The notes under the pieces: model-generated
Databases searched by the model: none
The model's input: the letters and a program-made list of their open reading frames with translations, nothing else
Told to the model about the DNA's origin: nothing
Translations under genes and position numbers: made by a program
NCBI GenBank assembly: GCA_049889215.1
Contig: JBMHDV010000004.1
Coordinates: forward strand, 30,828-94,827
Direction of reading: 5' to 3'
Source of the DNA: Candidatus Marinamargulisbacteria bacterium
GTDB taxonomy: Bacteria > Margulisbacteria > Marinamargulisbacteria > UBA817
DNA length: 64,000 nt
Shown here: positions 1 through 64,000 of the stretch, piece after piece
Layout: every line of letters starts with the position of its first letter
Position numbering within the stretch: position 1 is the stretch's first letter

Positions 1-1673
1 TGTCCAGGCAATAATGTTGTATCAGTATCCTGGGCATCTATCGAAATCCAATCATTATGATATAGTTGCAAGCCATCGGATTCAGAAAATTGGATGGTTC
101 CGTTTTCTATAGCCCCAGATTGAACCGATTGTTGAATTGTAATTCCACCAGAAACCGTTAATTGGGCATTACTTTCTAACGTACCAATCGACACAGGACC
201 ATCAGAATAATTAATACCAGACCGAGTTGAACCAGCAAAAATTTGTTCCCATAAGTCTTGACCTAAAATTACATCTGTAAGATAACGACCATCACCAACA
301 AATTGTCTCGCTTTTACATTCCCTGACACAGACAAAAGATGATCTGCAGCAGGAGCGCGGTTAATCCCCATACCTCGCTTTGATTGCATCATCATGGTAT
401 AGTTTCTCGTCACGACCAGTGGTTGTGAACCATCAGAATAAAGAAATACTGAATTCGCGGTTACTTGAACATCGTTTCCAATAACAATATTTTTCTGACC
501 TGTAACATTATGATTTGTCCCCATAATCAAATTATAACTACCGTTCACAAAATGACGTCGTCCAAACATTGTGCCTAGGTAGCCGTCAACAGTATTATTT
601 TCGCCACCCAACACAACATTATATTCCCCGGCAACATCATGCGTTCGCCCACCAAAAACCACCGACCACTCTCCATCCACATAATGATCAAAGCCACCAG
701 CAACAACATTGTTCATATTATGAATCTCATGTGCCTGCCCACCAATAATAACAGAGGCATTGGATTGTAAATCAATACGATGATCTTCACCTCCAAGAGC
801 AGACGCATAATCAGACTTAACAACAATATCTTCTCCGAATCCCATTGAAAAGCGACCAATATCAACACTCTTAACTAAACTTGAAAAAACACCAGAACGA
901 AAGGCACTTCGATTTGGATCCCATAATAATACTGAACCTGAAGGTATATTATAACTAGGCAAAACATTCGAGCCATCCGATCTAAAAATAGCATTACCAT
1001 TCACATGAAGCCTTGCCAAAGGATTGGTTGTATGAATTCCAACATTACCTGTATTGCTTACAAAAACAACATCTTTAAAAGTACCATCTTCCGAATTAAG
1101 TGAATGACCATCATTAAAGCCTGGGCCTGTCAAATTTGTTAGTAAAGAACCATCTCCAACGAAATACTTTGCATAAATATCACCATGAACAGCTAATGAT
1201 GCGTTACTCGTAGCATTTTGAATAACCATACGGTTATTCAAGTAATCCAACTGGATTAAGTCATCATCATTAAATTGACGGGTTTGGTTTGACTGCTCTG
1301 CAAGAACAGAGAATGGCATATACTCAAACGGAATATCCACATAATCATTTAAAACAAGTACTCTAAGCTTTAAATCCTGATTAGATAAAATAGTTACCCA
1401 ATCCAAATTTGGATCTCGAATCATGGTAGACACTTCACCTTGATCAATTTGTAATGTTTGTGACTGAGACCAGATGGGTTGACCGTTAGCATCATTGATA
1501 ACCTCAAAACGAACATTATGAGTCCCCACCAATGGGTTCATTCGATCGCCAGCTGCATCTAACGGTTGAGATAAAGTAACATTAACTTGAAACTCATGAT
1601 TGAACGTTGACTGAGACTCCCCTATAACCATCATTGAAAATATTAAGAGAAAAACCATTAAGCGTATTATCAT
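1..1673 (-). CDS. Giant fibre-like secreted protein, paralogue D (N-terminal ~557 codons only; runs off left edge)
   Basis: Absent from the ORF track because it has no stop in the window. Hand translation from ATG 1673..1671 gives MIIRLMVFLLIFSMMVIGESQS (signal peptide) and stays open to position 1. It has the family landmarks: VGIHTTNPLARLHVNGN, YFVGDGSLLTNL, a 14-15-aa GG-x-x-N/H repeat block (ALGGEDHRIDLQSNASVIIGGQAHEI...) and GTIQFSESDGLQLYHNDW..DTDT. Its ATG overlaps the TGA of the upstream gene (ATGA). Confidence 0.8.
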   Translation of the reverse strand, partial: MIIRLMVFLLIFSMMVIGESQSTFNHEFQVNVTLSQPLDAAGDRMNPLVGTHNVRFEVINDANGQPIWSQSQTLQIDQGEVSTMIRDPNLDWVTILSNQDLKLRVLVLNDYVDIPFEYMPFSVLAEQSNQTRQFNDDDLIQLDYLNNRMVIQNATSNASLAVHGDIYAKYFVGDGSLLTNLTGPGFNDGHSLNSEDGTFKDVVFVSNTGNVGIHTTNPLARLHVNGNAIFRSDGSNVLPSYNIPSGSVLLWDPNRSAFRSGVFSSLVKSVDIGRFSMGFGEDIVVKSDYASALGGEDHRIDLQSNASVIIGGQAHEIHNMNNVVAGGFDHYVDGEWSVVFGGRTHDVAGEYNVVLGGENNTVDGYLGTMFGRRHFVNGSYNLIMGTNHNVTGQKNIVIGNDVQVTANSVFLYSDGSQPLVVTRNYTMMMQSKRGMGINRAPAADHLLSVSGNVKARQFVGDGRYLTDVILGQDLWEQIFAGSTRSGINYSDGPVSIGTLESNAQLTVSGGITIQQSVQSGAIENGTIQFSESDGLQLYHNDWISIDAQDTDTTLLPG

Positions 1674-4600
1674 TCTTTCGGCTCTCCTTCCAAATATATA
1701 AATGCCAATGTGTAATACTTGGGTTGATTGCTGGCTGTATGAATATGCTTAATATCATCATGAGTATGAGACGTTTCATTAAATGAATGCTTATGCCCAC
1801 TATTCTCTTTAAGCCTTGCATCATGATCATGGTTAAGTTTAATTTGATGTTTATGCAATCCCTGATTTTTTTTAGCAACCATTGCTTCTTTTGAGCGAAC
1901 AGAACGCCAATGCGTCTCATCTGGGTATCGGTATGATGTACCGAGACAAAGGCCCCACCAACTGTCGTATAACCAACAGTATTCCTCTGCGGGATTCGTA
2001 ATATATGTGGCCTCTCCAACTTTTTTAGAATTCGCTACATTGCCAACAGCATATGAGTCATTTGAATTGATTGTACTATTATTTGCGGCAATGGTTTTTT
2101 GAGCATGGCTATGTTTTGCAGAAGAATTTTCACCATGGCTGTGCTTGGATGTATGTTCATGTTTATAATTATCACCTGCTGAGGTATCTACTGCGATATT
2201 CATGTCGCCCACTTCAGTATTAACTTTTTCACTAGCTGTTTCACCCATAATAAATTGATCACGCATGTCACATTTGTCTGTTGTTGTTGCACTTGGTGAT
2301 CCAGCACAAAGCTTCCAGCCATCCGGTAAATCTGTCAACCAACCTGACCACATGATAATACTACCTTCAGGCATATGTGTTAGAACTTTATTTTTCCGAT
2401 ATACTTTTTGGCTAACATTGACAACTGATTTAACATCAACTTTAACATTATGCGAAGGCAATGCAGCCTCTGTGTCTCGAATATTGTAGGCAATATCAAC
2501 ATTACCATCCATATCAATAGCCAAATCAGCACCTGCATTTAACATTTGCTTTTCATCAGACATAATAAATGAATTTGGCACATACTGAGAATGACCAATA
2601 ACACCAATACTTCCTGCACCAAAAACCAAACGAGAATCTCCATCCCCTGTTCCCAAAGCTTCAATCTTTAGTTTTAAATCGTTTTGGTTAATATGAACTA
2701 ACGCAGAAGCAATGCTTGGCCCGATACTAAATTGACCCAAATTATTTAACTTCAACGATGTCCCATTTAACTTTGGGCGGAACTCAAAAAATGAATCATC
2801 TTTAAAATGTAAGATACGATCTGATACCCCACTTCCATACCCAATTGTAAGGCCCGAACTATTATCAAAAAATGATAACTCTGAATTTGATTGCGAACCT
2901 GATTTATTAAAATAAAGGCCCCCATAACCAACATACGATCCATTAATCAACAAAACATCTGTATCAGCTTGAGAGTCATATTCCTCTACAAACAAACGAG
3001 ACTGAATAACAAGATCATTATTTAAACCAGAAATACTACCCAAATAGGTTGATGAATGACCAACAACCATTGCCCCTCGAACATCAATCGTCGCCTTTGG
3101 CTGAGGTGTACCAATACCAAATCTTGACTCAACCATCACAGAATTTGGAGATGCAAGAATTTCGCCAGCTATATTCGCGCCAATCACCATATTACCGCCA
3201 ACATCAAGAAAATTTTTGGCTAAACCATTAACATTTAACGCAAGTTTATTTTCTTGCGATAAACTATGATAATGGTTGTTAACGATAAAATAGATATCAG
3301 ACACTCCTTGAGCAGATTTAAAATTCATATCACCATAGGCATTAGAGGAAATAAAAGCTCGATTATTTAATGATAATTCTGCCTGGGTTTTTGCATTAAT
3401 TCGTAACACACTATCAATGTATTCACTGGGATAAAATGCCAATTGATAATCCGAGTTCATTTGATTTAAACCAGCAGACTCAGACTCAAACTGCAATTGG
3501 TTAACTTGAAATAAAGTATTGTCATCCTGAGTGGTTTGATTAACTGTCACACGAATATCTTCATTAGCAATAACATTAAAGTCATCACCATAAGGATCCA
3601 AAAAGCCAGTAACATTCAACGATGGAATGATTGCCACATTCGTTGAAGCTATACCATCAACATCTAGGTCATACTGTGGTGATGCAGTGCCAATTCCAAC
3701 ATTTTCAGTAATCACATATTCATAGTTAACTAACTCATCATTAACATAAAACACATGCTTCCACGGAAACGGAATATTCTCCATTTCAGAAATATCACCG
3801 ATCATCTTGTTAGGCTGTCCATCCTCACCAACACCAATAACTCTTAAATTACCAGAAATAAGTAAATCACCATTAATTACCCCACCATTCATTAAATCAT
3901 TATAAAATGTTAACTGGTCCATATTCCCCATGGGGTCCCCCAACGAACTAATATTCGTAGCAGTGATCGAAATATTGTTCCCAACAAAGCCAAATAAATC
4001 GATCCCATTCGGCTTGGCCTCAACAATTGGATCATCATCATCAGCATCATACTGAGTTCCAGTTATTTTAGAAAAATGGTCCGAAAAGGATACCTTTGCA
4101 ACATTATCTTGCGTACTAACAAGTTCAAAACCCGTATCATAATCAAATGTTAAAATTTGGTTTTCATTCTCAACAACTTGCTTAAATTCACTGGTAGAAT
4201 CTTGAAAAATTTTGGTGTGAACTTGCTCCTCATTTATAAATAAGCCATCTGATAAATAAGCGCCAACATTAACATAAAGTGAATTTGTAGGTGCATTTGG
4301 AACGGGAATCGAACCAATTGCTAAACGCTGATCAACCAATTGCATTTTTTGCGCCCCATTAATATCAAACCTTATTCCAGAGTCCGACTTAACGCCCGCG
4401 AGTTGGAGTGCTGAATCTTTCACCTGTAAAACAGGTACAGATTGATTCGGATTATCCTTTCCTACCACAGGCAGAAACTTTAAGGGCGAATCAACAAAAG
4501 AAACCGTACCATTCACGTTTAATGTTTGGTCTGGGTTAGCTGGCGAAAAAATATTCATTTGTTGAGGCTTAAACTCAATTGCCGATTCATTTAATGCATT

Positions 4601-7369
4601 TAGTATTGCTAATGACTCTTGGTTGTTCGCTTCGGCCTCGATTGACCACTTTGGTTGATTTAGTCGTGAGAACACCATGCTAGACGTTAACTCACGACCA
4701 GCTGTATCCAGATAAATCACTGAATCATCCGTCAAATCTTTTACAACCAAAACAGTGGGGTCATTCGATCGTATTCCAAGACCTGCAGCTGTAAATGAAA
4801 CCGCTGGAGAAGATTGTTTGTCTGGATAAAATGTCATTGAATCATATTTAACAACAACACCAGTTTTTAATTGGCCAGCTTGTGAAAAAACACCTAAGGC
4901 TTGCCCATCATCAAGAATCATACTTCCTTTCGGATGATGCAGCATGGGCTGACCTAATTTTGAAGCATTATTTGCAGAAAGAAAGAACTCACCATCAGGT
5001 GTAATTTGTAATCGTGTTTGGTCATTCAACGAATTATAACTCTTTGGCAGTATTCTCAAATTAATCGGCGAACCAGTAGCTGCATGAAATGAAATCTTAC
5101 CATCGTCATCATGCTGAATAAATGGGGCTGTTTTTTGAGACCGGAAAGCAAACGAAGACGCTGTAGGAGTGTTATCAATCAACAACTCATCAACTTGCAC
5201 CCCAGTAGGTATAACAATATCAGAAGTCCCTTCCCCTCCAAAAAAACGAAGCGTTGAATCTGGCGCAATCGTTAACAATGGCGATCGGTTATGCGTTTCA
5301 AAAATAAAGCCACCACTACTTGACTGAAACATTAGCCCATAACCAGCACTTGAAGAATCAAATCGCTCAAATGTTTGTGGCGAAGAAATGTTAAATCCAA
5401 ACAAAAGATTAGATGGCATATTTTGATACCCTGAACCAAAAAAGGAAAGTCCACGGGTTTGACTTTGATTTAAAAATTGTACACGTAGTTGATCAGGGTC
5501 CTGAACTGTTAAACGACCTAAATAATGATTCGATCTACCCAAACTAATGGCACGATCATAGTATAAGTTTGGGGCAAATTCCTGCCAATTACTTTTGAGT
5601 GAATGAATCCAATCATTACCATCAAATACCAACATCTGCTTTGATTGCACATTTTCAGTAGCAAACGTTAAGCGCTGATCAATATTAACAAATTGGGGTG
5701 ACACATTGTAAAGTGTATTGGTGTCTTGAACCAATAGAGAATGTGTTGCAATCTCTCCGTAACCAACCAAATCGCCATACTCATAACTTAATGTTCCCGG
5801 AACCGAAGATCCATCCGAAGAAAGTATAAGACCTGATTTTAAATTCACTTTATTATCCCGTTTTAAAACAGTACCCAAACCAATCGAGTACCCAGAAAGT
5901 GTCATGACATCTTTATTCAATAGCCAATATTTATCGACAAATGACACATTCGATAATTGAGAACCTCGACCATAAAAATAATCCGCTTTTACTGAGCCAC
6001 TCACAACAAGTGCTTCAGAATGGTCCATTGTATTAATCGCTACCCCATTATCCAACATCCACATGATTTGATTCGCTTGCGTAGGTTGAGCCAATTGTGT
6101 TGAAGATTGATTAATAATAAATGACTTTGAAAAATTAACCATGGCACCATCACCAATCACGGTTACACGATCTGCGTTCACTTGATTATTATTTCCAAAA
6201 ACAAACACATCTTCACCATTAACCAAATTATTGTGCCCAATAATCGTTTGATGAGAACCGGACAGTTGATTTTTGTCAGATGCTAGCAAAACTGTATAAT
6301 TTGAACTTACTTCATTATTTTGACCATTAACATTGATGACATAGCTACGTAATACAGAATCATTTTGACCACCAAGTATAACCGAATAGTTACCATCCAT
6401 GACATGGGATTGCCCACCAAGAATTGCAGAGTATTGACCACTCAATGTATGATGCTTTCCACCAAAAACACTTGAATTACGCCCAGATATGACGATGTCT
6501 TCACCAAGAGCAACACTTGCTTGAGGAAACCCTGCCTCTTCTACACTTAAGTTTCGAGTAACATACCCAGCCTTCAATGCCCCCGATATTTGATCCCATG
6601 CAAATATTGATTGTTGCTTTGGTAGCGGAAATAATAAGCCACCTGAAGCTTCAGGTGATTTCAAAAATAACGTTCGTCCAATAACATCCAGTGGCATCTT
6701 TGGCGTGTTGTGCTGAACACCCACAAATGCTTGAGCATCAACAAAAACAATATCTCTACCATACTGACACGACAAATCAGAGTTATTTGGGGCACACGTT
6801 CTTGATAGGTTAGCCTCTAAGGAATGATCATCATTTAAACCGGACCCTTTGGCATTATAAATTCGCTTTCCATCTCCAGAAAACTTGGTGGCTTTTAATT
6901 CACCATTAATCATTAGATCTGCAGAAGTTGAACTAGCCCCCCCAATACGAATTTGACGATTTAAATAATCAACATAAAACAGTTCATCGTCCATAAGTTG
7001 TAATGTTTTATCCGTCAACTTAGATAAAACAGCCAATGATACTGACGAAATGGGTAAAAATATAATATCGTCTAATAACTCTAACTTAATACGTAAGTTC
7101 GGTTGATCAAAAACCAATACATCATTTAATTGATCAACATCCAATACAATATTTACGTTCACCAAGCCATCTGCAATATGCTGATCTTGGGTTGATCTAA
7201 AATATTCATTATTTCCACCATCGATAAATGACGAAGTTATTGGAATCGATTGTGTTGTTTGCAACGGTGCTTGGGTCGCATCATCAAATACAATCACCTG
7301 ATAGGTAATCGTTTTAGAAAAACCAAAAAGTGACATAAAAGCCAATAGAAACAGAATACGCTTAATCAT
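1670..7369 (-). CDS. Giant fibre-like secreted protein, paralogue B (1899 aa) with a tail-collar-like, HxH-rich C-terminal tip
   Basis: Long uninterrupted ORF with signal peptide MIKRILFLLAFMSLFGFS. Recurrent tail-fibre-type motifs are present (VGIGTASPQYDLDVDG; FSGDGKRI; YFYGRGSQLSNV). A YadA-head/Hep_Hag-like 14-15-aa repeat block lies at aa ~285-411. The C-terminus starts with a collar-like motif (PEGSIIMWSG..LPDGWKLCAG) and ends ..PKYYTLAFIY. ATGA overlaps occur at both ends. Confidence 0.9.
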   Translation of the reverse strand: MIKRILFLLAFMSLFGFSKTITYQVIVFDDATQAPLQTTQSIPITSSFIDGGNNEYFRSTQDQHIADGLVNVNIVLDVDQLNDVLVFDQPNLRIKLELLDDIIFLPISSVSLAVLSKLTDKTLQLMDDELFYVDYLNRQIRIGGASSTSADLMINGELKATKFSGDGKRIYNAKGSGLNDDHSLEANLSRTCAPNNSDLSCQYGRDIVFVDAQAFVGVQHNTPKMPLDVIGRTLFLKSPEASGGLLFPLPKQQSIFAWDQISGALKAGYVTRNLSVEEAGFPQASVALGEDIVISGRNSSVFGGKHHTLSGQYSAILGGQSHVMDGNYSVILGGQNDSVLRSYVINVNGQNNEVSSNYTVLLASDKNQLSGSHQTIIGHNNLVNGEDVFVFGNNNQVNADRVTVIGDGAMVNFSKSFIINQSSTQLAQPTQANQIMWMLDNGVAINTMDHSEALVVSGSVKADYFYGRGSQLSNVSFVDKYWLLNKDVMTLSGYSIGLGTVLKRDNKVNLKSGLILSSDGSSVPGTLSYEYGDLVGYGEIATHSLLVQDTNTLYNVSPQFVNIDQRLTFATENVQSKQMLVFDGNDWIHSLKSNWQEFAPNLYYDRAISLGRSNHYLGRLTVQDPDQLRVQFLNQSQTRGLSFFGSGYQNMPSNLLFGFNISSPQTFERFDSSSAGYGLMFQSSSGGFIFETHNRSPLLTIAPDSTLRFFGGEGTSDIVIPTGVQVDELLIDNTPTASSFAFRSQKTAPFIQHDDDGKISFHAATGSPINLRILPKSYNSLNDQTRLQITPDGEFFLSANNASKLGQPMLHHPKGSMILDDGQALGVFSQAGQLKTGVVVKYDSMTFYPDKQSSPAVSFTAAGLGIRSNDPTVLVVKDLTDDSVIYLDTAGRELTSSMVFSRLNQPKWSIEAEANNQESLAILNALNESAIEFKPQQMNIFSPANPDQTLNVNGTVSFVDSPLKFLPVVGKDNPNQSVPVLQVKDSALQLAGVKSDSGIRFDINGAQKMQLVDQRLAIGSIPVPNAPTNSLYVNVGAYLSDGLFINEEQVHTKIFQDSTSEFKQVVENENQILTFDYDTGFELVSTQDNVAKVSFSDHFSKITGTQYDADDDDPIVEAKPNGIDLFGFVGNNISITATNISSLGDPMGNMDQLTFYNDLMNGGVINGDLLISGNLRVIGVGEDGQPNKMIGDISEMENIPFPWKHVFYVNDELVNYEYVITENVGIGTASPQYDLDVDGIASTNVAIIPSLNVTGFLDPYGDDFNVIANEDIRVTVNQTTQDDNTLFQVNQLQFESESAGLNQMNSDYQLAFYPSEYIDSVLRINAKTQAELSLNNRAFISSNAYGDMNFKSAQGVSDIYFIVNNHYHSLSQENKLALNVNGLAKNFLDVGGNMVIGANIAGEILASPNSVMVESRFGIGTPQPKATIDVRGAMVVGHSSTYLGSISGLNNDLVIQSRLFVEEYDSQADTDVLLINGSYVGYGGLYFNKSGSQSNSELSFFDNSSGLTIGYGSGVSDRILHFKDDSFFEFRPKLNGTSLKLNNLGQFSIGPSIASALVHINQNDLKLKIEALGTGDGDSRLVFGAGSIGVIGHSQYVPNSFIMSDEKQMLNAGADLAIDMDGNVDIAYNIRDTEAALPSHNVKVDVKSVVNVSQKVYRKNKVLTHMPEGSIIMWSGWLTDLPDGWKLCAGSPSATTTDKCDMRDQFIMGETASEKVNTEVGDMNIAVDTSAGDNYKHEHTSKHSHGENSSAKHSHAQKTIAANNSTINSNDSYAVGNVANSKKVGEATYITNPAEEYCWLYDSWWGLCLGTSYRYPDETHWRSVRSKEAMVAKKNQGLHKHQIKLNHDHDARLKENSGHKHSFNETSHTHDDIKHIHTASNQPKYYTLAFIYLEGEPKE
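6137..6517 (-). repeat. Coding repeat block: ~9 units of a 14-15-aa beta-roll-like repeat (S-x-I/V-L/F-G-G-x-x-N/H...) in paralogue B
   Basis: SSVFGGKHHTLSGQY / SAILGGQSHVMDGNY / SVILGGQNDSVLRSY / ..VFVFGNNNQVNADR / VTVIGDGAMV. The periodicity is read directly from the translation and resembles trimeric-autotransporter head repeats. Confidence 0.7.
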
Positions 7370-10300
7370 GATTCTGCCACCTTTATAATATACCTTACGA
7401 CCCGCGATTTTGGTCGATTATCAAAATCATGACCGTGCTCTTCTGCTGAGGTATGCGAGTGATTCGTTGTCTCAGAGCTTCCATGTAAGCTTCCATGCCC
7501 CCCACCTTCAAACGTAATGTTATCATGACTATGATTATCATTAAAACTATGATTATGTGTTATACCTGGCTTTAAAACTGTATATTCTTCAGTATCGCCA
7601 ACTTTTGATGATGCATACGCAGTGGAGCTTGCGGTGGTTTTAGAACTAACACCACCCGATGCAAAGTCAATGGTATGCTTATGCTTACCGTCATCAACGG
7701 TGTGAGAATGACCTACTGATGTATGCGAGTGGTACGTATCACTCATTCTCTGATCTTTAACTCCACCACTAACAAAGTTGTTCTGGCCATCTTTAACGTT
7801 ATAGCTTGCATTAACAGACTTCACATAGCGCCCATCCATATTGGGGCATCCATTCGATCCATTACATTCAGCCCACCCTGCAGGAATAGTACCTGAACTA
7901 TTCCAAAGGATAATGACACCAGTGGGCACTGATTGAAATTCATGAAACCCAGATGAATTTAATCGATCTGAAATAAGGTAGCTATCTGCATGCAGGTTCC
8001 CTTTAACATTCACATCAAAGTTATCGATAGGGTCTGTATTTATCCCCACCTTATTATTTTTTATAATCAATTCAGCATTTGTAAATGAAGATGAGCCTAC
8101 TTTTATTGATAACCCTTTTGAGGCTGTTCCAATAATTGCTTGATCACTACCATGTTTTAAATGAACTAACGCACTGGTCCCAGATTTAATTTCAAGCTGA
8201 ACATCACGATCTGAATCCATCACATGGAATGGTACCTGTGGCTGCCCGCCAACACCCAACCAAGCATCTGGTGATAAAATCAAATTCGGCTGCCAAGACC
8301 CGTCACGAAAGGCATTCCACGAAAATCCATTATAACTATTAAACTTGAACCCAATATCCGCTTCTAATTGTTCGATAACATCATGTTTGTTTGATGGGTT
8401 ATTCCGCTCTATTAAAAGTGAATCATCCATACCATTGCGAAGGGTTAATCGACCATTTTTAATTGATAAGTCTCCATTGGCTATAACACGTTCGTCTTGA
8501 ATCACATTGGATGTTCCAACAAACAACCTATAGCTACCATCACCATTAATAAAAACCCCTTTAGGAATTTCTTCTGAATAACGTTCACCAACAATCACAG
8601 ACCCACTCACTTCCAAATCATAAATTGGTAAAGTTGTCGCATCTAAACCAACGCCAACATTTCGGTTAACCGCTAAACTGTTGGAATGAACCTTTTCTTT
8701 AAAACCAATTGAAACATTTCCACTGACATCCAACGTATTTTTAATTTTGGAAGAAAAAATACCCAACTGACCTTGATCATTAAATTTTAAAGCCTGTTTA
8801 TTTTGATTCACATAAAGTAGAAGGTCTGAAGAAGATTGCAGTTGTAAATTTGGATTAACAAATGAAACTGGTGTTCGTGTCCCTGTATCATCATACAAAA
8901 CCCGAAATATATTTAATGATTGATCTCGACCAAGTGTGATCGATGACCCTGTTGCACCATCAAATAGAACGGATGTTTTATCAAAAGGGTTGGATTGACC
9001 AATGTCAACCAAATACGATGATGATTGTGCACCTAACAAAAACTGAGAGTCATTTTTTATTTCCAATAACCGCTCGAAAGAAGGATCGGTAAGACTATCC
9101 CCATGTCGTCCAAATAATACAGAACTTTTTCTGGAGTTAAATCCAAGTCCATGTGAAGATCTCAAATAAATATTTTCAGATCCAACTAAATTGGATACGG
9201 TAATGCCTTCCGATGCAATGGCCTCATTTATAGAACTCGTACCAACAACCTCGAGCAAAGTTGTTGGAAAATTCGTATTAATACCGATTCTACCTGATTT
9301 GTAATAAATTTCACCTTCATCATAATAGTCAGTTGGGGCATCATCTGGATCTGGAATATCGACACTATTCCGTGTAACTTGCTCCCAACGAAAAGGAATA
9401 CCTCGAAGCCCAGATGCATCCCCTTTAATTTTTTCAGTTACCACAAAATCACCCTTTATCGTTAGGTCACTACTGATTTCCCCTCCAGAGATCAAATCAT
9501 TAATCAGTTCAATTTGATCAAATGTTAATGCCCCATCCACCGACCGATCAACGATATTATTAGCACTAACAGTAATTCCCTTTCCAACAAGCCGTAATGG
9601 CGTATTACCAGTTGCCGTAAACACGGTACCATCAGGCAATTTAATCCGATTATAATAGGGTTTCGCAGCAATCTTTAACGGTGATTCTGCGGTATTTTGA
9701 CCGCTAAACTCTAACCCTGAGGCATCATTTATTTTAATTCGTTTCACCATACGAAGCGAATTATCACCAACATCATTTTTTACATCTAACGGAAATATTT
9801 TATCATCCAACGAATTATAGATATCACCATCAACAATCATTGATCCCCCAACATCAAAACCAATCGCTTGATTTAGAATCTGTGAGATTGTTTGACGCTT
9901 ATTTACTGCCACACCATTTTTACCAACTTCCAAAGCAACATTTTCTTCAGCCGTCATGACATCAATAGTATTTGATGAATCAATCACCAATTCATTAGCA
10001 TCCATAACCATTGCTGGATAAGATGTTTGACCATCAACCTCTTTAAAATATAAACCAGACTGATTCAATAAAGTAACCGGAGCTTTTATAGATAAATTAA
10101 CCGACGGTGAATCATCAAGAAAACCAATCATATTATTTTGTTGAATCTTTAGAACCGATGCATTGTTTCTTGTTAAATCCAAATCATCATCCACAGAGAG
10201 TGTCATTGCAAACGTTTCTCCATCTGAGTCAAACGAATTATCATTATTTTCATCAACCAAAAATTCAAGGCCATTAACTGAATTTTTCGCTGCATCTAAT

Positions 10301-13089
10301 TGGAAAATTCGCTCTCTACTAGCACCCGGGTCTCTTACAAATAAATCATATTGCGCATTTGCTGTTACATTAATACCTACATTTGAATCTTTTGAAATTG
10401 ATACATTTGGGGTTACAAAATTACCTGATGTATAAATTTTAATTGGGGTTGGTTTCGTTGAATTGAATACAAGTCCCGAACGCTGCTGACCCAAATTATA
10501 AAAACCAAGCCCATAACCATCTGAAACATGAACAGACCCGTTTTTGATATCAATATTTGAACGAAGCCACCTTGAACTTAACCCAAACATGGTCTCACCA
10601 GTATAGCTACGCTGCACCCGAGCAAATAGTTGATCTTGTTGTTTAAAAAGAATATCTTTGCCCCAAGGGCCGGACTGAATTGTAAGGTTTCCATTATTCA
10701 ATTGTTCGATCATTACCGCTCGATCCTCCGCCTGGTCACCATAACAAATCCGGGAAGAATAATCATAAATACTACATGACCGAAAAAATTCATTCTTCAA
10801 ATAGATACCAGCTTGTGATTCATCCCCAAAGGTCATCAAGGATTTAGATCCTAACCGTCCACCAACATAGAATGGCAACTCTGGGGATACCCCATCTCCC
10901 ATAACAAGAATATTTTGGGAGCTCATTTTTAAAACGTCTACTTTATTTCCCATCGCATCATCCAATGAAATCAAAAACTGATTATTAACAACTTCCATAC
11001 CACCACCGACAGATTGAGATTGAAGAAATGAGCCGTTTTGATAAACCCCTTGAAAATGAATACCAGGCGGATCAACTGAAATCGATAGTTTCTTTTCATC
11101 GGCCGTGGCAAGATCAGATAAATACGCCGCTGTTTGGTGATTATCATCAACAAATACTGACAATGTATTATCGGGCAACGAATAACCGCTCAAGGTTTCA
11201 GGAACATTAATGAGCATATTATTTGAAGTGATGACTAATCGCTTTGACAACGCCACATTCATTAATCGGGAAGAGTGAGCCTCTTCATCAAATTGATCCA
11301 CAAAACTTGGCACCCACGCATCCCCATTCCATTTAAGGACCTGACCAATAATTACATTTTCTGATGCCATATGAAATGTTTTTGTTTGATCATCAAGTGC
11401 CAATGCACCCGTGGCATTATACGTTGTATTAGTATCCACCATTTGAAGTGTTTGCCACTGACCGTCTTTATATACTTCAAACGTGTCGTCAAAATAACGA
11501 ATCGTCCCTGAACTTGCAACAGCTTCACCACTTAAATGAATACTCCCGCTAACATTTAAAGATTCAATTAAGGAAGAGCGGTCAATTCCCATCTTTCCAT
11601 CAAATACCAAATGATTGGGTAAACTAGGAATTAACATTTGCCAGACACTCTCAGGGCTTTTTATATTTTTTATTAAAGATGCATCACCAATAAAGCCATC
11701 CGCAACAACCGACCCGCCAATCGCAAATTGGTTTCCACTTGGAACCGCATTTAAACCAACCCCATTATCTGCTTGAATTTGGATACTTCCTGAAACAGCT
11801 GATTGTGAATATTGATCTGTTAATCCAAAAACAACTGCATTAGCGTGCGATTCATCAACACGTACTTTTTGACCAAAAGCTATCGAGCCAGGGGCATTCA
11901 ATTCATGATTATTTCCACCCAACACCATGGCTCCATCACCGCGAACTACATTTTGAAACCCAGATACTATCGAGCCTTGACCATATGATTTATTATCAAA
12001 ACCGCCCAAAACCAGTGCATCTTGACTCGCTTGGTTTTGCATTCCACCAAGGATTACTGAATTTGAGGTTATGATTAAATTTTTCTGACCACCAGAAATA
12101 ATCGAATCCGGGCCCAAGATTTCATTTTCTGAACCGCCACCAATAATGGATGAATCTGCAACAACTCGATTATAGTAACCACCTGTAATAATAGAATATT
12201 TGCCTGACGCAACCCCAGAAAACCCCATCGAAATTGAATGATCACCACTAACATCATCATCCCAATAATTGGACGCCGTATAACCTATTCGAAGAATATC
12301 ACGATCACCATGCCACATCCATCGAGAGCCAGCTCCTGAGAATATATTAGATGTCGCCATTGAATTAGCTTGTAATAATAACGAACCATACGTTGTTAAA
12401 TGTGCATGTGGCGTACCAATTGTTGTTGGAGCGCCAATGAGGACGCGGCCAGTTGCATTAACCGTAACAATATTAAATTGCCCATTTTCAGATGATAACG
12501 AGTTATAATTATCTTCACCTTGATATCTTAAGTTAAATAACCTAGACCCATCACCAATAAATACACCTGTTGCATTTGCAGTTCCAACAATATCAAGCAT
12601 GGATTCCGGAGTTGCTTTTCCAACACCAAAACGCTGATTTGAATAATCAATCGAAAATTTATTAGAATCAATAAATCGGTTCGTACGCAACGCATTTGAT
12701 GACTTTACAACGTAGGGTATTGAGGCCAAAGGTAGTTCAGTAACCAATTCTTCATCAAATTGAATACGAATGTATATCGTATTACCTAGCTCAAAAAATG
12801 GAATTAATTCATCAGAAACATCCAAATTTGTTTGAAAATAATTATTTGTAACATCGATCTCTTTTTGAATTGATACAGTTGGAACCATTTGTGATTTTTC
12901 ATACAAAATAATCTCAGAAATAAACCGATTATTGATTTGTCGAAATGGGGATGGGGTCAAGATGCCATCCAATGAAATTTGAGTTGGCGCAGTCGCTTCA
13001 GTTGAATATGTAACCGCAGCCGACCCATCCAATGAGAATATGGTGCAATTAATAAAAATAAGTAGAAAAGCTGATTTTATAAGGTTCAT
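7366..13089 (-). CDS. Giant fibre-like secreted protein, paralogue A (1907 aa) with a tail-collar-like, HxH-rich C-terminal tip
   Basis: Signal peptide MNLIKSAFLLIFINCTIFSLDGSAA. Motifs include RFGVGKATPESMLDIVGTANATGVFIGDGSRLFNL, RIGINTNFPTTLLEVVG and KVGINTDPIDNFDVNVKG. A repeat block lies at aa 283-411, followed by GTIRYFDDTFEVYKDGQWQTLQMVDTNT. The C-terminal collar-like motif is PTGVIILWNSSGTIPAGWAECNG..CPNMDGRYV and the protein ends ..RVVRYIIKV. Its stop overlaps the start of paralogue B (ATGA). Confidence 0.9.
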   Translation of the reverse strand: MNLIKSAFLLIFINCTIFSLDGSAAVTYSTEATAPTQISLDGILTPSPFRQINNRFISEIILYEKSQMVPTVSIQKEIDVTNNYFQTNLDVSDELIPFFELGNTIYIRIQFDEELVTELPLASIPYVVKSSNALRTNRFIDSNKFSIDYSNQRFGVGKATPESMLDIVGTANATGVFIGDGSRLFNLRYQGEDNYNSLSSENGQFNIVTVNATGRVLIGAPTTIGTPHAHLTTYGSLLLQANSMATSNIFSGAGSRWMWHGDRDILRIGYTASNYWDDDVSGDHSISMGFSGVASGKYSIITGGYYNRVVADSSIIGGGSENEILGPDSIISGGQKNLIITSNSVILGGMQNQASQDALVLGGFDNKSYGQGSIVSGFQNVVRGDGAMVLGGNNHELNAPGSIAFGQKVRVDESHANAVVFGLTDQYSQSAVSGSIQIQADNGVGLNAVPSGNQFAIGGSVVADGFIGDASLIKNIKSPESVWQMLIPSLPNHLVFDGKMGIDRSSLIESLNVSGSIHLSGEAVASSGTIRYFDDTFEVYKDGQWQTLQMVDTNTTYNATGALALDDQTKTFHMASENVIIGQVLKWNGDAWVPSFVDQFDEEAHSSRLMNVALSKRLVITSNNMLINVPETLSGYSLPDNTLSVFVDDNHQTAAYLSDLATADEKKLSISVDPPGIHFQGVYQNGSFLQSQSVGGGMEVVNNQFLISLDDAMGNKVDVLKMSSQNILVMGDGVSPELPFYVGGRLGSKSLMTFGDESQAGIYLKNEFFRSCSIYDYSSRICYGDQAEDRAVMIEQLNNGNLTIQSGPWGKDILFKQQDQLFARVQRSYTGETMFGLSSRWLRSNIDIKNGSVHVSDGYGLGFYNLGQQRSGLVFNSTKPTPIKIYTSGNFVTPNVSISKDSNVGINVTANAQYDLFVRDPGASRERIFQLDAAKNSVNGLEFLVDENNDNSFDSDGETFAMTLSVDDDLDLTRNNASVLKIQQNNMIGFLDDSPSVNLSIKAPVTLLNQSGLYFKEVDGQTSYPAMVMDANELVIDSSNTIDVMTAEENVALEVGKNGVAVNKRQTISQILNQAIGFDVGGSMIVDGDIYNSLDDKIFPLDVKNDVGDNSLRMVKRIKINDASGLEFSGQNTAESPLKIAAKPYYNRIKLPDGTVFTATGNTPLRLVGKGITVSANNIVDRSVDGALTFDQIELINDLISGGEISSDLTIKGDFVVTEKIKGDASGLRGIPFRWEQVTRNSVDIPDPDDAPTDYYDEGEIYYKSGRIGINTNFPTTLLEVVGTSSINEAIASEGITVSNLVGSENIYLRSSHGLGFNSRKSSVLFGRHGDSLTDPSFERLLEIKNDSQFLLGAQSSSYLVDIGQSNPFDKTSVLFDGATGSSITLGRDQSLNIFRVLYDDTGTRTPVSFVNPNLQLQSSSDLLLYVNQNKQALKFNDQGQLGIFSSKIKNTLDVSGNVSIGFKEKVHSNSLAVNRNVGVGLDATTLPIYDLEVSGSVIVGERYSEEIPKGVFINGDGSYRLFVGTSNVIQDERVIANGDLSIKNGRLTLRNGMDDSLLIERNNPSNKHDVIEQLEADIGFKFNSYNGFSWNAFRDGSWQPNLILSPDAWLGVGGQPQVPFHVMDSDRDVQLEIKSGTSALVHLKHGSDQAIIGTASKGLSIKVGSSSFTNAELIIKNNKVGINTDPIDNFDVNVKGNLHADSYLISDRLNSSGFHEFQSVPTGVIILWNSSGTIPAGWAECNGSNGCPNMDGRYVKSVNASYNVKDGQNNFVSGGVKDQRMSDTYHSHTSVGHSHTVDDGKHKHTIDFASGGVSSKTTASSTAYASSKVGDTEEYTVLKPGITHNHSFNDNHSHDNITFEGGGHGSLHGSSETTNHSHTSAEEHGHDFDNRPKSRVVRYIIKVAES
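11857..12243 (-). repeat. Coding repeat block: ~9 units of the same 14-15-aa repeat in paralogue A
   Basis: YSIITGGYYNRVVADS / SIIGGGSENEILGPD / SIISGGQKNLIITSN / SVILGGMQNQASQDA / LVLGGFDNKSYGQG / SIVSGFQNVVRGDG / AMVLGGNNHELNAPG / SIAFGQKVRV. Confidence 0.7.
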
Positions 13090-13167
13090 GAATTCACCAT
13101 TATGTTATTCCCGTTTTTTCACATCTTTAAACATAATTTAAGTTCATTTTTGACGATTGATCTGGCT

Positions 13168-13202
13168 AAAAAAAAAAGGGGTATTTTACTAAATAAAACC
13201 AC
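13168..13202 (-). terminator. Possible weak intrinsic terminator between the 409-aa gene and the giant-gene operon
   Basis: The minus strand reads GTGGTTTTATTTAGTAAAATACCCC followed by T10. The stem is imperfect and AU-rich, but the U-tract is long. Confidence 0.3.
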
Positions 13203-13293
13203 TTTTAATTAATAGCCGAACATCGTCTTTAACGATTTCTTCGAAAGTTATAAAATCAAAGAATAATTTAACTTAAAACATTATCTGAGGAAA

Positions 13294-14523
13294 TTAAGCC
13301 AAAAAATCTATTAATTTATGACATTTCTCATCGACAGATCGCAGCCTTAAATCAAATTTTTGATGAATATTCGCCAATTTTTTTCGGTAATTTCCATGCG
13401 CCTGTAAACACATGTGTCTTTTTAATGTTAAATAAAGGTCTTCAGACGACGAAACAATCGGAAAAATATCATTAAAATCATCAAAATTCGAATAAATACC
13501 ATCGTCGTATAATTCGAAAATAATGCTTGGTACTCGTGCATATAAAAGATCCGTCAATAAGGATGATTTACATAAAGTAATTGCTAAATCAGCTTGTTGA
13601 ATAGTAGATTCTAAATCCTCAGAAATAATAAATTCGTCAATTGAATATGTTTTTGCCAATCCGTAGTAAAATCCTCGTGTTTGATAGGCATTTTGTTCCA
13701 ATTTTGGATGATTTTTTAATATTATTCTTAACGGTTTTATTTTTGACAAATCACTCAAAAGCAAAAATAATTGATCAAAAAATGTCATTAATTTAAACTC
13801 ATTTTGAAAAATATTTTCAAATCTCCCCATACCTAACCAAGTATTAAAAATCGCGATGGTAAACATATTATTATCTCGTTTAACACAATCATTTGGCACA
13901 ATCATATTATCTAATGGTAAGCCGGTTTCAATAATTTGTGTTTGAGATTGATTAAGTTGATTACATTGATAACGCCAATGTCGAGAAGTGAGTTGGTTTT
14001 CCGAAATAATATAATCAGGAAATTTGAGCTCTGATGACGGAATCATTGTATTCGTACCCAGAATATTAACAGGAAAAAAATTCGGCGCATGTTCCAAAAA
14101 TATGGATTTCACATTCATTTCACGTGCCAAATCAATCAAATACATTTCTGATGTACAAATAAAAAGATAGTCAACATCATGGTTAACTAGCATCTCTTTA
14201 ACCAAGTGATAACGTGCAATCATCTCTAAAAAACAATCATTCAAAAAATCATGCATGGTATCATCAATTTCCCTATCAACAAAGTGCTTTAAATATGACT
14301 CTACATAGGTAAAATAGTCATCTCTTTCCGAATTATAAATAGAAAAAAGGTCATGTTTTGAGTATGGTTTTTGCTTATAAAAACAAATGTTTTTTTTACA
14401 CGAAAAATGTCTTGAATCAATATTTGTAACAAAATTAAAATGATGTATAAAATGTCTTGTTAGTGATTGAAAACGGTTGAAAATAAAACCAGAATTTCTG
14501 GGTGAGTACATTATCGTTTTCAT
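13294..14523 (-). CDS. Hypothetical protein, possibly a GT-B-fold glycosyl/glycerophosphotransferase-like enzyme (TagF/capsule-type layout)
   Basis: 409-aa ORF with a 4-nt ATGA overlap with the upstream gene. The C-terminal half has the order seen in TagF-like enzymes: FTIAIFNTW.. / LRIILKNHPKL / ADLAITLCKSSLLTDLLYARVPSIIFELYDDGIY. This rests on motif order only, with no confident family call. Confidence 0.35.
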   Translation of the reverse strand: MKTIMYSPRNSGFIFNRFQSLTRHFIHHFNFVTNIDSRHFSCKKNICFYKQKPYSKHDLFSIYNSERDDYFTYVESYLKHFVDREIDDTMHDFLNDCFLEMIARYHLVKEMLVNHDVDYLFICTSEMYLIDLAREMNVKSIFLEHAPNFFPVNILGTNTMIPSSELKFPDYIISENQLTSRHWRYQCNQLNQSQTQIIETGLPLDNMIVPNDCVKRDNNMFTIAIFNTWLGMGRFENIFQNEFKLMTFFDQLFLLLSDLSKIKPLRIILKNHPKLEQNAYQTRGFYYGLAKTYSIDEFIISEDLESTIQQADLAITLCKSSLLTDLLYARVPSIIFELYDDGIYSNFDDFNDIFPIVSSSEDLYLTLKRHMCLQAHGNYRKKLANIHQKFDLRLRSVDEKCHKLIDFLA

Positions 14524-15188
14524 CTAAAGTTTCCACCAACCATTAATTGAACTAAAAAATCGTTGTAACTCATCAACAACTTGGGAATCAATGGTGATAT
14601 TGATGTTGTAAATGACCAAGATGCAGTATTAATTGTTGGAAATGTATATTTAGAAGACTCTAAAAATGATTCAATCATCGCCGAGTTAAATGAAAAAGAA
14701 TTGAAACAACAGGGGCATGGCCCATAAAAATCTACCAATAATGTTACATCCGTACTTATTTCAAATTCATGGTCACAATGGTCACATTGACCTTTAAAAA
14801 TATAGGATGTCATCGGGAAAATAGAAACATAAATACTCTCAATACGAAATGGTTTAACCACCTTTTCATGTGCCTTAAACGCACCGTAAAATTCCTTAAC
14901 CACCGCCAATGAACTTGAGTGTGGAAAATGATAGCCCAACTCACAAATTAAAAACTGGCCCATCGAATTTAATTTTGTTGGCTTCATTTTTTGGATGTAA
15001 GTTAAAAAAAAGGTCAAACTCTCATTATATTGATAGCGAGAAAATTGGATAAACGCAAAGTCAAGTAACATTGGAATACGTTTTTCATTTGAAAGCTTAA
15101 AGAAATAATCAGTAGCGGCACTATAATTTCCAGCCAATCGATAAGCCTCAACCGGATTCGTTTTTCCCATATCAATTAATCTTAGCAC
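14520..15188 (-). CDS. Hypothetical protein with a helical N-terminal half and a Cys/His zinc-ribbon-like motif
   Basis: 222-aa ORF with a GTG start (ATG alternative at MGKTNP). It carries CDHCDH-x19-CPCC (GQCDHCDHEFEISTDVTLLVDFYGPCPCCFNSF). No recognisable family. Confidence 0.5.
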   Translation of the reverse strand: MLRLIDMGKTNPVEAYRLAGNYSAATDYFFKLSNEKRIPMLLDFAFIQFSRYQYNESLTFFLTYIQKMKPTKLNSMGQFLICELGYHFPHSSSLAVVKEFYGAFKAHEKVVKPFRIESIYVSIFPMTSYIFKGQCDHCDHEFEISTDVTLLVDFYGPCPCCFNSFSFNSAMIESFLESSKYTFPTINTASWSFTTSISPLIPKLLMSYNDFLVQLMVGGNFR

Positions 15189-15263
15189 AGTTCTTTATTA
15201 GAATGTGACACTTACCTACACAATACGGCTTGCCATAATTCGGTCATAAATAAACAAACAATT

Positions 15264-18014
15264 CTAGAATTCACACGTAGCACCAGCGGGTGAAATAACT
15301 GCTCGAGAATTATTTCCTGTACAAAAACATAATGCGATCACATTCGTTCCATTTAACATTTCATTTTTTGTATATAAAGATCCTGCACTATCTGCATCAC
15401 ATGGGTCAGAGTTACTAGGGTTTAATTTTAAAACATCATTAAGTTCTACTGTTGCATTAAAAGTTACAGCGTTGTTTTGAATAGCATTTAACTGTACATC
15501 CGACAGTTCAGACCCATTCCCAAAAAACTTTGTCGCATTCACGTTACCATTAACATCCAGCTTAAATGCGGTTGCAGGATCTTTGCCAATACCGACATTT
15601 CCATTCGCCCGAATGGATAGTAATTGAGATGAAGAATCATCTTTTTCTCGCACAAAATCAATGATTTTAGTATCACTAATAGCAACGTTATGAAATGTTA
15701 AATTAAAATGATTCGATGATGTCATTGTTGTATATCGGTTACTAGCTGTAGTGTCTTCCAAACGTAATTGTGGAATATTAGAGTTAGATTCACCAATATG
15801 TAACGATGCCTGTATATTTGAAGTAACAGCCCCAATTCCAACCAATCCATCATTATTTAAAACCAATTGCCTCGCGGGCGTACCATCTGAAGGTGTCATA
15901 TACCAAACTGGCACATCCGTTAATTGACTACCATCACCAACAAATGCATTGGCAGTAATGGTTGCTGACGCCTCAATCTCGGCCACATTAAGCTTTCCAG
16001 TAATTTGAGCACTTCCCTCGACGTCCAATTTATCATCAGGGTTCTCCACCCCTACACCAACATTTGAATGAATATAAAATTCACCATTATCATTAGCCGT
16101 CATCTCAGCTACCGTGTTCGCTTTGTACTTAAATAACATTGAAGAGTTTGAATTATTTTGAATTAGCGCTTTATTTTGATCATTAAAGCCAATTAAAAGC
16201 GCGGATGGATCCACTGCATTGGATTGAATTTTAATAATCGCGGGATGATCAACGGTCTGTTTGATAAACAAGGATGAGTCTTTGGGATCCGCATCATTAT
16301 TTCCACCAATACCAACCCGTTTATTTTCAACATATACTGATTGATTGGTACTATCACCTTGCCATAAACTTGAAATATTAGTGATAAATCGGCCGTCCCC
16401 AACCAAATAATTAAACTCAAGCTGCCCAGAATCAGTAATTTTAGCAGCCACAATATCGCCTGCGGACCATATTGTATGATCCTCAACTTGTGGTGCATTT
16501 TCAGGTGGAAATTTTCGATTTTCTTCATCGTCTTTAATAAATCTAGGCACATTCATATTGACGTCATTAAGACCAACCATCACCCCATTTTTAGCACGAA
16601 TTAAAAACTGATTGGCTTTATTATTTCTAAATTCATCTGTAGACGACGTATCGGCAAAAATAAACACCCCATCTGTCGAGGAATTTGAATTACCAACCCG
16701 TGAGTTCTGACCTAATACATAACTATATTGGCCATAAATTTCATGACCATTTCCGCCAAGAATTGCTGAGTAATTTGAACCGGCATGAATAACATTATTT
16801 TTACCACCTAAAATTGATGCATGATCTGATGTTGCTAATATTTGATTATTTTGACCAGCACCAATAAAGACATAATCTGACCGTGTTTCATTATTATTTC
16901 CACCGGCAATCACCGTTCCACCATTCACAGCAGTATTCACATTGTTACTTTTTCCTGATAAAACACCAGACTCTTTTACAGCGACTGTATTTTCTAAACC
17001 GCCTGCAACCACAGAATACGGTCGTGACACAGTATTATCACCACCTGCGGCACTACCATAATCGCCTGAAACTTCATTCCCTTTTCCAAAAGCAACAGAA
17101 TAGTTACCACTATTTTCAGAGCTCCATTTACTACTACTCGATTCACCAGCACGAAAAAAACCTTTTTGAGAATTCCAAATCAGTTGTTTTTCACTATTGT
17201 AGGTCCCTGTTGACGCCAATGATGTACCAACTAATTCAATATTACTATTCCCTTTAATTGCAGCATGATCCACTTTTAAATTACCAGATACGTGCAATGG
17301 CTCTTGTATATTTGCAGTAACATCAATATTAACGCCAACATTACCAACAGTGGTTACAAATACAACATCACGCGTCGGAGCATTATTGTCTGTTCGAGAT
17401 GGCGCATCATAAGGAGATAACGAATAGTCATCCAAATTAACCAATTTCAAATAATCCAATTGGTGTACATTATAGCCATCTGGACTATGAAGTTCACCCG
17501 TTGCATTTACAGAAGTTATATTTGCTGATCCCACCACCTGAAAAGGAACAGTTAAGTTTTGAGTAATGCCAATACCTACGCGGTGATTAACGGTATTTAC
17601 TTTCATCCATGATTCCGTATATTCCAATTCTCTAGCATAATCTGAATACTTAGCAACAACAGCACCTGGGACACTAATTAAGGGAACCGTAACGGTATCA
17701 TCAATTTCCTGGAAACTTAAATTTAAAAATACATCGTCACCTTTAAATAAATGATAATTTAATGGCCGCTTTTGCCCTAAAACCTCAGACACCTTACCTT
17801 GGGTGATATAAATTGTATGAGACTCATTCCAAATGGCCTCATTTAATGGTTGATCTCGTGATGTCAATAACGAAAAAGTAACAGTGTAATTTCCTTCCAT
17901 TACCCCAGTTTCAGTATTGCCCAAAAGGAATTGCACATTCACATTTCCAGTGACAGCATGCACGTGAATACTACCTAATATAAAGATACTTAGTAAAATA
18001 CGAATTAGTTTCAT
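15264..18014 (-). CDS. Fibre-like secreted protein, paralogue C (916 aa) with a Cys-rich C-terminal tip instead of a collar
   Basis: Signal peptide MKLIRILLSIFILGSIHVHA. Motifs include RVGIGITQNLTVPFQVVG, NVGVGVENPDDKLDVEGSAQITG, AFVGDGSQLTDV and FFGNGSELSDV. The repeat block reads SVAFGKGNEVSGDYGSAAGGDNTV..ILGGKNNVIHAGSNYSAILGGNGHEIY. The protein ends ..DPCDADSAGSLYTKNEMLNGTNVIALCFCTGNNSRAVISPAGATCEF. Confidence 0.88.
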   Translation of the reverse strand: MKLIRILLSIFILGSIHVHAVTGNVNVQFLLGNTETGVMEGNYTVTFSLLTSRDQPLNEAIWNESHTIYITQGKVSEVLGQKRPLNYHLFKGDDVFLNLSFQEIDDTVTVPLISVPGAVVAKYSDYARELEYTESWMKVNTVNHRVGIGITQNLTVPFQVVGSANITSVNATGELHSPDGYNVHQLDYLKLVNLDDYSLSPYDAPSRTDNNAPTRDVVFVTTVGNVGVNIDVTANIQEPLHVSGNLKVDHAAIKGNSNIELVGTSLASTGTYNSEKQLIWNSQKGFFRAGESSSSKWSSENSGNYSVAFGKGNEVSGDYGSAAGGDNTVSRPYSVVAGGLENTVAVKESGVLSGKSNNVNTAVNGGTVIAGGNNNETRSDYVFIGAGQNNQILATSDHASILGGKNNVIHAGSNYSAILGGNGHEIYGQYSYVLGQNSRVGNSNSSTDGVFIFADTSSTDEFRNNKANQFLIRAKNGVMVGLNDVNMNVPRFIKDDEENRKFPPENAPQVEDHTIWSAGDIVAAKITDSGQLEFNYLVGDGRFITNISSLWQGDSTNQSVYVENKRVGIGGNNDADPKDSSLFIKQTVDHPAIIKIQSNAVDPSALLIGFNDQNKALIQNNSNSSMLFKYKANTVAEMTANDNGEFYIHSNVGVGVENPDDKLDVEGSAQITGKLNVAEIEASATITANAFVGDGSQLTDVPVWYMTPSDGTPARQLVLNNDGLVGIGAVTSNIQASLHIGESNSNIPQLRLEDTTASNRYTTMTSSNHFNLTFHNVAISDTKIIDFVREKDDSSSQLLSIRANGNVGIGKDPATAFKLDVNGNVNATKFFGNGSELSDVQLNAIQNNAVTFNATVELNDVLKLNPSNSDPCDADSAGSLYTKNEMLNGTNVIALCFCTGNNSRAVISPAGATCEF

Positions 18015-18078
18015 GAAATTATCCTATTCAATAAGGTATTCCCATAATGAACTGAACTTAAACATCTATTTTTATTAA

Positions 18079-19011
18079 TTAAATTGGTTTAAGAAGTGAC
18101 ATGCATTGATGATAAACAGATTCCGCCATAGGAACTTCAATATCACACGCTTTTGCATACGCAATAAAATTACCTAAAATGGCATCCAATTCGATGGGTT
18201 GGTTTGACTCATAATCTAAACACATACTGGTTTTATAAGGTGCCATATTTCGTGTATTTAATATCATTTTTTCACGAAACTGTTCAGAGATTCGAACTCC
18301 AGCAATATTAGCAACGTTGATGACTTCATCCATTATCATAACCACTTGATGAAACGAATCTGAAGAATTCAATAATTGATCTGTTGATACGCCACCATGC
18401 AATACAGATAATGGGTTAAACGGTGCATTCCAGACTAGTTTTTTCCAAATTGCTAAATCAATATTTGATTCGATAGACACATCAATCTCACTTTTTTCAA
18501 AGACATTTAATGCTTGTTGCGCTAACAATGCATCCTCACCCGTTTGCTTAATTCCAATTGTTAATGGCCCATAATCAATATGTTCAATGTACTGATAATC
18601 ATGTCGATAACAACAAATAAAAGCAAGTGCCCTTAATATTGGTTGCCGAATCATTTTCATTAGTTGATCTTCAATAAAAATACCATTTTGAATTAAAACA
18701 ACCACCGTTTGTTTAGAAAGATACGGAGAGATGAGTTCTGGCAAATTAATTTCCGGATGCACTTTAGTTGCCACAAGCAGCATATCCAATTCATATGACA
18801 ACCCTTCGCCCAATGGATGAACGACATCGGGTGTCCATTCATGTCCTCCCAATACAGAGTCAATTTTAATTGTTGGGTTAGTGTATGCATCAACTGAACG
18901 GGTAAAAAGTGTAAAATGACGATCTCGATCACTCAGTAATGACGTATAATAGACACCAACAGCCCCAGCCCCAATTAATCCAACTCTAAACGTTGATCCC
19001 ATTGATATCAA
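18079..19011 (-). CDS. panE: 2-dehydropantoate 2-reductase family protein (ApbA/PanE)
   Basis: N-terminal Rossmann motif VGLIGAGAVGVYY. The C-terminal domain motif is KTSMCLDYESNQPIELDAILGNFI, as in ketopantoate reductases. 4-nt overlap with the upstream gene. Confidence 0.75.
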   Translation of the reverse strand: MISMGSTFRVGLIGAGAVGVYYTSLLSDRDRHFTLFTRSVDAYTNPTIKIDSVLGGHEWTPDVVHPLGEGLSYELDMLLVATKVHPEINLPELISPYLSKQTVVVLIQNGIFIEDQLMKMIRQPILRALAFICCYRHDYQYIEHIDYGPLTIGIKQTGEDALLAQQALNVFEKSEIDVSIESNIDLAIWKKLVWNAPFNPLSVLHGGVSTDQLLNSSDSFHQVVMIMDEVINVANIAGVRISEQFREKMILNTRNMAPYKTSMCLDYESNQPIELDAILGNFIAYAKACDIEVPMAESVYHQCMSLLKPI

Positions 19012-21278
19012 TCAGTAATGTTGTAACCCTGTTCCCAATCAAGCAAATAATTTACACGTTGATCATAACGACGAACTTGCTTAAAATAAAGCGCAAATTC
19101 AAAACGTTTAATTGGCTTCTTACTAACAACCATATCCTCACTATCAATAACCCCCGAATTATTTAGCATTTTAAACGCATCAGCTAACGATACTTTGTCA
19201 TTTGGTTTAAAGGTACCATCAGCAAATGCAAATGTGATCCCTGCGTCAACGGCAGCAGATATTAGTCCCGCATCTGGATCTGTTTTTGGAACATCTAAAA
19301 ACGGATCAAAATCAAGCTGTTTAGGTTCAACATCCAATTGTCGTGCAATCGCCAGGGTTACATCACGACGAGTCATTTCTTCGTCGGGATGAAACAAGCC
19401 ATCATCCTTACCATCAACGAATCCCAATGTCGCTAAAAACTCAATATCTCGTCGATACTTTGCAAACTTTGGAATGTCAGGAAATCGCTTCATACACAAC
19501 AATCTTGCGTGATACCGCATACGCTGACCATTTTGTGTTTTAACATCAATAAAGACTATTTGCTTGCCATAATCAAGTTCAATGGACGATGAAAAAGCAT
19601 TATTTTTATCTGTTTCCAAACGTTTTCCATTCACAGATATCTCTTCTACATATGGTGATGCATATCCCAATACTGTTATCGCATCATTGTATACAACTGT
19701 TTGATCTGACGGGAAAATCGGTTCGACAAAAAATGAAACTGACGATGTGGGTGCTTGATTCCCAATTTTATCTGCAGCAATAATATCAAACGCTAACATT
19801 TTATCAGGAAGCGGAGCACCTGTTTGAAGAGATTCAGGGAGGTCAACCACCGCAGAATAACGGTTTTTACCTATTTCTTTTAATTGAATAACTTGATTCC
19901 CTGAAACCAATTTGGCTTGGGAAAGTGGTTCATTTGAATGTAATTCAACCGCAACTCTATTTTGAAGTGCATTCACTATTGGGGTGATTTCAGGTGGTGT
20001 TTGATCGTAATGAATCACAACAGGGATTGATGGTTTTGAAAGATCCTTATTCCCTGATTTGGATCGAAATGTAATATGATTATAGCCAGAGTTGATGTAA
20101 AGGTCGTTGACCTCCCACTTCCCATTATTATCAGCACGAACTTGGCCAATTAAACTCGCGCCATTATAAATATACAACATTGCATTTCGGTCAGATGTTC
20201 CATTAAAATCAACGAAAGCTGAACTTGTTTCTAAAGATTTTTCTGGTGTAAGTACAATGGGTCGAGAGTCTGTTGATTGTCCCAGAAATGATAAACTAAT
20301 GGTATGAGATGCATCATCTGAGCGAGGAAATGGATACATTGTATAGTTATAATCAAGGTTCATCCCATAGATACTATTACCAAATCCAGCAACACGATCT
20401 AAAAAGAGTCCCATACCGAAGTGATAAACAAACTGTTGTTCCTGCAAGAAATCATAAGTCGTAGACCCTCTTAATTTTAATGAATCACCCAAGGACTGTT
20501 CCAAACCAATCATAAAATCCCGAATTCGCAATGTTTGAGCATAAACACCGGTATGCAAAACTGTTGTGTAATTTAACATGGTTATTTTTGCACCTGCATA
20601 CAATTGTCGTTCCATTTGTTGCTCCTGAGATGTGCCAATCGTCGAATCATATTCCCATGCAGGTAAATTTGTAGACAAAGCACCAATAATGGATGAGCCA
20701 AAATCAATCCGGTTAAATAGCCCTGAATCAAAAAAAGAAGTACCAATAAATCCCACGTCCAATCCATATGCGGGTGAACGACGAGTTGATCCAATGACTT
20801 GGCTTAACACACTTATACCAAACCCATAGTTAAAATAATCTGCAAATAAAAAGCCTTCGTTTAACTTACGACCATAACCAAAATGTAAAACATCAAATCC
20901 AGAAGAGAATGAACCAACATCATACACTACATTATTTACCAATGATGTTTGGATGAACCCTGCGGTAACATTCGATCCATAAGCGATTGAAAAAACATGA
21001 TCATTTGTAGGAAAAACAGCGATAACATGACGATAATCAAATTGAGCGGATAACTGATAGTTTGAAATGGAGAATTGATTAAATGAAATACCACCCAAGG
21101 ACGCAGGATTAACCATCACGTTTCCAATTGCCGCGGATTCATAAGGCGTAATTCTACCGAACGAAGCTTCTCGAGCGGATGTCATCGATGTCTGGATATT
21201 TAGTGCTGGCATTTGAGTAGACGATACGCTCTGTATCGAAAAAACAATCACCAATAACGCAATACACCTAACCATCAT
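19008..21278 (-). CDS. Outer-membrane protein: N-terminal PorV/FadL-like beta-barrel, three Ig-like domains and C-terminal SLH domains
   Basis: Signal peptide MMVRCIALLVIVFSIQSVSS. The PorV-like N-terminal signature is SAREASFG..ESAAIGNVMVNPASL, followed by ~300 aa of alternating Y/F/G-rich strands. Ig-like segments follow (DFNGTSDRNAMLYIYNGASLIGQVRADNNGKWEV). Two clear SLH motifs are present: FPDIP..YRRDIEFLATLGFVDGKDDGLFHPDEEMTRRDVTLAIARQL and FLDVPKTDPDAGLISAAVDAGITFAFADGTFKPNDKVSLADAFKML. Confidence 0.75.
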   Translation of the reverse strand: MMVRCIALLVIVFSIQSVSSTQMPALNIQTSMTSAREASFGRITPYESAAIGNVMVNPASLGGISFNQFSISNYQLSAQFDYRHVIAVFPTNDHVFSIAYGSNVTAGFIQTSLVNNVVYDVGSFSSGFDVLHFGYGRKLNEGFLFADYFNYGFGISVLSQVIGSTRRSPAYGLDVGFIGTSFFDSGLFNRIDFGSSIIGALSTNLPAWEYDSTIGTSQEQQMERQLYAGAKITMLNYTTVLHTGVYAQTLRIRDFMIGLEQSLGDSLKLRGSTTYDFLQEQQFVYHFGMGLFLDRVAGFGNSIYGMNLDYNYTMYPFPRSDDASHTISLSFLGQSTDSRPIVLTPEKSLETSSAFVDFNGTSDRNAMLYIYNGASLIGQVRADNNGKWEVNDLYINSGYNHITFRSKSGNKDLSKPSIPVVIHYDQTPPEITPIVNALQNRVAVELHSNEPLSQAKLVSGNQVIQLKEIGKNRYSAVVDLPESLQTGAPLPDKMLAFDIIAADKIGNQAPTSSVSFFVEPIFPSDQTVVYNDAITVLGYASPYVEEISVNGKRLETDKNNAFSSSIELDYGKQIVFIDVKTQNGQRMRYHARLLCMKRFPDIPKFAKYRRDIEFLATLGFVDGKDDGLFHPDEEMTRRDVTLAIARQLDVEPKQLDFDPFLDVPKTDPDAGLISAAVDAGITFAFADGTFKPNDKVSLADAFKMLNNSGVIDSEDMVVSKKPIKRFEFALYFKQVRRYDQRVNYLLDWEQGYNITD

Positions 21279-24200
21279 TAATACACCGCCAACTTGGTTG
21301 TTGAAACCACACGTTTACCATCATTTCCAACAGCTGTCATTTTAATGTAATAATTTCCAGCACTAATAAATTTTCCATTTGATAATAATTTTGCAGGCCA
21401 TTTTTTTATTTGATAATCAAGATCAAATGGTTCAGAATCTAGTCGGGTTACTTCACGACCAGTTGAATCAAATATTTTAAAACTTACTGATGCTGGCTGA
21501 GTCAGAGAAAACCCGATGGTTAAGCCATCGGTCTGAATGGAAGGAGAATATGGATTCGGATAAACCAAAAGTTTCTCTATTTGTAATTCTGAACTTGTAA
21601 AAAACACTATTGGAGCTTGTGGATAGGCTTGGCCAAATAAATCATTGGCCATGATTGTAACTTGACCACTACTTTGTCCAATAGACTGGATAATCAATTC
21701 CCCTTTTGTTACGTCATAACTGAAGTAATTATCAGATGATCCTGATGAGATTTGAGATTCAGCAGGCAACAACTGTCCATTTAATTGCACTTGAATACTC
21801 GACGGATCAACATCGTGGCCTTTATTAGCGAATGTTAACTTAAGCTCTGCATTTTGAGGAACAGATTGATAATTTTTAAATGGCATGAATTGATTATTAA
21901 CCTGTATTTGCGCCGAAGAAACATACCCAGGGAGTGTCCATGAATAAACCTTATTGGTTGTCGAGATTGATGGCGTTATTTTCGTTCCAGTTGTACCACT
22001 AAACGATACAGCTGATTGAAAGTTAGTTCCCGCACCTTTGGATCGAGTTAACCGTGATGGGTGTTCCAAATAACACTTACCTGCACAATCTGTATCTTGA
22101 ACAACATAATCAACATCGTAATCAATTAGATAATTCCCTTCAGAGGTAATGTCAGCTGCCGAAACTTGAAATACAAGCTGCTTTGTAGCTGGCGAAATAA
22201 ATGGATCAATAAACCCAATACCACTTCCAACACCTGATTTAAATGTCGATGAAAATTCATAACTACGATCTTTTCCTTTAACACCGTCCAAATAAAATTT
22301 GGGGCCACCCACTGGGGCACCTGCATCTGCTGAAATTTTCACAGGTGATTCAGTACTTTCTGCAGTTATAACGGTTGTAACATCAAATACAGAGTCCTGT
22401 GTGATCACATTTGAATCAGAAATGTCAGATGACAGGCTTGTAACTTTTAGTAAATGAGGCTCAACATCATACGTATACGGGGTTGGCGGGTTCGGCACCA
22501 TTCCAGCAACAACACCGCCATCCATAGAAATATTTGATAATTGAATGGATAAAGCATCATCAGCTTGGTTAACACGTTGCCCCAAATCAAACAATAATAA
22601 TAATTTTTGACCTGTACCTTGAGGTAAAGAAACATTGGAAATGGTTGCAAGCGACGCTGAACTAAATGATGACGTGGAACTTAAAAACACATCCGTAGAG
22701 TCCAATACCCCGTTTAAGTTTTTATCTAAGTATAGAGACAATTTGGATACCCCATTGCTATTTTCACTAAAATAACCAGGAGACTTAAATTCAAATGAGG
22801 CATTTGTTACTTGTCGGTAAACATCAACATCAAACACATACATCAAAACATCATACATTCCGGCAACCAATCGGTAAGTAGCACCGCCGCCTAAAGAACA
22901 GTCTGCTTGTTCAGAGGTATTACAAAATAGGCCAACATCTTTATCCAAAATAATACCATCATTAGAATCAATTTTTGCATCCAACGGTGTTTTTACTAAA
23001 AAGTCGGGATCAACAACGGTGATGTCTTGTGTTGGAGTGACACTTAATGGAAATGAAGATCCAATACTAATATCAGTGCCTGTAAAACTGGCTTTAGTAT
23101 CAACACTTATATTCAGACTTACGGATTGACCAGCACTCATATTTGATCCAAAATCAGCCAGAATATAAAAAGTTTGTTCAACACCACTAGCTACATCAAC
23201 CTTAACATTATCATATGTAAATGTTCCTTTAGATGAATCATTGATTAAGAAGTCAACCTCTAAATCCTCATCTAAATTTGGATTATTACCAGGACCATCT
23301 TTCCCATAGCCACTATACTCACCACCACTATCATCCTTAATCCATTTTAAATCTGTTATTCCGGTATTATTCCCATTTGAGTCAAATGATTTTGAGTCAT
23401 TAGATATCACCAATGTTCTAAGTCGAGTAGTAATGCCAACCGATTTCGCTACAAATTTTAAAATGGGAATATCCGTTAATCCCGCGGCAACATTCATGCT
23501 GGGAAAAATATTTTCAATTGATTTAATGATCATACCGGCCAAAGACACCGATCGATTGTTAAAATCTTTAGCAGCAACATTCAGTGGCCCATATGAATAA
23601 TTGGAATTTACACCATTACCAGTAATGGTTGATACCTTAGCATTAATTTGAGTCACAACATCGTTAACTTCGATATTTGTACTAGGACCAAGGTCAACCA
23701 CGACATAAAACGTTGTCGCTGCTGTAATTTTTCGATTATCGCCATCATCTGACGAAAACGAAAACGTTGCTAAGGAAGTTGAATTAAATGTAACTGGATC
23801 ATTTTCCGTATTGGTAATCGACTTTAGCAATGTATCATCATCTTTATTAAAGTCAGCACCACTTGTTTCTTTATATAAATGAAGGCCAGAAACACCATTA
23901 TTAGAACCTGTAGAATCAAACGTTGAAGCACTGTTGGATATTGAAATATTCTCAATGAAATACCCTTCAGAATCAGGCGTTAGTTGAAATTGAAGCATTT
24001 TAAACTTTGTCGCATCTGAGTCATATATTAAATTAGTCGTACCTGACAAATCTGTAAAAGATGCATCCACACCAACAATATCGATATCTGCTTCACTTAC
24101 CGTAATTGCCCCTGTATTATCCTCTGTTACATCAATTGTCATTTCATCTGCAATTGAAGTTGTTGTCCCTGTTGTAAATACAAGTAAAATTGTTTTTGTG

Positions 24201-24565
24201 GTAGTTGTAATTGATTCATTAATGGTAAATGTAATAGTATTTGTAGCGCTCGAGGTATAGTCTGTTGTAGTTGCTGAAATTTTAGTATCCCCAGAATCAA
24301 ACAACAAATCTCCATCATCAAAATACAAGCTTAAATCAGTAATTTTATCGAGTCCTGTGGTATGAAAATCAGTACCATCACTTGTAATTTTTATTGAAGT
24401 AAGACTATCAGTACCGTCAGAGACGACCGTAAAAAACAATGCACCAGTCGGTTCACCACGAACCACTCTACCTGAATTAATTTGGGTAAGTCCCGTGTAA
24501 CTTAATACAGCAAACCCATCAACCGAAAAAAGCAATAAGAATAAGCCAATAAGTAAGCGCTTCAT
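21278..24565 (-). CDS. Secreted 1095-aa repeat protein with a C-terminal FlgD-Ig-like / T9SS-type sorting domain
   Basis: Signal peptide MKRLLIGLFLLLFSVDGFA. Four internal ~170-190-aa modules are followed by Ig-like segments. The C-terminus reads LLVYPNPYSPS..LTIGFSLTQPASVSFKIFDSTGREVTRL..AGNYYIKMTAVGNDGKRVVSTTKLAVY. The start abuts the yebC stop (TAGATG) and the stop overlaps the next start (TAATG). Confidence 0.8.
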   Translation of the reverse strand: MKRLLIGLFLLLFSVDGFAVLSYTGLTQINSGRVVRGEPTGALFFTVVSDGTDSLTSIKITSDGTDFHTTGLDKITDLSLYFDDGDLLFDSGDTKISATTTDYTSSATNTITFTINESITTTTKTILLVFTTGTTTSIADEMTIDVTEDNTGAITVSEADIDIVGVDASFTDLSGTTNLIYDSDATKFKMLQFQLTPDSEGYFIENISISNSASTFDSTGSNNGVSGLHLYKETSGADFNKDDDTLLKSITNTENDPVTFNSTSLATFSFSSDDGDNRKITAATTFYVVVDLGPSTNIEVNDVVTQINAKVSTITGNGVNSNYSYGPLNVAAKDFNNRSVSLAGMIIKSIENIFPSMNVAAGLTDIPILKFVAKSVGITTRLRTLVISNDSKSFDSNGNNTGITDLKWIKDDSGGEYSGYGKDGPGNNPNLDEDLEVDFLINDSSKGTFTYDNVKVDVASGVEQTFYILADFGSNMSAGQSVSLNISVDTKASFTGTDISIGSSFPLSVTPTQDITVVDPDFLVKTPLDAKIDSNDGIILDKDVGLFCNTSEQADCSLGGGATYRLVAGMYDVLMYVFDVDVYRQVTNASFEFKSPGYFSENSNGVSKLSLYLDKNLNGVLDSTDVFLSSTSSFSSASLATISNVSLPQGTGQKLLLLFDLGQRVNQADDALSIQLSNISMDGGVVAGMVPNPPTPYTYDVEPHLLKVTSLSSDISDSNVITQDSVFDVTTVITAESTESPVKISADAGAPVGGPKFYLDGVKGKDRSYEFSSTFKSGVGSGIGFIDPFISPATKQLVFQVSAADITSEGNYLIDYDVDYVVQDTDCAGKCYLEHPSRLTRSKGAGTNFQSAVSFSGTTGTKITPSISTTNKVYSWTLPGYVSSAQIQVNNQFMPFKNYQSVPQNAELKLTFANKGHDVDPSSIQVQLNGQLLPAESQISSGSSDNYFSYDVTKGELIIQSIGQSSGQVTIMANDLFGQAYPQAPIVFFTSSELQIEKLLVYPNPYSPSIQTDGLTIGFSLTQPASVSFKIFDSTGREVTRLDSEPFDLDYQIKKWPAKLLSNGKFISAGNYYIKMTAVGNDGKRVVSTTKLAVY

Positions 24566-25306
24566 CTACCCCTCCACCGCCTCATCGGGAATATCTGCAT
24601 TATGAAAAACGTCTTGGATATCGTCATCGTCTTCCAACTTATCGATGAGTTTTAAAAAACCCTTTGCTTTTTCTACATCCAATAAAATACGCGTTTGTGG
24701 CACCATTTCGATTGATGCGTCTAAATATGTGGTTGATGCATCGTTAAATGCGGTAACAACAGACTCAAAATCATCCGGCATCGTGGTCACTTCAACGGAA
24801 CCATCTTCTTGTATATCCACATCATCGGCACCCGACTCAATCGCCAACTCCATTACTTGATCAGAGTCACAATCATCATCAAACACAATTACACCCTTTT
24901 TTTCAAACAAATAACTAACTGCACCAGAGCTAGCCAAACTACCGCCCGCTTTCGATAATGCAGCGCGAACATTTGGCACCGTACGGTTTTTATTATCTGT
25001 TAACGATCGAATCAAGATGGCCACCCCACCTGGTGCGTAGGCTTCGTAAACAATTTCCTCTAAATCATTGCCCTCACCAGTACCAGCCCCTTTTTCAATC
25101 GCACGCTGAATATTATCTTTGGGCATATTCACATCCCGAGCTTTTTGAATGGCTAAACGCAAGGCTGGATTCATGTCAGGATTTGCACCACCCTGACGCG
25201 CAGCAATGGTAATATCACGCCCAACTTTAGAAAAAGCTTTGCCCTTTTTGGCATCTTCTTTTGCCTTTATATGCTTAACTTTCGACCATTTATTATGACC
25301 GGCCAT
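24566..25306 (-). CDS. yebC: YebC/PmpR family DNA-binding regulatory protein
   Basis: MAGHNKWSKVKHIKAKEDAKKGKAFSK... is the canonical YebC N-terminus. Length is the expected 246 aa, and GGAGA lies 9 nt upstream of the ATG. Confidence 0.95.
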   Translation of the reverse strand: MAGHNKWSKVKHIKAKEDAKKGKAFSKVGRDITIAARQGGANPDMNPALRLAIQKARDVNMPKDNIQRAIEKGAGTGEGNDLEEIVYEAYAPGGVAILIRSLTDNKNRTVPNVRAALSKAGGSLASSGAVSYLFEKKGVIVFDDDCDSDQVMELAIESGADDVDIQEDGSVEVTTMPDDFESVVTAFNDASTTYLDASIEMVPQTRILLDVEKAKGFLKLIDKLEDDDDIQDVFHNADIPDEAVEG

Positions 25307-25336
25307 GTAATGTTATCTCCATATGAAACTACAAAA

Positions 25337-25366
25337 ATTATACGTGACAACGCACAATTTAGTCAA
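25337..25366 (-). promoter_or_regulatory. Near-consensus sigma70-type promoter upstream of yebC
   Basis: The minus strand reads TTGACT-18 nt-TATAAT. The -10 element ends ~30 nt upstream of the yebC ATG (25306), and a GGAGA Shine-Dalgarno lies between them. Confidence 0.6.
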
Positions 25367-25444
25367 AAAAAGCTGAAAAAAAATTTGTTGAAATTGCATT
25401 GCAAGCCCCTTACACCATTTATATCGTAAAAAATCAGCGGTAAG

Positions 25445-26026
25445 ATGCATGTTTATTTAAGGTTGCTTAACCGCTATTCAATTGCATATGATAAAGTCAT
25501 GATTCAGTTCAATTTACCAGATAATGTAATGACACACACCCCCAACATTCATCCCGAAGCATTTATAGCCGCAGGCGCACAAGTCATGGGAAACGTGGTG
25601 TTAAAAAAAGACGCATCCATTTGGTACAACGCAGTACTACGTGGCGATATTAATCAGATTGTGATTGGCGAACGATCGAACATTCAAGATGGCTGTATTT
25701 TACACCTCGAAAACGACCTGCCCTGCATTGTTGAAAATGATGTCACGGTTGGGCATCACGTTAATTTACATGGATGCCACGTAGAAGAGTGTTGTCTTAT
25801 TGGTATTGGAGCAATTATTCTTTCCGGGGCTAAAATTGGTCGTGGAAGCATTATTGGGGCCGGTGCAGTTGTTCTAGAAAATCAAGTCATACCACCCTTT
25901 TCACTCGTCGTTGGAACTCCCGGGAAAGTCATCAAGTCCACCCCAGAAGACACCATTGAAAAACAACAGAAATGGGCAAAAAAGTACGTCGATTTATCTA
26001 AAGTACATAAAAAAAGCCAAAAATAG
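25445..26026 (+). CDS. Gamma-carbonic-anhydrase-like hexapeptide-repeat protein (YrdA/PaaY family)
   Basis: HPEAFIAAGAQVMGNVVLKKDASIWYNAVLRGDINQIVIGERSNIQDGCILH..VTVGHHVNLHGC. The true start is probably an internal ATG (25499 or 25529). Confidence 0.8.
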   Translation: MHVYLRLLNRYSIAYDKVMIQFNLPDNVMTHTPNIHPEAFIAAGAQVMGNVVLKKDASIWYNAVLRGDINQIVIGERSNIQDGCILHLENDLPCIVENDVTVGHHVNLHGCHVEECCLIGIGAIILSGAKIGRGSIIGAGAVVLENQVIPPFSLVVGTPGKVIKSTPEDTIEKQQKWAKKYVDLSKVHKKSQK

Positions 26027-26227
26027 GTCCAAAAAAGATGTTTTTGGCAAAATTTAGATCAATACCAATCATTTTTATCGAAAAATAACGATTTTATCAA
26101 TTTTAAAATATCAGACCAAACATCTACCATTGGTTATTACCCAGATCAATTACACTATTAAAAAACTACAAAAATGGGCAAAAAAGCACCTTTAATTATC
26201 AAACGTGCACAAAAAACAACAAAATGA
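25961..26227 (+). repeat. Degenerate ~200-bp direct duplication: the gene's 3' end (25961..26026) is repeated as a relic at 26161..26227
   Basis: aaacaacagaaatgggcaaaaaagtacgtcgatttatctaaagtacataaaaaaagccaaaaatag versus aaactacaaaaatgggcaaaaaagcacctttaattatcaaacgtgcacaaaaaacaacaaaatga. The offset is exactly 200 nt. The second copy has an in-frame stop. Confidence 0.7.
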
Positions 26228-26310
26228 CGCTAAAAGCCAACGCCTTTATTAAAGAAAAGCCATTTTTTTATCAAAAAAAGAAACAAAATAGCACTTTAAA
26301 TTAACAATTA

Positions 26311-27639
26311 CTACTTGAGGGACAGTGCCACAACACACTCAATATGCGGTGTATGACAAAACATATCCACCCCCTGAATGGACTCAATTACATACCCGCC
26401 AGCCACCAAATCTCGTAAATCACGCCCCAATGTATCCGGGTAACAAGATACGTAAATAATTTGATCCAGTCGATTTTGAACGATTCCAGCCAAGACTGAG
26501 GAATGGCACCCCTGGCGAGGTGGATCTAAAATGACCGTTGCAGGGCCAGAAGGCAACTGATCCAAATAATCAATGACATCACAGCATTCAAATTGAGCCG
26601 TCACCGCATTTTTAGCTGCATTTGCCCGAGCATCTTCAATCGCTGCAGGATTAAAATCAACACCAATAACACCAGAATAAAATTTGGCCACGGAGCAAGT
26701 TAAAATACCGGTCCCACAATACAAGTCCAAAACTCGATCATGCTGAATCTGCTTCACAATGGTTTGATACAAACGGTTGACCAAAACACCGTTGGCTTGC
26801 ATGAATGATCCCGGCAACACACGGCAGGTACACCCATGCACCACATCCTCGATATATTCATCACCCCAGGCACAAATTAAATCATCACCCAATACATTAT
26901 CCACGGTTTTGTCCCCTTGAACGGATGTATAAATACTGGTCATCCCAGGCAGGTCTTTAAGCCCATCAATTAATGTCGATAAATCATACGATTGTGCGGT
27001 GGTAATCATCACCATCAATTGCCCGGTGACGTACGAATGCCGAATGCTAACATGCCGTAACACACCTTCTCCGGTTTGCTCGTTAAATACCGGTATAGGA
27101 AATTGCTGATGCCACGCCTTAATTTCAACCAAAACACGGTTCATCGGCGCACTCATTACCTCACAATAGTGAACATCAACCACACGGTGTGAGCGTGGCG
27201 CATACATGCCAATCGTTAAGCCTTGTGGGCCCATCCCAAATGCAAATTGCATTTTATTACGTGTTGCCCACTGGCGATCACCAACAATCATAGGCTGAAT
27301 TTTCACACCATCCAAATCCACATAACGCGATAATCGATCCGTTAAAAGCTTGGCCTTAAATGCGACTTGCCCATCCTGGGACTGATGCTGCAGTTGGCAC
27401 CCTCCACATTGATCAGCGACACTGCATTTTGACGCCACACGGTCCTTACTTGGCTGGTGTAGCGTTATTAACTTACCATACGTACGTCGTTTATCCACTT
27501 TAACGACTTTGAACTCGATCTCATCCCCTGGGATCACATTTGGCACATACACTGGCATATCTGCCAACCAAACAATGCCCTCCCCCTTCTTCCCTTGATC
27601 GGTTACAGTTGCACGCTGAATTGAATTTTTTTCAAGCAT
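26311..27639 (-). CDS. rlmD: 23S rRNA (uracil-5-)-methyltransferase RlmD/RumA family
   Basis: An N-terminal TRAM-like domain is followed by the Fe-S cluster cysteines (C..CGGCQLQH) and a C-terminal SAM-MTase (LDLYCGTGI; DPPRQG). Confidence 0.85.
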   Translation of the reverse strand: MLEKNSIQRATVTDQGKKGEGIVWLADMPVYVPNVIPGDEIEFKVVKVDKRRTYGKLITLHQPSKDRVASKCSVADQCGGCQLQHQSQDGQVAFKAKLLTDRLSRYVDLDGVKIQPMIVGDRQWATRNKMQFAFGMGPQGLTIGMYAPRSHRVVDVHYCEVMSAPMNRVLVEIKAWHQQFPIPVFNEQTGEGVLRHVSIRHSYVTGQLMVMITTAQSYDLSTLIDGLKDLPGMTSIYTSVQGDKTVDNVLGDDLICAWGDEYIEDVVHGCTCRVLPGSFMQANGVLVNRLYQTIVKQIQHDRVLDLYCGTGILTCSVAKFYSGVIGVDFNPAAIEDARANAAKNAVTAQFECCDVIDYLDQLPSGPATVILDPPRQGCHSSVLAGIVQNRLDQIIYVSCYPDTLGRDLRDLVAGGYVIESIQGVDMFCHTPHIECVVALSLK

Positions 27640-27667
27640 GACTTTAGCTTAACAAACCAGGCAAGAA

Positions 27668-27696
27668 TTGAATATCTTTATGAATTTATTTACAAT
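27668..27696 (+). promoter_or_regulatory. Sigma70-type promoter for the 27724 gene
   Basis: TTGAAT-17 nt-TACAAT, followed by the GAGGAG Shine-Dalgarno and ATG 27724. Confidence 0.5.
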
Positions 27697-27723
27697 TAAA
27701 GTGATCAACGTGAGGAGCAAACA

Positions 27724-28452
27724 ATGTTAATGAAAACCGCCAACCCGGCATTAAATGCACAAATTTTTAATAATGTAAAAAACTTGGACACAACCACTAG
27801 CATGACCATTCAAGGCACTGTGAATAAAACATTCATCGCCCTCATGATATTAATGGTGTCCGCAACATTCACCTGGGTCAACCCCAATGGTGGTTTAATG
27901 ATGATGGGGGCCATTGGTGGCTTTATAACAGCCATTATTACCGCCTTCAAAAAAGAATGGGCACCAACAACAACCCCCATTTATGCCGCATGCCAAGGAT
28001 TGTTTCTTGGTGGAATATCCGTGATTTTTAATCAACAATACCCCGGCATTGTGATTCAAGCCGTTTACCTCACCTTTGGGACCTTATTTGCCTTACTCAT
28101 GGCCTATGCATCGGGCAAAATCAAAGTCACTGAAAACTTTAAACTTGGCATGGTGGCAGCCACTGGCGGGCTTTTCTTTTTTATGATCATCAACATGATT
28201 TTAGGATTTTTTGGCATGGGCATTACCAGCATTTACGGCAATGGCATGATTGGCATTGGGTTTAGCTTAATTGTGGTGGGCATCGCAGCCTTAAACTTGG
28301 TCCTAGATTTTGACTTTATCGAACAAGGCGCGCAACAAGGTGCACCAAAATACATGGAATGGTACGGCGCTTTTGGGTTAATGGTCACATTGATTTGGCT
28401 GTACATCGAAATCTTGCGCTTGTTGGCAAAATTACAAAGCCGTCGCGATTAG
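27724..28452 (+). CDS. Bax inhibitor-1/YccA-like integral membrane protein
   Basis: N-terminus MKTANPALN..MTIQGTVNKTFIALMILM followed by ~7 hydrophobic helices. Length and layout match the bacterial BI-1-like family. Confidence 0.6.
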   Translation: MLMKTANPALNAQIFNNVKNLDTTTSMTIQGTVNKTFIALMILMVSATFTWVNPNGGLMMMGAIGGFITAIITAFKKEWAPTTTPIYAACQGLFLGGISVIFNQQYPGIVIQAVYLTFGTLFALLMAYASGKIKVTENFKLGMVAATGGLFFFMIINMILGFFGMGITSIYGNGMIGIGFSLIVVGIAALNLVLDFDFIEQGAQQGAPKYMEWYGAFGLMVTLIWLYIEILRLLAKLQSRRD

Positions 28453-28544
28453 TGCACATTTGTTTTCACAAATGAGTATAATCGTTTGATAAATTAACAT
28501 AACCAAATCAGGCTAATAATAACGTTAAATAGTGCGTATTTCTA

Positions 28545-29105
28545 TCATTGCAGCGTGCAGCAACCCAAGTTCTTGTTTGGATCTGCGCTATTTGAAATAT
28601 TAAAGAACGCACCACCCTCATCGACTTTATACAAGCCCTGTATCGCATTTGTTTGATAAAGCTGCTTATAAATTTTCAATTGCTCACCATCAAAAACAAT
28701 GAATGGATACTGTTCTTTATCTTTAATTTCAGGCGAAGCAAAAAGTAAAAATCTAGATTTTGTACCCAAAAACGAATTCTCATAAAAACCGCATAAAAAT
28801 TTTATTTTGTTATTGTAAATAATTATCTTAACTAACGCCTTTATGTTTTTTTTATTAAAATCCTTCTCACTGAAGTCAAACCGTGATTTTGCATTAGTCA
28901 TTATTTTAAAGCATTTAATAAACTCCCACCCAAAAGTCGTCTCATTCCATTTCTCTTTATTGGACGGCAACCATTTGCCATTACTATTATTTAGCTCAAC
29001 CAAGTTTTTATTATTCTTAAAAAAGGACAGTCTCCCTTTGGTTTTTTCAAACCTTAATCCATACGAATTTAACTTTAATTGTGGAAGGGATAATATTTTG
29101 TACAT
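28545..29105 (-). CDS. Hypothetical protein (orphan; markedly AT-rich gene)
   Basis: 186-aa Lys/Asn-rich ORF ending ..NLGCCTLQ. No recognisable family. Confidence 0.45.
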   Translation of the reverse strand: MYKILSLPQLKLNSYGLRFEKTKGRLSFFKNNKNLVELNNSNGKWLPSNKEKWNETTFGWEFIKCFKIMTNAKSRFDFSEKDFNKKNIKALVKIIIYNNKIKFLCGFYENSFLGTKSRFLLFASPEIKDKEQYPFIVFDGEQLKIYKQLYQTNAIQGLYKVDEGGAFFNISNSADPNKNLGCCTLQ

Positions 29106-29231
29106 CTAAAAAAATTAACACGAATATTAACAAAAAAAAATAAAAAAATATTTTTATTTATCAAAAATAATTTGATTTAAAATCTAAAAAAAACGTAATA
29201 TAGAAGCATATTAATTCTATGGAGGTCCCCC

Positions 29232-30146
29232 ATGATTTCAGCAATAAGAACAAGTGCTCGTTTCGCACAGCCAAAGGCTACACAACACGCAAAACGTGCA
29301 CTAAGTGCCGCACCATCAACACGACAAGATATCGAGACCGTTAGCCAAACATTATTGGCAACACCGGTCACGCACAACAACAAAAAGAGCATCATGGGGT
29401 ATTTTAATCAATATTTCAACACGTATCTAAAGCAAGAAAGTGTACGACCCGTGGTTGATTTCTTAAAAACATCCGGTCTCACGCAAACCCAAATTGAAGA
29501 TAACTTCAAAGATCACATGGCCTTACGTGCACCAACAAAGTATTCTGGAATCAAGCTCATTCAGCACCTTATTGGCGCTGGCATTTATGGGTTTGAAGCA
29601 ACCCTGCCATCCAACCAAGCATCAGGCACAAAAAATGCCATTCAAGAAGTGAGCATTGGCGCTGGCAACCAATATGGGGTTACATTATCCGCCACTGGTG
29701 AAGCATTAACGCATGGCATGCCCAATTACCTATTTGTTAGCATGAAAATCGATCACAGCAATCATAGTGACCTTTTCACAAACTTAAACGAACCATTTCA
29801 GACGGAATATTTTGACAATATTTTAATCCACCCCTACTGGCAACCCGCAGAAACACTCACTCGTGCCCATGGTGCAGGTGCCGCGAATCATTTCACACTT
29901 AGCGTAAATGGCTTGGTTAATCTTGGATTTTGTGATGACATTGATGACTTAAGGCAGCAGTTTTTAAATGCGGGATTTAAAGAAAACACCAACCTGGCCG
30001 TTGAAGATTGCCCAGATGTTACCCAATATGCCCTAACCAGTGCCGGTGATGGCGTTTATGTTGAATATTTGCAACGGGCGGAAGGGATTCCAGGGTTTTC
30101 TACCAATACAGCCAATATTAATCGCATTGGTGGCCATGTTCGTTGA
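29232..30146 (+). CDS. Hypothetical protein (304 aa)
   Basis: Strong Shine-Dalgarno (GGAGGtcccccATG). The N-terminal 32 residues are basic and hydroxylated with no acidic residue. No recognisable family. Confidence 0.55.
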   Translation: MISAIRTSARFAQPKATQHAKRALSAAPSTRQDIETVSQTLLATPVTHNNKKSIMGYFNQYFNTYLKQESVRPVVDFLKTSGLTQTQIEDNFKDHMALRAPTKYSGIKLIQHLIGAGIYGFEATLPSNQASGTKNAIQEVSIGAGNQYGVTLSATGEALTHGMPNYLFVSMKIDHSNHSDLFTNLNEPFQTEYFDNILIHPYWQPAETLTRAHGAGAANHFTLSVNGLVNLGFCDDIDDLRQQFLNAGFKENTNLAVEDCPDVTQYALTSAGDGVYVEYLQRAEGIPGFSTNTANINRIGGHVR

Positions 30147-30299
30147 CTGACCAACCCAATCTTAGCACGATTTAAAGACCAGCTACCCACCATCCAATAT
30201 CAACATACAAGCAATGGCAATGATGACCTTTCTGACGAGTTTAAGGCCATCATTGCCCCCTACAACGCACCATTAACACCCAGCAACATCCCTCGGGTA

Positions 30300-31580
30300 T
30301 TGGTTGACACCAAACAAGCATCTGACATTACAAAGCTTATTCAGTGGGCCAATTGCAACAATGCCACCATTGTGCCACTGGGTGGCAATACCAATCTGGT
30401 GCGTGCCTGTGATATTGAATTTACCGCATCCAACCAAGCATCTCTCATCATCTACTTGCGTTACACCCATCGTCAACTTGATTACGACCCAGCAACCAAG
30501 CAAATCACGTGCAGTCCCAACATCACCATGGCTGAATTGCATGACTACTGCGACTCAATCCATCGGCGTTGGGATGTTCATTTTTCAGCCCTTTCTGCAA
30601 CCATCGGAGGGATTATGAGCACCAATGCCGGTGGCGAACAAAGCAAGGCAAGCAAGCATTTGGTTGCGCTTAACATCATCGATGGGCTTGGAAAAAACCA
30701 ACAATTAAAAGCAGATGTGCATCAAACCCATAGCATGATACCCAAATATGGTACGGCCACCCAAGGCCTCTGCGGCTTTATTACCAGCATCAAACTGCAG
30801 ACCCAACCCCAGTGGCTGGATACCTGCTCAGCCATTGCCCATGTCCCCTTACCCGACATCACTGCCTATCGACATCACGTGAATGAGGTTAGCCAAGGGC
30901 AACTGGTCGCCTGCGAATTAATCGATCATGAATGCCTGGATGCGCAGGATCAATTAACAAATGAAACCAACCCAAGTAGCATGATGCTATTAATGAAATT
31001 TGCCACACCACATCAACAACTGGACCTTGATAAGTTATGGCTAAGCCTTGCCGAACACTACCCCAACATCTTCGACACAATGCAGCTATCAACCTCCCAA
31101 ACTCAAGAAGAGGACTTCTGGCACATGCGCCACGAGGTGTCCGATGCCAACCGCCGTTGGGCAAAATCCAACGATATGCGCTACATTGGCTATGATATTG
31201 GCGTACCAAAAGCAGCCCTACACAATATTATCCCCATCATTCGAGAAATGCTATCAAGCATTGATGGACGCTTATTTGCCTTTGGGCACAGCATGCAATC
31301 TACCTCGCACGATACCATGCACATCAACATTGCACTCCCCTCATCTAGCACATTATCGCAAGATGAGCTTTCTAAGCAATTAATGACACGCTTGCACGCA
31401 TTTGATATTCAAATGGCCGCTGAACATGGCGGTTTGGGCAATAAATCCATCAATGATACCTTGGCATGCTTAACAAGCAACGAAAAACAAGACCTCGTAA
31501 GCTACCTCACTAAAATGGACCCACACGATACATTTCGAAAAGACATCAAACAAAAATTAAGACTGTCGGTTTTAACCTAA
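30300..31580 (+). CDS. FAD-linked oxidase family protein (GlcD/D-lactate dehydrogenase-like, divergent); start uncertain
   Basis: FAD_binding_4-like PRVLVDTKQASDITKLIQWANCNNATIVPLGGNTNLV, and a C-terminal AAEHGGLGNK resembling the sGEHGiG motif. The track start is TTG 30300, but the frame is open and homologous-looking back to 30147. Confidence 0.7.
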   Translation: MVDTKQASDITKLIQWANCNNATIVPLGGNTNLVRACDIEFTASNQASLIIYLRYTHRQLDYDPATKQITCSPNITMAELHDYCDSIHRRWDVHFSALSATIGGIMSTNAGGEQSKASKHLVALNIIDGLGKNQQLKADVHQTHSMIPKYGTATQGLCGFITSIKLQTQPQWLDTCSAIAHVPLPDITAYRHHVNEVSQGQLVACELIDHECLDAQDQLTNETNPSSMMLLMKFATPHQQLDLDKLWLSLAEHYPNIFDTMQLSTSQTQEEDFWHMRHEVSDANRRWAKSNDMRYIGYDIGVPKAALHNIIPIIREMLSSIDGRLFAFGHSMQSTSHDTMHINIALPSSSTLSQDELSKQLMTRLHAFDIQMAAEHGGLGNKSINDTLACLTSNEKQDLVSYLTKMDPHDTFRKDIKQKLRLSVLT

Positions 31581-32639
31581 CGAGTCAATGGATTTTTTTA
31601 AGCGCGATTCGTCATTACGCAGTGCAGAGATTTGTTGAAAATGAGTCTTTTCCTCACTACTTAAACTGGTTGGAATATCCACATTAACAACCACAAATAA
31701 GTCGCCATGGCCAAAGCCCTTAATGCTTTTAATGCCTTTGCCTTTTAAGCGAAACTTGGTGCCCGCTTGCGTACCCGCTGGAATTTTCAAATCAGTTTCA
31801 CCCGCCAAAATAGGAACGCGTGCTTTGGTTCCCAACACCAATTGCGTCACTGGCACTGGAATTTCGATGAATAAATCATTTCCTTCACGATGAAACACGG
31901 CATGTTCTTTGACTGTAATAACCACAAATAAGTCACCACGCGGACCGCCACCAACACCGGCATTGCCTTCGCCACTAATGCGTAATTTCATGCCAGTTTC
32001 AACACCCGCAGGAACTTTTATTTCCAATGACTTTTTCTTTTTCTCTCGTTCAATGCCACCCGTTCCCTGGCATGTTGGGCATGCCGATCGCTGAGAGATA
32101 CTTCCTAAAATGGTCCGTTGCACCATTTCAACATAACCAACACCGTTGCACTGCTGGCATGATCGTGTGCTACCTGATTTTACATCCAAATAAAAAAGGT
32201 CTATTGATTTAGTTAAACCCGTCGCTGCCTCTTCAAGAGAAACGGTCAGATCATAACGTAAATCTTCGCCCGATTGCTGCGAAGACGAACGACCACCGCC
32301 GCCACCGCGAGACCCACCAAAAAATGATTCAAAAATATCACCAAAGGCATCTTCAAACCCAGCAGACCCGCTAAAGCCTTCAAAACCACCAAAGCCGCCA
32401 CCGCCGCCAAAACCACCAGCTTGATCATCGGTAACACCAAATTGATCATAGCGCGCACGTTTTTGAGGATCAGACAATACATCAAAGGCGGACTGAACTT
32501 CTTTAAATTTATCCTCAGCGCCAGCCTCTTTATTAACATCGGGGTGATACTTACGAGCCAAGCGGCGATATGCACGCTTAATCTCTTGTTCGTTTGCCCC
32601 TTTGTCAATTTCTAAAATGTTGTATAAATCTTTGGCCAT
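31572..32639 (-). CDS. dnaJ: Chaperone DnaJ (with a reduced zinc-finger region)
   Basis: J-domain DLYNILEIDKGANEQEIKRAYRRLARKYHPDVN, a G/F-rich region, and only two CxxCxGxG motifs. Confidence 0.93.
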   Translation of the reverse strand: MAKDLYNILEIDKGANEQEIKRAYRRLARKYHPDVNKEAGAEDKFKEVQSAFDVLSDPQKRARYDQFGVTDDQAGGFGGGGGFGGFEGFSGSAGFEDAFGDIFESFFGGSRGGGGGRSSSQQSGEDLRYDLTVSLEEAATGLTKSIDLFYLDVKSGSTRSCQQCNGVGYVEMVQRTILGSISQRSACPTCQGTGGIEREKKKKSLEIKVPAGVETGMKLRISGEGNAGVGGGPRGDLFVVITVKEHAVFHREGNDLFIEIPVPVTQLVLGTKARVPILAGETDLKIPAGTQAGTKFRLKGKGIKSIKGFGHGDLFVVVNVDIPTSLSSEEKTHFQQISALRNDESRLKKSIDSLG

Positions 32640-32671
32640 AAGTGTTCAATTCTCCCCCCCAAAGAAACGTT

Positions 32672-34618
32672 TTATTTCTTGTCGTTAACTTCCTCATATT
32701 CTGCATCAACAACATTGTCGTCTTTTTTTGCTTCTTCAGCTGCAGGCTCTTCAGACGCTTGCCCAGCATCTGCACCAGCTTGCTGAGCGGCTTCTTGAGC
32801 TGCCTCAGGGTTGGCTTGATACAATTCTTGCGAAAATTCATGCAACTTGGCTTGCAAGGCATCTGACTTTTCTTTAATTGCATCCGCATCTTCTTTTGCT
32901 AACGCTTCTTTTAACTCAGCAATCGCCGCTTCCAATGCTGTTTTTGTTTCATCTTTTAATTTATCTTTTGAATCTGTCATTAACTTTTCAGTTTGATAAA
33001 TCATGTTATCGGCATTGTTTTTAGCTTCAATTGCCTCACGCTTCTTCTTATCTTCCTCAGCAGATGCTTCCGCTTCTTTTTTCATGCGTTCGATATCATC
33101 ATCGGATAATTCAGAACTAGCTGTAATGGTAATCTTTTGTTCTTTACCTGTGCCTTTATCTTTGGCTTTTACATTTAAAATACCATTCGCATCAATATCA
33201 AACGATACTTCAACTTGAGGAATACCACGTGGTGCAGGTGCAATACCTTCTAAAATAAAGCGACCCAAGGTTCGGTTATCATTGGCCATTTCACGTTCAC
33301 CCTGTAAGACATGAATTTCGACGCTGGTTTGATTATCAGCCGCAGTTGAGAATACTTGGCTTTTGGTGGATGGAATCGTTGTATTTCGTTCAATCAGCTT
33401 GGTGCAAACGCCACCCAATGTTTCGATACCCAAAGATAATGGGGTCACGTCAAGTAAAACAACATCTTGAACATCACCAGCCAAAACACCACCTTGAATA
33501 GCAGCACCCAACGCAACCACCTCATCTGGGTTCACACCCTTGCTTGGCTCTTTGCCAAAGAATGATTTAACTGCATCTTGAATGGCTGGAACACGTGTGG
33601 TTCCACCAACTAAAATAACTTCGTCAATTTCGTTTGCCGATAACCCAGCATCGGATAATGCCTTTTTACAAGGTTCAATCGAACGCTTAACGAAATCTTC
33701 AATCATTTGCTCAAACTTTGAGCGAGTTAAATTCACATTCAAGTGTTTTGGGCCAGAGTTATCTGCTGTAATAAATGGCAGGTTAATGTCCGTTGCCTGA
33801 GTCGAAGACAACTCAATTTTTGCTTTTTCTGCAGCTTCTTTTAAACGCTGACCAGCCATTTGATCTTGACTCAAATCAACACCCTGTTCTTTTTTGAATT
33901 CAGCGACCAACCAGTCAATAATAACTTGATCCAAGTCGTCACCACCCAAATGAGTGTCACCATTTGTAGCTAAAACTTCAAATACACCATCACCAATTTC
34001 TAATACTGATACATCAAACGTACCACCACCAAAATCATAAACGGCGATTTTTTGGTCGTTCTTTTTATCCAAGCCATAGGCCAATGCCGCAGCAGTTGGC
34101 TCGTTAATAATACGCAAAACTTCGAGACCAGCAACTTCACCTGCATCTTTGGTTGCTTTACGCTGAGAATCATTAAAGTAAGCTGGCACAGTAATGACTG
34201 CTTTGGTTACTGTTTCACCCAAATAGGCTTCTGCATCTGCTTTGATTTTTTGCAAAACACGTGCTGAGATTTCTGGTGGCGCATAGTTTTTATCTTTAAC
34301 TTTAAATTCAATACCACCATCTTTACGTTCAACAACGTCGTATGGCATGTTGGTTTCTTCTTTAGATAATTCACTAAACTTACGACCAATAAATCGCTTT
34401 GCTGAGTAAACAGTACCGGCAGGATTGGTAACAGCTTGCCGTTTGGCCACTTGGCCAACCAAGGTATCAGAATCAGTAAATGCAACGACTGAAGGGGTTG
34501 TACGTGCACCTTCTGCATTTGCGATAACATTCGCGTCCTTGCCTTCCATAACCGCAAAACATGAATTTGTGGTTCCTAAATCAATACCGATAATTTTTGA
34601 TGATTCTTTTTGACTCAT
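32672..34618 (-). CDS. dnaK: Chaperone DnaK (Hsp70)
   Basis: [25 protein letters not shown] and [11 protein letters not shown], in a full-length 648-aa protein. Confidence 0.98.
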
Positions 34619-34632
34619 AATTTACTCCTTTT

Positions 34633-35241
34633 TTATTTTGTTGATACAACCACCATCGCTGGTCGTATCACTCGATCGTTTAGTTTGTAGCCCGGCTGCA
34701 TTTCTTTAACAACCGTATTTTCGTCTTTATCTGGATGAGACTCTTGCGAAATCCCTTGATGTAGATTTGGATCAAATGGCTGATCCAATGATTCAATCTT
34801 TTCGACCCCAATTTTTTCTAAAAACTGAGAGATTTGTTTTTGAATCATTTCAAACCCTGTGATGACTGCCTTCACTTCCTCAGATTCAGATACTGCCGAT
34901 TGGCCCATCGCCAAATCAAACGCATCTAAAATAGGTAACAAATCATTAATTAAGCGTTCGTTTCCAAACTTAATTGCATCAACTTTTTCTTGTTCTTTAC
35001 GTCGCTTTACATTTTCAAGCTCAGCAAGCGAACGTAACGATTGATCTTTTGCATCAGCTGCATCTTTTTCAAGCTGATCTTTTTCTTTGGTTAAACTCAA
35101 TACCTGGTCTTGCAATTCATTAATTTGATCATTTAATGCATCAACATCAACCGATTCAACCGACGCATCAGCCGCGGCCTTTGCTGCGTCTGCTTTGGTT
35201 TTTTTTGTTGTCTTTTTACTTGTTGTTGTTTTTTTAGCCAT
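34633..35241 (-). CDS. grpE: Nucleotide exchange factor GrpE
   Basis: Coiled-coil N-terminal half, then LLPILDAFDLA and FDPNLHQGISQE...VLKPGY-type C-terminus (MQPGYKLNDRVIRPAMVVV). Confidence 0.93.
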   Translation of the reverse strand: MAKKTTTSKKTTKKTKADAAKAAADASVESVDVDALNDQINELQDQVLSLTKEKDQLEKDAADAKDQSLRSLAELENVKRRKEQEKVDAIKFGNERLINDLLPILDAFDLAMGQSAVSESEEVKAVITGFEMIQKQISQFLEKIGVEKIESLDQPFDPNLHQGISQESHPDKDENTVVKEMQPGYKLNDRVIRPAMVVVSTK

Positions 35242-35258
35242 AAATCTCCTTTACTTTA

Positions 35259-36245
35259 TCAAAATTGAATGAGCTCGGCTAGGGTTTGATTTGAACTTAA
35301 AAAGCCCATCATTCCTGCATAATCCATTCGCTTTGGCCCCATGATTCCTAGGGTTGCTACTTTAACACCATCCAAAATGATTGGAACCCCAATCAAACTC
35401 GTTCCATTTAATCGATCATCATTGAGTTCATGCCCAATCGATACCGACACCGTGCCACGAGCAACCACGGTATCCAATAAATCACCCAACTGTTGCGGCC
35501 GATCAATAATATCCAGCAAACACTCAAGTTCAGCCTTCGAGTGATAATCGGGCAAAGCCAAACATTGGCGCGTGTTTCTAATTAATACCGATTGCTGGTC
35601 CTCAGCAATCGGTGCATTCATTACAGTGGTGTACAAGTGTCGAATAAAATCGGCCCCTTCTTTATTAAATGCGCCTTGAAGCTTGTCATCATCCAAACCT
35701 GTTGCGCAATGATTTTGTACCCATGCAACCAGTTCATCATGATCAAGACCTGCAACATCATTGGGAAATCGAACTGTGACCTTACTAACAATACCGACTC
35801 GGTGAAACAATACCACTAGACCTGTATACGAATTCAGCGGAACATACTGAATCATGGCAATATCATTTAATGCCTGGGCATGCAGTTTTAACAACACAAT
35901 GTATGGGGTTCGTTTGGCCAACCGGTCCATGAACTGATCAAATAAAAAACGAAACTTTTGTTGATATGTTTGATGATCCACATGCTGGTCAAGTGAAATA
36001 GAAGTTGGGGCATCCAATCGATCAACATACGCCCGATACCCTTTATCGGTTGGCACCCGCCCGGATGACGTGTGCAGCTTTTCTAAATAGCCTTGTTGAT
36101 CCAGTACTGAAAAAACCTGACGTACTGACGCCGGGGACAACTGAATATGCAACTGATCCTTTACCATTGCCGAAGAAATGGGCTGACAGGAATCAATAAA
36201 ATGGTCAACAACACATGTCAGTATTGCTTCTTGACGATCATTCAT
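35259..36245 (-). CDS. hrcA: Heat-inducible transcription repressor HrcA
   Basis: MNDRQEAILTCVVDHFIDSCQPISSAMV is a typical HrcA winged-helix N-terminus, and the gene heads grpE-dnaK-dnaJ. The ORF-track GTG start (36269) lies inside the CIRCE element, so ATG 36245 is preferred. Confidence 0.9.
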   Translation of the reverse strand: MNDRQEAILTCVVDHFIDSCQPISSAMVKDQLHIQLSPASVRQVFSVLDQQGYLEKLHTSSGRVPTDKGYRAYVDRLDAPTSISLDQHVDHQTYQQKFRFLFDQFMDRLAKRTPYIVLLKLHAQALNDIAMIQYVPLNSYTGLVVLFHRVGIVSKVTVRFPNDVAGLDHDELVAWVQNHCATGLDDDKLQGAFNKEGADFIRHLYTTVMNAPIAEDQQSVLIRNTRQCLALPDYHSKAELECLLDIIDRPQQLGDLLDTVVARGTVSVSIGHELNDDRLNGTSLIGVPIILDGVKVATLGIMGPKRMDYAGMMGFLSSNQTLAELIQF

Positions 36246-36254
36246 AGGCTCATT

Positions 36255-36281
36255 ATAGCACTCGACCACCGAGAGTGCTAG
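36255..36281 (-). promoter_or_regulatory. CIRCE operator (HrcA binding site)
   Basis: cTAGCACTC-N9-GAGTGCTAt compared with the consensus TTAGCACTC-N9-GAGTGCTAA. It is a perfect 8+8 inverted repeat with a 9-nt spacer, ~10 nt upstream of the hrcA ATG. Confidence 0.9.
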
Positions 36282-36287
36282 TAGTTC

Positions 36288-36890
36288 CTAAACCGCAGGA
36301 AATGAATACACAGGAGCAACCGCTGGATGAACGGCTTTATCATCAAAATCAAGCACCATCGCAACATCCATTAAGTTTAATGATACGGAGGTCACATCAT
36401 AATTAGTTGTGGGTAAACCTGACCCAAAATGAGCACAAAATAATGGACTTTCAAATTTATTTAACCAAGCATCATACGCATCTACAGCCACTTGTTGAAT
36501 GCTTGAAATGGCATCATGCCCATCTTGATTAGACTGAAATAATTGAACATTTAACCACCCTTTACGAGATGGACTTGATAGCAATGTGAGTTGTCTTATG
36601 GGCTGAATCATCATATAGGCTTCAAATAGTGTCAGGCCTTTACATGGAATATCATGAACCTTAGCCATCATCTTGGCGGTTGTTAAGGCCAACCGAATCC
36701 CAGTATAATTACCAGGACCTAAAATAGTAAAAATCCCTGTGATTGAATCAACCGAAGCTATGATGTCGGCCAACTTCTGAGGAAGCATTTCAATATGACC
36801 TAAGCCATCCCATCGCTCATATTGAGCGTTAGATTTAGAAAAGACCCCATATTCAATTGGGTTAGCAACTGCATTAAGCCCGAGAATCAT
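36288..36890 (-). CDS. tsaB: tRNA threonylcarbamoyladenosine (t6A) biosynthesis protein TsaB (YeaZ)
   Basis: ILGPGNYTGIRLALTTAKMMAKVHDIP matches the TsaB GPGSFTGLRIG..AKGLA signature. Length is ~200 aa. Confidence 0.75.
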   Translation of the reverse strand: MILGLNAVANPIEYGVFSKSNAQYERWDGLGHIEMLPQKLADIIASVDSITGIFTILGPGNYTGIRLALTTAKMMAKVHDIPCKGLTLFEAYMMIQPIRQLTLLSSPSRKGWLNVQLFQSNQDGHDAISSIQQVAVDAYDAWLNKFESPLFCAHFGSGLPTTNYDVTSVSLNLMDVAMVLDFDDKAVHPAVAPVYSFPAV

Positions 36891-38259
36891 ATAATTTATT
36901 AAACCAATCTTCCCATGGCTGGTAAAGAGAATAGCAGCTGAGCGGATCCAGAGACGGAATCAACCGTTGTTGAACTTTAAATAATTTCTGTTGCTCTGAG
37001 AGTGAAAAAAATTCACCCAAATGAGATAAAGCATGAATATGAACCATGTCCAACCAATGGGGAATTTTAAACTCAACACCGTTTAATTGACACAAATCAA
37101 TGCACGTTTGCAATGTATTGGACTCCCATTCACTACTAGAAAATATCAAGGTTTTAATGTGGCCATTGGCCGTCAACGGCTCATATTTTGCAATAACATA
37201 TTTTATTAAAAATAAGTGCAGAATCACACCCAACTTAAGAATCGATTCTGTTGAGAATGTATTCATATTCATTAAATGATAGGTTTGAGAATAAAATGAT
37301 CGAAATGGGTCAATCGGAATGAGTTGCTCTTTTTGCACGTCACTTATATGGATTGGTGGTGGTTGATGTTGATCAGAAAAGCAAAAGGCTTTCTGCAAAG
37401 ACTGCAATCCTGCAAATCGAATCCACACATCAGACGCATCACCCAATCGAATTAAGCGATTTAAATACAAGTGATTAATCCCAGATAAATGAACACAAGC
37501 CATAGGGTCTGTGCCAAACGCATCCATCATTCCAAACAATAAATCGTTGGTTGATGTCGAGTAATTAATGGGAATGTCATCTGGCAATGGGGAAAATCGT
37601 AACGATTTGGCATCGGACAATGGGGCTAAGGATGGCAAAAAATCAGGTAAGATACCAATGCATTTAAGCAATGCTGCATCCCAATCGCCACCAGGGCCAA
37701 TTAATTCACCCATCATACCAGCATTTGTGACCAATGCCTGATCATTGTAGCCAGATAAAATGAAGCTTACCCAAGTATCCACTGAAGATAAAATTCGGCC
37801 CTCTGAAAATGCGCCACCCCCTTGCTTGCAAATGGCCCAAATATTTAGTGCGAGATTTGGGGAAAATAATGACGTGTTTGATTGCCCACCCAACAACATC
37901 TGATAAAACTCAGAAAACTTAAATTCTTGATAGGTTAAGTCCTTTAGATCATTATTTGGTAGATACAAACGGGTCACTGGTTTGCAGCGTCGAATATCCC
38001 AAACCATGGCATAGCCTGGCATCGCAGAAACACCGATGTTTGTAATCGTTACATCTACAACTGTAAGGCACTGTTGAATACCTGTACGAATAAAATAAAT
38101 CAATTCAAAAGGATCCACATGCCGCAATCCCAATTCATCTGATTCAACCGCCAATTCAAACGACTGTGTGGACAAGGTCGTCATGGATTTAGAAATAAGG
38201 GATAACCGAACATGATTATCCCAAATTGAAATGGTTAGTACAGCTGATTTTTTAGCCAT
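36874..38259 (-). CDS. Divergent FGGY-family (glycerol-kinase-like) ASKHA-fold protein, probably catalytically altered
   Basis: SSVDTWVSFILSGYNDQALVTNAGMMGELIGPGGDWDAALLKCIGILPDFLPSL parallels GlpK FGTVDTWLIWKMT..HVTDYTNASRTML..DWD..ML..L.IP..LPEV. The N-terminal DxGTTxxR phosphate motif is replaced by SIWDNHVR. Confidence 0.45.
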   Translation of the reverse strand: MAKKSAVLTISIWDNHVRLSLISKSMTTLSTQSFELAVESDELGLRHVDPFELIYFIRTGIQQCLTVVDVTITNIGVSAMPGYAMVWDIRRCKPVTRLYLPNNDLKDLTYQEFKFSEFYQMLLGGQSNTSLFSPNLALNIWAICKQGGGAFSEGRILSSVDTWVSFILSGYNDQALVTNAGMMGELIGPGGDWDAALLKCIGILPDFLPSLAPLSDAKSLRFSPLPDDIPINYSTSTNDLLFGMMDAFGTDPMACVHLSGINHLYLNRLIRLGDASDVWIRFAGLQSLQKAFCFSDQHQPPPIHISDVQKEQLIPIDPFRSFYSQTYHLMNMNTFSTESILKLGVILHLFLIKYVIAKYEPLTANGHIKTLIFSSSEWESNTLQTCIDLCQLNGVEFKIPHWLDMVHIHALSHLGEFFSLSEQQKLFKVQQRLIPSLDPLSCYSLYQPWEDWFNKLYDSRA

Positions 38260-40039
38260 TGGGCTGATGAATCAGTGCTTTTAACTCATCACACACTGAT
38301 TGAATAAGAGCAATACTTCGTTGCCAAAACTCAGGGGCTAAAATATCAATACCTTCGGCCGCTAATATATCCACCGGAGACTGCGAAGAGCCCTTGGATA
38401 AAATTCGCTTTAGCTTTGGAATCATGGCTTGACCTTCATCCAAATACAACTGATACAACCCAAATACCAATAAGTTACCAAAATTATACGAATACACATA
38501 AAAAGGAACATCCAACATATGTGGAATCGTCGACCATTCCCAATGGTACTCCTCGGGTATTTTGACTGAGTCACCAAACATCAGGTTTAATTCTTTGGCA
38601 TAAATATCCGATAATTCATTGCCAGACAACCGGCCCGCTGTGATTTTTTCATGCACCTGTTGCTCAAATCGAGAAAACATATTCTGGCGATGTGATGTTG
38701 CAAAAATATCTTCCAACTGATTGGTCAATAAGCTGATTTTTTGCTCTCTTGTTGTCGCCTTTTTCTTTAATGCATCGATGACCAACATTTCACAAAACAC
38801 AGATGCTGTTTCACACACGGGTAAAATGGCATGATAATTAATTAATGGCTGACCAGCCGAATAGTACGCATGAATAGCATGCCCAAGCTCATGCGCTAAG
38901 GTGGACACATCACGCTGCTTACCTAAATAGTTCAACATGACATATGGTCGAACATCTGGACTGGAACTGGAACAAAATGCGCCACCTCGTTTAACTTTGG
39001 ATGGAAACACATCCAAACGATTTGAATCAAACATATCCTTTGCAAACTCATAAAATTCAGAATCAAATTGCTGAAAGCTGTCCAACACCAATGCTTTCGC
39101 ATCTGCCCACTCTACTTTGGTTTGATCTGTTGCTACTGGGGCATAGATATCAGCCAATGTAATCTCATCCAAACCAAGCAGCGACTTCTTTAATTGGTAG
39201 TACTCCTGAACAATGGTATTGGAATCTGTCGTTACATCATGAAGCAACTGAACCAAATCATTGGGTAGATCATTGTGGGTGTTCATTATATCCATCGGAC
39301 GTTCATAACCACGCTGTTGGCGCTCCATGTTATAGTCTTTAATAATTGCGTTAAACAACTGAACCATAATGTGTTGATCACCCGAATACGTTGTAAAAAA
39401 CAATGCCATTGCCTTACGACGGACCTCTGGATCTGAATGATACCGAAGGGCGCGACATTCCGACCCATTCATTACCTTTTCTTCACCATCAACCATCATT
39501 TTAAACTCATATTGAGCCGTATGCTCGGCATACAATTTTCGTAAAGCATCACAGCCATTTAAATCCTTAATGTTAATCAGCTGTTCCTCAGTTTCAGTTA
39601 ACCGAAACTTATTCTTCTTTACCGCTTGCGTTAATGTATAAGCATATGGCGTATTTTTTTCATCAGCCAACCACTCATCCAATTTGGGTTGATTCACCTG
39701 CCCAATTTCTAAAAAGAAAAATAGCAACTCATTTCCCATGAGCGATATAAATTCATCCAACTTAGCAACAAACCCTAAAATTTGATCATCTTTTAAATCA
39801 ACGGCATAATTTAAATGCGCAAACTGGCTCAATTTATACATGCGAGCCCGAAGGTCATCATAGGCCACAAGAGCATCAAAAACACCCGATGAATCCAACG
39901 TAGCAATGGTTCCTTTATAGGTTGCAGAAAATGCCATCACATCCTGCTTAATTTGATCCAAAATCGGTTGAGTTTCATCAATCGAAAGGGTTGAATGCAA
40001 CTCCGTTAAATCCCAATTAATTTCAGCTGTTTTTTGCAT
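38252..40039 (-). CDS. pepF: Oligoendopeptidase F (M3B family)
   Basis: HELGHAIH zinc motif, a length of ~595 aa and the typical PepF layout. Confidence 0.9.
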   Translation of the reverse strand: MQKTAEINWDLTELHSTLSIDETQPILDQIKQDVMAFSATYKGTIATLDSSGVFDALVAYDDLRARMYKLSQFAHLNYAVDLKDDQILGFVAKLDEFISLMGNELLFFFLEIGQVNQPKLDEWLADEKNTPYAYTLTQAVKKNKFRLTETEEQLINIKDLNGCDALRKLYAEHTAQYEFKMMVDGEEKVMNGSECRALRYHSDPEVRRKAMALFFTTYSGDQHIMVQLFNAIIKDYNMERQQRGYERPMDIMNTHNDLPNDLVQLLHDVTTDSNTIVQEYYQLKKSLLGLDEITLADIYAPVATDQTKVEWADAKALVLDSFQQFDSEFYEFAKDMFDSNRLDVFPSKVKRGGAFCSSSSPDVRPYVMLNYLGKQRDVSTLAHELGHAIHAYYSAGQPLINYHAILPVCETASVFCEMLVIDALKKKATTREQKISLLTNQLEDIFATSHRQNMFSRFEQQVHEKITAGRLSGNELSDIYAKELNLMFGDSVKIPEEYHWEWSTIPHMLDVPFYVYSYNFGNLLVFGLYQLYLDEGQAMIPKLKRILSKGSSQSPVDILAAEGIDILAPEFWQRSIALIQSVCDELKALIHQPNG

Positions 40040-40048
40040 ACATCCTCC

Positions 40049-41476
40049 TTAAATTACAAATCGACGTGGGGTTTCAAGTCGTGGCTTCCGAGGAAACCCA
40101 GGGTCTTGCATTACCCATTGATCCTTATGTTCAGTATAATCATGAAAATCACGACTTTCCAAATCCACCATTGTTTTTTTAATCACCCAACGACCTTTGG
40201 CCTCATCAAATGTTAACAATGCCCCCAAAGGCAACCCACACGGTTGCACAGAATCATCCTGAAAAAAACACGTTGCCATGACACCAGTGGTGCCCGCAAG
40301 AACCAGCTCATACGCCGTCTTCCCTAATAATCGAGAATACGCCGAATCAAATTCAGTTGGCGCATTCGAGCGACCTTCGTACCCAAAAAAGTGAGATAAA
40401 ATTGGAATGGTTATCCCCTCGTCTTGTAAACGTGCAGACAAACATTGCTTTAAAATTACCTCGAAAGGCATCAGCGACAAATTTTTATTCCCATGGGCAT
40501 CCTCAGCAACGGCCTCTTGAAACCCAACATCACAATGCAGTGATTTCAAATAATCCGATAAGGGTCCCAAATCGCCATTTAAAAAGGCCTTCATTTCTGG
40601 AATCACTTCAGCCAATCCTTCAGGAAACACCAACACACCATACGATTTTTTGGCTGCGACACGTACCTTCATCACAGATACAAAATAATCAATAACGTCG
40701 GCAAGCCCCCAGCCCTGACTAACCACTTCTTCTGCCAACAAACAACCGTGCGGCTCAACCTGATGGGCCACTTCCAAGGCCACATGAGAGGCACTTCGGC
40801 CCATTAACTTCACCAAGTGAATGTATTTTTTTGTTGCACACGCATCAACTTGAAGCGCATTGACTAAAGATGCGTAGTGCTGCGACGCAGAATGAAACCC
40901 AAACGTAACGGCCAAGAATGGGTACCACTGCAAATCGCCATCAATGGTTTTGGGCACACCGATGATTTGGCATTTATCCTTAATTGCCCGGGCTAAATAA
41001 GCAGCATTGGTATTCGAATCATCCCCGCCCACCACAATCAAGGCATCCAAATCCACGTCGCGAAGCACCGCAGCCACTTGATCGAGTTGGTCTTCCGTTG
41101 TTATTTTCGTCCGATCAGTCCCCAAATAATCAAACCCAGCACTTCCACGAAGAAACTCTTTATCCTGTCGATCAACCAAAAAATGCTGACCGTTTAATAA
41201 ACCACCAAAACCACCAATAAACCCCACCAACTGGTCGTTTGGCCGTAACCATTCTAAAATACCAGTTAATACATCGTGCCCACCTGGCGCTGGACCACCT
41301 GAAAATACAATCCCTACTCTTCGTGACTGAACCTCACCTTCAGCGATATTGGGTTGCCACAATTGAGCTGACAAAGCAGCAAATTCATCTGGAACTGATA
41401 GCCCCTCATAGTCAATGCCACGATACCCCACCAGTGGTAAAATAAATTGCTGGTCCAGCTGAGTTATTAAGTTCAT
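40049..41476 (-). CDS. pfp: Diphosphate--fructose-6-phosphate 1-phosphotransferase (PPi-dependent PFK type)
   Basis: GIVFSGGPAPGGHDV, GGDDSNTNAA and VPKTIDGDL. The Asp in GGDDS and the Lys in PKTIDGD are the residues that distinguish PPi-PFKs from ATP-PFKs (GGDGS / PGTIDND). Confidence 0.85.
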   Translation of the reverse strand: MNLITQLDQQFILPLVGYRGIDYEGLSVPDEFAALSAQLWQPNIAEGEVQSRRVGIVFSGGPAPGGHDVLTGILEWLRPNDQLVGFIGGFGGLLNGQHFLVDRQDKEFLRGSAGFDYLGTDRTKITTEDQLDQVAAVLRDVDLDALIVVGGDDSNTNAAYLARAIKDKCQIIGVPKTIDGDLQWYPFLAVTFGFHSASQHYASLVNALQVDACATKKYIHLVKLMGRSASHVALEVAHQVEPHGCLLAEEVVSQGWGLADVIDYFVSVMKVRVAAKKSYGVLVFPEGLAEVIPEMKAFLNGDLGPLSDYLKSLHCDVGFQEAVAEDAHGNKNLSLMPFEVILKQCLSARLQDEGITIPILSHFFGYEGRSNAPTEFDSAYSRLLGKTAYELVLAGTTGVMATCFFQDDSVQPCGLPLGALLTFDEAKGRWVIKKTMVDLESRDFHDYTEHKDQWVMQDPGFPRKPRLETPRRFVI

Positions 41477-42900
41477 TTTTTTAATAGAAACGCCAGTAGT
41501 GCTCGTGTTCCTGCACCAGTCATTCCTTTTACATGTTCGCCCTTATTTGAACTAACTGACATGGTCGATGCAATATCCAAATGCGCCCACGGGGTATCCC
41601 CAACAAATTGCTCCAAAAATTTCGCAGCCGTGATGGTTCCCGCCTCACGCCCTTCGTTGGCATTTAAAATATCCGCCACATCTGATTTTAATAAGTCTTT
41701 ATACTCATCAAAAAGAGGCAACTGCCACAACGGCTCATTCATATCATTCCCTGCTGAAATCAAATCATCAACAACCGCCTGATTATTACCAAGCACTGAC
41801 ACCGCATATGGCCCCAAGGCAATGACACTTGCCCCGGTCAAAGTGGCGATATCAACCACTTTCTTCACCTTCTTTTTACAAGCATATACCAAGGCATCCG
41901 CCAAAATAAGACGGCCTTCTGCATCGGTATTGGTAATTTCAATGCTAGTACCATTGCTTGCTACCACAACATCACCCGGACGCTGGGCATCTTTTCCAAC
42001 CATATTTTCGACAATTGGAACAATGAACGATACCTTACGTTTAATATTTAACTGACCGGCTCCCCAAGCCGCCGCTACCACGGCTGCAGCACCGCCCATA
42101 TCCCCTTTCATTTCTTTCATTCGGCCGGATGGCTTAATTGAAATGCCACCGGTATCAAACATAACGCCTTTGCCAACCAATGCCACATGGTCACCAGCAC
42201 CGCCATTGTACTCAATATCAACTAAATACGATGGGTACTTAGACCCTTGCCCAACCCCCAACAACGCATGCATCTTCTTCTTTTTCATTTCAGACTCATT
42301 TAAAATGGTCACCTTGTAGCGTTTATCACCCTTAAACAAGGCTTTTATGTCTTTGACAAACACCTCTGTGGTTAGTAGATTTGCTGGCATATTTGCAAAC
42401 GAGCGTGCTTTATTTACCGCAGAACCAACCGCTTCACCATCCAAAACCGACTGCTTTTTTGCGCCAATAATCGCATGGTTTACGTCAACTGCGGGATCAT
42501 CTTTAGTCGATTTAGAATGAGGTACTTTATACGTCACCATTTGAATCACTTGCGCAATGTGATGCTCAAAATTGGGCACATCAGCAGCCACCACCCACTG
42601 CACGCTGGGCTGGTGTTGCAATGATCGAGTAGCACTCGCCACCAATGAACGAAATCGTTTAATGGTCGTATCTTGTGCCTTTCCTAGATTTGCCAACACC
42701 ACATAATCAGAACTAGCAGATGGAGTTAACTGCACCAAACGAGTGCTATTTTCTTTGGATTTTTTAGCTTTTTTATAATCATTGATTAAGTCAACCAAAT
42801 GAGCGGGCAATGCGGCGTTTAGTTGAGCCGCCGATGCATCATCTTGAAAAAATACAACGATGCTTCCCTTGGATTTAAGTTTACTTGCTGTTGAAATCAT
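41473..42900 (-). CDS. pepA: Leucyl aminopeptidase (M17)
   Basis: VGKGVMFDTGGISIKP and NTDAEGRLILADAL signatures. Confidence 0.92.
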   Translation of the reverse strand: MISTASKLKSKGSIVVFFQDDASAAQLNAALPAHLVDLINDYKKAKKSKENSTRLVQLTPSASSDYVVLANLGKAQDTTIKRFRSLVASATRSLQHQPSVQWVVAADVPNFEHHIAQVIQMVTYKVPHSKSTKDDPAVDVNHAIIGAKKQSVLDGEAVGSAVNKARSFANMPANLLTTEVFVKDIKALFKGDKRYKVTILNESEMKKKKMHALLGVGQGSKYPSYLVDIEYNGGAGDHVALVGKGVMFDTGGISIKPSGRMKEMKGDMGGAAAVVAAAWGAGQLNIKRKVSFIVPIVENMVGKDAQRPGDVVVASNGTSIEITNTDAEGRLILADALVYACKKKVKKVVDIATLTGASVIALGPYAVSVLGNNQAVVDDLISAGNDMNEPLWQLPLFDEYKDLLKSDVADILNANEGREAGTITAAKFLEQFVGDTPWAHLDIASTMSVSSNKGEHVKGMTGAGTRALLAFLLKK

Positions 42901-43502
42901 GATTCCTCCTTAAATTTAAATGTCGCTCTAAAATGAGAGCGTTGATCAATTACAGAAAATTGCGACCAATGGGTCTGATAGTCCGTTAACCAAAATGGGT
43001 GATTTGCTAGATACAGTTTATCATCTTCAGCCAATAAAACCTGCATAATATCGTCATACAGTTCCAACACATCGGTTGAAATATACACAACACCGTCAGG
43101 TGCCATCTTGGTTTTAATCAATTGAATAAGTTCAGTATTAATCACACGTCGCTTATGGTGACGCTTTTTAAACCAAGGGTCTGGATGAAAAATAAACACG
43201 GATTGCAACGATTGATTTGGAATCACGTCCTCTAAACAAATCTGTCCTGCGCCCCAAATTGGAACGCAATTTGGCAGATCATGATTGGCGTTAAATACAA
43301 CCACCGCTTGTTTACGCACTTCAACACCAATCACCAAATCATTGGGGTGACGTTCAGCATACTGACTTAAAAAACGGCCCTTGCCAAAGCCAATCTCTAA
43401 ATGAACCCGATTGTATTGCGTCATGCCAGCTGTAATATCAACATCCGTTAAGCGCTGACGAATATTTAATGGGTTGGTATGGGTTCTTATTCGTTTTTTC
43501 AT
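42897..43502 (-). CDS. trmB: tRNA (guanine-N7)-methyltransferase
   Basis: LEIGFGKGRFL, IGVEV and HPDPWFKKRHHKRR motifs. Confidence 0.9.
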   Translation of the reverse strand: MKKRIRTHTNPLNIRQRLTDVDITAGMTQYNRVHLEIGFGKGRFLSQYAERHPNDLVIGVEVRKQAVVVFNANHDLPNCVPIWGAGQICLEDVIPNQSLQSVFIFHPDPWFKKRHHKRRVINTELIQLIKTKMAPDGVVYISTDVLELYDDIMQVLLAEDDKLYLANHPFWLTDYQTHWSQFSVIDQRSHFRATFKFKEES

Positions 43503-43617
43503 CTAGTTATAATTTTAGCCACAGCCCATCGAAAAAACCAAATACATTAGCCACAATTTTATATTTCACCAAAAAAGTTCAATGTTTAAATCCAATGGTT
43601 TATGCTAATTAATAAGT

Positions 43618-43872
43618 ATGGATATAAAAGGCCCGAATCAACCAAACAAAAAACAAGGTAACATTAAACAAACCAGCGATGTGGATGGCATTACGCTTAC
43701 CCATTTGGGACAATCCATTGATGTTGACCCCAAAGAAATTAAAGAAGCATGCGCCCAAGCAGCGCGACAAGCCTATGATTTAGGCGAAACCAATGACGAA
43801 GAGTCTTACCGTGAAGAAATGGAAGAAGTTCTAACCGAAGTTTTACGTCAAAAATCCGGTAAAAAAAAGTAA
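43618..43872 (+). CDS. Hypothetical small acidic protein (84 aa)
   Basis: ORF only. No family recognised. Confidence 0.4.
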   Translation: MDIKGPNQPNKKQGNIKQTSDVDGITLTHLGQSIDVDPKEIKEACAQAARQAYDLGETNDEESYREEMEEVLTEVLRQKSGKKK

Positions 43873-43882
43873 ACAATTGTTT

Positions 43883-44059
43883 TCATGTCGGAAAAACTTT
43901 ATTTAATTCATTCTCTAACCCGTCCACTTCCTTTTTAAGAGCTTCAGTATCAGGCCCGTTGCTAATGTTGAGTTTTTTATCTACAGCCCCTGAACTGCTT
44001 GTTGGGTTCCTTGAAACCTTACCCGTGTGGCCAGCACCTCCTATATTTAAATTACCCAT
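43883..44059 (-). CDS. Unlisted small ORF (58 aa): Gly-rich N-terminus plus a short coiled-coil-like tail
   Basis: Below the ORF-track cutoff. Hand translation gives MGNLNIGGAGHTGKVSRNPTSSSGAVDKKLNISNGPDTEALKKEVDGLENELNKVFPT. A perfect GGAGG Shine-Dalgarno overlaps the stop of the upstream gene (TAGGAGGAAGTATTATG). Confidence 0.45.
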   Translation of the reverse strand: MGNLNIGGAGHTGKVSRNPTSSSGAVDKKLNISNGPDTEALKKEVDGLENELNKVFPT

Positions 44060-44070
44060 AATACTTCCTC

Positions 44071-44592
44071 CTACAAATATTTTTCGACCTGCGAATAGAT
44101 CACCCTATCATTCACCATTTTAGCGGTTAGTTTTGAATTGTATGTGATTAAAAACTGACTGGGTGTACTTAACATATCTTGAAACAAACCCAAGCATAAA
44201 CTAAAAAACCCCTTATATGATGCCTCTTTAAGCCCCACAAATGCGTTACTTGGAAACACGGCCATCTCCAAGCGCAAGCGGTCTTTAATCAGACGGAATT
44301 TAAATATTTTCTTACCATTCCGCAACACGTACAACACCTGTTTGGTCATTGCAATGTAGATATTTTCATGCAGCCCACCCTTTTTGGGTTGAATAATTAA
44401 ATAGTCACCAGCCAATTGATTATCTTTCTTCACTTTTTTAATTAAATATGACTGAAAGCGAAAAAAACGCTTTAAAAACTTAAGTTGATTATCATTCAAT
44501 TGAATGGACGATTTATTCGGATCGTTATTTTTTGATTCTAACAAATGCGTCCGAGCCGAAATATCATTCATATCCACACTAAATAGACCCAT
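44071..44592 (-). CDS. Hypothetical protein (173 aa)
   Basis: ORF only. Basic and Lys-rich, with no family recognised. Confidence 0.45.
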   Translation of the reverse strand: MGLFSVDMNDISARTHLLESKNNDPNKSSIQLNDNQLKFLKRFFRFQSYLIKKVKKDNQLAGDYLIIQPKKGGLHENIYIAMTKQVLYVLRNGKKIFKFRLIKDRLRLEMAVFPSNAFVGLKEASYKGFFSLCLGLFQDMLSTPSQFLITYNSKLTAKMVNDRVIYSQVEKYL

Positions 44593-44627
44593 AAGTAGAT
44601 ATTCCCTATTTTTAATGAATCAAAACG

Positions 44628-45449
44628 TTAATTTTGACAGTTTGAGCAAAAATGTGTGGTTTGGGCCGCTGCCTTATGCCGTACCTTTGTGACAACACCA
44701 CCACATGTTAGACAATGCGATCGATTAAACACCTTAAACCAATCATACCGCGGTGTTTTAGTCACATGTTGAATAACAGCTTGAGTGCCATTATACAATC
44801 GCCGCCATTGCTGATCAGTTAAATCGTTTAACCGAATCAAAGGAAACAACCCTGAATAAGCCAAAATTTCACAAGCCAAATAATTACCAATGCCAGATGG
44901 CCAAGTCGCCTGATTCAATAACCAATCCTTTAGAACAACGGTTGACCCTTTTGTGTGTGATCGCCAATCATGCAAGGTTATATTTGCCAGTGCACCTATA
45001 TCTGGAGGCAATGAATTAATCGCATCAATATCATCAAAAGGCACCCCCTTCACCAAACGCATATGAGACAAACAGCGTGTGTCAAAAAAGTTCATTTTCA
45101 GCTGATCAAACTCCCAAAAGAAGCGACAATGTTGGGGCTGTTGCGTTGAAATTGGCAATGAAAATATGGTGTGCAAACGGTTATTATATGGAATGCCTTC
45201 CAGATGAGGAATCCCAGTAAATCGATAATGCAACACCACCGTTATTGTGTCAAATTCAAAACCGGTGGTTTTGGCCTTAACACGAATTTGGTTCAAACGC
45301 TGACCACGCAACTGGTGCCAATCCAGCGCAGGAGTTTTCAATATTCGCTCACCTTGATTCATAAAACCATGGTCAACCAACCGTTGCCCCACCAAACCAT
45401 GATCAATCAAATAGTCAGCCATGCGCCGTACCTCAAAGTGCTCTGGCAT
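44628..45449 (-). CDS. Fpg/Nei family DNA glycosylase / AP lyase
   Basis: N-terminal MPEHFEVRR (catalytic Pro2/Glu3, compare MPEGPEIRR of Nei). H2TH region GIGNYLACEILAY. C-terminal zinc finger C.TCGG..x..FCSNCQ. Confidence 0.8.
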   Translation of the reverse strand: MPEHFEVRRMADYLIDHGLVGQRLVDHGFMNQGERILKTPALDWHQLRGQRLNQIRVKAKTTGFEFDTITVVLHYRFTGIPHLEGIPYNNRLHTIFSLPISTQQPQHCRFFWEFDQLKMNFFDTRCLSHMRLVKGVPFDDIDAINSLPPDIGALANITLHDWRSHTKGSTVVLKDWLLNQATWPSGIGNYLACEILAYSGLFPLIRLNDLTDQQWRRLYNGTQAVIQHVTKTPRYDWFKVFNRSHCLTCGGVVTKVRHKAAAQTTHFCSNCQN

Positions 45450-47606
45450 TTAAATACTCAACTGCACATCAATGGCGGTAAAAAATGATGCCATTCGCTT
45501 AGGAACCGGGCCATACCGGTCTTTACATTCTAACTGCAACTTTTTTAAAGCCATGCGATTTTGAACACTTAACAATCGCTGGTACATGGCCAAGCGCTCC
45601 TTATCATCAACAATATATGTATTGGGAATAAATACATTCGGGTGCTTTTTTAACGAAATTAACGCCGTCTGCTCAACGTCCTGACCACGCACCTTTTTAA
45701 TATTTTCATCCAATAATTTGCAGTACAAATCAAACCCAATGGATGTTAAATGGCCCGACTGTTTTTCACCCAGCAACGTGCCTGCACCTCGAATTTCCAA
45801 ATCCTTCATGGCCAACTGATACCCAACACCCAAGCCAACCGCTTCTTTTAGCGCCTGTAAACGAGACATGCTTTCTTCAGTAATTTCAGACGCATTAGGA
45901 AACAAAATATACGCATGCGCTTGAATGGCACAACGCCCCACCCGACCACGGATTTGGTGAATTTGCGATAACCCCAATCGGTCAGCTCGGTTAATGATGA
46001 TGGTATTTGCATTCTGAATATCGAGGCCATTTTCTATAATGGTCGTGCATAACAACACATCAAACTCGTTATTATAAAAAGCCAACATCACATCTTCCAG
46101 TTCGGTGGCTCGCATTTGACCATGAGCAATACGAACCCTCAACCCTGGCACCAAATCGATTAATTGCGACTCAACCATGGGCAACTGATCAATATGATTA
46201 TGCAAGAAATACACCTGCCCGCCCCTGGCCAATTCATTTTGAATCGCTGTTTTAATCACATCCAATGAGTACTCACTAATAACCGTTCGAATGGGCATTC
46301 GGCCCTGTGGCGGTGTTGCCAATGTGGATATCGCTTTGGCACCCGTTAATGACATATAAAGGGTCCGCGGGATGGGGGTTGCTGATGTGGTTAAAACATC
46401 AATATTGGTGGTCATCGCCTTGATCTTTTCTTTATGCTTTACTCCAAACCGCTGCTCTTCATCCACAATCACCAGACCCAAATCTTTGGGCTCAACATCA
46501 GCACTTAATAAACGATGAGTGCCAATAAGAATATCGATCCGATGCGCCCTAAATGCAGCTAGAACTTGTTTATTTTTTGCAGACGTTCGCATACGAGACA
46601 CACAATCCACGGCAATATTCAAACCGTCACAACGTGCTTTGAACGTATTATAATGCTGATCACATAAAATAGTGGTTGGCACCAACACCATCACCTGCTT
46701 TAAATTTAGCGCGGCTTTTACTGCCGCACGTAATATAATCTCTGTTTTACCAAACCCAACATCTCCACACACCAACCGATCCATGGGCATATCCGATTCC
46801 ATATCCCGCTTCACATCCACCAATGCACGCAATTGGTCTGGGGTTTCTTTGAATGGAAATCCCATTTCGAAGGTTAATTGAGCATCTGTATCCGGCGAAA
46901 ATGCAAACCCTTTCACCCGTTGTCGCTTCTTAAACAACTCATAAATGTCTTCTGCAATATTTTTAAGGGCACGATGCGCCTGGCGACGGGTTCGTTCCCA
47001 CCCGCCATCATATAAACCATTTAAACGAGGTCGTGCATCAGAGCCAGAATACCGATGAATTAACGGAATTTGATCCAACGGCATGTACAGTTTATCCGTC
47101 CCTTTAAATTGAATTAAAATATACTCCCCTTCTTGATCCCCAACCGCCAATCGCGTAAATCCTTTGTAAATGCCAATGCCATAACGTTCATGAACCACAT
47201 AGTCCCCCGCTTGAATATTGGCCATTAACTCTGAATTCAATACGCGAGTGTCATAATCCAAGCGTTTACCTTCGCGAACATCAACGGGCAATATCGTGGT
47301 TTTATCTAATTTTGTAATAGTTCGCTGGGTATCAACACGAAATGAGTTAATTCGATCCAACGCATCAGAGAAAAAGTCCAATCGTATGGGCTGATTCTGA
47401 TTGGTTGGAAACACATCAACAATTGAGCCTTTCACAGCATAGGTCCCTTGTTCGATCACCATCCCTACACGATCGTAATGATAATCGATTAATGTTTGAA
47501 TCACATTGTCGCGCTGAATTGCGGCACCTACCGATAATGCTAAAGCCATGCTAATACTGTATCCATTCCCACCAAATTTCTCAAATAGGACCGTTTTATT
47601 TAACAA
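45450..47606 (-). CDS. mfd: Transcription-repair coupling factor Mfd, strongly shortened form (718 aa; TTG start)
   Basis: CarD-like RID GDYVVHERYGIGIYKGF. Helicase motifs GDVGFGKTE, DEEQRFG, SATPIPRT and QIRGRVGR. TRG-region AGTLLGEKQSGH. The frame is closed by a TGA 27 nt upstream of the TTG. Confidence 0.85.
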   Translation of the reverse strand: MLNKTVLFEKFGGNGYSISMALALSVGAAIQRDNVIQTLIDYHYDRVGMVIEQGTYAVKGSIVDVFPTNQNQPIRLDFFSDALDRINSFRVDTQRTITKLDKTTILPVDVREGKRLDYDTRVLNSELMANIQAGDYVVHERYGIGIYKGFTRLAVGDQEGEYILIQFKGTDKLYMPLDQIPLIHRYSGSDARPRLNGLYDGGWERTRRQAHRALKNIAEDIYELFKKRQRVKGFAFSPDTDAQLTFEMGFPFKETPDQLRALVDVKRDMESDMPMDRLVCGDVGFGKTEIILRAAVKAALNLKQVMVLVPTTILCDQHYNTFKARCDGLNIAVDCVSRMRTSAKNKQVLAAFRAHRIDILIGTHRLLSADVEPKDLGLVIVDEEQRFGVKHKEKIKAMTTNIDVLTTSATPIPRTLYMSLTGAKAISTLATPPQGRMPIRTVISEYSLDVIKTAIQNELARGGQVYFLHNHIDQLPMVESQLIDLVPGLRVRIAHGQMRATELEDVMLAFYNNEFDVLLCTTIIENGLDIQNANTIIINRADRLGLSQIHQIRGRVGRCAIQAHAYILFPNASEITEESMSRLQALKEAVGLGVGYQLAMKDLEIRGAGTLLGEKQSGHLTSIGFDLYCKLLDENIKKVRGQDVEQTALISLKKHPNVFIPNTYIVDDKERLAMYQRLLSVQNRMALKKLQLECKDRYGPVPKRMASFFTAIDVQLSI

Positions 47607-47618
47607 AACCGAATTGAA

Positions 47619-48677
47619 TTGCGATATAATTCAATCATGATTCAAATCGGCATTGATAGCTTTGCAGCCAATAATTCAGAGGTTACTGACGCAGCCATTA
47701 ATCAGCAAGCGATGGACGAACTTTTAAGCCAAATTGAGTTTGCCGATCAGAACGGCATTGAACTATATGGCATTGGGGAACACCATCGCAAAGAATACAT
47801 GGACTCTGCACCGACCGTTATTTTAGCCGCCGCTGCAGCTCGGACTAAAAATATTCGTTTGACGAGTGCCGTTACAGTGTTGAGTGCCGCTGACCCAGTT
47901 CGTGTGTTTCAACAACATGCCACACTGGATGTGATTTCAAAAGGGCGTGCCGAAATGGTGGTTGGACGAGGCTCGTTTTCCGAAGCCTTCCCCCTATTTG
48001 GGTTCAGCTTTAATGACTATGACGACCTATATGAGGAAAAACTGGATCTACTATTAAAGATACGCGCCAATGAAACCTTGAGTTGGCAAGGCCAATTTCG
48101 ACCTGAATTGGTTGAGCAATCCATTTATCCGCGCCCTGTTCAAGAAGAACTCCCCATTTGGGTTGGCGTTGGTGGCACTCCCGAGTCGTGCATCCGTGCT
48201 GGACGATTGGGGCTGCCTTTAATGATCGCCATAATTGGCGGCGAAACCCACCGGTTTAATTACCATACCAAAATCTACAAACAAGCGGGGCTTGATGCTG
48301 GGCATGATCCCGCAAAGCTTAATGTAGGCATCCATTCGTTGGGCTATGTTGCAGAAACCACCGAGCAAGCCCTGGAAGAATTCTACCCTGGCTATAAAAA
48401 AGTGTTTGATCAAATTGGCAAAGAGCGTGGGTGGTCACCGGTAACAAAGGATCACTTCTTAATGCAAACTGGACCATTGGGTGCATTGGTGGTTGGCAGC
48501 CCGGATGATGTGGCTCATAAAATCATGCGCCATAGTGAGGCCCTCGGCGGTTTATCCCGATTCACCTTCCAGATGAACGTGGCTGCACTCAATCATCAAC
48601 AAGTGATGAGATCCATTGAATTAATTGGCAACGAAGTTATGCCACGCTTGCATGCCATTCAGTCAACATCACATTAA
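47619..48677 (+). CDS. LLM-class flavin-dependent oxidoreductase (luciferase-like monooxygenase family)
   Basis: IGIDSFAA..YGIGEHH and TIM-barrel LLM motifs. The probable start is ATG 47637 (MIQIGIDSF). Confidence 0.75.
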   Translation: MRYNSIMIQIGIDSFAANNSEVTDAAINQQAMDELLSQIEFADQNGIELYGIGEHHRKEYMDSAPTVILAAAAARTKNIRLTSAVTVLSAADPVRVFQQHATLDVISKGRAEMVVGRGSFSEAFPLFGFSFNDYDDLYEEKLDLLLKIRANETLSWQGQFRPELVEQSIYPRPVQEELPIWVGVGGTPESCIRAGRLGLPLMIAIIGGETHRFNYHTKIYKQAGLDAGHDPAKLNVGIHSLGYVAETTEQALEEFYPGYKKVFDQIGKERGWSPVTKDHFLMQTGPLGALVVGSPDDVAHKIMRHSEALGGLSRFTFQMNVAALNHQQVMRSIELIGNEVMPRLHAIQSTSH

Positions 48678-49288
48678 TTAATCACTTGATACGCCAACGA
48701 TAGAACATTCACCTGGGAAACCCCATATTGTCGGAGTAACCGCGCAATTTCCATCATTGTTGCCCCAGTCGTACACACATCATCCAGGATGGTGACTGAT
48801 TGGACACCTGGTGGGCCACGCCATTCAAACCGTGGCCGCTGGGACGCAACCACACGATACTGACGGGATTGCCCAACAGAGGCACGACCATACCGTTTAC
48901 GAACCAGCCAACCCCGTTGATGTAAGTGGGGACGTAAACAGGGTTTAAATAATTCAGGCAAATGGGGACGGCCTCGTAATAACTGGCGAAGCCAATGAGA
49001 TGGTACTGTTAGAATGGCATCAACATCTAAAAATATCGGTGGGATGTGCTGAATATAATTAAACCCTGCCAACACATGTACCAACCCTAAATTTCCACGG
49101 TATTTAATGTCATGAATAATAGGTTGAATTGGGCCCTCATAAGCATACAAATAGCCACCCAAACAGATATTGGGCATGGTCGGCAATAACTGAACTTCGG
49201 GTATTAAATTAGTCTTACAATCATCACAAAATCGTTGCCACGTATAGTTCGAACAACACAAACATTGCATATCCCCCTCCTCATTCAA
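48674..49288 (-). CDS. comF: ComF family protein (phosphoribosyltransferase domain)
   Basis: N-terminal Cys pairs (CLCC..x..CDDC) and the C-terminal PRTase motif ILDDVCTTGATM. Confidence 0.75.
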   Translation of the reverse strand: MNEEGDMQCLCCSNYTWQRFCDDCKTNLIPEVQLLPTMPNICLGGYLYAYEGPIQPIIHDIKYRGNLGLVHVLAGFNYIQHIPPIFLDVDAILTVPSHWLRQLLRGRPHLPELFKPCLRPHLHQRGWLVRKRYGRASVGQSRQYRVVASQRPRFEWRGPPGVQSVTILDDVCTTGATMMEIARLLRQYGVSQVNVLSLAYQVIN

Positions 49289-49307
49289 ACTATATCATAT
49301 AATTCAC

Positions 49308-49751
49308 TTAGCGCTTGCCCTGATCTTTAAAAAAGGACCGCATTAACAACACCACATCATCATTTGGAATAAAGGTTGTATCACAATGATGATTTAGTTG
49401 AGCGTGATTTGAAAAATCCATGACAGTGCCACACGCCCCCCAACGCAGGTCTTTTGCCAAATAAACAATGTGTGCAATACGTGCTTGAATAATTGCACCT
49501 AAACACATTGGGCAAGGTTCCAGCGTCGATACCAACGTTGCTCCTGATAAGCGCCAATCCCCAATGGCGCTTGCAGCTTGGCGAATCGCTAAAATTTCGG
49601 CATGCGCTGCCGGATCCTTTAAGATCTCTTTTTGGTTATACCCCTCTCCAATAACCTTGCCGTCCAAAACAACAACAGCACCAACTGGAAATTCACCGTG
49701 CTCAGCTGCTCGCTGTGCACAGGAAATAGCTTCGTTAATACCAATCATCAA
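49308..49751 (-). CDS. tadA: tRNA adenosine(34) deaminase
   Basis: HAEILAI and PCPMCLGAI CDA zinc motifs. Length is 147 aa. Confidence 0.9.
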   Translation of the reverse strand: MMIGINEAISCAQRAAEHGEFPVGAVVVLDGKVIGEGYNQKEILKDPAAHAEILAIRQAASAIGDWRLSGATLVSTLEPCPMCLGAIIQARIAHIVYLAKDLRWGACGTVMDFSNHAQLNHHCDTTFIPNDDVVLLMRSFFKDQGKR

Positions 49752-50056
49752 TTAAAGTTAATGGTAATTGGTGGAAAATCATCCTCTGGACCACCATCGT
49801 CATCATCAGAATAACCAAAATCGTCATCATAATTATCCAAATTCTTTTGAAGCATTTTTACCAATCGACGCACATGGTCGGGGTGCAACACCACCCGAGA
49901 TCGTACTTCACCTGTTTTAGTATTTGGGTGCAAGAACACAAAATCCAAAACAAACTCTTCGTGATTATAATTAGCCACACCCAAGTTGGCATACACGCCA
50001 TTGGCAATATCAGGCGGACATTGAATTGGAATCCGTTCGTTTTGTTGATCAGACAC
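49748..50056 (-). CDS. DUF3467-family small protein
   Basis: GVYANLGVANYNHEEFVLDFVFLHP..VRSRVVLHPDHVRRLVKMLQKNLDNY matches the conserved DUF3467 pattern. The C-terminal tail is acidic. Confidence 0.65.
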   Translation of the reverse strand: MSDQQNERIPIQCPPDIANGVYANLGVANYNHEEFVLDFVFLHPNTKTGEVRSRVVLHPDHVRRLVKMLQKNLDNYDDDFGYSDDDDGGPEDDFPPITINFN

Positions 50057-50622
50057 TATTTAACCCTTTCGATGTATTCACCGGTATCAGTATTCACCTT
50101 AATTCGATCACCTTCTTTAATGAAAGCCGGCGCCTGAACCGTCATGCCATTATCAACTTCGATAGGGCGTAGCGATGAGCTTGCCGTTGCTTTTCTAATT
50201 TCTGGCGGTGCAGTTGTTACCGTAAATTCAACCGAGCTTGGCAATTCAATATCCACCGGTGTGGATTCATGAAATGCAACATTATAGGACTGCTCTTCAG
50301 TTAAATACCACTTTTTATCACCAACAAAATCCGTTTCTAGGGTAACTTGTTCAAATGTTTCATTATCCATAAAATGAAACCCTTGGTGATCATCATATAA
50401 ATATTGCATGGGCTTAGAAATCACAGATACACGCTCAACACGATCCGCTGAACGAAACCGTTTTTCCATATTTTTACCATTAAAAATATTCTTTAATTTG
50501 GTTTGCATGCAAGCAACCCCCTTACCAGGCGTAACATGCTGGGTTTTATTTACCTTATACAAATCCCCATCTACTTTTAATATCATCCCCACCCGTATTT
50601 GTGTTGCAACGACTTGTTCCAT
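50056..50622 (-). CDS. efp: Elongation factor P
   Basis: Matches the EF-P family along its full length (188 aa), including the KPGKG-type loop (TPGKGVA). Confidence 0.95.
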   Translation of the reverse strand: MEQVVATQIRVGMILKVDGDLYKVNKTQHVTPGKGVACMQTKLKNIFNGKNMEKRFRSADRVERVSVISKPMQYLYDDHQGFHFMDNETFEQVTLETDFVGDKKWYLTEEQSYNVAFHESTPVDIELPSSVEFTVTTAPPEIRKATASSSLRPIEVDNGMTVQAPAFIKEGDRIKVNTDTGEYIERVK

Positions 50623-50722
50623 GTTCGCTCCTCCTAATATTGTTATCGATTGGTTGTAAAAACGATTTAATTTTATCAGTTATTGCAAAAAGCCAACAGT
50701 AAAAACTAATTACAAGCCCAAA

Positions 50723-50770
50723 TTCACCGATAATAACCATATATAGAATGGGGGGATTATTATCGGTGAA
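50723..50770. repeat. Perfect 14-bp inverted repeat with a 20-nt spacer in the efp upstream region
   Basis: TTCACCGATAATAA-N20-TTATTATCGGTGAA, read directly from the sequence. It lies 100-150 nt upstream of the efp ATG. Confidence 0.9.
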
Positions 50771-50893
50771 ATACGACCACATAAACCAAAACTAAATTCA
50801 TTTACGGCAAAAAAAACAGTTTTACGTACAAAAAACAAACAAAATACACCACTATCACCACTAAAAGTAACATCCCGAGCGTATTCAACAACA

Positions 50894-51466
50894 TTGGGAC
50901 ACTTATTCAGATCTGGTGAAAGCAATGACAACAGAAGCATTCGCCGAGCCATCATCCAAAAGTTTTATACACTTGATCAGCATTGTGAATTTTTAACTGA
51001 AGACGAATGGAACACCGTTGATGCACTTGTTGGTTCGAACATATACAAAGAGACAACCCATCGTGGCCAAAAAGAAAAAAACGCCTATACAACGGCCATG
51101 CATGAAGCTCATTCTGGCCGAAAATTTAAAGGAAAGGATCACACCAATCATGTGATTCAAGGAAGTAACCGCATCTTAAATTTTCTTTTAAAATCGGCTG
51201 AACCATCAGAGAACCTAAACATTATTTTAAATTTACTCCTTGAATGCGCCTTTATTATTGAACAAGATGAAAATGTTGCACCAAATCAAATGACGCATAG
51301 CTGTAATGAATCAAAATATAAAGCTGAGTTTCTAGCAAAATTTAAAGAAGGTAGCTTGGTTTCAAATAAGGATTTTGAAAAGCTAAAACAACTAACCATT
51401 GACATTAATTTAAATGAGTACCTAACAAATACTGAAAAAAGTGGCACTCAACGACGACTATTTTAA
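50894..51466 (+). CDS. Hypothetical protein (190 aa; TTG start, uncertain)
   Basis: ORF only. No ATG lies near the 5' end and no family is recognised. Confidence 0.3.
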   Translation: MGHLFRSGESNDNRSIRRAIIQKFYTLDQHCEFLTEDEWNTVDALVGSNIYKETTHRGQKEKNAYTTAMHEAHSGRKFKGKDHTNHVIQGSNRILNFLLKSAEPSENLNIILNLLLECAFIIEQDENVAPNQMTHSCNESKYKAEFLAKFKEGSLVSNKDFEKLKQLTIDINLNEYLTNTEKSGTQRRLF

Positions 51467-52302
51467 GTATTCACTTGAACTGATAATCGTTGTAATTTTG
51501 GACCATGACACTCGGATGTCATCGAGGGTAACTCTACTTGATGAAATAACTTCAATGGTTGCCCAACCAATGCCGCTTTAGCTCCCTCATAATGCAATTC
51601 AACATCAGCGTCATCGACAGCAACTTTCTGCCAAGATGATGTTGTGGACTCTCGCATCAACAATTGTCGATTAAGATTAATATCTAACTCAGTGACCCCA
51701 ATGGTTGCATCATTATCATAAATGGCAATCTCGTCCGCTAAGCGTGCCGCAACCTCAATAGCATAACTGGCATTGCATGGTTGGTCGAGCAACCCATAAA
51801 AACGAGTTATCACAGGTTGCTTAAACACACGAGCGTCTTCGAACAAAGTGATTTGCATCGCCTTTCCACTATCACGGTGTAACGTGGTTGGAAAATACCA
51901 ATCATCACGATGTTTTAGCGGCAATGCAACCATTCTAAAATGAGTGTTAAATGTTGTTGGTGGCCCTGTTGGAAAATCGGACGCGCACAGCACCGCTTGA
52001 AAAAACTGCAGGCTTGGCGCTAAAGAATTCAACATTGAAACAGAAGACACTGAAACATCATCATCGCTGATTGTTACACCATTTGGAGAAACAAACAGAG
52101 TGGCAGGATCAGATGACACCAGCAGGAGTTGCTCCACATCCACGTTGACTCGAGGCGTCTTAAAAATTGCAACACCGTTTCGACATAATGCATTATGAAC
52201 ATCACGTTGTGGTGGCCACCTAAATTGACGATTGGTACTGAAACGTTTAATTTGAGTTGTGCATTGTAGTCTCACCCGAATACTATAACACAGTGCAGTC
52301 AC
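51463..52302 (-). CDS. Hypothetical protein (279 aa), possibly 2OG-Fe(II)-oxygenase-like
   Basis: An HxD...H arrangement (TLHRDSG ... KLFHQVE) is the only hint. Confidence 0.35.
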   Translation of the reverse strand: MTALCYSIRVRLQCTTQIKRFSTNRQFRWPPQRDVHNALCRNGVAIFKTPRVNVDVEQLLLVSSDPATLFVSPNGVTISDDDVSVSSVSMLNSLAPSLQFFQAVLCASDFPTGPPTTFNTHFRMVALPLKHRDDWYFPTTLHRDSGKAMQITLFEDARVFKQPVITRFYGLLDQPCNASYAIEVAARLADEIAIYDNDATIGVTELDINLNRQLLMRESTTSSWQKVAVDDADVELHYEGAKAALVGQPLKLFHQVELPSMTSECHGPKLQRLSVQVNT

Positions 52303-52329
52303 TGAATAACTAAATATTGATGAATCATA

Positions 52330-54186
52330 ATGTTACCGTATAATAAAATAATGAAGCGATTCGTGTTACTGATACTACTTTTTTGCTCACCGATGGTAAA
52401 TGCCGCGATTGATTGGGTAGTGATTGGCAAATCTGCAAACAATCAACTCATTACTGAAGTCCGTCACACCCTCCCTAAAGGATGGCACACCTATTGGAAA
52501 AATCCTGGTGATAGTGGGGATCGCGCACGCATTTCAACAAAACAGACGGATATCAGTTTGGGGGATTTGCAATTTCCAAAACCAACTGTTATTCCTGTTG
52601 ATCCACTAATCACTTATGGCTATAACGATCATGTCACCTATACACTACCCATTAAAAAAATCCCTTTATCAACCAAAGAAGTTACAGCTGTATTTAGTTG
52701 GCTCGAATGCAAAGAGCTTTGCATTCCTAAAGAACAAAAAATCACATTAACCATACCATCATCCATCCAAAATATCGCATCTCCAACCGTCCAAAAAACC
52801 ATCACCACAACGATCGTTAAAAAAGGTAAACGGATATTTATCACCCTACCAGATAATACAACAACCGCTCAGTTTTTCCCGCTTAAAAACAACCAAATTA
52901 ACCCATTAACCCAACATGTAAAAAATGATCAATTAATCATCACTCTTACAGATAAAAGCATCACTACCCTATATGGTGAATTATTTTTAAATGACCATCA
53001 AACCCCGATTAAAGTTTCACAAAAAATCTCAACATCCCAACATTCTATTATTGGGATTATTTGGATTATGATAACCGCTTTTTTGGGTGGTTTACTGTTA
53101 AATATAATGCCTTGTGTATTACCTATATTAGGCATTAAGGCCATTCAATTAAATCAAAACGAAAGCAATCAAAAATATAAAGATGCCCTTGGGTACATTA
53201 TTGGAATCACAGGTTCACTTTTAACTTTATACTTTATACTAATCAGCATAAAAATATCAGGCGCTAGTATTGGCTGGGGATTTCAATTGCAGTCCCCCAT
53301 CATGATTCAATCACTTATTTTATTGTTCACTTTAATCATGTGCATTAACTTGGATTTAATTCAGATCCCATTACCTTCATTTGCATCAAAAAAAAGCAAT
53401 AATATGATACTTAGCGGAATACTAACCACACTGATAGCAACCCCATGCACTGCACCTTTTTTAGGCAGCGCGTTATCAATTGCATTATTGCAATCTCCGT
53501 TTATTGGCGTAATTATTTTCCTATCCATGAGCGTCGGGTTGGCATTGCCAATGGTATGCATTATCATCATGCCCTATTTTAGACAATTAATTCCCAAATC
53601 GGGTCAATGGAATCAATCATTCAAATACTATTTAAATATTGGGTTTGTCGTCACAATTGGGTGGTTCATGTGGATATTAAGTGCACAAATAAGCACATCC
53701 GCTACACTGGCCTTTTTTAGTAGCATAATCACACTCTTTTGTTTATTCATATTCAGGTCAAGAACAGGTCTGTTAAAACCTTTAATCATTTTAATTTTAA
53801 CCATTTGTGTTGGATTACCATCCATTCTTATGACATCAAATAATTCTACTGATTGGGCTGCATATTCCAAAGATTATATAGAAGAGCTGGAATATAATAA
53901 TCAGCCTTATTTTATTGATATTACTGCAAAGTGGTGCATCACTTGCCAAACAAACAAATTGACAGTCCTCAATACAACTGAAGGAAAAGCACTATTCAAG
54001 TCACAATCGATCCAGCGAGTTCAAGCGGATTGGACCAATAAAAACAAGGACGTTTCCAACCTATTAGCTAAATACAACAAGGTCAGTATTCCCACATACA
54101 TTTACTTTGATGGCCAATCCCACAAAGTAACAGGTGACATTCTTACATTACGCAAGTTAAAAACATTTTTAAGCCAACCAGAATAA
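52330..54186 (+). CDS. dsbD: Thiol:disulfide interchange protein DsbD/ScsB-like (three-domain)
   Basis: N-terminal domain GWHTYWKNPGDSG..WLECKELCIP. Membrane core with LNIMPCVLPILG and IATPCTAPFLG. C-terminal thioredoxin AKWCITCQ. The likely start is MKRFVLL at 52351. Confidence 0.85.
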   Translation: MLPYNKIMKRFVLLILLFCSPMVNAAIDWVVIGKSANNQLITEVRHTLPKGWHTYWKNPGDSGDRARISTKQTDISLGDLQFPKPTVIPVDPLITYGYNDHVTYTLPIKKIPLSTKEVTAVFSWLECKELCIPKEQKITLTIPSSIQNIASPTVQKTITTTIVKKGKRIFITLPDNTTTAQFFPLKNNQINPLTQHVKNDQLIITLTDKSITTLYGELFLNDHQTPIKVSQKISTSQHSIIGIIWIMITAFLGGLLLNIMPCVLPILGIKAIQLNQNESNQKYKDALGYIIGITGSLLTLYFILISIKISGASIGWGFQLQSPIMIQSLILLFTLIMCINLDLIQIPLPSFASKKSNNMILSGILTTLIATPCTAPFLGSALSIALLQSPFIGVIIFLSMSVGLALPMVCIIIMPYFRQLIPKSGQWNQSFKYYLNIGFVVTIGWFMWILSAQISTSATLAFFSSIITLFCLFIFRSRTGLLKPLIILILTICVGLPSILMTSNNSTDWAAYSKDYIEELEYNNQPYFIDITAKWCITCQTNKLTVLNTTEGKALFKSQSIQRVQADWTNKNKDVSNLLAKYNKVSIPTYIYFDGQSHKVTGDILTLRKLKTFLSQPE

Positions 54187-54233
54187 TTATCTTGTTTAAG
54201 GCTCTCGTTTTTACTACTATATAAAGTATTCTC

Positions 54234-56174
54234 ATGAGACAATTTATAGACACAACTTTACACCCTCTTTTTGGGGTCTTATCAGAGCTTATTGGCAAAG
54301 GCGTTGAATACATTTGGTATTACCCAGTTGTTTTTCTTTGCGTTTACTGCGGAGTTATGTTTTCGCTTCGTTCTGGTTTTATTCAATTTCGTGGCATTCG
54401 TCATACCATCGACTTATTAAGAGGAAAATATGACAACCCCGATGAACCTGGTCAAATCACACACTTCCAAGCACTAATGGCAGCCCTATCTGGCACGATT
54501 GGGCTGGGAAACATTGCAGGTGTCGCAATTGCAATTTCACTGGGCGGTCCAGGAACCATACTATGGATGTGGATTGCCGGTCTATTTGGTATGGCAACGA
54601 AGTTTTATGAATGCACACTAGGTACAAAATACCGTGTTATAAAAGATGGAAATGTTTATGGTGGCCCAATGTACTATATTAAAGAACGCTTACCAAAATT
54701 CTTAAAGCCTTTGGCATTTTTATATGCATTTTCAACAATTTTTGGTGCATTTGGTGCTGGCGGAATGTTTCAGGCAAATCAAGCCGCATCCGCATTAAGC
54801 GCTTACTTCAATATTCCCGCTTTATTAACAGGGCTTATTTTAGCAGCAGCCATTGCGGTTGTTATTATTGGAGGCATTAAACGTATTGGACAGGTTGCTG
54901 GAAAAATTGTTCCAGCCATGTGTATTATTTATATTATTGGGGCATTAATCATTTGCGCGATGAATATATCTCAATTACCAGATATTTTTGGTTTAATTAT
55001 CTCGGATGCATTTTCTGGAAACGCAGTTGCTGGTGGTGCAGTAGGAACCGTTATTATTTGGGGAATTCGACGTGCTGTTTTCTCAAATGAAGCAGGTCTA
55101 GGCTCAGCGTCCATTGCCCATGCAGCCGTTAAAACAAAGTATCCTATTCGAGAAGGTTTCGTTGCCTCTATTGGCCCATTCATTGATACCGTCATTGTTT
55201 GTACGGCAACGGCAATTGTGATTATCTTAAGCGGGCAATATGCAACTTCAGCATATGCAAAAAATACCACTACCATTGACTTCGAATCTCAAAAAAATCA
55301 CAATACTAACGCCCATTGGATACGCACCAATAATCCATCTGACAATCAAGGTTTCCGCATCAAACATCAAGTGTCAGACAAGATTAGCACGTATACATCT
55401 GCTCCACTAAATATTGTCACAGAAAAAACAACCTGGTACGGAACAAAATACAATGCACTTTTAGGTGATGGCATCCAATTCAAAACAAAACGTGATCGTG
55501 GTAACTACGCATTAATAATACGAGATAAAAATGACGAAAAAGTAACCGCATTACGGCTAAGTGGTGACGAAAAGTTTTTCTTTGCATCAAACCTGACGTT
55601 CGGGACAATGTCCTTGGTTTATTTTTCTTTAAATCAAACAAAATCAGATGGAACCTGGCAAACTCACACAGTGTCCTTTAAAGAACAAACAAATGAGTGG
55701 ATAAAATTAAACCCAGCCATGCACAACATGTATTTGGAATTTATTGTCGACAAAAACACAACGGATTTTGAAATTGATGACATCATGATTGGTAAACCAA
55801 AGAGTGGGATCCAACTAACAATCGCTGCATTTGATCAATATTTAAAAGGATTTGGCTCCATTTTTATTACCATTGCTGTTGTATTATTTGCCTTTTCTAC
55901 CATGATTACTTGGTCATATTATGGCGAATCAGCCCTTATGTTTTTATTTGGTAAAAAAGCCATCCTCCCATTTAAAGTTGTTTTTATTGGACTCATTATT
56001 TTAGGTTCCGTAATTTCACTTGAAACCGTCATTAACTTTTCTGATTTAATGATTGGATTAATGGTGATTCCAAACACAATTGCAATCTTATACTTAATCA
56101 ACGATGTTTCTAAAGATTTATTTAGCTACACAGAAAAACTTAAAAACAATGAATTAAAGGTGTATAAAAAATGA
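54234..56174 (+). CDS. Alanine/glycine:cation symporter (AGCS) family transporter with a ~190-aa inserted soluble domain
   Basis: AGCS signature QITHFQALMAALSGTIGLGNIAGVAIAISLGGPGTILWMWI and FSNEAGLGSASIAHAA. The protein is 646 aa, whereas ~450-480 aa is usual (length recalled from family knowledge). Confidence 0.85.
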   Translation: MRQFIDTTLHPLFGVLSELIGKGVEYIWYYPVVFLCVYCGVMFSLRSGFIQFRGIRHTIDLLRGKYDNPDEPGQITHFQALMAALSGTIGLGNIAGVAIAISLGGPGTILWMWIAGLFGMATKFYECTLGTKYRVIKDGNVYGGPMYYIKERLPKFLKPLAFLYAFSTIFGAFGAGGMFQANQAASALSAYFNIPALLTGLILAAAIAVVIIGGIKRIGQVAGKIVPAMCIIYIIGALIICAMNISQLPDIFGLIISDAFSGNAVAGGAVGTVIIWGIRRAVFSNEAGLGSASIAHAAVKTKYPIREGFVASIGPFIDTVIVCTATAIVIILSGQYATSAYAKNTTTIDFESQKNHNTNAHWIRTNNPSDNQGFRIKHQVSDKISTYTSAPLNIVTEKTTWYGTKYNALLGDGIQFKTKRDRGNYALIIRDKNDEKVTALRLSGDEKFFFASNLTFGTMSLVYFSLNQTKSDGTWQTHTVSFKEQTNEWIKLNPAMHNMYLEFIVDKNTTDFEIDDIMIGKPKSGIQLTIAAFDQYLKGFGSIFITIAVVLFAFSTMITWSYYGESALMFLFGKKAILPFKVVFIGLIILGSVISLETVINFSDLMIGLMVIPNTIAILYLINDVSKDLFSYTEKLKNNELKVYKK

Positions 56175-57136
56175 TCATTAAACCACTCGTCATCTTAAGC
56201 CTATTGCTGGCAACAAATGCCCATGCATTGTTTTTTCCTATCGTATCCTATTCAGATGAAACGGGAACAATTCTTGGATTATTTACCCAAAAAGAACTCA
56301 ACAACTCTGCCAACCTACAATTGATGGGAATGACCCAAAATAAAGGGCAAATGGGAATGGTCAATTTAACCAACCTACCTGTTCAAAATGAACGCATTAA
56401 TATTCGAGTTTTTGGATCAAATACTGGCACCAGCTACTACGGGATTGCCAACACCAACAAAAAAAGTGATGACCAAACATTGTACTTTTCTGAATTTAAA
56501 ACAGCACTTTCAATAGAAAAACCATTGTATAAATCATGGGACTTAATTGCTGGCCTTAGCTATAACACTTACAAGGAAAATCGTGAAAAAAACAATCGTG
56601 CAACTGACGAATTTAACGAACTCCACGATATAGGTATTGAAGTTGGCATACAAATGGATAAACGTGATGCAGAATACAATGCAACCACCGGTTATTTTAA
56701 CGAAATAAAAGCTGAATTTTATCCTCGTCATACCAAACTTAGTAACGATGTTCGATCCTTCATACCGTTACCCCATAACGCAACGTGGGCCAATCGATTG
56801 TATATTGGGCAAACAATAACGGACACTGCTCATATTCAATATTACCAAGCGGTGGGCAGCTATTATCACATGCGTGGGTACAAGGGTAATGATATCATGG
56901 ACAAATTTTTGGCCTTTGGGCAGACCGAATGGCGTAAAAAAATCACATCATGGTTAACCATTTCCCCATTTTTAGAAGTGGGCACCATTGGCTCATCACC
57001 GAGCAATACCATTAAAGGCTTATTTTCCTATGGGGTTGGCACCTACTTTCCCTTAGGTGCGGGCGCATTTCGACTAGAAATCGCCTCTGCTGAACAAAAC
57101 AGCGAATTTTACTTTGGGTTTAATCACGTATTCTAA
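56171..57136 (+). CDS. POTRA-less Omp85-family (surface antigen D15-type) outer-membrane beta-barrel
   Basis: Signal peptide MIIKPLVILSLLLATNAHA. It has the YYHMRGYKGND..FGQTEWRKKI..FLEVGTIG Omp85 barrel motif and a C-terminal aromatic beta-signal (..FYFGFNHVF). ATGA overlap with the symporter gene. Confidence 0.55.
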   Translation: MIIKPLVILSLLLATNAHALFFPIVSYSDETGTILGLFTQKELNNSANLQLMGMTQNKGQMGMVNLTNLPVQNERINIRVFGSNTGTSYYGIANTNKKSDDQTLYFSEFKTALSIEKPLYKSWDLIAGLSYNTYKENREKNNRATDEFNELHDIGIEVGIQMDKRDAEYNATTGYFNEIKAEFYPRHTKLSNDVRSFIPLPHNATWANRLYIGQTITDTAHIQYYQAVGSYYHMRGYKGNDIMDKFLAFGQTEWRKKITSWLTISPFLEVGTIGSSPSNTIKGLFSYGVGTYFPLGAGAFRLEIASAEQNSEFYFGFNHVF

Positions 57137-57381
57137 ACACAACTGATTAAATTTGATATATTTAATTAATAATCAAAACCCAAATTACAGGATTTATTCC
57201 CATTTTCTAAAGCCATTGCCAATTTGAGGTATTGATTAGGAGTAATTTCGTTACCTTTATTTTCACCTTTTGTATGAACCATTTTTATATGCCCGCCACC
57301 TTTATTTTGTGCACTTAGATTATTTTCATCACAAAATGTTAGAAATTTGGTACAGTTATTTCTTGTTAAGGCCTGATACCA

Positions 57382-57639
57382 TTAATCATAACTGCCATAT
57401 TCTGACGATACTGATTGTTTATCAGATGAAAGACACAAAAACCATTCACCGACACCTCCTATTGAATTTATAAGAGAACCAAAAACCTCCAATGTATCTT
57501 TAGTTACCTCACCTGCGTTATGTAATATTTGACCAAAGCAATCATTACCTCTATCGTAAGAATTGTTTGAATTACGAGAAACACCTTGGTTATAAGCAGG
57601 TTTGTGATGGCTGTGATTATTATAATTCCCATAAGGCAT
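57382..57639 (-). CDS. Hypothetical small protein (85 aa, N/S/Y/G-rich N-terminus)
   Basis: ORF with a G-rich Shine-Dalgarno. No family recognised. Confidence 0.4.
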   Translation of the reverse strand: MPYGNYNNHSHHKPAYNQGVSRNSNNSYDRGNDCFGQILHNAGEVTKDTLEVFGSLINSIGGVGEWFLCLSSDKQSVSSEYGSYD

Positions 57640-57698
57640 AATTACCCCCCCTGTTCTGTATGGTTTTTAATCAATATCGTTGCTTTTTTTTGGGTGAG

Positions 57699-58028
57699 TT
57701 ACTCACTGGCACGTTGAACATGACCCAACAATTCCTTTACCATCCCATCATGACTGGTTTGACCGTTAACCATAATGGATTTCTTTTCCACATCACATTC
57801 AATTTTAAACGTACCTTTCGCTTTGCTTGTCGCTGTTTCGTATGTTATTAGCTGATCATTAAATATTTGAATAAAATAGTACGATTGGTTTGGTTTTGGT
57901 GGTTGTGTAATGCAATCCGTAATCATCAGGGGTTGTGAGGAATCCTTTGTCATTAATGCGCCAAAACTACAAATGTTACGAGCTCTCGTCCATACATCAT
58001 CATTATTGGCTTGATTTTTCATAGGCAC
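57699..58028 (-). CDS. Hypothetical small protein (109 aa)
   Basis: ORF with a GGGGG Shine-Dalgarno. No family recognised. Confidence 0.4.
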   Translation of the reverse strand: MPMKNQANNDDVWTRARNICSFGALMTKDSSQPLMITDCITQPPKPNQSYYFIQIFNDQLITYETATSKAKGTFKIECDVEKKSIMVNGQTSHDGMVKELLGHVQRASE

Positions 58029-58170
58029 CCCCTAAAAAATAGTTACCTACTTTATCAATCAACCATCAAAAAATTGAAGATTTTATGTAAAATAATTTAA
58101 CCGTTAAATACCATTAAATTTATTTTACAAAAAGAATAAAAGTCAAAAAGAACTAAATTAACCAGCGATT

Positions 58171-58209
58171 AAATAAAAAATGTGATGATTAGCGCACCTT
58201 TTTCATCAC
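58171..58209 (-). terminator. Putative intrinsic terminator downstream of the 265-aa gene
   Basis: The minus strand reads GTGATGA-14 nt-TCATCAC followed by ATTTTTTATTT, ~45 nt after the stop at 58254. Confidence 0.5.
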
Positions 58210-58253
58210 CTTAATACCACCTCAGGGCATCACTACGTCATCAACCATAATCA

Positions 58254-59051
58254 TTAAAACAATTCCTTATTCAAATCAAGAAATTCAATAGCTGTAGAAA
58301 GTAAATAATAGCGAAAATACCCAATTTGCTCGTTTGATGCGTTATATAATGCCGCCGTTACTGGATAGTCATAAGGCTTTGCATTTTCCATATCCAAATC
58401 TTTTAAGCTTAAATTATCCAATGATGCCGTATAGGTATCTGATGAGCCATCTGAATTCATAATTTTAATGAGGATGGGACAAGTTGAAAACGCATAGGTG
58501 GACAACCCATCACCGGTCTTTGCTAATTCCTCCGTTGATACCCAAGTATCTCTATATTTGCATTGATTATCGGGACGGCCCAATAAAACCACCGCTCTCG
58601 GTGATGGAGTCGAGAAACTGTATGAATTCAATGCATTGGGCGCCGTAACAGCAGCCGTAATTTCGAAGTCATCCTGCACTACTGCCAGTGCAATTTGAGT
58701 GTCCACTTGTTGAACTGTTTTTACACCTGGATCATCAGATATCGTGGTTCTTGTGTCCACTGCAATCGTAACAAATGAAAAAGGGGAAGTCGCACTTTTT
58801 TCATTTAAAAAAATTCTGGGCTTATCACCTTCCCCATCCGTATATATCTGGAGACCCTCTTTACCATCGGCATCAACGTTCAAGTCCACATGCGAATAGG
58901 ACAATGACGAGAACGCTTCATCCACACTGGCCATGGACATTGTTTCTGCTGGGTCTTTAACCAACGTGTATTTGGTTGTTTCTGCAATAACCCCAACAGT
59001 ACAGGCCACCAACCATACGGCCATGATTTGTTTAAAGATTGTTGGCATCAT
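58254..59051 (-). CDS. Hypothetical secreted protein (265 aa)
   Basis: N-terminal hydrophobic signal (IMAVWLVACTVGVIA). No family recognised. Confidence 0.5.
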   Translation of the reverse strand: MMPTIFKQIMAVWLVACTVGVIAETTKYTLVKDPAETMSMASVDEAFSSLSYSHVDLNVDADGKEGLQIYTDGEGDKPRIFLNEKSATSPFSFVTIAVDTRTTISDDPGVKTVQQVDTQIALAVVQDDFEITAAVTAPNALNSYSFSTPSPRAVVLLGRPDNQCKYRDTWVSTEELAKTGDGLSTYAFSTCPILIKIMNSDGSSDTYTASLDNLSLKDLDMENAKPYDYPVTAALYNASNEQIGYFRYYLLSTAIEFLDLNKELF

Positions 59052-59185
59052 TGGGACTTCTTACCTTTCGTTACTGCATTGAATGCCTTAAAACTGTCTA
59101 ATGAAGACTCTGGAATGGACGGATCAGACTGTTTTGAACACCCCAAACACGCACATAGAATAACTAAACATAATAAACGAATCAT
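59048..59185 (-). CDS. Unlisted small lipoprotein ORF (45 aa)
   Basis: Hand translation gives MIRLLCLVILCACLGCSKQSDPSIPESSLDSFKAFNAVTKGKKSQ. It has a lipobox-like LCAC/LGC, an AAGGAG Shine-Dalgarno 7 nt upstream, and a stop that overlaps the start of the 265-aa gene (ATGA). Confidence 0.5.
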   Translation of the reverse strand: MIRLLCLVILCACLGCSKQSDPSIPESSLDSFKAFNAVTKGKKSQ

Positions 59186-59225
59186 AACTACTCCTTTAAA
59201 CGAGTAATATTATCGAATAAATACG

Positions 59226-60218
59226 CTAATTCTTTAGCAATGAACGGACATGATTCAACACGAAATCGTAATGCTGTTGATCAGCCAACGACCAAGTTGA
59301 CTTGGTTGTGGGTTCAATAATCACATGATGATCCGAGTCATACCGGTGAACATCAACCATAGCAGACCCAAATGCAGCTTGAATCATATCTGCTCCGGCA
59401 GTGTCTGCAGTTGGGTCATTTTTAGCCGTAAAAACAGTTATCTTTGGCCAATCATTTTTGGCTCGGACTGGATAAGAGTTTAACTGCTGTCGAACGTTTC
59501 GCATCAGCTTAACCAATTCGTACAGTGCCGCTGTTGGACGATTTGTATACCAATGTTGATGCTCCAGAGCTTGAGATGCATTTGAGCGTGTATTTCCGAC
59601 AAAAAATCGAAGTAATGGCACAAAAAGTAAGCGCTTATCTTTAGGTTCAATGTAAGGGTCAATCAAAATGAGTTGCTTTACTGGCAACTCTGCAAAGGCA
59701 CCACTTAATAATAGATGCAGTACCGCAGTCGCACCTGTTGATGTACCGATTAATGCAATGCTTTGATGGCCATTGTTTGCTAGTGCAGTAACTTCAGCCA
59801 GAATCGGAGCCTCCCAGTCGCTATACGTTGCACTTTTAAAGGCATTATAATCACGGCCATGCCCACCCATAACCACACGCGATAGTAATACAGAGGGGTC
59901 CTGTAACTCAAGACGATTTACTAACGATCGAAACTCATAGCTGGACGCCGAGAAACCATGGACCAACACACCAACTGTTTGTTGTTGCTGATCATCCGTT
60001 GGTGTTTGAAAACGTTTAGAAACTAAATAATTTGAATTTACCAGCGCTTTGTCGATGGTCTCCTTTGAGTCCAACCATGTTGACTCATAATGCAAAGGTT
60101 GATGCAACGACAATCGTATTAGACCACCGGCCAAAAGAATAATGGCCGTGAGTATAACGATGCTAGTGAACAAGCGACCCAAAAAAGTTTTCGATTTCAC
60201 GTTGTGCAGATGCCACAC
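59226..60218 (-). CDS. Membrane-anchored alpha/beta hydrolase (esterase/lipase-like)
   Basis: VLVHGFSASSYEF and nucleophile elbow GTSTGA, with an N-terminal TM helix. The track GTG start overlaps ndk by 56 nt, so TTG 60182 or 60173 is more likely. Confidence 0.6.
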   Translation of the reverse strand: MWHLHNVKSKTFLGRLFTSIVILTAIILLAGGLIRLSLHQPLHYESTWLDSKETIDKALVNSNYLVSKRFQTPTDDQQQQTVGVLVHGFSASSYEFRSLVNRLELQDPSVLLSRVVMGGHGRDYNAFKSATYSDWEAPILAEVTALANNGHQSIALIGTSTGATAVLHLLLSGAFAELPVKQLILIDPYIEPKDKRLLFVPLLRFFVGNTRSNASQALEHQHWYTNRPTAALYELVKLMRNVRQQLNSYPVRAKNDWPKITVFTAKNDPTADTAGADMIQAAFGSAMVDVHRYDSDHHVIIEPTTKSTWSLADQQHYDFVLNHVRSLLKN

Positions 60219-60576
60219 TATCAGAAGCGTGAATCACATTTTCGCCTTTGGATAATGCCAAGTCACCACGAATGGTACCTGCAGGTGCCTCTAAGGCATC
60301 TGTTGGGCCAACCATCTGACGAATGGTATCAATGACTTTCTCACCTTCCAATACCATAATTAAAATTGGACCACTTAAAATAAAGTCTTTAAGACCAGGG
60401 TAAAAAGGTTTATCCACATGTTCTACATAATGACGATCCACTTCGTCTGGCGTTAATTGGCGTAATTCCAATTTATTAAATGTAAAGCCACGCTTTTCAA
60501 AACGCCCAACAATCTCTGCCATTAACCGACGTTTAACCCCATCCGGTTTTATAAATACTAAACTTTGCTCTACCAT
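60163..60576 (-). CDS. ndk: Nucleoside diphosphate kinase
   Basis: LVFIKPDGVKRRL..IVGRFEKRGF and NVIHASDS (active-site His). Confidence 0.95.
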   Translation of the reverse strand: MVEQSLVFIKPDGVKRRLMAEIVGRFEKRGFTFNKLELRQLTPDEVDRHYVEHVDKPFYPGLKDFILSGPILIMVLEGEKVIDTIRQMVGPTDALEAPAGTIRGDLALSKGENVIHASDSVASAQREIENFFGSLVH

Positions 60577-61943
60577 TGAAATGCCTCCTTGATTTGTGCG
60601 AGCCGAACACTTACTTGCCCCGAATCGGTCCCGCCAATGATATGTTTTTGTTGAATTGCTGCTTTAAATGATAACCGATCCGCCACATCACTTTCAATGG
60701 CTGGCGCAATGGATTGCAATTGTTCAATGCTCAACTCATGCACCTGACACTGATTATCTTCAGCCAATTGCACCAACTGCCCCACCTGTTCGTGTGCTTC
60801 ACGAAATGGCACGCCCTTCATGGCCAAATAATCGGCTATTTCTGTGGCTAATATATGCCCTGTGTTCATGGCCGTTAAAATGCGGTCCTGATGAACCGTA
60901 ATGGTTGGAATCATCCGTGCAAAACAATCCAATACCGAAACCGTAATATCCATCGCAGTAAACAATAACTTTTTATCGTCTTGCAAGTCACGGTTATATG
61001 TTAGTGGCAATCCTTTAATCATTTCATGAAGTGCTACAAATTGGCCCATTACTGGCCCAGCCTGACCACGAATGAGTTCAGCAATATCAGGGTTCTTCTT
61101 TTGGGGCATAATCGAACTGCCCGTCGTAAATTCATCGCCAATGGTAATAAACCCAACCACAGACGATGACCAAAAAATGAGTTCTTCACAAAATTGAGAT
61201 AAATGCATGGTCACCATACTCGCCGCATACAACACATCCAAAATAAAATCACGATCAGAGACCGCATCCATGCTATTGAGTGTAATATCCGAAAAACCAA
61301 GGGCTTCAGCCACTGCGTGACGATCAATCTCATAATTCGAACCGGCCATAGCCGCAGAGCCTAACGGACAAAAATCAGCCCGTTCATAGGCATCCACAAA
61401 GCGGTTTTGGTCCCGCTTTAATTTTTCAAAATACGCCAACACATGGTGCCCCAATACCACCGGTTGAGCAATTTGCAAATGCGTAAAACCTGGAAACACC
61501 GTCTCCTTATGATCATTTGCAAAGTTGTATAACGCTTTAAAGCAACCATGCATTAAGTCATTAATTTCTTCAATTTTATCTTTAACGTATAAACGAACAT
61601 CCGTAGCTACCTGATCGTTACGAGACTTACCTGAATGCATTTTCTTACCCAAGTCCCCAACCTTTTCAACCACCAAACGTTCAACAAAGCTATGTACATC
61701 TTCGTCATCTGGCAACATTTCTAAGACTTTTGGCGCATCTTTTAATACCTCATCCAATGCCTTATGTAACTTTTGACATTCTTTTTTGGTAAGAACACCC
61801 GCTTTTACAAGTGCGGATGAATGCGCTTTATTTAAGGCGACATCATAAGGCAACAATACCTGATCAAAGGATAGTGAGTAACTAAAATCAACCGCCGCTG
61901 GGTTCAGGGCCTGTTTAAAACGGCCACCCCATAACTTGGTCAT
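60570..61943 (-). CDS. argH: Argininosuccinate lyase
   Basis: MTKLWGGRF.. N-terminus and the [12 protein letters not shown] fumarate-lyase signature. Confidence 0.97.
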
Positions 61944-63142
61944 GACCGGCTCACCATGCCATTGACCTTCATCGGTAACCCAAACACTCGAATAAAACCA
62001 GTTGCGTCTTTTTGATCATACAATTCGGTATCACTAAAGGACGCTAAATCCTCCATATACAGTGATTTTTCAGCCTTGATTCCTGCAGGGACAATGTTCC
62101 CTTTATATAACTTCACTCGAACAGATCCTGTGACCACGTCCTGTGTTGAGTTTACAAACGCATCCAAGGCATCCTTTGCCGGGCAAAACCAACGGCCATC
62201 ATACACCATCTGTGCGTATTCAATGCCAAGCTTCTGCTTTAATAAGGTGGTATCACGATCCAAGACCAATTGTTCTAGCATGCGATGTGTATCGTACAAA
62301 ATGGTACCACCTGGCGTTTCGTAAACACCACGCGACTTAATGCCAACCAAACGGTTTTCAACCATATCGATTTGACCCACCCCATGCTCAGCACCAATCT
62401 GATTTAGTTTGGTTAATAAGTCCACCGGGGATAAAGCTTGGCCATTGACTTTAACCGGAGTGCCTTTGTCGTAATCAATGGTCACATATTCAGGTTGCTC
62501 GCCTGCATTTTCGATGGTTTTGGATAACGTAAATACATCATCAGGCGCTTCGTTGGCCGGGTCTTCCAGTACCCCACCCTCATGCGAAATATGCCAAATA
62601 TTACGGTCTTCAGAATAGATTCGTTTTTTAGACTGTGTAACAGGAATATTGTGTTTGTCGGCATACACCAAGCAATCTTCACGTGAATGCAAATCCCACT
62701 TCGGGTCTTTCCAAGGAGCAATGATTTGCAGCGATGGATCAAGGGCCATAAAGGTCAGCTCAAAACGGACTTGGTCATTGCCTTTTCCAGTTGCGCCATG
62801 GGCCACCATATTGGCGCCCTCTTGCTGGGCAATCTCAACCTGACGCTTGGCAATCAACGGACGACCAAAACTGGTTCCCAATAAATACTCATGCTCGTAA
62901 ATCGCACCCGCTCGCAGCGTTGGGTAAATGTAATTGGTAATGAATTCTTCACGTAGATCTTCAATAAATACTTTTGACGCACCTGTTTTTAGTGCCTTTT
63001 CTTCCAAACCATCCAACTCGTCCGCTTGGCCTAAATTGGCACACATTGCAATTACTTCACAATTGTAATGTTCCTTTAACCAAGGAATCATAACTGAGGT
63101 ATCCAAGCCTCCTGAATATGCTAAAACAACTTTATTGCTCAT
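61940..63142 (-). CDS. argG: Argininosuccinate synthase
   Basis: [25 protein letters not shown]-type ([14 protein letters not shown]) and SxDxNxxH motifs. Confidence 0.97.
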
Positions 63143-63145
63143 AAA

Positions 63146-64000
63146 TTATCCTTTCATTAACCATTCTAAAATGGCATTTTGTGCATGCATGCGATTTTCT
63201 GCCTGATCAAACACTTTGGATTGGTCAGACTCAAATACATCGTTGGTAACTTCTTGCCCTATGTTGGCTGGCAAACAATGCAAAAAGATAGCATTGTCTT
63301 TGGCTTGTGCCATCATGTCCGCATTAACTTGATATGGTGCAAACGCTTTTTCACGAGCCTGTGCCTCTGCCTCATCCCCCATTGACACCCAAACATCCGT
63401 GTAAATCACATTGGTTTTTGAAATCACATCACTTAATTGGTCCGTTACAATAATGCCATCTGGCACCTGTGATGGTTGATATGCCTTGGGGCACACCACT
63501 GACATCTGAAACCCACATTTAATGGCGATTTCCATTAACGATTTACAAACATTATTGCCATCACCCACATACGTTAAAAACACATCATCAAATGTCCCAA
63601 AATGCTGTTTAATGGTTAGTGCATCCGCAACAGCCTGACACGGATGAGATAGATCTGATAAACCATTAATAACAGGAATGGATGAATGGTTTGAAAACTC
63701 CAACAATGCCTGATGATCTTTGGTTCGATAAACAATTGCATCAAAGTAACGGCTCATCACTCGACTAACGTGTGATACTGGTTCACGCGACCCCAATTGA
63801 ATCTCGTCCCCTTTAATGTAAACAGCATTCCCACCCAATTTGTGAATGCCAACCTCCAACGATAATCGTGTTCGGTTGGATGGTTTTTCAAAAATCATTC
63901 CAATGGATGTCCCTGCTAACACTTGCGAATCATCCGTTTGTAAGTCAACGGCCCGTTGAAGAATGGTTTCAATCGCTTCAGAAGAAATATCTGAAATATT
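63146..64000 (-). CDS. argF: Ornithine carbamoyltransferase (N-terminus beyond right edge)
   Basis: FEKPSNRTRLS (STRTR motif), HPCQ and HCLP motifs. The frame stays open upstream of the track's Met to position 64000 (..NISDISSEAIETILQRAVDLQTDDSQVLAGTS). Confidence 0.93.
   Translation of the reverse strand, partial: NISDISSEAIETILQRAVDLQTDDSQVLAGTSIGMIFEKPSNRTRLSLEVGIHKLGGNAVYIKGDEIQLGSREPVSHVSRVMSRYFDAIVYRTKDHQALLEFSNHSSIPVINGLSDLSHPCQAVADALTIKQHFGTFDDVFLTYVGDGNNVCKSLMEIAIKCGFQMSVVCPKAYQPSQVPDGIIVTDQLSDVISKTNVIYTDVWVSMGDEAEAQAREKAFAPYQVNADMMAQAKDNAIFLHCLPANIGQEVTNDVFESDQSKVFDQAENRMHAQNAILEWLMKG

What the first reader, a model, noticed from the sequence alone, without database searches (positions are those of the whole stretch)
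1..18014. Single-strand array of four paralogous giant fibre-like secreted proteins, three of them chained by ATGA overlaps
Four genes (partial D, B 1899 aa, A 1907 aa, C 916 aa) share one architecture. Each has a Sec signal peptide and an N-terminal beta-rich module ending in ..(I/V)P(F/Y)..V.(A/S). Each then has many copies of the tail-fibre-type motif (V/I)G(I/V)(G/N)T..P...L(D/E)V.G followed by (F/Y).GDGS.L(T/S)N(L/V). A block of ~9 14-15-aa GG-x-x-N repeats (YadA-head-like) sits at the same relative position (aa ~285-410) in all four. A G(T/S)(I/L)(R/Q/S)(Y/F)...DT(N/D)T motif follows, then >1000 aa of further beta-rich sequence. A->B and B->D are joined by ATGA start/stop overlaps, which implies translational coupling. 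Together these genes occupy about a quarter of the window. No capsid, terminase, baseplate, sheath or integrase gene is nearby, so this looks like a cellular surface-fibre system built from phage-fibre parts rather than a prophage.
Basis: partly seen in the sequence, partly recalled or inferred. Interest (0 to 1): 0.75.

Follow-up and report, generated by a model that had tools for sequence, protein, structure and literature searches.

The report
Secreted phage-fibre-like adhesin operon, Margulisbacteria
An uncultivated marine Margulisbacteria-type bacterium keeps a chromosomal row of four very large exported proteins built from phage tail-fibre parts. They most likely form long sticky surface fibres like those recently found on the predator Bdellovibrio, so this is an interesting new example of a known kind of system.

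Summary
Four co-directional minus-strand genes are true but distant paralogues: D (partial, 1-1673), B (1670-7369), A (7366-13089) and C (15264-18014). Their first ~570-600 aa align at 24-29% identity (E 1e-14 to 1e-42). All four have N-terminal signal-peptide-like leaders, a ~110-aa beta-rich N-domain and a YadA/UspA1-type beta-roll head. They also carry "VGIGT..P...L.V.G / F.GDGS.LTN" units. A, B and D (from orthologues) are collinear ~1,850-1,900-aa proteins. Each ends in a T4 gp12 / Pvc13-type receptor-binding tip with six invariant HxH pairs.

Some details are overstated:
- Strict motif copies number 1-3 per protein (5-8 with degenerate copies), not "many".
- C lacks the GT..Y..DTNT motif and the collar tip.
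- Two unrelated ORFs sit between C and A.
- 4-nt overlaps occur at 8 of 35 junctions in this window.

The array C-A-B-D is conserved with its housekeeping neighbours in several Margulisiibacteriota MAGs. Related contigs show housekeeping genes beyond D, and IMG/VR holds no relatives, so this is not a prophage.

The closest characterised system is the Bdellovibrio MAT fibre superfamily (2024). Homology of the N-domain to MATs could not be tested. I rate it a new variant of a known kind, with moderate interest.

The parts
1..1673 (-). Gene D, N-terminal 557 aa only (the window cuts it). It holds a signal-peptide-like leader (aa 1-~20), the N-domain (aa ~21-141), a beta-roll head (aa ~280-410) and the GT..F...DTDT motif at aa 525-552. 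Orthologues show that full-length D is ~1835-1854 aa with a gp12-type HxH tip.
   Evidence: full length and tip from L009, L012 and L006
1670..7369 (-). Gene B, 1899 aa. Signal-peptide-like leader, N-domain, head (aa ~285-400), long beta-rich shaft and gp12/Pvc13-type tip.
1673..2392 (-). B tip domain (aa ~1660-1899). Contains the collar motif MPEGSIIMWSG..LPDGWKLCAG, six HxH pairs, and a B-specific ~40-aa Cys/Trp-rich insertion (aa 1795-1835, window 1865-1987).
7366..13089 (-). Gene A, 1907 aa. Its stop overlaps the start of B (ATGA at 7366-7369).
   Evidence: full-length homologues at 40-45% identity
7369..7941 (-). A tip domain (aa 1717-1907). T4 gp12 / Pvc13-type receptor-binding ('collar') domain with the motifs VPTGVIILW...IPAGWAECNG and DNRPKSRVVRYIIKV, and seven HxH motifs, six of them invariant across A, B and D.
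11422..11508 (-). A aa 528-556, GTIRYFDDTFEVYKDGQWQTLQMVDTNT. A conserved beta-hairpin-like motif shared by A, B and D and absent from C.
11821..12240 (-). A aa 284-423. About 8 repeats of 14-15 aa forming a YadA/UspA1-type left-handed beta-roll head.
   Evidence: (pLDDT 80-94)
12652..13014 (-). A aa 26-146. A conserved ~110-120-aa beta-rich N-domain directly after the leader, shared by all four paralogues and by unrelated fibre-like proteins. Proposed cell-proximal docking domain.
   Evidence: (pLDDT 60-82)
13015..13089 (-). A signal-peptide-like leader (MNLIKSAFLLIFINCTIFSLDGSAA).
   Evidence: the only hydrophobic segment in A
13294..14523 (-). 409-aa ORF of unknown function with no leader. 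Part of a ~2.2-kb AT-rich insertion between C and A that is absent from orthologous arrays. Probably not part of the fibre system.
14520..15188 (-). 222-aa ORF (GTG start) with a CxxC...CPCC motif and unknown function, in the same insertion.
15264..18014 (-). Gene C, 916 aa, the short paralogue. It has the same leader, N-domain and head (aa ~300-456), then capping-loop/GDGS units at aa 652-699 and 804-838 (plus a separate GDGS-type motif at aa 537), and a conserved 4-Cys C-terminal domain (aa ~866-916, window 15267-15419). It has no collar tip.
18079..24565 (-). Conserved upstream neighbours, tightly packed on the same strand. They are panE (18079-19011), a 756-aa SLH-domain protein (19008-21278) and a 1095-aa protein with a FlgD_ig/T9SS-tail-like C-terminus (21278-24565). 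Any link to the fibres is only inferred from conserved synteny.

Best explanation
The locus is a conserved chromosomal gene array, possibly one operon, of a Margulisiibacteriota (Marinamargulisbacteria-like) bacterium. It encodes four Sec-exported fibre proteins of the same kind as the Bdellovibrio MAT ('mosaic adhesive trimer') fibres.

Proposed mechanism:
1. Each protein is exported through Sec and its leader is removed (inferred).
2. The shared ~110-aa beta-rich N-domain docks the fibre to a common element of the cell envelope (inferred by analogy with MATs).
3. The chains trimerise into a fibre some tens of nm long (rough inference). It is made of intertwined beta-helix segments bounded by VGIGT..P...L.V.G capping loops, with a YadA/UspA1-type beta-roll head in the proximal third. 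These modules are shown by homology. Trimerisation is inferred because solved YadA-type adhesin heads, gp12-type tips and MAT fibres are trimers.
4. The distal C-terminus of A, B and D is a T4 gp12 / Pvc13-type receptor-binding tip. Its six invariant HxH pairs would coordinate metal ions on the three-fold axis. The more variable segment that holds the last four HxH pairs (27% against ~50% identity elsewhere) would set ligand specificity.
5. C is a shorter fibre with a different, disulfide-containing tip.

Together the four proteins would give the cell several adhesive fibres of different specificity for binding surface glycans or proteins of other cells (host, partner or prey) or particles.
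For: Real, conserved genes:
- ORFs of 2.7-5.7 kb are intact here and in orthologous arrays, in the same order C-A-B-D with the same neighbours. Each paralogue has its own orthologue.

Export:
- Signal-peptide-like leaders are present in all four proteins and in their orthologues. No membrane-spanning-type stretch lies outside the leader and N-domain.
- Omp85 and DsbD genes in the window point to a diderm envelope.

Modules:
- The UspA1 head match has E 4.6e-29 and the AF2 head has pLDDT 80-94, with TAA heads as the top Foldseek hits.
- The capping-loop/GDGS unit is found in 14,127 representative proteins. The only PDB hit of the N-terminal profile is the capping loop of Bdellovibrio Bd2133 (8OND, weak).
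- The tip profile hits Pvc13 (9QGO) at 1e-14, the Bizionia prophage fibre 6OV6 at 9e-13, the phage Pa223 fibre 9NXK at 2e-10 and T4 gp12 at 7e-5 to 7e-3 (identities of the entries).
- Six HxH pairs are invariant across three paralogue classes at 22-45% identity.

MAT definition:
- It is taken from PMC10769870.

Not phage:
- Housekeeping context on both sides and no IMG/VR relatives.
Against: - No experiment or localisation exists for any of these proteins.
- Signal peptides were judged by eye and by hydropathy, not with a dedicated predictor.
- Homology of the N-domain to the Bdellovibrio MAT N-domain could not be tested. No MAT N-terminal sequence was available, and the PDB holds only C-terminal fragments.
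- Trimerisation and metal binding are inferred from relatives. The AF2 model of the tip failed (pLDDT 37) and the shaft between the domains modelled poorly.
- About 1,000 aa of shaft has no recognisable family.
- How a ~1,900-aa trimer would cross an outer membrane is unexplained. No secretion system or anchor is evident in the window.
- The ligand and the biological partner are unknown.
Confidence: 0.62

Rival explanations
1. Prophage remnant, or tail fibres of a tailocin or extracellular contractile injection system. Under this reading the four proteins are receptor-binding fibres that assemble in the cytoplasm onto a phage-tail-like particle encoded elsewhere.
For: - The best solved relative of the tip is Pvc13, the fibre of the Photorhabdus PVC injection system, followed by prophage and phage fibres and T4 gp12.
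- PHROG tail-fibre and tail-collar families hit the C-termini.
- Marine phage tail-collar proteins hit by tblastn.
- YadA-like heads and S74 fibre proteins are abundant among uncultured phage proteins.
Against: - All four proteins and their orthologues carry N-terminal signal-peptide-like leaders. To my knowledge (not tested here), phage, tailocin and eCIS fibres are assembled in the cytoplasm and do not carry such leaders.
- No capsid, terminase, sheath, tube, baseplate or integrase family was hit among the ORFs scanned across the 64-kb window, nor in ~9 kb beyond D in related contigs.
- Gene order and housekeeping neighbours are conserved between genomes whose orthologues are only 40-57% identical.
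- The IMG/VR scan found no relatives.
Confidence: 0.1
2. A, B and D are not three homotrimeric fibres but the three chains of one heterotrimeric fibre. Conserved overlapping stop/start codons would make them in equal amounts. C would be a separate short fibre.
For: - A, B and D are collinear along their whole length and similar in size: 1907, 1899 and ~1835-1854 aa.
- The order A-B-D is conserved in every genome examined, and 4-nt overlaps are conserved in most of them.
- The six HxH pairs and the collar motifs sit in the same alignment columns in all three classes. Mixed chains could therefore still build the axial metal sites.
Against: - To my knowledge, solved YadA-type adhesin heads, gp12-type tips and MAT fibres are homotrimers.
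- The paralogues are only 22-29% identical.
- They differ by tens of residues between landmarks. B alone has a ~40-aa insertion in the tip.
- 4-nt overlaps are common in this genome, at 8 of 35 junctions.
- Paralogous fibre sets with different tips are the norm in Bdellovibrio, which has 21 MATs.
Confidence: 0.1
3. Trimeric autotransporter (type Vc) adhesins, in which the YadA-like head is displayed by a C-terminal outer-membrane beta-barrel anchor.
For: The head repeats match UspA1 strongly. Foldseek places the UspA1, CbpF, YadA, BpaC, BoaA and EibD heads on top.
Against: - No YadA anchor, stalk or neck family is hit.
- The C-terminus is a phage gp12-type tip (A, B, D) or a 4-Cys domain (C).
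- The same head type occurs in phage and giant-virus fibre proteins.
Confidence: 0.03
4. Non-adhesive structural or ice-binding proteins, with the beta-roll block acting as an ice-binding or S-layer-like surface.
For: - Pfam LbR_Ice_bind (grass antifreeze beta roll) is the only Pfam hit, and it is above the gathering score for D.
- The ryegrass ice-binding protein 3ULT is matched.
- An SLH-domain protein is a conserved neighbour.
Against: - The UspA1 match is far stronger than the ice-binding match (4.6e-29 against 4e-10).
- The block covers under 10% of each giant protein.
- The receptor-binding tips point to ligand recognition.
- The fibre proteins themselves have no SLH domain.
Confidence: 0.05

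Closest known systems
Bdellovibrio bacteriovorus MAT (mosaic adhesive trimer) fibre superfamily (Caulton et al. 2024, Nat Microbiol, PMC10769870)
   Same: - Cellular rather than viral proteins with a Sec-type leader.
[quoted passage not shown]
- Shaft units with the capping-loop motif V-G-(I)-G/N-x-x-x-P-x-x-x-L.
- Non-S74 members with exchangeable C-terminal tips.
- Several paralogues per genome that share N-termini and differ at the tip.
- The only PDB hit of the N-terminal profile is the capping loop of Bd2133.
   Different: - About twice as long: ~1,900 aa against ~1,000 aa.
- Arranged as one conserved four-gene array with overlapping stop/start codons.
- Contains a YadA/UspA1-type beta-roll head in the proximal third.
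- The tip is a gp12/Pvc13-type domain with six HxH pairs. That tip type is not among the six MAT tips solved (S74, two novel beta-sandwiches, TNF-like, C-type lectin).
- The host is a Margulisiibacteriota bacterium of unknown lifestyle.
- Sequence homology of the N-domain to MATs is untested.
Pvc13 tail fibre of Photorhabdus virulence cassettes, and the T4 gp12 short tail fibre receptor-binding domain
   Same: The C-terminal ~190 aa of A, B and D is homologous to these tips (9QGO E 1e-14; gp12 entries 7e-5 to 7e-3). It shares the collar motifs (P.G.I..W...P.GW..C.G and DN.P.YY.LAFI.KV) and HxH motifs. In gp12, to my recollection, His residues from the three chains bind a zinc ion on the trimer axis.
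   Different: - Those fibres have no signal peptide and attach by their N-termini to a baseplate.
- The proteins here are exported, and no tail-like particle genes are nearby.
- Six HxH pairs are conserved here. By number, that resembles the multi-iron needle of T4 gp37 (from memory). No sequence match to gp37 was found.
Trimeric autotransporter adhesins (YadA, UspA1, CbpF)
   Same: The head block of ~8 repeats of 14-16 aa is homologous to TAA heads in sequence and in predicted fold.
   Different: There is no C-terminal beta-barrel anchor and no coiled-coil stalk or neck. The head lies near the N-terminus, which is predicted to be cell-proximal, rather than at the distal end.
S74-type phage and giant-virus fibre proteins (T5 pb1, K1F endosialidase stalk, 'LbR_YadA-like' uncultured phage proteins)
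   Same: They share the capping-loop beta-helix units and, in many uncultured phage proteins, the same YadA-like beta-roll.
   Different: There is no Peptidase_S74 intramolecular chaperone domain here. The proteins are cellular and exported.

Membership tests
MAT fibre superfamily (Bdellovibrio) | N-terminal Sec signal peptide | tested here: met
   All four paralogues and their orthologues start with K/R-containing n-regions and 12-16 hydrophobic residues. Apart from one further window at aa 96-98 in B, this is the only hydrophobic segment. Judged by heuristics, not by a dedicated predictor.
MAT fibre superfamily (Bdellovibrio) | [quoted passage not shown] | tested here: inconclusive
   A ~110-120-aa beta-rich domain is present at that position in all four proteins. 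The AF2 model is mostly beta-strand with one short helix (pLDDT 60-82). It recurs at the N-terminus of unrelated fibre-like proteins. Homology to the Bdellovibrio domain itself could not be tested, because no MAT N-terminal sequence or structure was available.
MAT fibre superfamily (Bdellovibrio) | Trimeric beta-helix shaft with capping loops, consensus V-G-G/N-pi-x-x-P-x-x-x-L | tested here: met
   The motif is present: 1-3 clear copies and 5-8 HMM-detected copies per protein. The weak single PDB hit is the Bd2133 capping loop. The trimeric beta-helix structure itself was not shown.
MAT fibre superfamily (Bdellovibrio) | Variable C-terminal tip (S74 or non-S74 adhesive domain) | tested here: met
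   A, B and D have a gp12/Pvc13-type tip. C has a different 4-Cys tip. There is no S74 domain.
MAT fibre superfamily (Bdellovibrio) | Surface localisation and fibre formation | not testable with these tools
   Needs EM, proteomics or localisation experiments.
Trimeric autotransporter adhesins (type Vc) | YadA-like head repeats | tested here: met
   UspA1 3PR7 at E 4.6e-29 (profile). Foldseek top hits are TAA heads.
Trimeric autotransporter adhesins (type Vc) | C-terminal YadA-type beta-barrel membrane anchor | tested here: not met
   No anchor family appears in the Pfam or NCBIfam scans. The C-termini are gp12-type tips or a 4-Cys domain.
Phage / tailocin / eCIS tail fibre module | gp12-type or collar-type receptor-binding tip | tested here: met
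   PDB profile hits to Pvc13, 6OV6, 9NXK and T4 gp12. PHROG tail-collar families also hit.
Phage / tailocin / eCIS tail fibre module | Embedded among phage-tail or virion structural genes, or found in viral contigs | tested here: not met
   Housekeeping genes lie on both sides. Synteny is conserved across species. IMG/VR holds no relative. The rest of the genome was not available.
Phage / tailocin / eCIS tail fibre module | Cytoplasmic assembly (no export signal) | tested here: not met
   Signal-peptide-like leaders are conserved in all paralogues and orthologues.
Peptidase_S74 fibre proteins | C-terminal S74 intramolecular chaperone/protease domain | tested here: not met
   The four proteins have no PF13884 hit. 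Only distant database relatives carry it.

The most novel reading that the evidence does not exclude
A, B and D may be the three chains of a single heterotrimeric ~1,900-aa fibre. They are collinear, similar in length and encoded in a conserved order, mostly with overlapping stop/start codons. Their six HxH pairs are in register, so the chains could jointly build axial metal sites. To my knowledge this would be the first heterotrimeric phage-type fibre. If so, Margulisbacteria display one elaborate attachment organelle rather than a set of alternative adhesins.
Probability: 0.1. Interest if true: 0.8.

Novelty: new variant of a known kind. Interest (0 to 1): 0.42.

Why it matters
- Marine Margulisbacteria are uncultivated and their way of life is largely unknown. 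Some relatives are ectosymbionts (my recollection) or intracellular symbionts of animals (the latter is only hinted at by papers listed). A conserved array that devotes ~20 kb to exported fibres with phage-type receptor-binding tips would suggest these cells attach to other cells or surfaces. It also gives concrete proteins to look for by cryo-ET, FISH-EM or glycan arrays.
- If the MAT relationship holds, it would extend the recently described MAT-type "cellular phage-fibre" adhesins beyond predatory Bdellovibrio. The extended form is twice as long and joins a YadA-type head to a gp12/Pvc13-type multi-HxH tip.
- The ~110-aa N-domain is widespread and absent from Pfam. It is a candidate generic docking domain whose envelope partner is unknown.

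Tried and rejected
- Exact look-up of protein B in the contig index found nothing. The window comes from an assembly not held there. The two near-identical ENA contigs (L001 at 98.6%, L005 at 93.9%) contain many indels, so the giant genes appear only as fragments.
With D plus its orthologue it returned a single Margulisiibacteriota contig that again ends inside D.
- The third homology search, with an N-domain-only profile meant to reach named Bdellovibrio MATs, returned one hit because of the word-index limit. Two cluster look-ups of 20 N-domain-bearing representatives gave no organism names. The supplements of the MAT paper held no usable sequences. MAT membership of the N-domain therefore stays untested.
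- AF2 of the A tip (aa 1660-1907, 5-sequence alignment) gave pLDDT 37 and was not used. In the N-terminal model the segments between the N-domain, the head and the hairpin were below 50.
- Pfam found no Collar, YadA_head or S74 domain at E<0.01. NCBIfam and PADLOC found nothing for the fibre proteins.
- The promoter and terminator scans gave fewer sites than shuffled sequence and were uninformative.
- The two inserted ORFs had no credible hit in Pfam, NCBIfam, PHROGs, PADLOC or the PDB.
- A TAA reading was considered and rejected because there is no anchor. An ice-binding reading was rejected because the match is minor and weaker. A prophage reading was rejected on the leaders, the conserved housekeeping synteny and the absence of viral relatives.

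Full report
**1. What is in the sequence**

The region holds only minus-strand genes:
- D: 1-1673, cut by the window edge, first 557 aa present.
- B: 1670-7369, 1899 aa.
- A: 7366-13089, 1907 aa.
- Two small ORFs: 13294-14523 (409 aa) and 14520-15188 (222 aa).
- C: 15264-18014, 916 aa.

The A/B and B/D junctions are exact ATGA overlaps preceded by purine-rich SD-like runs. Such 4-nt overlaps occur at 8 of 35 consecutive minus-strand junctions in the window. They are therefore a habit of this compact genome and not a special signature. They are conserved at the same junctions in orthologous arrays L002 and L012 (and at A/B in L003); L009 has 1-nt overlaps.

**2. Paralogy**

BLASTP aligns the first ~570-600 aa of all four proteins at 24-29% identity, with E from 1e-14 to 4e-42. 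A and B also align in the middle and at the C-terminus. A multiple alignment with proteins from two other metagenome-assembled genomes shows that each paralogue has its own orthologue (for example D against D' at 49%). The duplication therefore predates these species. D orthologues recovered whole from L009 and L012 (1835 and 1854 aa) are collinear with A and B from end to end.

So there are three collinear giants and one short form.

**3. Modules, from N- to C-terminus**

(a) Leader. Each protein starts with a K/R-containing stretch followed by 12-16 hydrophobic residues. This is the only hydrophobic segment in A, C and D; B has one further window at aa 96-98. It is conserved in kind across orthologues.

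(b) N-domain. A ~110-120-aa beta-rich domain ends in an invariant Pro and a (S/Y)(V/I/M)P..V motif.
- AF2 models it as a mostly beta-strand domain with one short helix, at pLDDT 60-82.
- Foldseek finds no significant PDB match for it.
- A profile search of 1.84 billion representative proteins finds the same domain at the N-terminus of otherwise different fibre-like proteins of 700-4,700 aa.
- Pfam has no model for it.

(c) Capping-loop units. Units of "VGIGT..P...L.V.G" are followed by "F.GDGS.LTN".
- Strict patterns occur 0-1 times and relaxed patterns 1-3 times per protein.
- An HMM of the unit finds 5-8 copies per protein (7-8 in C and A, counting degenerate copies and a few spurious or fragmentary hits).
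- The unit is extremely common. 14,127 representatives match at E<1e-3, some with up to 38 copies in proteins of 6,000 aa.

(d) Head. About 8 repeats of 14-16 aa (GG-x-x-N) lie at aa ~285-420.
- They match the Moraxella UspA1 head at E 4.6e-29 with the profile.
- AF2 gives pLDDT 80-94. Foldseek ranks the UspA1, CbpF, YadA, BpaC and BoaA heads first.
- The Pfam hit is LbR_Ice_bind.
- The same beta-roll is frequent in uncultured phage and giant-virus proteins, several annotated as fibre-type.

(e) Hairpin-like motif. GT(I/L)xY...W..(L/I)..DT(N/D)T occurs in A, B and D only.

(f) Shaft. About 1,000-1,100 aa of beta-rich sequence has no recognisable family. It is conserved among orthologues at ~40-60% column identity.

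(g) Tip. The last ~190 aa of A, B and D match several phage fibre families.
- PHROG tail-fibre and tail-collar families hit the tips (A and B at 1e-6; the D orthologue at 1e-12 to 3e-14).
- Marine phage tail-collar proteins hit by tblastn.
- As a nine-sequence profile, the tip hits solved structures: 9QGO (E 1e-14), 6OV6 (9e-13), 9NXK (2e-10), and T4 gp12 in four entries (7e-5 to 7e-3).
- According to the papers that cite them, 9QGO is the Pvc13 fibre of a Photorhabdus contractile injection system and 6OV6 is a prophage tail fibre of Bizionia. 9NXK is a tail-fibre entry cited in a cryo-EM study of Pseudomonas phage Pa223.
- Six HxH pairs plus one more His, and the motifs P.G.I..W...P.GW..C.G and DN.P.YY.LAFI.KV, are invariant across the three paralogue classes at only 22-45% identity.
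- The segment that holds the last four HxH pairs is the least conserved part of A (27%).

C instead ends, after two further capping-loop units, in a ~50-aa domain with four Cys. One Cys is invariant in the alignment and the others recur in the full-length orthologues.

**4. Context and organism**

The rest of the window is ordinary chromosome. It includes:
- panE, an SLH-domain protein, a 1095-aa protein and yebC;
- a tRNA methyltransferase;
- hrcA-grpE-dnaK-dnaJ;
- a TsaD-family protein, peptidases and pfk;
- an mfd-like TRCF helicase and efp;
- dsbD, an Omp85-family protein and argH.

There are no tRNA genes. None of the 31 window ORFs scanned hit a phage family (11 had no hit at all, and not every ORF of the window was scanned).

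Full-length homologues of A (40-45% identity) are few. The one that carries an organism name comes from a Candidatus Margulisiibacteriota MAG, and two others lie on contigs with the same synteny. A C-type homologue comes from a Marinamargulisbacteria single-cell genome.

In these genomes the order yebC / ~1,100-aa protein / SLH protein / panE / C / A / B / D is the same.

The part of the contig left of the window was recovered from two ENA contigs. One is a 94%-identical error-rich copy (L005). The other is a sister species (L006, with D 57% identical). In L006, D is the last fibre gene and is followed by two convergent unknown ORFs, then MTHFR, dxs, DUF212, ispA and xseA. The noisier L005 shows dxs, DUF212 and a polyprenyl synthase in the same position.

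A scan of IMG/VR with the A-type alignment found no relative.

**5. Interpretation**

The modules are of the types found in phage fibres, but the proteins are exported and chromosomal.

The closest characterised system is the MAT superfamily of Bdellovibrio (PMC10769870). It comprises 21 paralogous, surface-located trimeric fibres. Each has:
- a signal peptide;
- a conserved ~130-aa beta-rich N-domain, proposed to bind a surface element of the predator;
- intertwined beta-helix shafts with V-G-G/N-pi-x-x-P-x-x-x-L capping loops;
- swappable C-terminal tips that bind prey glycans.

The proteins here show each sequence-level feature. The only PDB hit of their N-terminal profile is the capping loop of MAT Bd2133, though the hit is weak (E 1.5). 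I could not obtain a MAT N-terminal sequence, so homology of the N-domain, and hence strict membership, is untested.

Differences from MATs are the doubled length, the YadA-type head, the gp12/Pvc13-type multi-HxH tip and the conserved gene array.

I therefore propose trimeric adhesive surface fibres, with these steps marked as inference:
- Fibre length: some tens of nm. This is a rough extrapolation from 142 Å for 370 aa of Bd2133.
- Docking: by the N-domain.
- Ligand binding: at the distal tips, stabilised by axial metal ions held by the HxH pairs, as I recall for T4 gp12.
- Several specificities: from the divergent tips of A, B, D and C.

**6. Weak points**

- No localisation data exist.
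- No route across the outer membrane is evident. The Omp85 gene in the window suggests the cell has one.
- The shaft is unassigned.
- The tip model failed.
- The signal peptides were not checked with a dedicated predictor.

**7. Rivals**

- Prophage, tailocin or eCIS fibre reading. It is disfavoured by the leaders, the conserved housekeeping synteny and the lack of viral relatives. It cannot be fully excluded without the whole genome.
- TAA reading. It fails on the missing anchor.
- Ice-binding or S-layer reading. It rests on a minor, weaker match.
- Heterotrimer reading. A, B and D could form one heterotrimer. This is suggested by collinearity, similar length, conserved order and overlaps, and HxH pairs in register. 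It runs against every solved relative being a homotrimer and against length differences between the paralogues.

**8. Novelty and score**

The architecture has a characterised precedent (2024), and its building blocks are very widespread. It is not categorically new. No paper in the searched library describes it for Margulisbacteria.

The particular combination appears restricted to a handful of marine metagenomic lineages. That combination is ~1,900 aa, a YadA-type head, a six-HxH gp12-type tip and a conserved four-gene array.

I rate it a new variant of a known kind, with interest about 0.4.

Noticed in passing
window 13090-15263 (minus strand): Two ORFs (409 aa, and 222 aa with a CxxC...CPCC motif) lie between fibre genes C and A in this genome and its near-identical copies. 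They are absent from the four other orthologous arrays examined, where C is followed directly by A. GC is 0.26-0.34 here against 0.37-0.38 in the fibre genes, which looks like a foreign insertion. No credible hit in Pfam, NCBIfam, PHROGs, PADLOC or the PDB.
   Followed up: partly
window 18079-24565 (minus strand): A 1095-aa protein with a FlgD_ig / T9SS-sorting-tail-like C-terminus (below the family cut-offs) and a 756-aa protein with Glucodextran_B and two SLH domains are packed against panE with 1-4-nt overlaps. They are syntenic with the fibre array in every related genome. They could be envelope partners of the fibres, but nothing links them beyond position.
   Followed up: partly
L001 (ENA ERZ28548060 contig_16014) and L005 (ENA ERZ28548055 contig_27901): Two public long contigs are 98.6% and 93.9% identical to the window but carry many indels. 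The giant genes are therefore called as strings of 50-500-aa fragments (for example P0001, P0023, P0124). Public protein databases thus hold only pieces of these proteins for this species.
   Followed up: yes
L002, L003, L004; P0019, P0020: Contigs of several independent Margulisiibacteriota MAGs end inside gene B or D of the array. This suggests an assembly problem there, from paralogous repeats or strain variation.
   Followed up: no
window 1865-1987 (B aa 1795-1835): B and its orthologues carry a ~40-aa Cys/Trp-rich insertion (EEYCWLYDSWWGLCLG...) between the third and fourth HxH pairs of the tip. A and D lack it.
   Followed up: partly
(database hits, not in the window): The capping-loop/GDGS unit and the beta-roll head also hit eukaryotic entries (EukProt 'INCI' proteins of 1,900-3,200 aa and a 2,919-aa Balamuthia mandrillaris protein). 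They also hit bacterial giants of up to ~6,100 aa with 20-38 copies of the unit.
   Followed up: no
window 52330-57136 (plus strand): A DsbD-type thiol:disulfide interchange protein, a sodium:alanine symporter and a short (321-aa) Omp85-superfamily protein are encoded together. The Omp85 gene suggests a diderm envelope. DsbD fits the presence of exported disulfide-containing proteins such as the 4-Cys tip of C.
   Followed up: no
whole window: Nearly all genes lie on the minus strand, with negative GC skew throughout. 8 of 35 consecutive minus-strand junctions are 4-nt (ATGA/TTGA) overlaps, which indicates a compact genome with widespread overlapping stop/start codons.
   Followed up: partly

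Follow-up and report, generated by a model that had tools for sequence, protein, structure and literature searches.

Tips that combine a collar with a needle of HxH motifs are host-recognition devices of phages and phage-derived particles. In the 64,000-nucleotide stretch of Candidatus Marinamargulisbacteria DNA analyzed here (the window), what appears to be the same device ends apparently Sec-exported proteins of a bacterial lineage without a cultured member.

Sequence Anatomy of the Tip Domain

Paralogue B (1670..7369, minus strand) is a complete ORF of 1,899 aa that starts with MIKRILFLLAFMSLFGFS, a Sec-signal-like N-terminus recognized by eye only. Window positions 1670–2371 on the minus strand encode its last 233 aa. 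On translation, the C-terminus opens with PEGSIIMWSGWLTDLPDGWKLCAG, continues through HEH, HSH, and HSH and then HKH, HDH, HKH, HTH, and HIH, and closes with QPKYYTLAFIYLEGEPKE before the stop codon. All eight HxH motifs counted in the preliminary description are present, as are the collar-type motif and the collar-type ending between which it had placed them.

The tip domain (1673..2377, minus strand; residues 1665–1899) was delimited by alignment, profile searches, and hhalign and consists of a collar, an HxH needle, a head insert, a second HxH needle, and a closing strand. The N-terminal collar motif, PEGSIIMWSGWLTDLPDGWKLCAG...CDMRDQFIMGE (2237..2371, minus strand; residues 1667–1711), is identified by PHROG families, a PDB profile search, hhalign, and AF2, and by Pfam at a sub-threshold score. 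It is followed by the first, ascending HxH block with HEH, HSH, and HSH (2105..2161, minus strand; residues 1737–1755), defined by alignment and spacing; the spacing of 6 and 10 residues within this block is kept in the orthologues of B. The head insert (1856..2104, minus strand) spans ~83 Trp/Tyr-rich residues, occupies the same place as the head of T4 gp37, and is a candidate distal binding surface. In an 11-sequence alignment of the tip family, it is the most variable block of the tip, which is what a distal binding head would predict, and it contains a Cys pair (YCW...GLC) that most B-type sequences share. The second, descending block with HKH, HDH, HKH, HTH, and HIH (1739..1855, minus strand; residues 1839–1877) leads into the closing strand of the collar, ...NQPKYYTLAFIYLEGEPKE (1673..1738, minus strand), which aligns with the C-termini of 9qgo, 6ov6, and gp37 (NIAFNYIVRLA in gp37). 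An ORF of 141 aa with a TTG start (1594..2019), which lies inside B and C in another frame of the same strand, was treated as spurious.

Homology to Phage Fiber Tips

The collar-type label of the preliminary description is borne out by the PHROG tail collar fiber families, of which phrog_1800, phrog_5795, and phrog_8469 match the B tip with E-values of 5e-9, 4.1e-8, and 5.8e-7, respectively, but not at the Pfam cut-off, since PF07484 (Phage Tail Collar Domain) reaches 15.2 bits (E = 0.022) against a gathering threshold of 24 bits. PF07484 matches 10 of the 11 tip-family members, all below threshold (best E = 7e-4; 16.2 bits for paralogue A), and the tip of paralogue A matches phrog_1800 with E = 5.8e-15 over profile positions 389–545 of 545.

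Against the PDB, the tip-family profile matched the Photorhabdus PVC fiber (9qgo, 6.8e-10), the fiber of Pseudomonas phage Pa223 (9nxk, 6e-9), and tip C24 of a Bizionia prophage (6ov6, 9e-8), all of which are solved trimeric fibers whose entries were deposited with three identical chains. The comparison with the T4 tips that had been suggested as a check was positive for gp37, where hhalign of alignment A2 against residues 811–1026 gave a probability of 86.6% and E = 4.5e-6 over 49 columns of the collar, and weak for gp12 (0.11). None of the sequence searches matched the gp37 needle; the collar alone was matched.

Among 50,697 phage records, the sole matches to the tip were marine phage tail-collar and fiber proteins. 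Among the relatives retrieved, 163 are below 700 aa in length, and 35 of these carry at least eight HxH motifs; the fiber of cyanophage Sf-FR1 has about 15. Thus, eight HxH motifs are not exceptional. The family of ~1,850-aa proteins was recovered by a full HMMER scan, whereas word-indexed searches gave just 3, then 28 proteins.

Structure Models of the Tip and the β-Roll

An AF2 monomer model of the B tip, computed from the 11-sequence alignment, has a mean pLDDT of 48.5 and is confident for the collar strands only (71–81 in the collar motif and 70–72 in the closing strand), with values below 50 across both HxH blocks and the insert. A Foldseek search with this model returned nothing significant, the best hit being 6ov6 at E = 0.4. 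The low-confidence monomer model is not counted as evidence here.

Closer to the N-terminus, B contains a left-handed β-roll like the head of a trimeric autotransporter (6050..6502, minus strand; residues ~290–440), which is, to our knowledge, a domain type found in trimers only. It was recognized by phmmer (UspA1, 3pr7, E = 3.1e-5, and also 3ntn and Ata, 3wp8), by a sub-threshold match to Pfam LbR_Ice_bind (1e-4), by AF2 with a pLDDT of ~90, and by Foldseek, in which the best hit was 3ntn with a probability of 1.0 but E = 0.02.

Proposed Architecture and Metal Binding

The homologies described above support the B tip as a collar and HxH needle of the phage-fiber type, and from them we infer its trimeric state and its metal. 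The last ~235 residues of B would form a receptor-binding tip built like that of T4 gp37, in which the chain leaves the shaft via the collar, runs outward with three HxH motifs, forms a Trp/Cys-rich head, and returns with five HxH motifs, after which the last strand closes the collar. Three such chains would intertwine, and at each HxH level six imidazoles would surround one octahedral metal ion centered on the threefold axis; a trimer would hold up to eight such ions, most likely Fe2+ and possibly Zn2+. With these ions as staples, the needle would be thin and rigid and would display the variable head.

The metals named for such motifs in the preliminary description were iron in gp37 and zinc in gp12. 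Passages of PMC11705849 and PMC6116203, which cite Bartual 2010, describe seven Fe ions held by the HxH motifs of T4 gp37, and passages of the same two papers document octahedral Fe at HxH in gp37, P2 gpV, phi92, and R-pyocin fibers. This agrees with the octahedral iron named for gp37; for the zinc of gp12, a passage of PMC6116203 names the preparation method as a possible source.

Beyond the tip, the signal-peptide-like N-terminus suggests that B is Sec-exported, and the protein may be a trimeric fiber displayed by a marine Marinamargulisbacteria cell, with an N-terminal β-sandwich, the β-roll, and a long shaft as its parts besides the phage-type tip. With A and C, it would make up a set of three co-transcribed paralogues whose heads differ, and it would probably serve as an adhesin toward another cell or a surface. 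As a whole, a metal-stapled trimeric tip on a Sec-exported trimeric cell fiber is the best explanation of this locus, and we consider it likely; the searches identified no outer-membrane secretion route or anchor for B, which counts against it.

Gene Arrangement and the Paralogous Trio

B lies between two paralogues on the same strand. Paralogue A (7366..13089, minus strand; 1,907 aa) overlaps the start of B with its stop codon (ATGA), and its tip (7369–7932) contains seven HxH motifs and one degenerate HxxxH. Paralogue C (1..1673, minus strand), whose start overlaps the stop codon of B in the same manner (ATGA), is represented in the window by its first 557 codons and continues beyond it; in the 94%-identical contig L002, C ends with a collar and an HxH tip. 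Paralogue D (15264..18014, minus strand; 916 aa) shares the N-terminal plan and the β-roll of the others, and its C-terminus is Cys-rich and devoid of HxH. All four paralogues and their orthologues start with signal-peptide-like N-termini. A promoter and terminator scan of 12900–15400 revealed nothing exceeding shuffle expectation.

This arrangement permits another reading, in which A, B, and C contribute one chain each to a single heterotrimeric fiber, with metal sites assembled from three different chains and an asymmetric head. The window and the Margulisiibacteriota sequences L004, L005, and L006 all keep the order A-B-C, with starts that overlap or lie adjacent; the three proteins are similar in length (about 1,830–1,930 aa) and share the plan of three HxH, an insert, and four to five HxH; and the paralogues are old, being about 20% identical to one another compared with 33–44% between orthologues, all of which favor such a fiber. 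Nevertheless, the registers of the three needles do not agree, since the HxH motifs of B are spaced by 6 and 10 residues in the first block and by 8, 12, 9, and 7 in the second, whereas A follows 7, 9 and 8, 24, 8 and C follows 7, 9 and 8, 24, 7. Moreover, the head inserts vary in length by a factor of about two, the HxH counts within one genome (L006) are unequal (9, 7, and 9), and paralogue-specific indels of 8–35 residues are distributed along the shaft. The solved relatives, with their three identical chains, likewise speak for homotrimers; no heterotrimeric HxH needle is known to us, and there is none among the solved relatives matched here. A heterotrimer is therefore unlikely. Equally doubtful is its extension, in which domesticated phage fiber tips and autotransporter-like heads would have been combined in the trio into a heterotrimeric, metal-stapled ABC "tail fiber" of the cell for attaching to host or partner cells.

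Constraint on the Histidines

Histidine makes up 17 of the 233 residues of the B tip (7.3%) compared with 1.7% of the remaining 1,666 residues of B, and 16 of the 17 sit in HxH motifs. Shuffling the tip with its composition kept yielded 1.16 ± 1.0 HxH, at most seven in 100,000 shuffles and never eight; the background His frequency would predict about 0.07. In the 11-sequence alignment, most of the 16 HxH His columns are invariant and the others nearly so, and the middle residue is free to vary, among relatives of about 30–40% identity.

These features bear on the proposal that the HxH stretch is a surface-exposed His-rich region that binds or buffers metal (Ni, Zn, Cu, or Fe), responds to pH, or builds histidine ladders free of metal. 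His-rich segments elsewhere bind metal without a structural role, and the tip monomer model shows no confident fold at the HxH motifs, as such a region would. However, His tracts of the storage type tend to be irregular and to diverge in sequence, whereas the histidines here are strictly paired at i and i+2 with fixed spacing, persist where the residues between them vary, and lie between the N- and C-terminal halves of a collar, just as in gp37. We consider a surface His-rich region quite improbable, and the stapled needle accounts better for this pattern.

Genomic Setting

The genes near the fibers encode DnaK, Mfd, ArgG/H, YebC, and PanE; the housekeeping proteins of the window cluster at 90% identity or more with those of Candidatus Marinamargulisbacteria SCGC AG-343-K17, and in L006 ORFs with housekeeping-type motifs come after the A-B-C trio. 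The preliminary description had called B a cellular secreted protein of 1899 aa: its length stands, its gene neighborhood is cellular, and its secretion is suggested by a signal-peptide-like N-terminus seen on inspection only. That A to C are instead fibers of a prophage, a tailocin, or an extracellular contractile injection system (eCIS), as the best solved-structure match to an eCIS (PVC) fiber and the restriction of the family matches to phage tail proteins might suggest, was rejected as very improbable indeed, because the signal-peptide-like N-termini fit poorly with the cytoplasmic assembly of such fibers, the scanned cluster genes include no capsid, sheath, tube, or baseplate family and no phage family besides the fiber tips, the other scanned window genes being housekeeping, the trio is syntenic in several Margulisiibacteriota genomes of differing GC content (33–50%), and IMG/VR holds no full-length B-type tip.

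Implications

Since collar tips with many HxH motifs are common in marine phages, the tip domain itself is not new. What is new is its setting, on three paralogues of ~1,900 aa that have signal-peptide-like N-termini and are joined by ATGA overlaps. As judged from sequence, a Marinamargulisbacteria bacterium probably carries phage-style adhesive fibers on its own surface; a literature search found no report of fibers or adhesins in Margulisbacteria. Marinamargulisbacteria have small genomes (drafts of 0.5–2.0 Mb) and are known from sequence only. One relative is a symbiont that lives inside cells of the animal Trichoplax (PMC6784892). The four fiber genes occupy about 20 kb, roughly 1% of such a genome, and this investment, together with the conserved order of three long genes, points to a central role in contact with cells or particles. 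The 235-residue tip offers an expressible target for seeking the binding partner. Should these tips hold iron in the manner of gp37, fibers of cells would join phage tails as a pool of protein-bound iron in seawater, probably a small one.

Comparison with Known Systems

The closest annotated phage matches of the B tip are marine phage collar fibers, such as gp196 of Synechococcus phage Sf-FR1 and gp023 of Prochlorococcus phage P-SSM2, which similarly combine a collar with many HxH motifs and end in PPYYALCYIMK. Unlike B, they are 500–600 aa long with 7–15 HxH, lack the W/C-rich insert of the B type, and match the B tip at residues ~10–100 only. Iron binding by HxH is proposed for "Ferrojan/Trojan horse" phage fibers in a passage of PMC11705849.

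In C24 (6OV6), the PVC fiber 9QGO, the Pa223 fiber 9NXK, and T4 gp12 (1OCY, 1H6W), both collar halves match B, including the C-terminal ...H.H...PYYtLAfI strand; the E-values of 1e-7 to 1e-10 for the first three refer to the collar parts only, gp12 being marginal. Their HxH motifs are far fewer than those of B; the aligned parts show one or two, close to the C-terminus. C24, from a Bizionia argentinensis prophage, is said in a passage of PMC11821841 to resemble the tip of the T4 long fiber.

The T4 gp37 tip (811–1026, PDB 2XGF; sequence from NC_000866) is laid out in the same order as that of B: the collar motif P.G..i.W...vP.G comes first, then three HxH motifs and a head, and a further run of HxH motifs leads to a hydrophobic strand that ends the protein. 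The descending run counts five HxH in B and four in gp37, the closing strand reads YYTLAFIYL in B and IAFNYIVRLA in gp37, and the head of B, with ~83 aa, a Cys pair, and many Trp, contrasts with about 30 aa in gp37. Whereas gp37-type tips are virion components with dedicated fiber chaperones, B is cellular and starts with a signal-peptide-like sequence, and its neighbors include no adjoining gp38/gp57A-type chaperone gene.

Trimeric autotransporter adhesins of the UspA1, Ata, and YadA type resemble B in their left-handed β-roll head and their form as long exported fibers. However, B does not belong to them: it lacks the C-terminal 12-stranded β-barrel that serves as translocator and anchor, the YadA_anchor family has no match in B in Pfam or NCBIfam, and the collar and HxH tip takes its place at the C-terminus. 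The polarity of B is thus reversed relative to these adhesins, with the presumed distal tip at the C-terminal end.

The histidine-rich tip of B

Fibre protein B, the middle member of the tandem A-B-C paralogues, is encoded on the minus strand by an ORF of 1,899 aa (1670..7369), the C-terminus of which corresponds to window 1670-2371. The translation of this segment reads PEGSIIMWSGWLTDLPDGWKLCAG, HEH, HSH, HSH, a long insert, HKH, HDH, HKH, HTH, HIH, QPKYYTLAFIYLEGEPKE, and a stop, which is identical to the preliminary description of a domain carrying eight HxH motifs. The last 233 residues contain 17 histidines (7.3% vs 1.7% in the remainder of B), 16 of which are located within HxH motifs. 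About 0.07 HxH motifs are expected in the segment at the background histidine frequency, and shuffling the segment yields 1.16 +/- 1.0, with eight reached in 0/100,000 trials; the enrichment is confirmed to lie far beyond chance. A 141-aa ORF in another frame (1594-2019, minus strand, TTG start) is nested wholly within the region where B ends and C begins and is almost certainly not a gene.

In an alignment of 11 tip sequences, whose members are 30-38% identical to B, most of the 16 motif histidines occupy invariant columns and the others are nearly invariant, and the middle residue is unconstrained (E, S, K, D, T, I, N, G, R, Q, A, L, or Y). Motif spacing is constant in B-type sequences, i.e., those with 3+5 HxH motifs and a Trp/Cys-rich insert: 6 and 10 in block 1, and 8, 11-12, 9, and 7 in block 2. 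Conservation is highest in the collar motif and in the last strand, (Q/E)PxYYxLAFIYL. The head insert between the blocks (about 55-85 aa in B-type sequences) is the most variable; it is Trp/Tyr-rich and in most of these sequences carries a Cys pair, which in B is the YCW...GLC of the Trp-rich head (1856-2104). The B collar holds a second pair, LC.G...KC (2237-2371), and both pairs are probably disulfides if the protein is exported.

Domain organization of B

Residues ~290-440 of B show similarity to the head domains of two trimeric autotransporters, UspA1 (3pr7, 3.1e-5; 3ntn) and Ata (3wp8). The AF2 model of residues 19-480 contains a confident N-terminal beta-sandwich (pLDDT ~80) and a beta-roll (pLDDT ~90), for which UspA1 3ntn is the top structural match (prob 1.0, E=0.02, too weak to rely on alone). 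To our knowledge, this type of beta-roll is known only from trimers, and an additional trimerization role for it is plausible. The shaft displays repeated F-x-G-D-G-S-x-L-x-N motifs, and no autotransporter barrel is present in B. B is therefore a mosaic of N-terminal sandwich, beta-roll, long shaft, and phage-type tip. In the monomer AF2 model of the tip, confidence across the HxH blocks and insert is too low to be reliable (pLDDT <50), and the Foldseek search with this model was uninformative.

Distribution of the fibre trio

An exhaustive HMMER search of 1.8 billion representative proteins, using a profile built from two sequences, returned 10 matches below 1e-30, 40 below 1e-10, and 2,199 below 1e-3. 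Among the best were proteins of 1,520-1,870 aa with the domain at the extreme C-terminus; the remaining matches were mostly short proteins aligning to the collar part of the profile. Within a species-representative genome set, the full-length domain occurs only in four Margulisiibacteriota, Marinamargulisbacteria, or UBP8 assemblies. The A-B-C order is repeated in the Margulisiibacteriota assemblies L004, L005, and L006 (GC 40 to 50%), where the complete proteins measure about 1,830-1,930 aa with 7-9 HxH motifs in the last 260 residues; a further assembly, L003 (GC 33%), shows only B and C. ORFs downstream of the L006 trio carry housekeeping-type motifs, as read by eye. Because identity is about 20% among the paralogues A, B, and C and 33-44% between orthologues, the trio is older than these lineages.

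In the TARA contig L001, the B orthologue has an in-frame TAA (1958-1960) in place of the conserved Ser of PQPSHNV ~30 codons before the tip, which is therefore annotated as a separate 240-aa gene (P0002); the stop codon reflects a sequencing error or a nonsense allele. In L002, a 94%-identical contig of 116 kb, the A, B, and C orthologues are split by frameshifts into many short gene calls, so that only fragments of these proteins occur in the word-indexed database; the frameshifts are consistent with long-read assembly, as is the suffix "pilon" of the record name.

Gene neighborhood and probable cellular origin

Four paralogous fibre genes lie in a row on the minus strand (1-18014): D (15264..18014, 916 aa), A (7366..13089, 1,907 aa), B, and C, which begins at 1673 and extends beyond the window. 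At the A/B and B/C junctions, stop and start overlap as ATGA. The shorter D shares the N-terminal plan of A, B, and C, and its Cys-rich end lacks HxH; the A tip has seven HxH motifs and one degenerate HxxxH, and C in L002 ends in a collar with HxH motifs. By inspection, the N-termini of all four resemble Sec signal peptides. Between D and A (13294-15188, minus strand) are two ORFs of 222 aa and 409 aa without signal peptides, the former carrying CDHCDH...CPCC motifs; neither gave a Pfam, NCBIfam, or meaningful PHROG match, and they could encode fibre-specific modification or assembly factors. At 19008-24565 (minus strand), a 756-aa SLH-domain protein with a glucodextranase-B-like domain adjoins a 1,095-aa protein whose C-terminus has weak, sub-threshold similarity to a T9SS type A sorting domain (TIGR04183, E=7.5e-4).

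Outside the fibre cluster, the scanned genes encode DnaK, Mfd, ArgG, ArgH, PepF, leucyl aminopeptidase, YebC, PanE, the above SLH-domain protein, and a PPi-phosphofructokinase homologue, and the scanned remainder of the window is ordinary chromosome; ArgH, YebC, and DnaK share clusters of at least 90% identity with proteins named Candidatus Marinamargulisbacteria bacterium SCGC AG-343-K17 or Candidatus Margulisiibacteriota. No phage structural families were detected among the cluster genes scanned. From the signal-peptide-like N-termini, conserved synteny, and housekeeping neighbors, all of which speak against an origin in a virion or tailocin, we argue that A-D would be proteins of the cell.

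Proposed assembly of the tip

In the fibres or spikes of gp37, P2 gpV, phi92, and R-pyocin, three chains contribute HxH histidines to the octahedral coordination of Fe, and the Zn in gp12 may stem from protein preparation (PMC6116203; PMC11705849). By homology and conservation, the B histidines are likewise predicted to lie on a threefold axis and bind metal. Three B chains would trimerize and their C-terminal ends intertwine into a needle, in which up to eight HxH levels could each hold one ion through six imidazoles, generating a thin, stiff stalk; the last strand would close the collar, and at the distal end the variable aromatic head may bind the target. A heterotrimer of A, B, and C is improbable, since HxH spacing and counts (9, 7, and 9 in L006) and head sizes are unequal and each paralogue has its own indels. 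A, B, and C would present three different heads.

Comparison with known fibres

The family profile matches solved fibre proteins, namely the Photorhabdus PVC fibre 9qgo (6.8e-10), the Pseudomonas phage Pa223 fibre 9nxk (6e-9), and the Bizionia prophage tip protein C24 (6ov6, 9e-8), and weakly T4 gp12 (0.11). The entries 9qgo, 9nxk, and 6ov6 each contain three identical chains, and 9qgo and 6ov6 align with the B family at both ends, through the N-terminal motif and the C-terminal ...H.H...PYYxLAfI strand. The tail-collar-like assignment is borne out by these profiles and by hhalign; the Pfam Collar model reached only a below-threshold match. All available indirect evidence supports the earlier interpretation of the domain as a candidate metal-stapled trimeric needle.

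Among 50,697 phage records, tblastn matched 18, nearly all from marine phages (Synechococcus, Prochlorococcus, Vibrio, and others) and mostly bearing tail collar or tail fibre annotations. Sf-FR1 gp196 combines a collar with about 15 HxH motifs and the ending PPYYALCYIMKT; in P-SSM2 gp023, a collagen-like shaft is joined by a collar, several HxH motifs, and an ending of the same kind. The retrieved relatives below 700 aa in length form a query-biased set of 163, of which 84 carry five or more HxH motifs and 35 eight or more; a many-HxH collar domain is not very unusual. The full-length B-type tip was not found in IMG/VR, where the best match covers residues 2-92.

The tip of T4 gp37 (residues 811-1026, NC_000866) comprises a collar (YPIGAPIPWPSDSVPAGF...PDMRGQTIKG), HSH, HTH, HSH, a ~30-aa head, HSH, HSH, HTH, HGH, and ...NIAFNYIVRLA; the order of parts is identical to that of B, with 3+4 HxH motifs in gp37 and 3+5 in B. 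Collar homology was detected by hhalign (86.6% probability, E=4.5e-6), and the MAFFT alignment is collinear, with identity so low that only shared architecture is demonstrated. The B tip adds a divergent new member to a known fibre-tip class; what is new is a phage-type tip on a conserved trio of giant, putatively exported fibres in Marinamargulisbacteria, which merits experimental follow-up.

What the first reader, a model, noticed from the sequence alone, without database searches (positions are those of the whole stretch)
19008..21278. PorV/FadL-like outer-membrane barrel fused through three Ig-like domains to C-terminal SLH domains, the reverse of the OmpM/Slp layout
The N-terminal ~310 aa after the signal peptide carry a PorV-type entry motif (SAREASFG..ESAAIGNVMVNPASL) and barrel-like alternating strands. 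Three Ig-like segments follow, then two clear SLH repeats and a partial third. Known SLH-containing OM tethers (OmpM of Negativicutes, Slp of Thermus, cyanobacterial porins) place SLH at the N-terminus and the barrel at the C-terminus. Here the order is inverted and the spacer is Ig-like rather than coiled coil. This suggests an OM-to-peptidoglycan/SCWP tether of a different design, possibly combined with a cargo-shuttle barrel.
Basis: partly seen in the sequence, partly recalled or inferred. Interest (0 to 1): 0.65.

Follow-up and report, generated by a model that had tools for sequence, protein, structure and literature searches.

The report
PorV-like barrel fused to SLH anchor
A marine Margulisbacteria gene encodes an outer-membrane barrel of the PorV/PorQ type joined through three Ig-like domains to a cell-wall-binding SLH module, and it always sits next to a large protein with a type-IX-secretion-like tail, which suggests one chain that both ties the outer membrane to the wall and holds a surface protein.

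Summary
ORF 19008..21278 (-) encodes 756 aa in this order: signal peptide, hatch-like segment with an invariant NPA motif, β-barrel (aa 68-334), three β-sandwich modules, and a single-chain SLH module (two full repeats and a partial third). Pfam SLH scores 63.4 bits (cut-off 20.8). The barrel model has pLDDT 94.4, and its best PDB matches are PorV chains of the T9SS translocon (TM 0.65-0.68). The query clade matches no PorV model. Profile-linked relatives score progressively higher on NCBIfam PorV_fam, up to 93 bits (cut-off 90).

The family has 118 representative clusters. Every member that carries a taxon label is Margulisiibacteriota.

New finding: in all 23 genome loci and 5 distant relatives, the gene directly upstream encodes a large secreted protein (about 890-1320 aa). 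Here its stop overlaps the barrel gene's start (TAATG). Wherever DNA was available, this partner ends in a type-A T9SS-like C-terminal domain (YPNPY…KLAVY).

Best reading: a trans-envelope anchor. The barrel's outer loops hold the partner's tail, as PorQ holds PorZ, and the periplasmic Ig-SLH arm binds wall polymer. Function, topology and any T9SS or csaB in the genome remain untested. I rate it a new variant of known kinds. It is undescribed in the searchable literature.

The parts
21216..21278 (-). Signal peptide of the barrel-Ig-SLH protein (aa 1-21, MMVRCIALLVIVFSIQSVSST)
   Evidence: Read from the sequence. AF2 predicts helix 2-16 followed by coil. The position is conserved in the homolog alignment.
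21078..21215 (-). Hatch-like N-terminal segment (aa 22-67) with the family motif Q..NxQT..SA..ASFGR.TP…GN…NPASLGG. N57-P58-A59 are invariant.
   Evidence: AF2 predicts three short helices here. Relatives carry the canonical PorV/PorQ form NPQ..M.GAR..SLG…NPA. FadL NPA/N33 hatch mutants are among the structural matches.
20277..21077 (-). PorV/PorQ-family (FadL-superfamily) outer-membrane β-barrel, aa 68-334
   Evidence: The AF2 model has pLDDT 94.4 and pTM 0.88. Foldseek matches PorV at TM 0.65-0.68. A profile search finds 118 representative clusters. Of 52 relatives, 41 hit NF033709 PorV_fam, with a score gradient that reaches 93 bits.
20007..20258 (-). Ig-like β-sandwich module 1 (aa 341-424)
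   Evidence: AF2 secondary structure, pLDDT about 85-90. Foldseek matches bacterial Ig-like adhesin repeats such as SiiE and Bap.
19713..19988 (-). Ig-like β-sandwich module 2 (aa 431-522)
   Evidence: AF2 model, pLDDT about 90. Big_13 and Big_6 hits occur in some relatives.
19494..19712 (-). Ig-like module 3 (aa 523-595), Glucodextran_B type, directly before the SLH module
   Evidence: Pfam PF09136 scores 34.2 bits against a cut-off of 27. It is present in 41 of 52 relatives.
19011..19487 (-). Single-chain SLH module (aa 598-756): two full SLH repeats, a partial third, and the conserved C-terminal …DWEQGY. TRAE-position motifs are TRRD (R637 invariant), SLAD and KRFE (R725 invariant).
   Evidence: Pfam SLH scores 63.4 bits in 2 stretches. 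AF2 predicts three helix pairs. Foldseek matches 3pyw at TMt 0.55 over 181 columns.
21278..24565 (-). Partner gene: a 1095-aa secreted protein. Its TAA stop overlaps the barrel gene's ATG by one base. Orthologs lie directly upstream in all 23 genome loci and in 5 distant relatives.
   Evidence: Searches show the TAATG junction. One search shows the synteny. Searches cover the distant relatives.
21281..21598 (-). C-terminal domain of the partner (aa 990-1095), like a T9SS type-A CTD, ending …TTKLAVY-COOH
   Evidence: TIGR04183 scores 19.4 bits here, below the cut-off of 23. Of 22 orthologs, 14 hit TIGR04183, best E 1.4e-7. Pfam Por_Secre_tail or FlgD_ig hit 10. A local CTD HMM finds this domain only in the partner protein of each locus.

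Best explanation
The gene encodes a trans-envelope anchor built from known parts in a new order. A Sec signal peptide takes the protein to the periplasm. The N-terminal domain inserts into the outer membrane as a monomeric PorV/PorQ-family (FadL-superfamily) barrel with an NPA-bearing hatch. Both ends of a bacterial OM barrel face the periplasm, so the C-terminal extension hangs into the periplasm. That extension is a rod of three Ig-like modules, roughly 10-12 nm long, ending in a single-chain SLH module. The SLH module binds peptidoglycan-linked, probably pyruvylated, secondary cell-wall polymer. On the outer face, the barrel's extracellular loops hold the type-A-CTD-like tail of the roughly 1100-aa protein encoded directly upstream and translationally coupled to it. 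This is how PorV holds cargo and PorU, and how PorQ holds PorZ. The pair would therefore tie the outer membrane to the wall and fix a large surface protein to that tether. What is shown: the domain architecture, the folds, the family, the gene pairing, the CTD-like tail, and transcription in seawater. What is inferred: the topology, the SLH ligand, barrel-CTD binding, the surface location of the partner, and the route by which the partner crosses the outer membrane.
For: Architecture and folds are supported. The barrel's best PDB matches are PorV chains at TM 0.65-0.68. Family membership is supported in three ways. A profile of the barrel finds 118 representative clusters, most of them 727-782 aa and ending in …DWExGY. 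Of 52 relatives, 49 have SLH and 41 hit PorV_fam. PorV_fam scores fall along a gradient of 93, 89, 72, 58, 41, 38, 26 and 0 bits towards the query clade. Pairing: a partner ortholog lies directly upstream in 23 of 23 genome loci, usually with stop/start overlap. The same holds for distant relatives P0096, P0104, P0107 and P0110 and for an un-fused 404-aa relative. The junction here reads TAATG. CTD: 14 of 22 partners hit TIGR04183. A CTD HMM hits only the partner in the window and in each locus. Precedents from the literature: the CTD binds the extracellular loops of PorV (PMC10994853). PorQ anchors PorZ at the surface, and the CTDs of PorU and PorZ are retained (PMC10947112). Cargo genes are adjacent to their shuttle-barrel genes in F. 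johnsoniae (PMC12618676). BamG, a FadL homologue, holds BamH through its loops (PMC12578637). In diderm Terrabacteria, SLH is periplasmic and tethers the OM. Triple SLH modules in one chain are the classical ligand-binding form, whereas OmpM assembles three chains (PMC10628300; bioRxiv 10.1101/2021.05.31.446380). CsaB and SLH are listed for three non-marine Margulisbacteria genomes. Diderm context: an Omp85-family ORF and DsbD are in the window, and MlaD/E and a TonB-dependent receptor are in relatives' loci. Expression: contigs 100% identical to the window occur in four seawater metatranscriptomes, and one crosses the gene junction.
Against: The query clade itself matches no PorV, PorQ or FadL sequence model. 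The window's partner CTD scores below the TIGR04183 cut-off, at 19.4 against 23 bits. No T9SS translocon, sortase or csaB gene is in the 64-kb window, and none could be sought genome-wide. It is therefore unknown how the partner would reach the surface and whether the SLH ligand exists. The SLH2 repeat lacks the Arg of the TRAE-type motif. No complex model could be made. The strand parity of the barrel was not resolved. Contig-level RNA evidence cannot exclude DNA carry-over.
Confidence: 0.5

Rival explanations
1. It is a plain OM-to-wall tether, a functional analogue of OmpM. The barrel serves only as a membrane anchor, or also as a FadL-like channel for hydrophobic molecules. The upstream protein is co-transcribed but is not bound by the barrel.
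For: The SLH, spacer and barrel logic is the same as in OmpM. The NPA hatch motif is invariant, as in FadL transporters. OmpM is known to combine tethering with nutrient uptake (PMC10628300).
Against: The barrel is closer to PorV (TM 0.65-0.68) than to FadL (0.45). The pairing with a CTD-bearing protein is retained down to about 20% identity, and even in an un-fused relative without SLH. Co-transcription alone does not easily explain that.
Confidence: 0.25
2. It is a specialised PorV/PorQ paralogue of a complete T9SS-like system encoded elsewhere in the genome. It collects its one cognate cargo from a SprA/Sov-type translocon, and the SLH arm merely fixes this shuttle in place.
For: The relatives match PorV_fam, PorQ and PorV2 models. 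The partner has a type-A CTD-like tail. Cognate cargo-shuttle gene pairs are known in Bacteroidota. In P. gingivalis the PorP/PorE subcomplex is proposed to anchor the T9SS to peptidoglycan.
Against: The papers read here describe T9SS as a Bacteroidota/FCB system. No paper links it to Margulisbacteria. No T9SS core gene lies in the window or in about 450 kb of related loci with precomputed Pfam hits. The CTD was found in only one protein per locus. None of this is a genome-wide test.
Confidence: 0.15
3. It is a device like an inverse autotransporter. The N-terminal barrel exports the C-terminal Ig-SLH passenger to the cell surface, as intimin and invasin export their Ig-like domains. The SLH module then binds a surface glycan or an S-layer.
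For: The linear order of N-terminal barrel followed by Ig-like repeats looks like intimin/invasin.
Against: There is no hit to inverse-autotransporter models. The fold matches are 14-stranded PorV, FadL and OmpG barrels, and a conserved hatch segment precedes the barrel, which is not the 12-stranded intimin barrel. The autotransporter NalP matches only at TM 0.27-0.31. In characterised diderm SLH-barrel proteins the SLH lies in the periplasm.
Confidence: 0.05

Closest known systems
PorV and PorQ (T9SS carrier and anchor barrels of Bacteroidota; NCBIfam NF033709 PorV/PorQ family)
   Same: Both have a FadL-superfamily barrel with an N-terminal GAR…NPA motif. PorV is the best structural match (8gl6_F, 6h3i_F). 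Relatives of the query hit PorV_fam. Both partner with a protein carrying a type-A-like CTD, and PorQ-PorZ and PorV-PorU are stable barrel-CTD pairs.
   Different: PorV and PorQ are barrels only, about 350-400 aa, with no Ig or SLH extension. They act with the SprA/Sov translocon and the PorU sortase in Bacteroidota. Here the host is a Terrabacteria phylum. No equivalog cut-off is reached (PorV 250, PorQ 220, PorV2 325 bits). The query clade is too diverged to hit any of these models.
OmpM / Slp / SlpA and cyanobacterial SLH-porins (OM tethers of diderm Terrabacteria)
   Same: One polypeptide joins an OM β-barrel to a periplasmic SLH module through an elongated spacer. The expected role is the same: tethering the OM to peptidoglycan or SCWP.
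   Different: The order is reversed: OmpM runs SLH, coiled coil, barrel, and this protein runs barrel, Ig x3, SLH. The spacer is Ig-like rather than coiled coil. The barrel is PorV-like and most likely 14-stranded and monomeric (neither was tested here), rather than a 16-stranded trimeric porin (30-stranded in SlpA). The SLH module is a multi-repeat unit in one chain rather than one repeat per chain assembled by trimerisation.
Single-chain triple SLH modules of monoderm surface proteins (B. anthracis Sap 3pyw, SbsB, P. alvei SpaA)
   Same: The SLH repeats sit in one chain. Foldseek matches 3pyw at TMt 0.55. Arg is conserved at the TRAE-type position in repeats 1 and 3.
   Different: Those modules are N-terminal on S-layer or enzyme proteins of bacteria without an outer membrane. 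Here the module is C-terminal, the third repeat is partial, and the module is attached to an OM barrel.
PorP/SprF-type shuttle barrels with adjacent type-B CTD cargo genes, and the PorP-PorE peptidoglycan anchor of the T9SS
   Same: A cargo gene lies next to the gene for its cognate OM barrel. In the PorP-PorE case a barrel is coupled to a peptidoglycan-binding module.
   Different: Those use a different barrel family (PorP_SprF) and a type-B CTD. The peptidoglycan binder PorE is a separate OmpA_C-type lipoprotein. Here the barrel and the wall-binding module are fused, and the wall binder is SLH.
Intimin/invasin inverse autotransporters
   Same: An N-terminal barrel is followed by Ig-like repeats.
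   Different: Those have a 12-stranded barrel that exports the passenger, plus an N-terminal LysM domain. No sequence or fold match to them was found here.

Membership tests
SLH domain (Pfam PF00395) | Match to the SLH model above the gathering score | tested here: met
   The score is 63.4 bits against a cut-off of 20.8, in 2 stretches from aa 598. Of 52 relatives, 49 also match.
SLH domain (Pfam PF00395) | Three-repeat SLH fold with conserved TRAE-type motifs that bind pyruvylated SCWP | tested here: inconclusive
   There are three helix pairs, and Foldseek matches 3pyw at TMt 0.55. The motifs are TRRD, SLAD and KRFE, with R637 and R725 invariant. The third repeat is partial, and ligand binding was not testable.
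PorV/PorQ family (NCBIfam NF033709) | Sequence match to the family model at or above its 90-bit cut-off | tested here: not met
   The query has no hit at E<=1. Relatives score 93.1 (P0122), 89.2, 71.5, 58, 41, 38 and 26 bits, and P0022 scores none. Membership is therefore only transitive, through the barrel profile.
PorV/PorQ family (NCBIfam NF033709) | FadL-type OM β-barrel fold like PorV | tested here: met
   The AF2 model has pLDDT 94.4. Matches are 8gl6_F at TMq 0.68 and TMt 0.64, and 6h3i_F at 0.65 and 0.64, ranked first and second. The exact strand count was not resolved.
PorV/PorQ family (NCBIfam NF033709) | N-terminal GAR…NPA signature | tested here: met
   NPA is invariant in 80 sequences. 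GAR is present in relatives and has degenerated to SAR/SAD in the query clade.
PorV/PorQ family (NCBIfam NF033709) | Works with a CTD-bearing substrate | tested here: inconclusive
   A CTD-like partner is always encoded directly upstream. Physical binding was not tested.
Type IX secretion system (as a system) | Presence of the core genes SprA/Sov, PorK/L/M/N, PorT and PorU | not testable with these tools
   None is in the 64-kb window or in the neighbours of relatives. Whole genomes could not be searched.
T9SS type-A C-terminal domain (TIGR04183) for the partner protein | Match at or above the 23-bit cut-off at the extreme C-terminus | tested here: inconclusive
   The window copy scores 19.4 bits, below the cut-off. 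Of 22 orthologs, 14 hit at E<=0.01, best 1.4e-7. The YPNP motif and the position at the very C-terminus are conserved.
OmpM / Slp family | N-terminal SLH, coiled-coil stalk and C-terminal porin barrel | tested here: not met
   The order is reversed, the spacer is Ig-like, and the barrel is PorV-like. 16-stranded porins match only at TM 0.32-0.39.
OmpM / Slp family | SLH plus an OM β-barrel in one protein (the operational definition used by Witwinowski et al.) | tested here: met
   Under that definition this protein would be counted as OmpM. Whether the OmpM entries listed for non-marine Margulisbacteria are this family could not be verified.
FadL / Toluene_X (PF03349) | Match to the family model and a FadL-like fold | tested here: not met
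   The query has no Pfam hit. Only 2 of 52 relatives hit, weakly, at 0.0016. The fold match is at superfamily level only, TM 0.43-0.48.
Inverse autotransporter (intimin/invasin) | 12-stranded IAT barrel with an exported C-terminal passenger | tested here: not met
   There is no model hit. No intimin or invasin barrel is among the top 50 fold matches, and the classical autotransporter NalP matches at TM 0.27-0.31.

The most novel reading that the evidence does not exclude
The two genes form a self-contained surface-layer anchoring module that is ancestral or parallel to the T9SS attachment complex and works without a SprA/PorKLMN machine. The PorV-like barrel both helps its one cognate CTD protein across or onto the outer membrane and bolts it, through the Ig-SLH arm, to the cell wall. 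In that case the partner would be the main surface (S-layer-like) protein of Margulisbacteria. PorV/CTD recognition would then predate, or have evolved independently of, type IX secretion, in a sister phylum of the Cyanobacteria.
Probability: 0.15. Interest if true: 0.85.

Novelty: new variant of a known kind. Interest (0 to 1): 0.62.

Why it matters
Two envelope paradigms are normally treated separately and assigned to different halves of the bacterial tree. One is SLH-based outer-membrane tethering, typified by OmpM in Terrabacteria. The other is PorV/PorQ-CTD cargo handling, typified by T9SS in Bacteroidota/FCB. Here both occur in one polypeptide and its obligate neighbour, in a phylum sister to the Cyanobacteria.

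If the mechanism holds, three things follow. First, it shows a second and differently built solution to OM-wall tethering: a monomeric barrel, an Ig rod, and a multi-repeat SLH module in one chain. Second, it extends PorV-type CTD recognition beyond the phyla known to have T9SS, which bears on how T9SS attachment evolved. Third, surveys that define OmpM as 'SLH plus any barrel' may be pooling unrelated architectures.

The pair is small, conserved and transcribed in seawater. That makes it a tractable target for structure prediction of the complex and for heterologous expression.

Tried and rejected
- Direct Pfam and NCBIfam scans of the query for PorV, FadL or PorQ found nothing at E<=1. The link had to be made by fold and by profile.
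- PDB sequence searches with the barrel profile and the partner profile gave only non-significant hits: Csm6 at 0.62, and the PorU C-terminus at 0.32.
- The genome-contig scan with the 52-sequence alignment failed because no block was conserved enough. The rerun with 12 sequences used a single SLH-region motif, so the taxon list is not exhaustive.
- Two profile searches of the 5.8-billion-protein set were throttled by the word pre-filter. They returned mainly the already known close clade or unrelated SLH proteins. I could therefore not show whether the 'OmpM' accessions listed for non-marine Margulisbacteria (OGI11026.1, GBR76314.1, OGI05610.1) belong to this family.
- In the Witwinowski supplementary table both Marinamargulisbacteria genomes are all NA, probably because they had no proteome. 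That says nothing about OmpM or CsaB in this clade.
- The inverse-autotransporter reading was considered and rejected on fold grounds.
- A flagellar role was considered because two distant relatives sit next to fliK/flgE/fliMNOPQR-like genes and the partner hits FlgD_ig. I set it aside because the marine clade lacks that synteny, and because in the 22 partner orthologs T9SS type-A CTD models match more often than FlgD_ig.
- The barrel strand count could not be settled.
- The metatranscriptome data are assembled contigs, so relative expression and operon structure are only hinted at.


Full report
**1. What is at the coordinates**

ORF 19008..21278 on the minus strand encodes a 756-aa protein. 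The window has about 38% G+C, and all close homologs come from Marinamargulisbacteria / Margulisiibacteriota MAGs and SAGs, at 44-99% identity. Related DNA and RNA come from seawater metagenomes and metatranscriptomes.

Pfam finds SLH (PF00395) at 63.4 bits against a cut-off of 20.8, in two stretches from aa 598. It also finds Glucodextran_B (PF09136) at 34.2 bits against a cut-off of 27, at aa 523-587. Nothing is found for the first 340 residues, even at E<=1. In a 16-sequence alignment the N-terminal 335 aa and the SLH part are the best-conserved regions.

**2. The N-terminal domain is a PorV-like barrel**

The full-length AF2 model has mean pLDDT 76.7. It predicts a run of β-strands at aa 68-332, three β-sandwich modules at aa 341-595 (pLDDT about 90), and three helix pairs at aa 598-756. 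Its barrel-type PDB matches are PorV chains of the T9SS translocon: 8gl6_F and 6h3i_F at TMt 0.55-0.56. FadL and FapF score lower. The SLH part matches B. anthracis Sap SLH 3pyw at TMt 0.55.

I then built a profile of the N-terminal domain alone (A2) and searched 1.84 billion representative proteins. This gave 118 hits at E<=1e-3 and 74 at E<=1e-10. Most are 727-782 aa and end in …DWExGY like the query.

With 80 of these as the alignment, the barrel-only model reaches pLDDT 94.4 and pTM 0.88. Its two best PDB matches are again PorV, at TMq 0.68 / TMt 0.64 and 0.65 / 0.64. Next come 14-stranded barrels: FadL, OmpG, TodX and the FadL-like BAM subunit. 16-stranded porins reach only TM 0.32-0.39.

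DSSP lists 15 β-elements, one of which (aa 117-139) is 23 residues long. A closed antiparallel barrel needs an even number of strands, and the structural neighbours argue for 14. I could not inspect the coordinates, so the count is unresolved.

Residues 22-67 form three short helices and carry the family signature. N57-P58-A59 are invariant across all 80 sequences. More distant members have the canonical PorV/PorQ form NPQ..M.GAR..SLG…NPA. The NPA hatch motif is a FadL-family hallmark, and FadL 'delta NPA' and N33A mutant structures are among the fold matches.

**3. Sequence-level link to PorV/PorQ**

Of 52 full-length relatives at 19-36% identity:
- 49 carry SLH and 41 carry Glucodextran_B.
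- 41 hit NCBIfam NF033709 PorV_fam, best E 3.4e-28.
- 33 hit T9SS_PorQ, and 19 hit PorVQ2.

Individual PorV_fam scores form a gradient: 93.1 bits (P0122, above the 90-bit cut-off), 89.2, 71.5, 58, 41, 38, 26, and nothing for P0022 or the query. No equivalog cut-off for PorV, PorQ or PorV2 is approached.

The protein therefore belongs to a diverged branch of the PorV/PorQ family. It is not an ortholog of PorV or PorQ, and the query's own clade has drifted beyond the reach of the curated models.

**4. Distribution**

Among GTDB species representatives, 23 loci encode the full-length architecture. They are labelled Margulisiibacteriota, Marinamargulisbacteria or just 'bacterium'. Three are labelled Rickettsiales or Actinomycetota but share the same synteny, so they are probably mislabelled bins. 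Every more distant member that carries a label is also Margulisiibacteriota.

The genome scan used a single peptide motif, so it is not exhaustive. No paper in the searchable library combines PorV or PorQ with SLH, or T9SS with Margulisbacteria. The main genomic paper on the phylum does not discuss the envelope.

Witwinowski et al. defined OmpM operationally as SLH plus any β-barrel and reported OmpM, SLH and CsaB in three non-marine Margulisbacteria genomes. This family would satisfy that definition. I could not verify whether their accessions are this family.

**5. The conserved partner**

The gene directly upstream (21278..24565, minus strand) encodes a 1095-aa protein with a signal peptide. 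Its TAA stop overlaps the barrel gene's ATG by one base, as TAATG.

In all 23 genome loci an ortholog of this protein lies directly upstream, usually with the same kind of overlap. yebC precedes it in 18 of them. The downstream genes are conserved only among the closest relatives.

The same arrangement holds for four distant SLH-bearing relatives, P0096, P0104, P0107 and P0110, at about 20-23% identity. It also holds for a 404-aa relative that has the barrel but no SLH. That relative's 1054-aa neighbour ends …YPNPY…KLAVW.

The conserved part of the partner is its C-terminal 500 aa or so. Its last 100 aa or so are a type-A T9SS-like CTD:
- TIGR04183 scores 19.4 bits in the window copy, below the 23-bit cut-off.
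- 14 of 22 orthologs hit TIGR04183 at E<=0.01, best 1.4e-7.
- Pfam Por_Secre_tail or FlgD_ig hit 10.

A local HMM of this tail finds it only in the partner protein, both in the window and in each fetched locus. This includes the distant loci, at E 1e-12 to 1e-14. There is one weak exception, at 2e-5, in L009. The tail always ends in an aromatic residue.

**6. How it most likely works**

The following is established in the literature:
- OM β-barrels have both termini in the periplasm.
- In diderm Terrabacteria the SLH of OmpM, Slp and cyanobacterial porins lies in the periplasm and binds peptidoglycan or pyruvylated SCWP.
- Classical ligand-binding SLH modules have three repeats in one chain, whereas OmpM supplies one repeat per chain of a trimer.
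- Substrate CTDs bind the extracellular loops of PorV.
- PorQ anchors PorZ at the surface, and the CTDs of PorU and PorZ are retained.
- Cargo genes often sit next to their cognate shuttle-barrel gene.
- BamG, another FadL homologue, holds a surface lipoprotein through its loops.

Putting these together, the most likely mechanism is a trans-envelope anchor:
- The PorV-like barrel sits in the OM, most likely as a monomer, as reported for FadL-type barrels; its oligomeric state was not tested here.
- Its C-terminal three-Ig rod spans the periplasm. The length of roughly 10-12 nm is an estimate from typical Ig domain size.
- The single-chain SLH module binds wall polymer. Arg at the TRAE position is invariant in repeats 1 and 3 (R637, R725).
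- The outer loops hold the CTD of the co-translated partner.

A barrel that is probably monomeric, carrying a multi-repeat SLH in cis, is the logical counterpart of a trimeric porin carrying one SLH per chain.

The organism looks diderm. The window has an Omp85-family ORF and DsbD, and relatives' loci have MlaD/E and a TonB-dependent receptor.

The gene is transcribed in situ. Contigs 100% identical to the window in four seawater metatranscriptomes cover 18961-21383, and one of them crosses the junction with the partner gene. The neighbouring genes were not recovered. Contigs show presence only.

Everything about binding, topology and the partner's export route is inference.

**7. Rivals**

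- A plain tether, possibly with FadL-like transport. This is possible, but it does not explain the invariant pairing, which persists even without SLH.
- A specialised shuttle of a full T9SS encoded elsewhere. This cannot be excluded without whole genomes. No core gene is in the window or in neighbouring genes of relatives.
- Inverse-autotransporter-like export of the Ig-SLH arm. This is rejected on fold grounds.

**8. Verdict**

The thing is a new variant built from known kinds: a PorV/PorQ-family barrel, Ig spacers, an SLH module, and a type-A-like CTD partner. It is widespread in one candidate phylum and is annotated only as 'S-layer homology domain-containing protein' or 'hypothetical'. I found no description of it in the searchable literature.

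Noticed in passing
window 1670..7369, 7366..13089 and 15264..18014 (all minus strand): Three very large ORFs of 1899, 1907 and 916 aa lie downstream of the module. The two largest overlap stop-to-start. They share an N-terminal region of about 400 aa with each other and with downstream ORFs in L001-L004. They have only sub-threshold β-roll / ice-binding-like or YadA-head hits. They are probably paralogous surface proteins. None carries the partner's CTD.
   Followed up: partly
L025 8001-19801, L026 and L027 (distant relatives P0096 and P0104): In two distant lineages the partner + barrel-SLH pair lies directly upstream of a flagellar cluster: a FliK-like Flg_hook protein, a FlgE/F/G-like protein, and FliM, FliN, FliO, FliP, FliQ and FliR. 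The barrel proteins there are 1266-1310 aa, with extra Ig and SLH repeats. Whether this is more than synteny is unknown.
   Followed up: no
window 56171..57136 (+): A short (321 aa) Omp85-superfamily ORF has only the barrel part (33 bits, cut-off 24) and no POTRA region. It follows a Na+/alanine symporter gene and lies near a DsbD homolog (52330..54186). Both are consistent with a diderm envelope.
   Followed up: no
window 18961..21383 versus flanks (RNA runs X11-X14): In four seawater metatranscriptomes, assembled contigs 100% identical to the window cover only the barrel-SLH gene and the last 100 nt or so of the partner gene. They do not cover panE, the rest of the partner gene or yebC. This may mean the barrel gene is the more abundant transcript, but contig data cannot show absence.
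   Followed up: partly
partner protein C-terminus, window 21281..21300, and all orthologs: The CTD-like tail always ends in an aromatic residue (…KLAVY, KFAVY, RLAIY, KLAVW). This resembles the C-terminal β-signal of OM proteins. It could be a strand that docks onto the barrel, or it could be a coincidence.
   Followed up: no
L003 7027-7485 and 7492-9357; L013 and L023 (MAG SP317); L010, L018, L019: In L003 the barrel gene is split into two ORFs, probably by a frameshift or assembly error. MAG SP317 has two full copies, each with its own yebC and partner gene, so it is probably a mixed bin. Three MAGs labelled Rickettsiales or Actinomycetota share the Margulisbacteria synteny, so they are probably mislabelled.
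   Followed up: partly
window 13294..14523 and 14520..15188 (minus strand): Two overlapping ORFs of 409 and 222 aa lie between the large surface-protein genes. They have no Pfam hit and no BLASTP homolog in any of the fetched loci.
   Followed up: no
window 31572..36269 (minus strand): This is an ordinary hrcA-grpE-dnaK-dnaJ heat-shock operon. Elsewhere the window holds standard housekeeping genes: argG/argH and an OTCase, mfd, pepA, a PFK-family kinase and EF-P. There is no csaB and no T9SS core gene in the 64 kb.
   Followed up: yes
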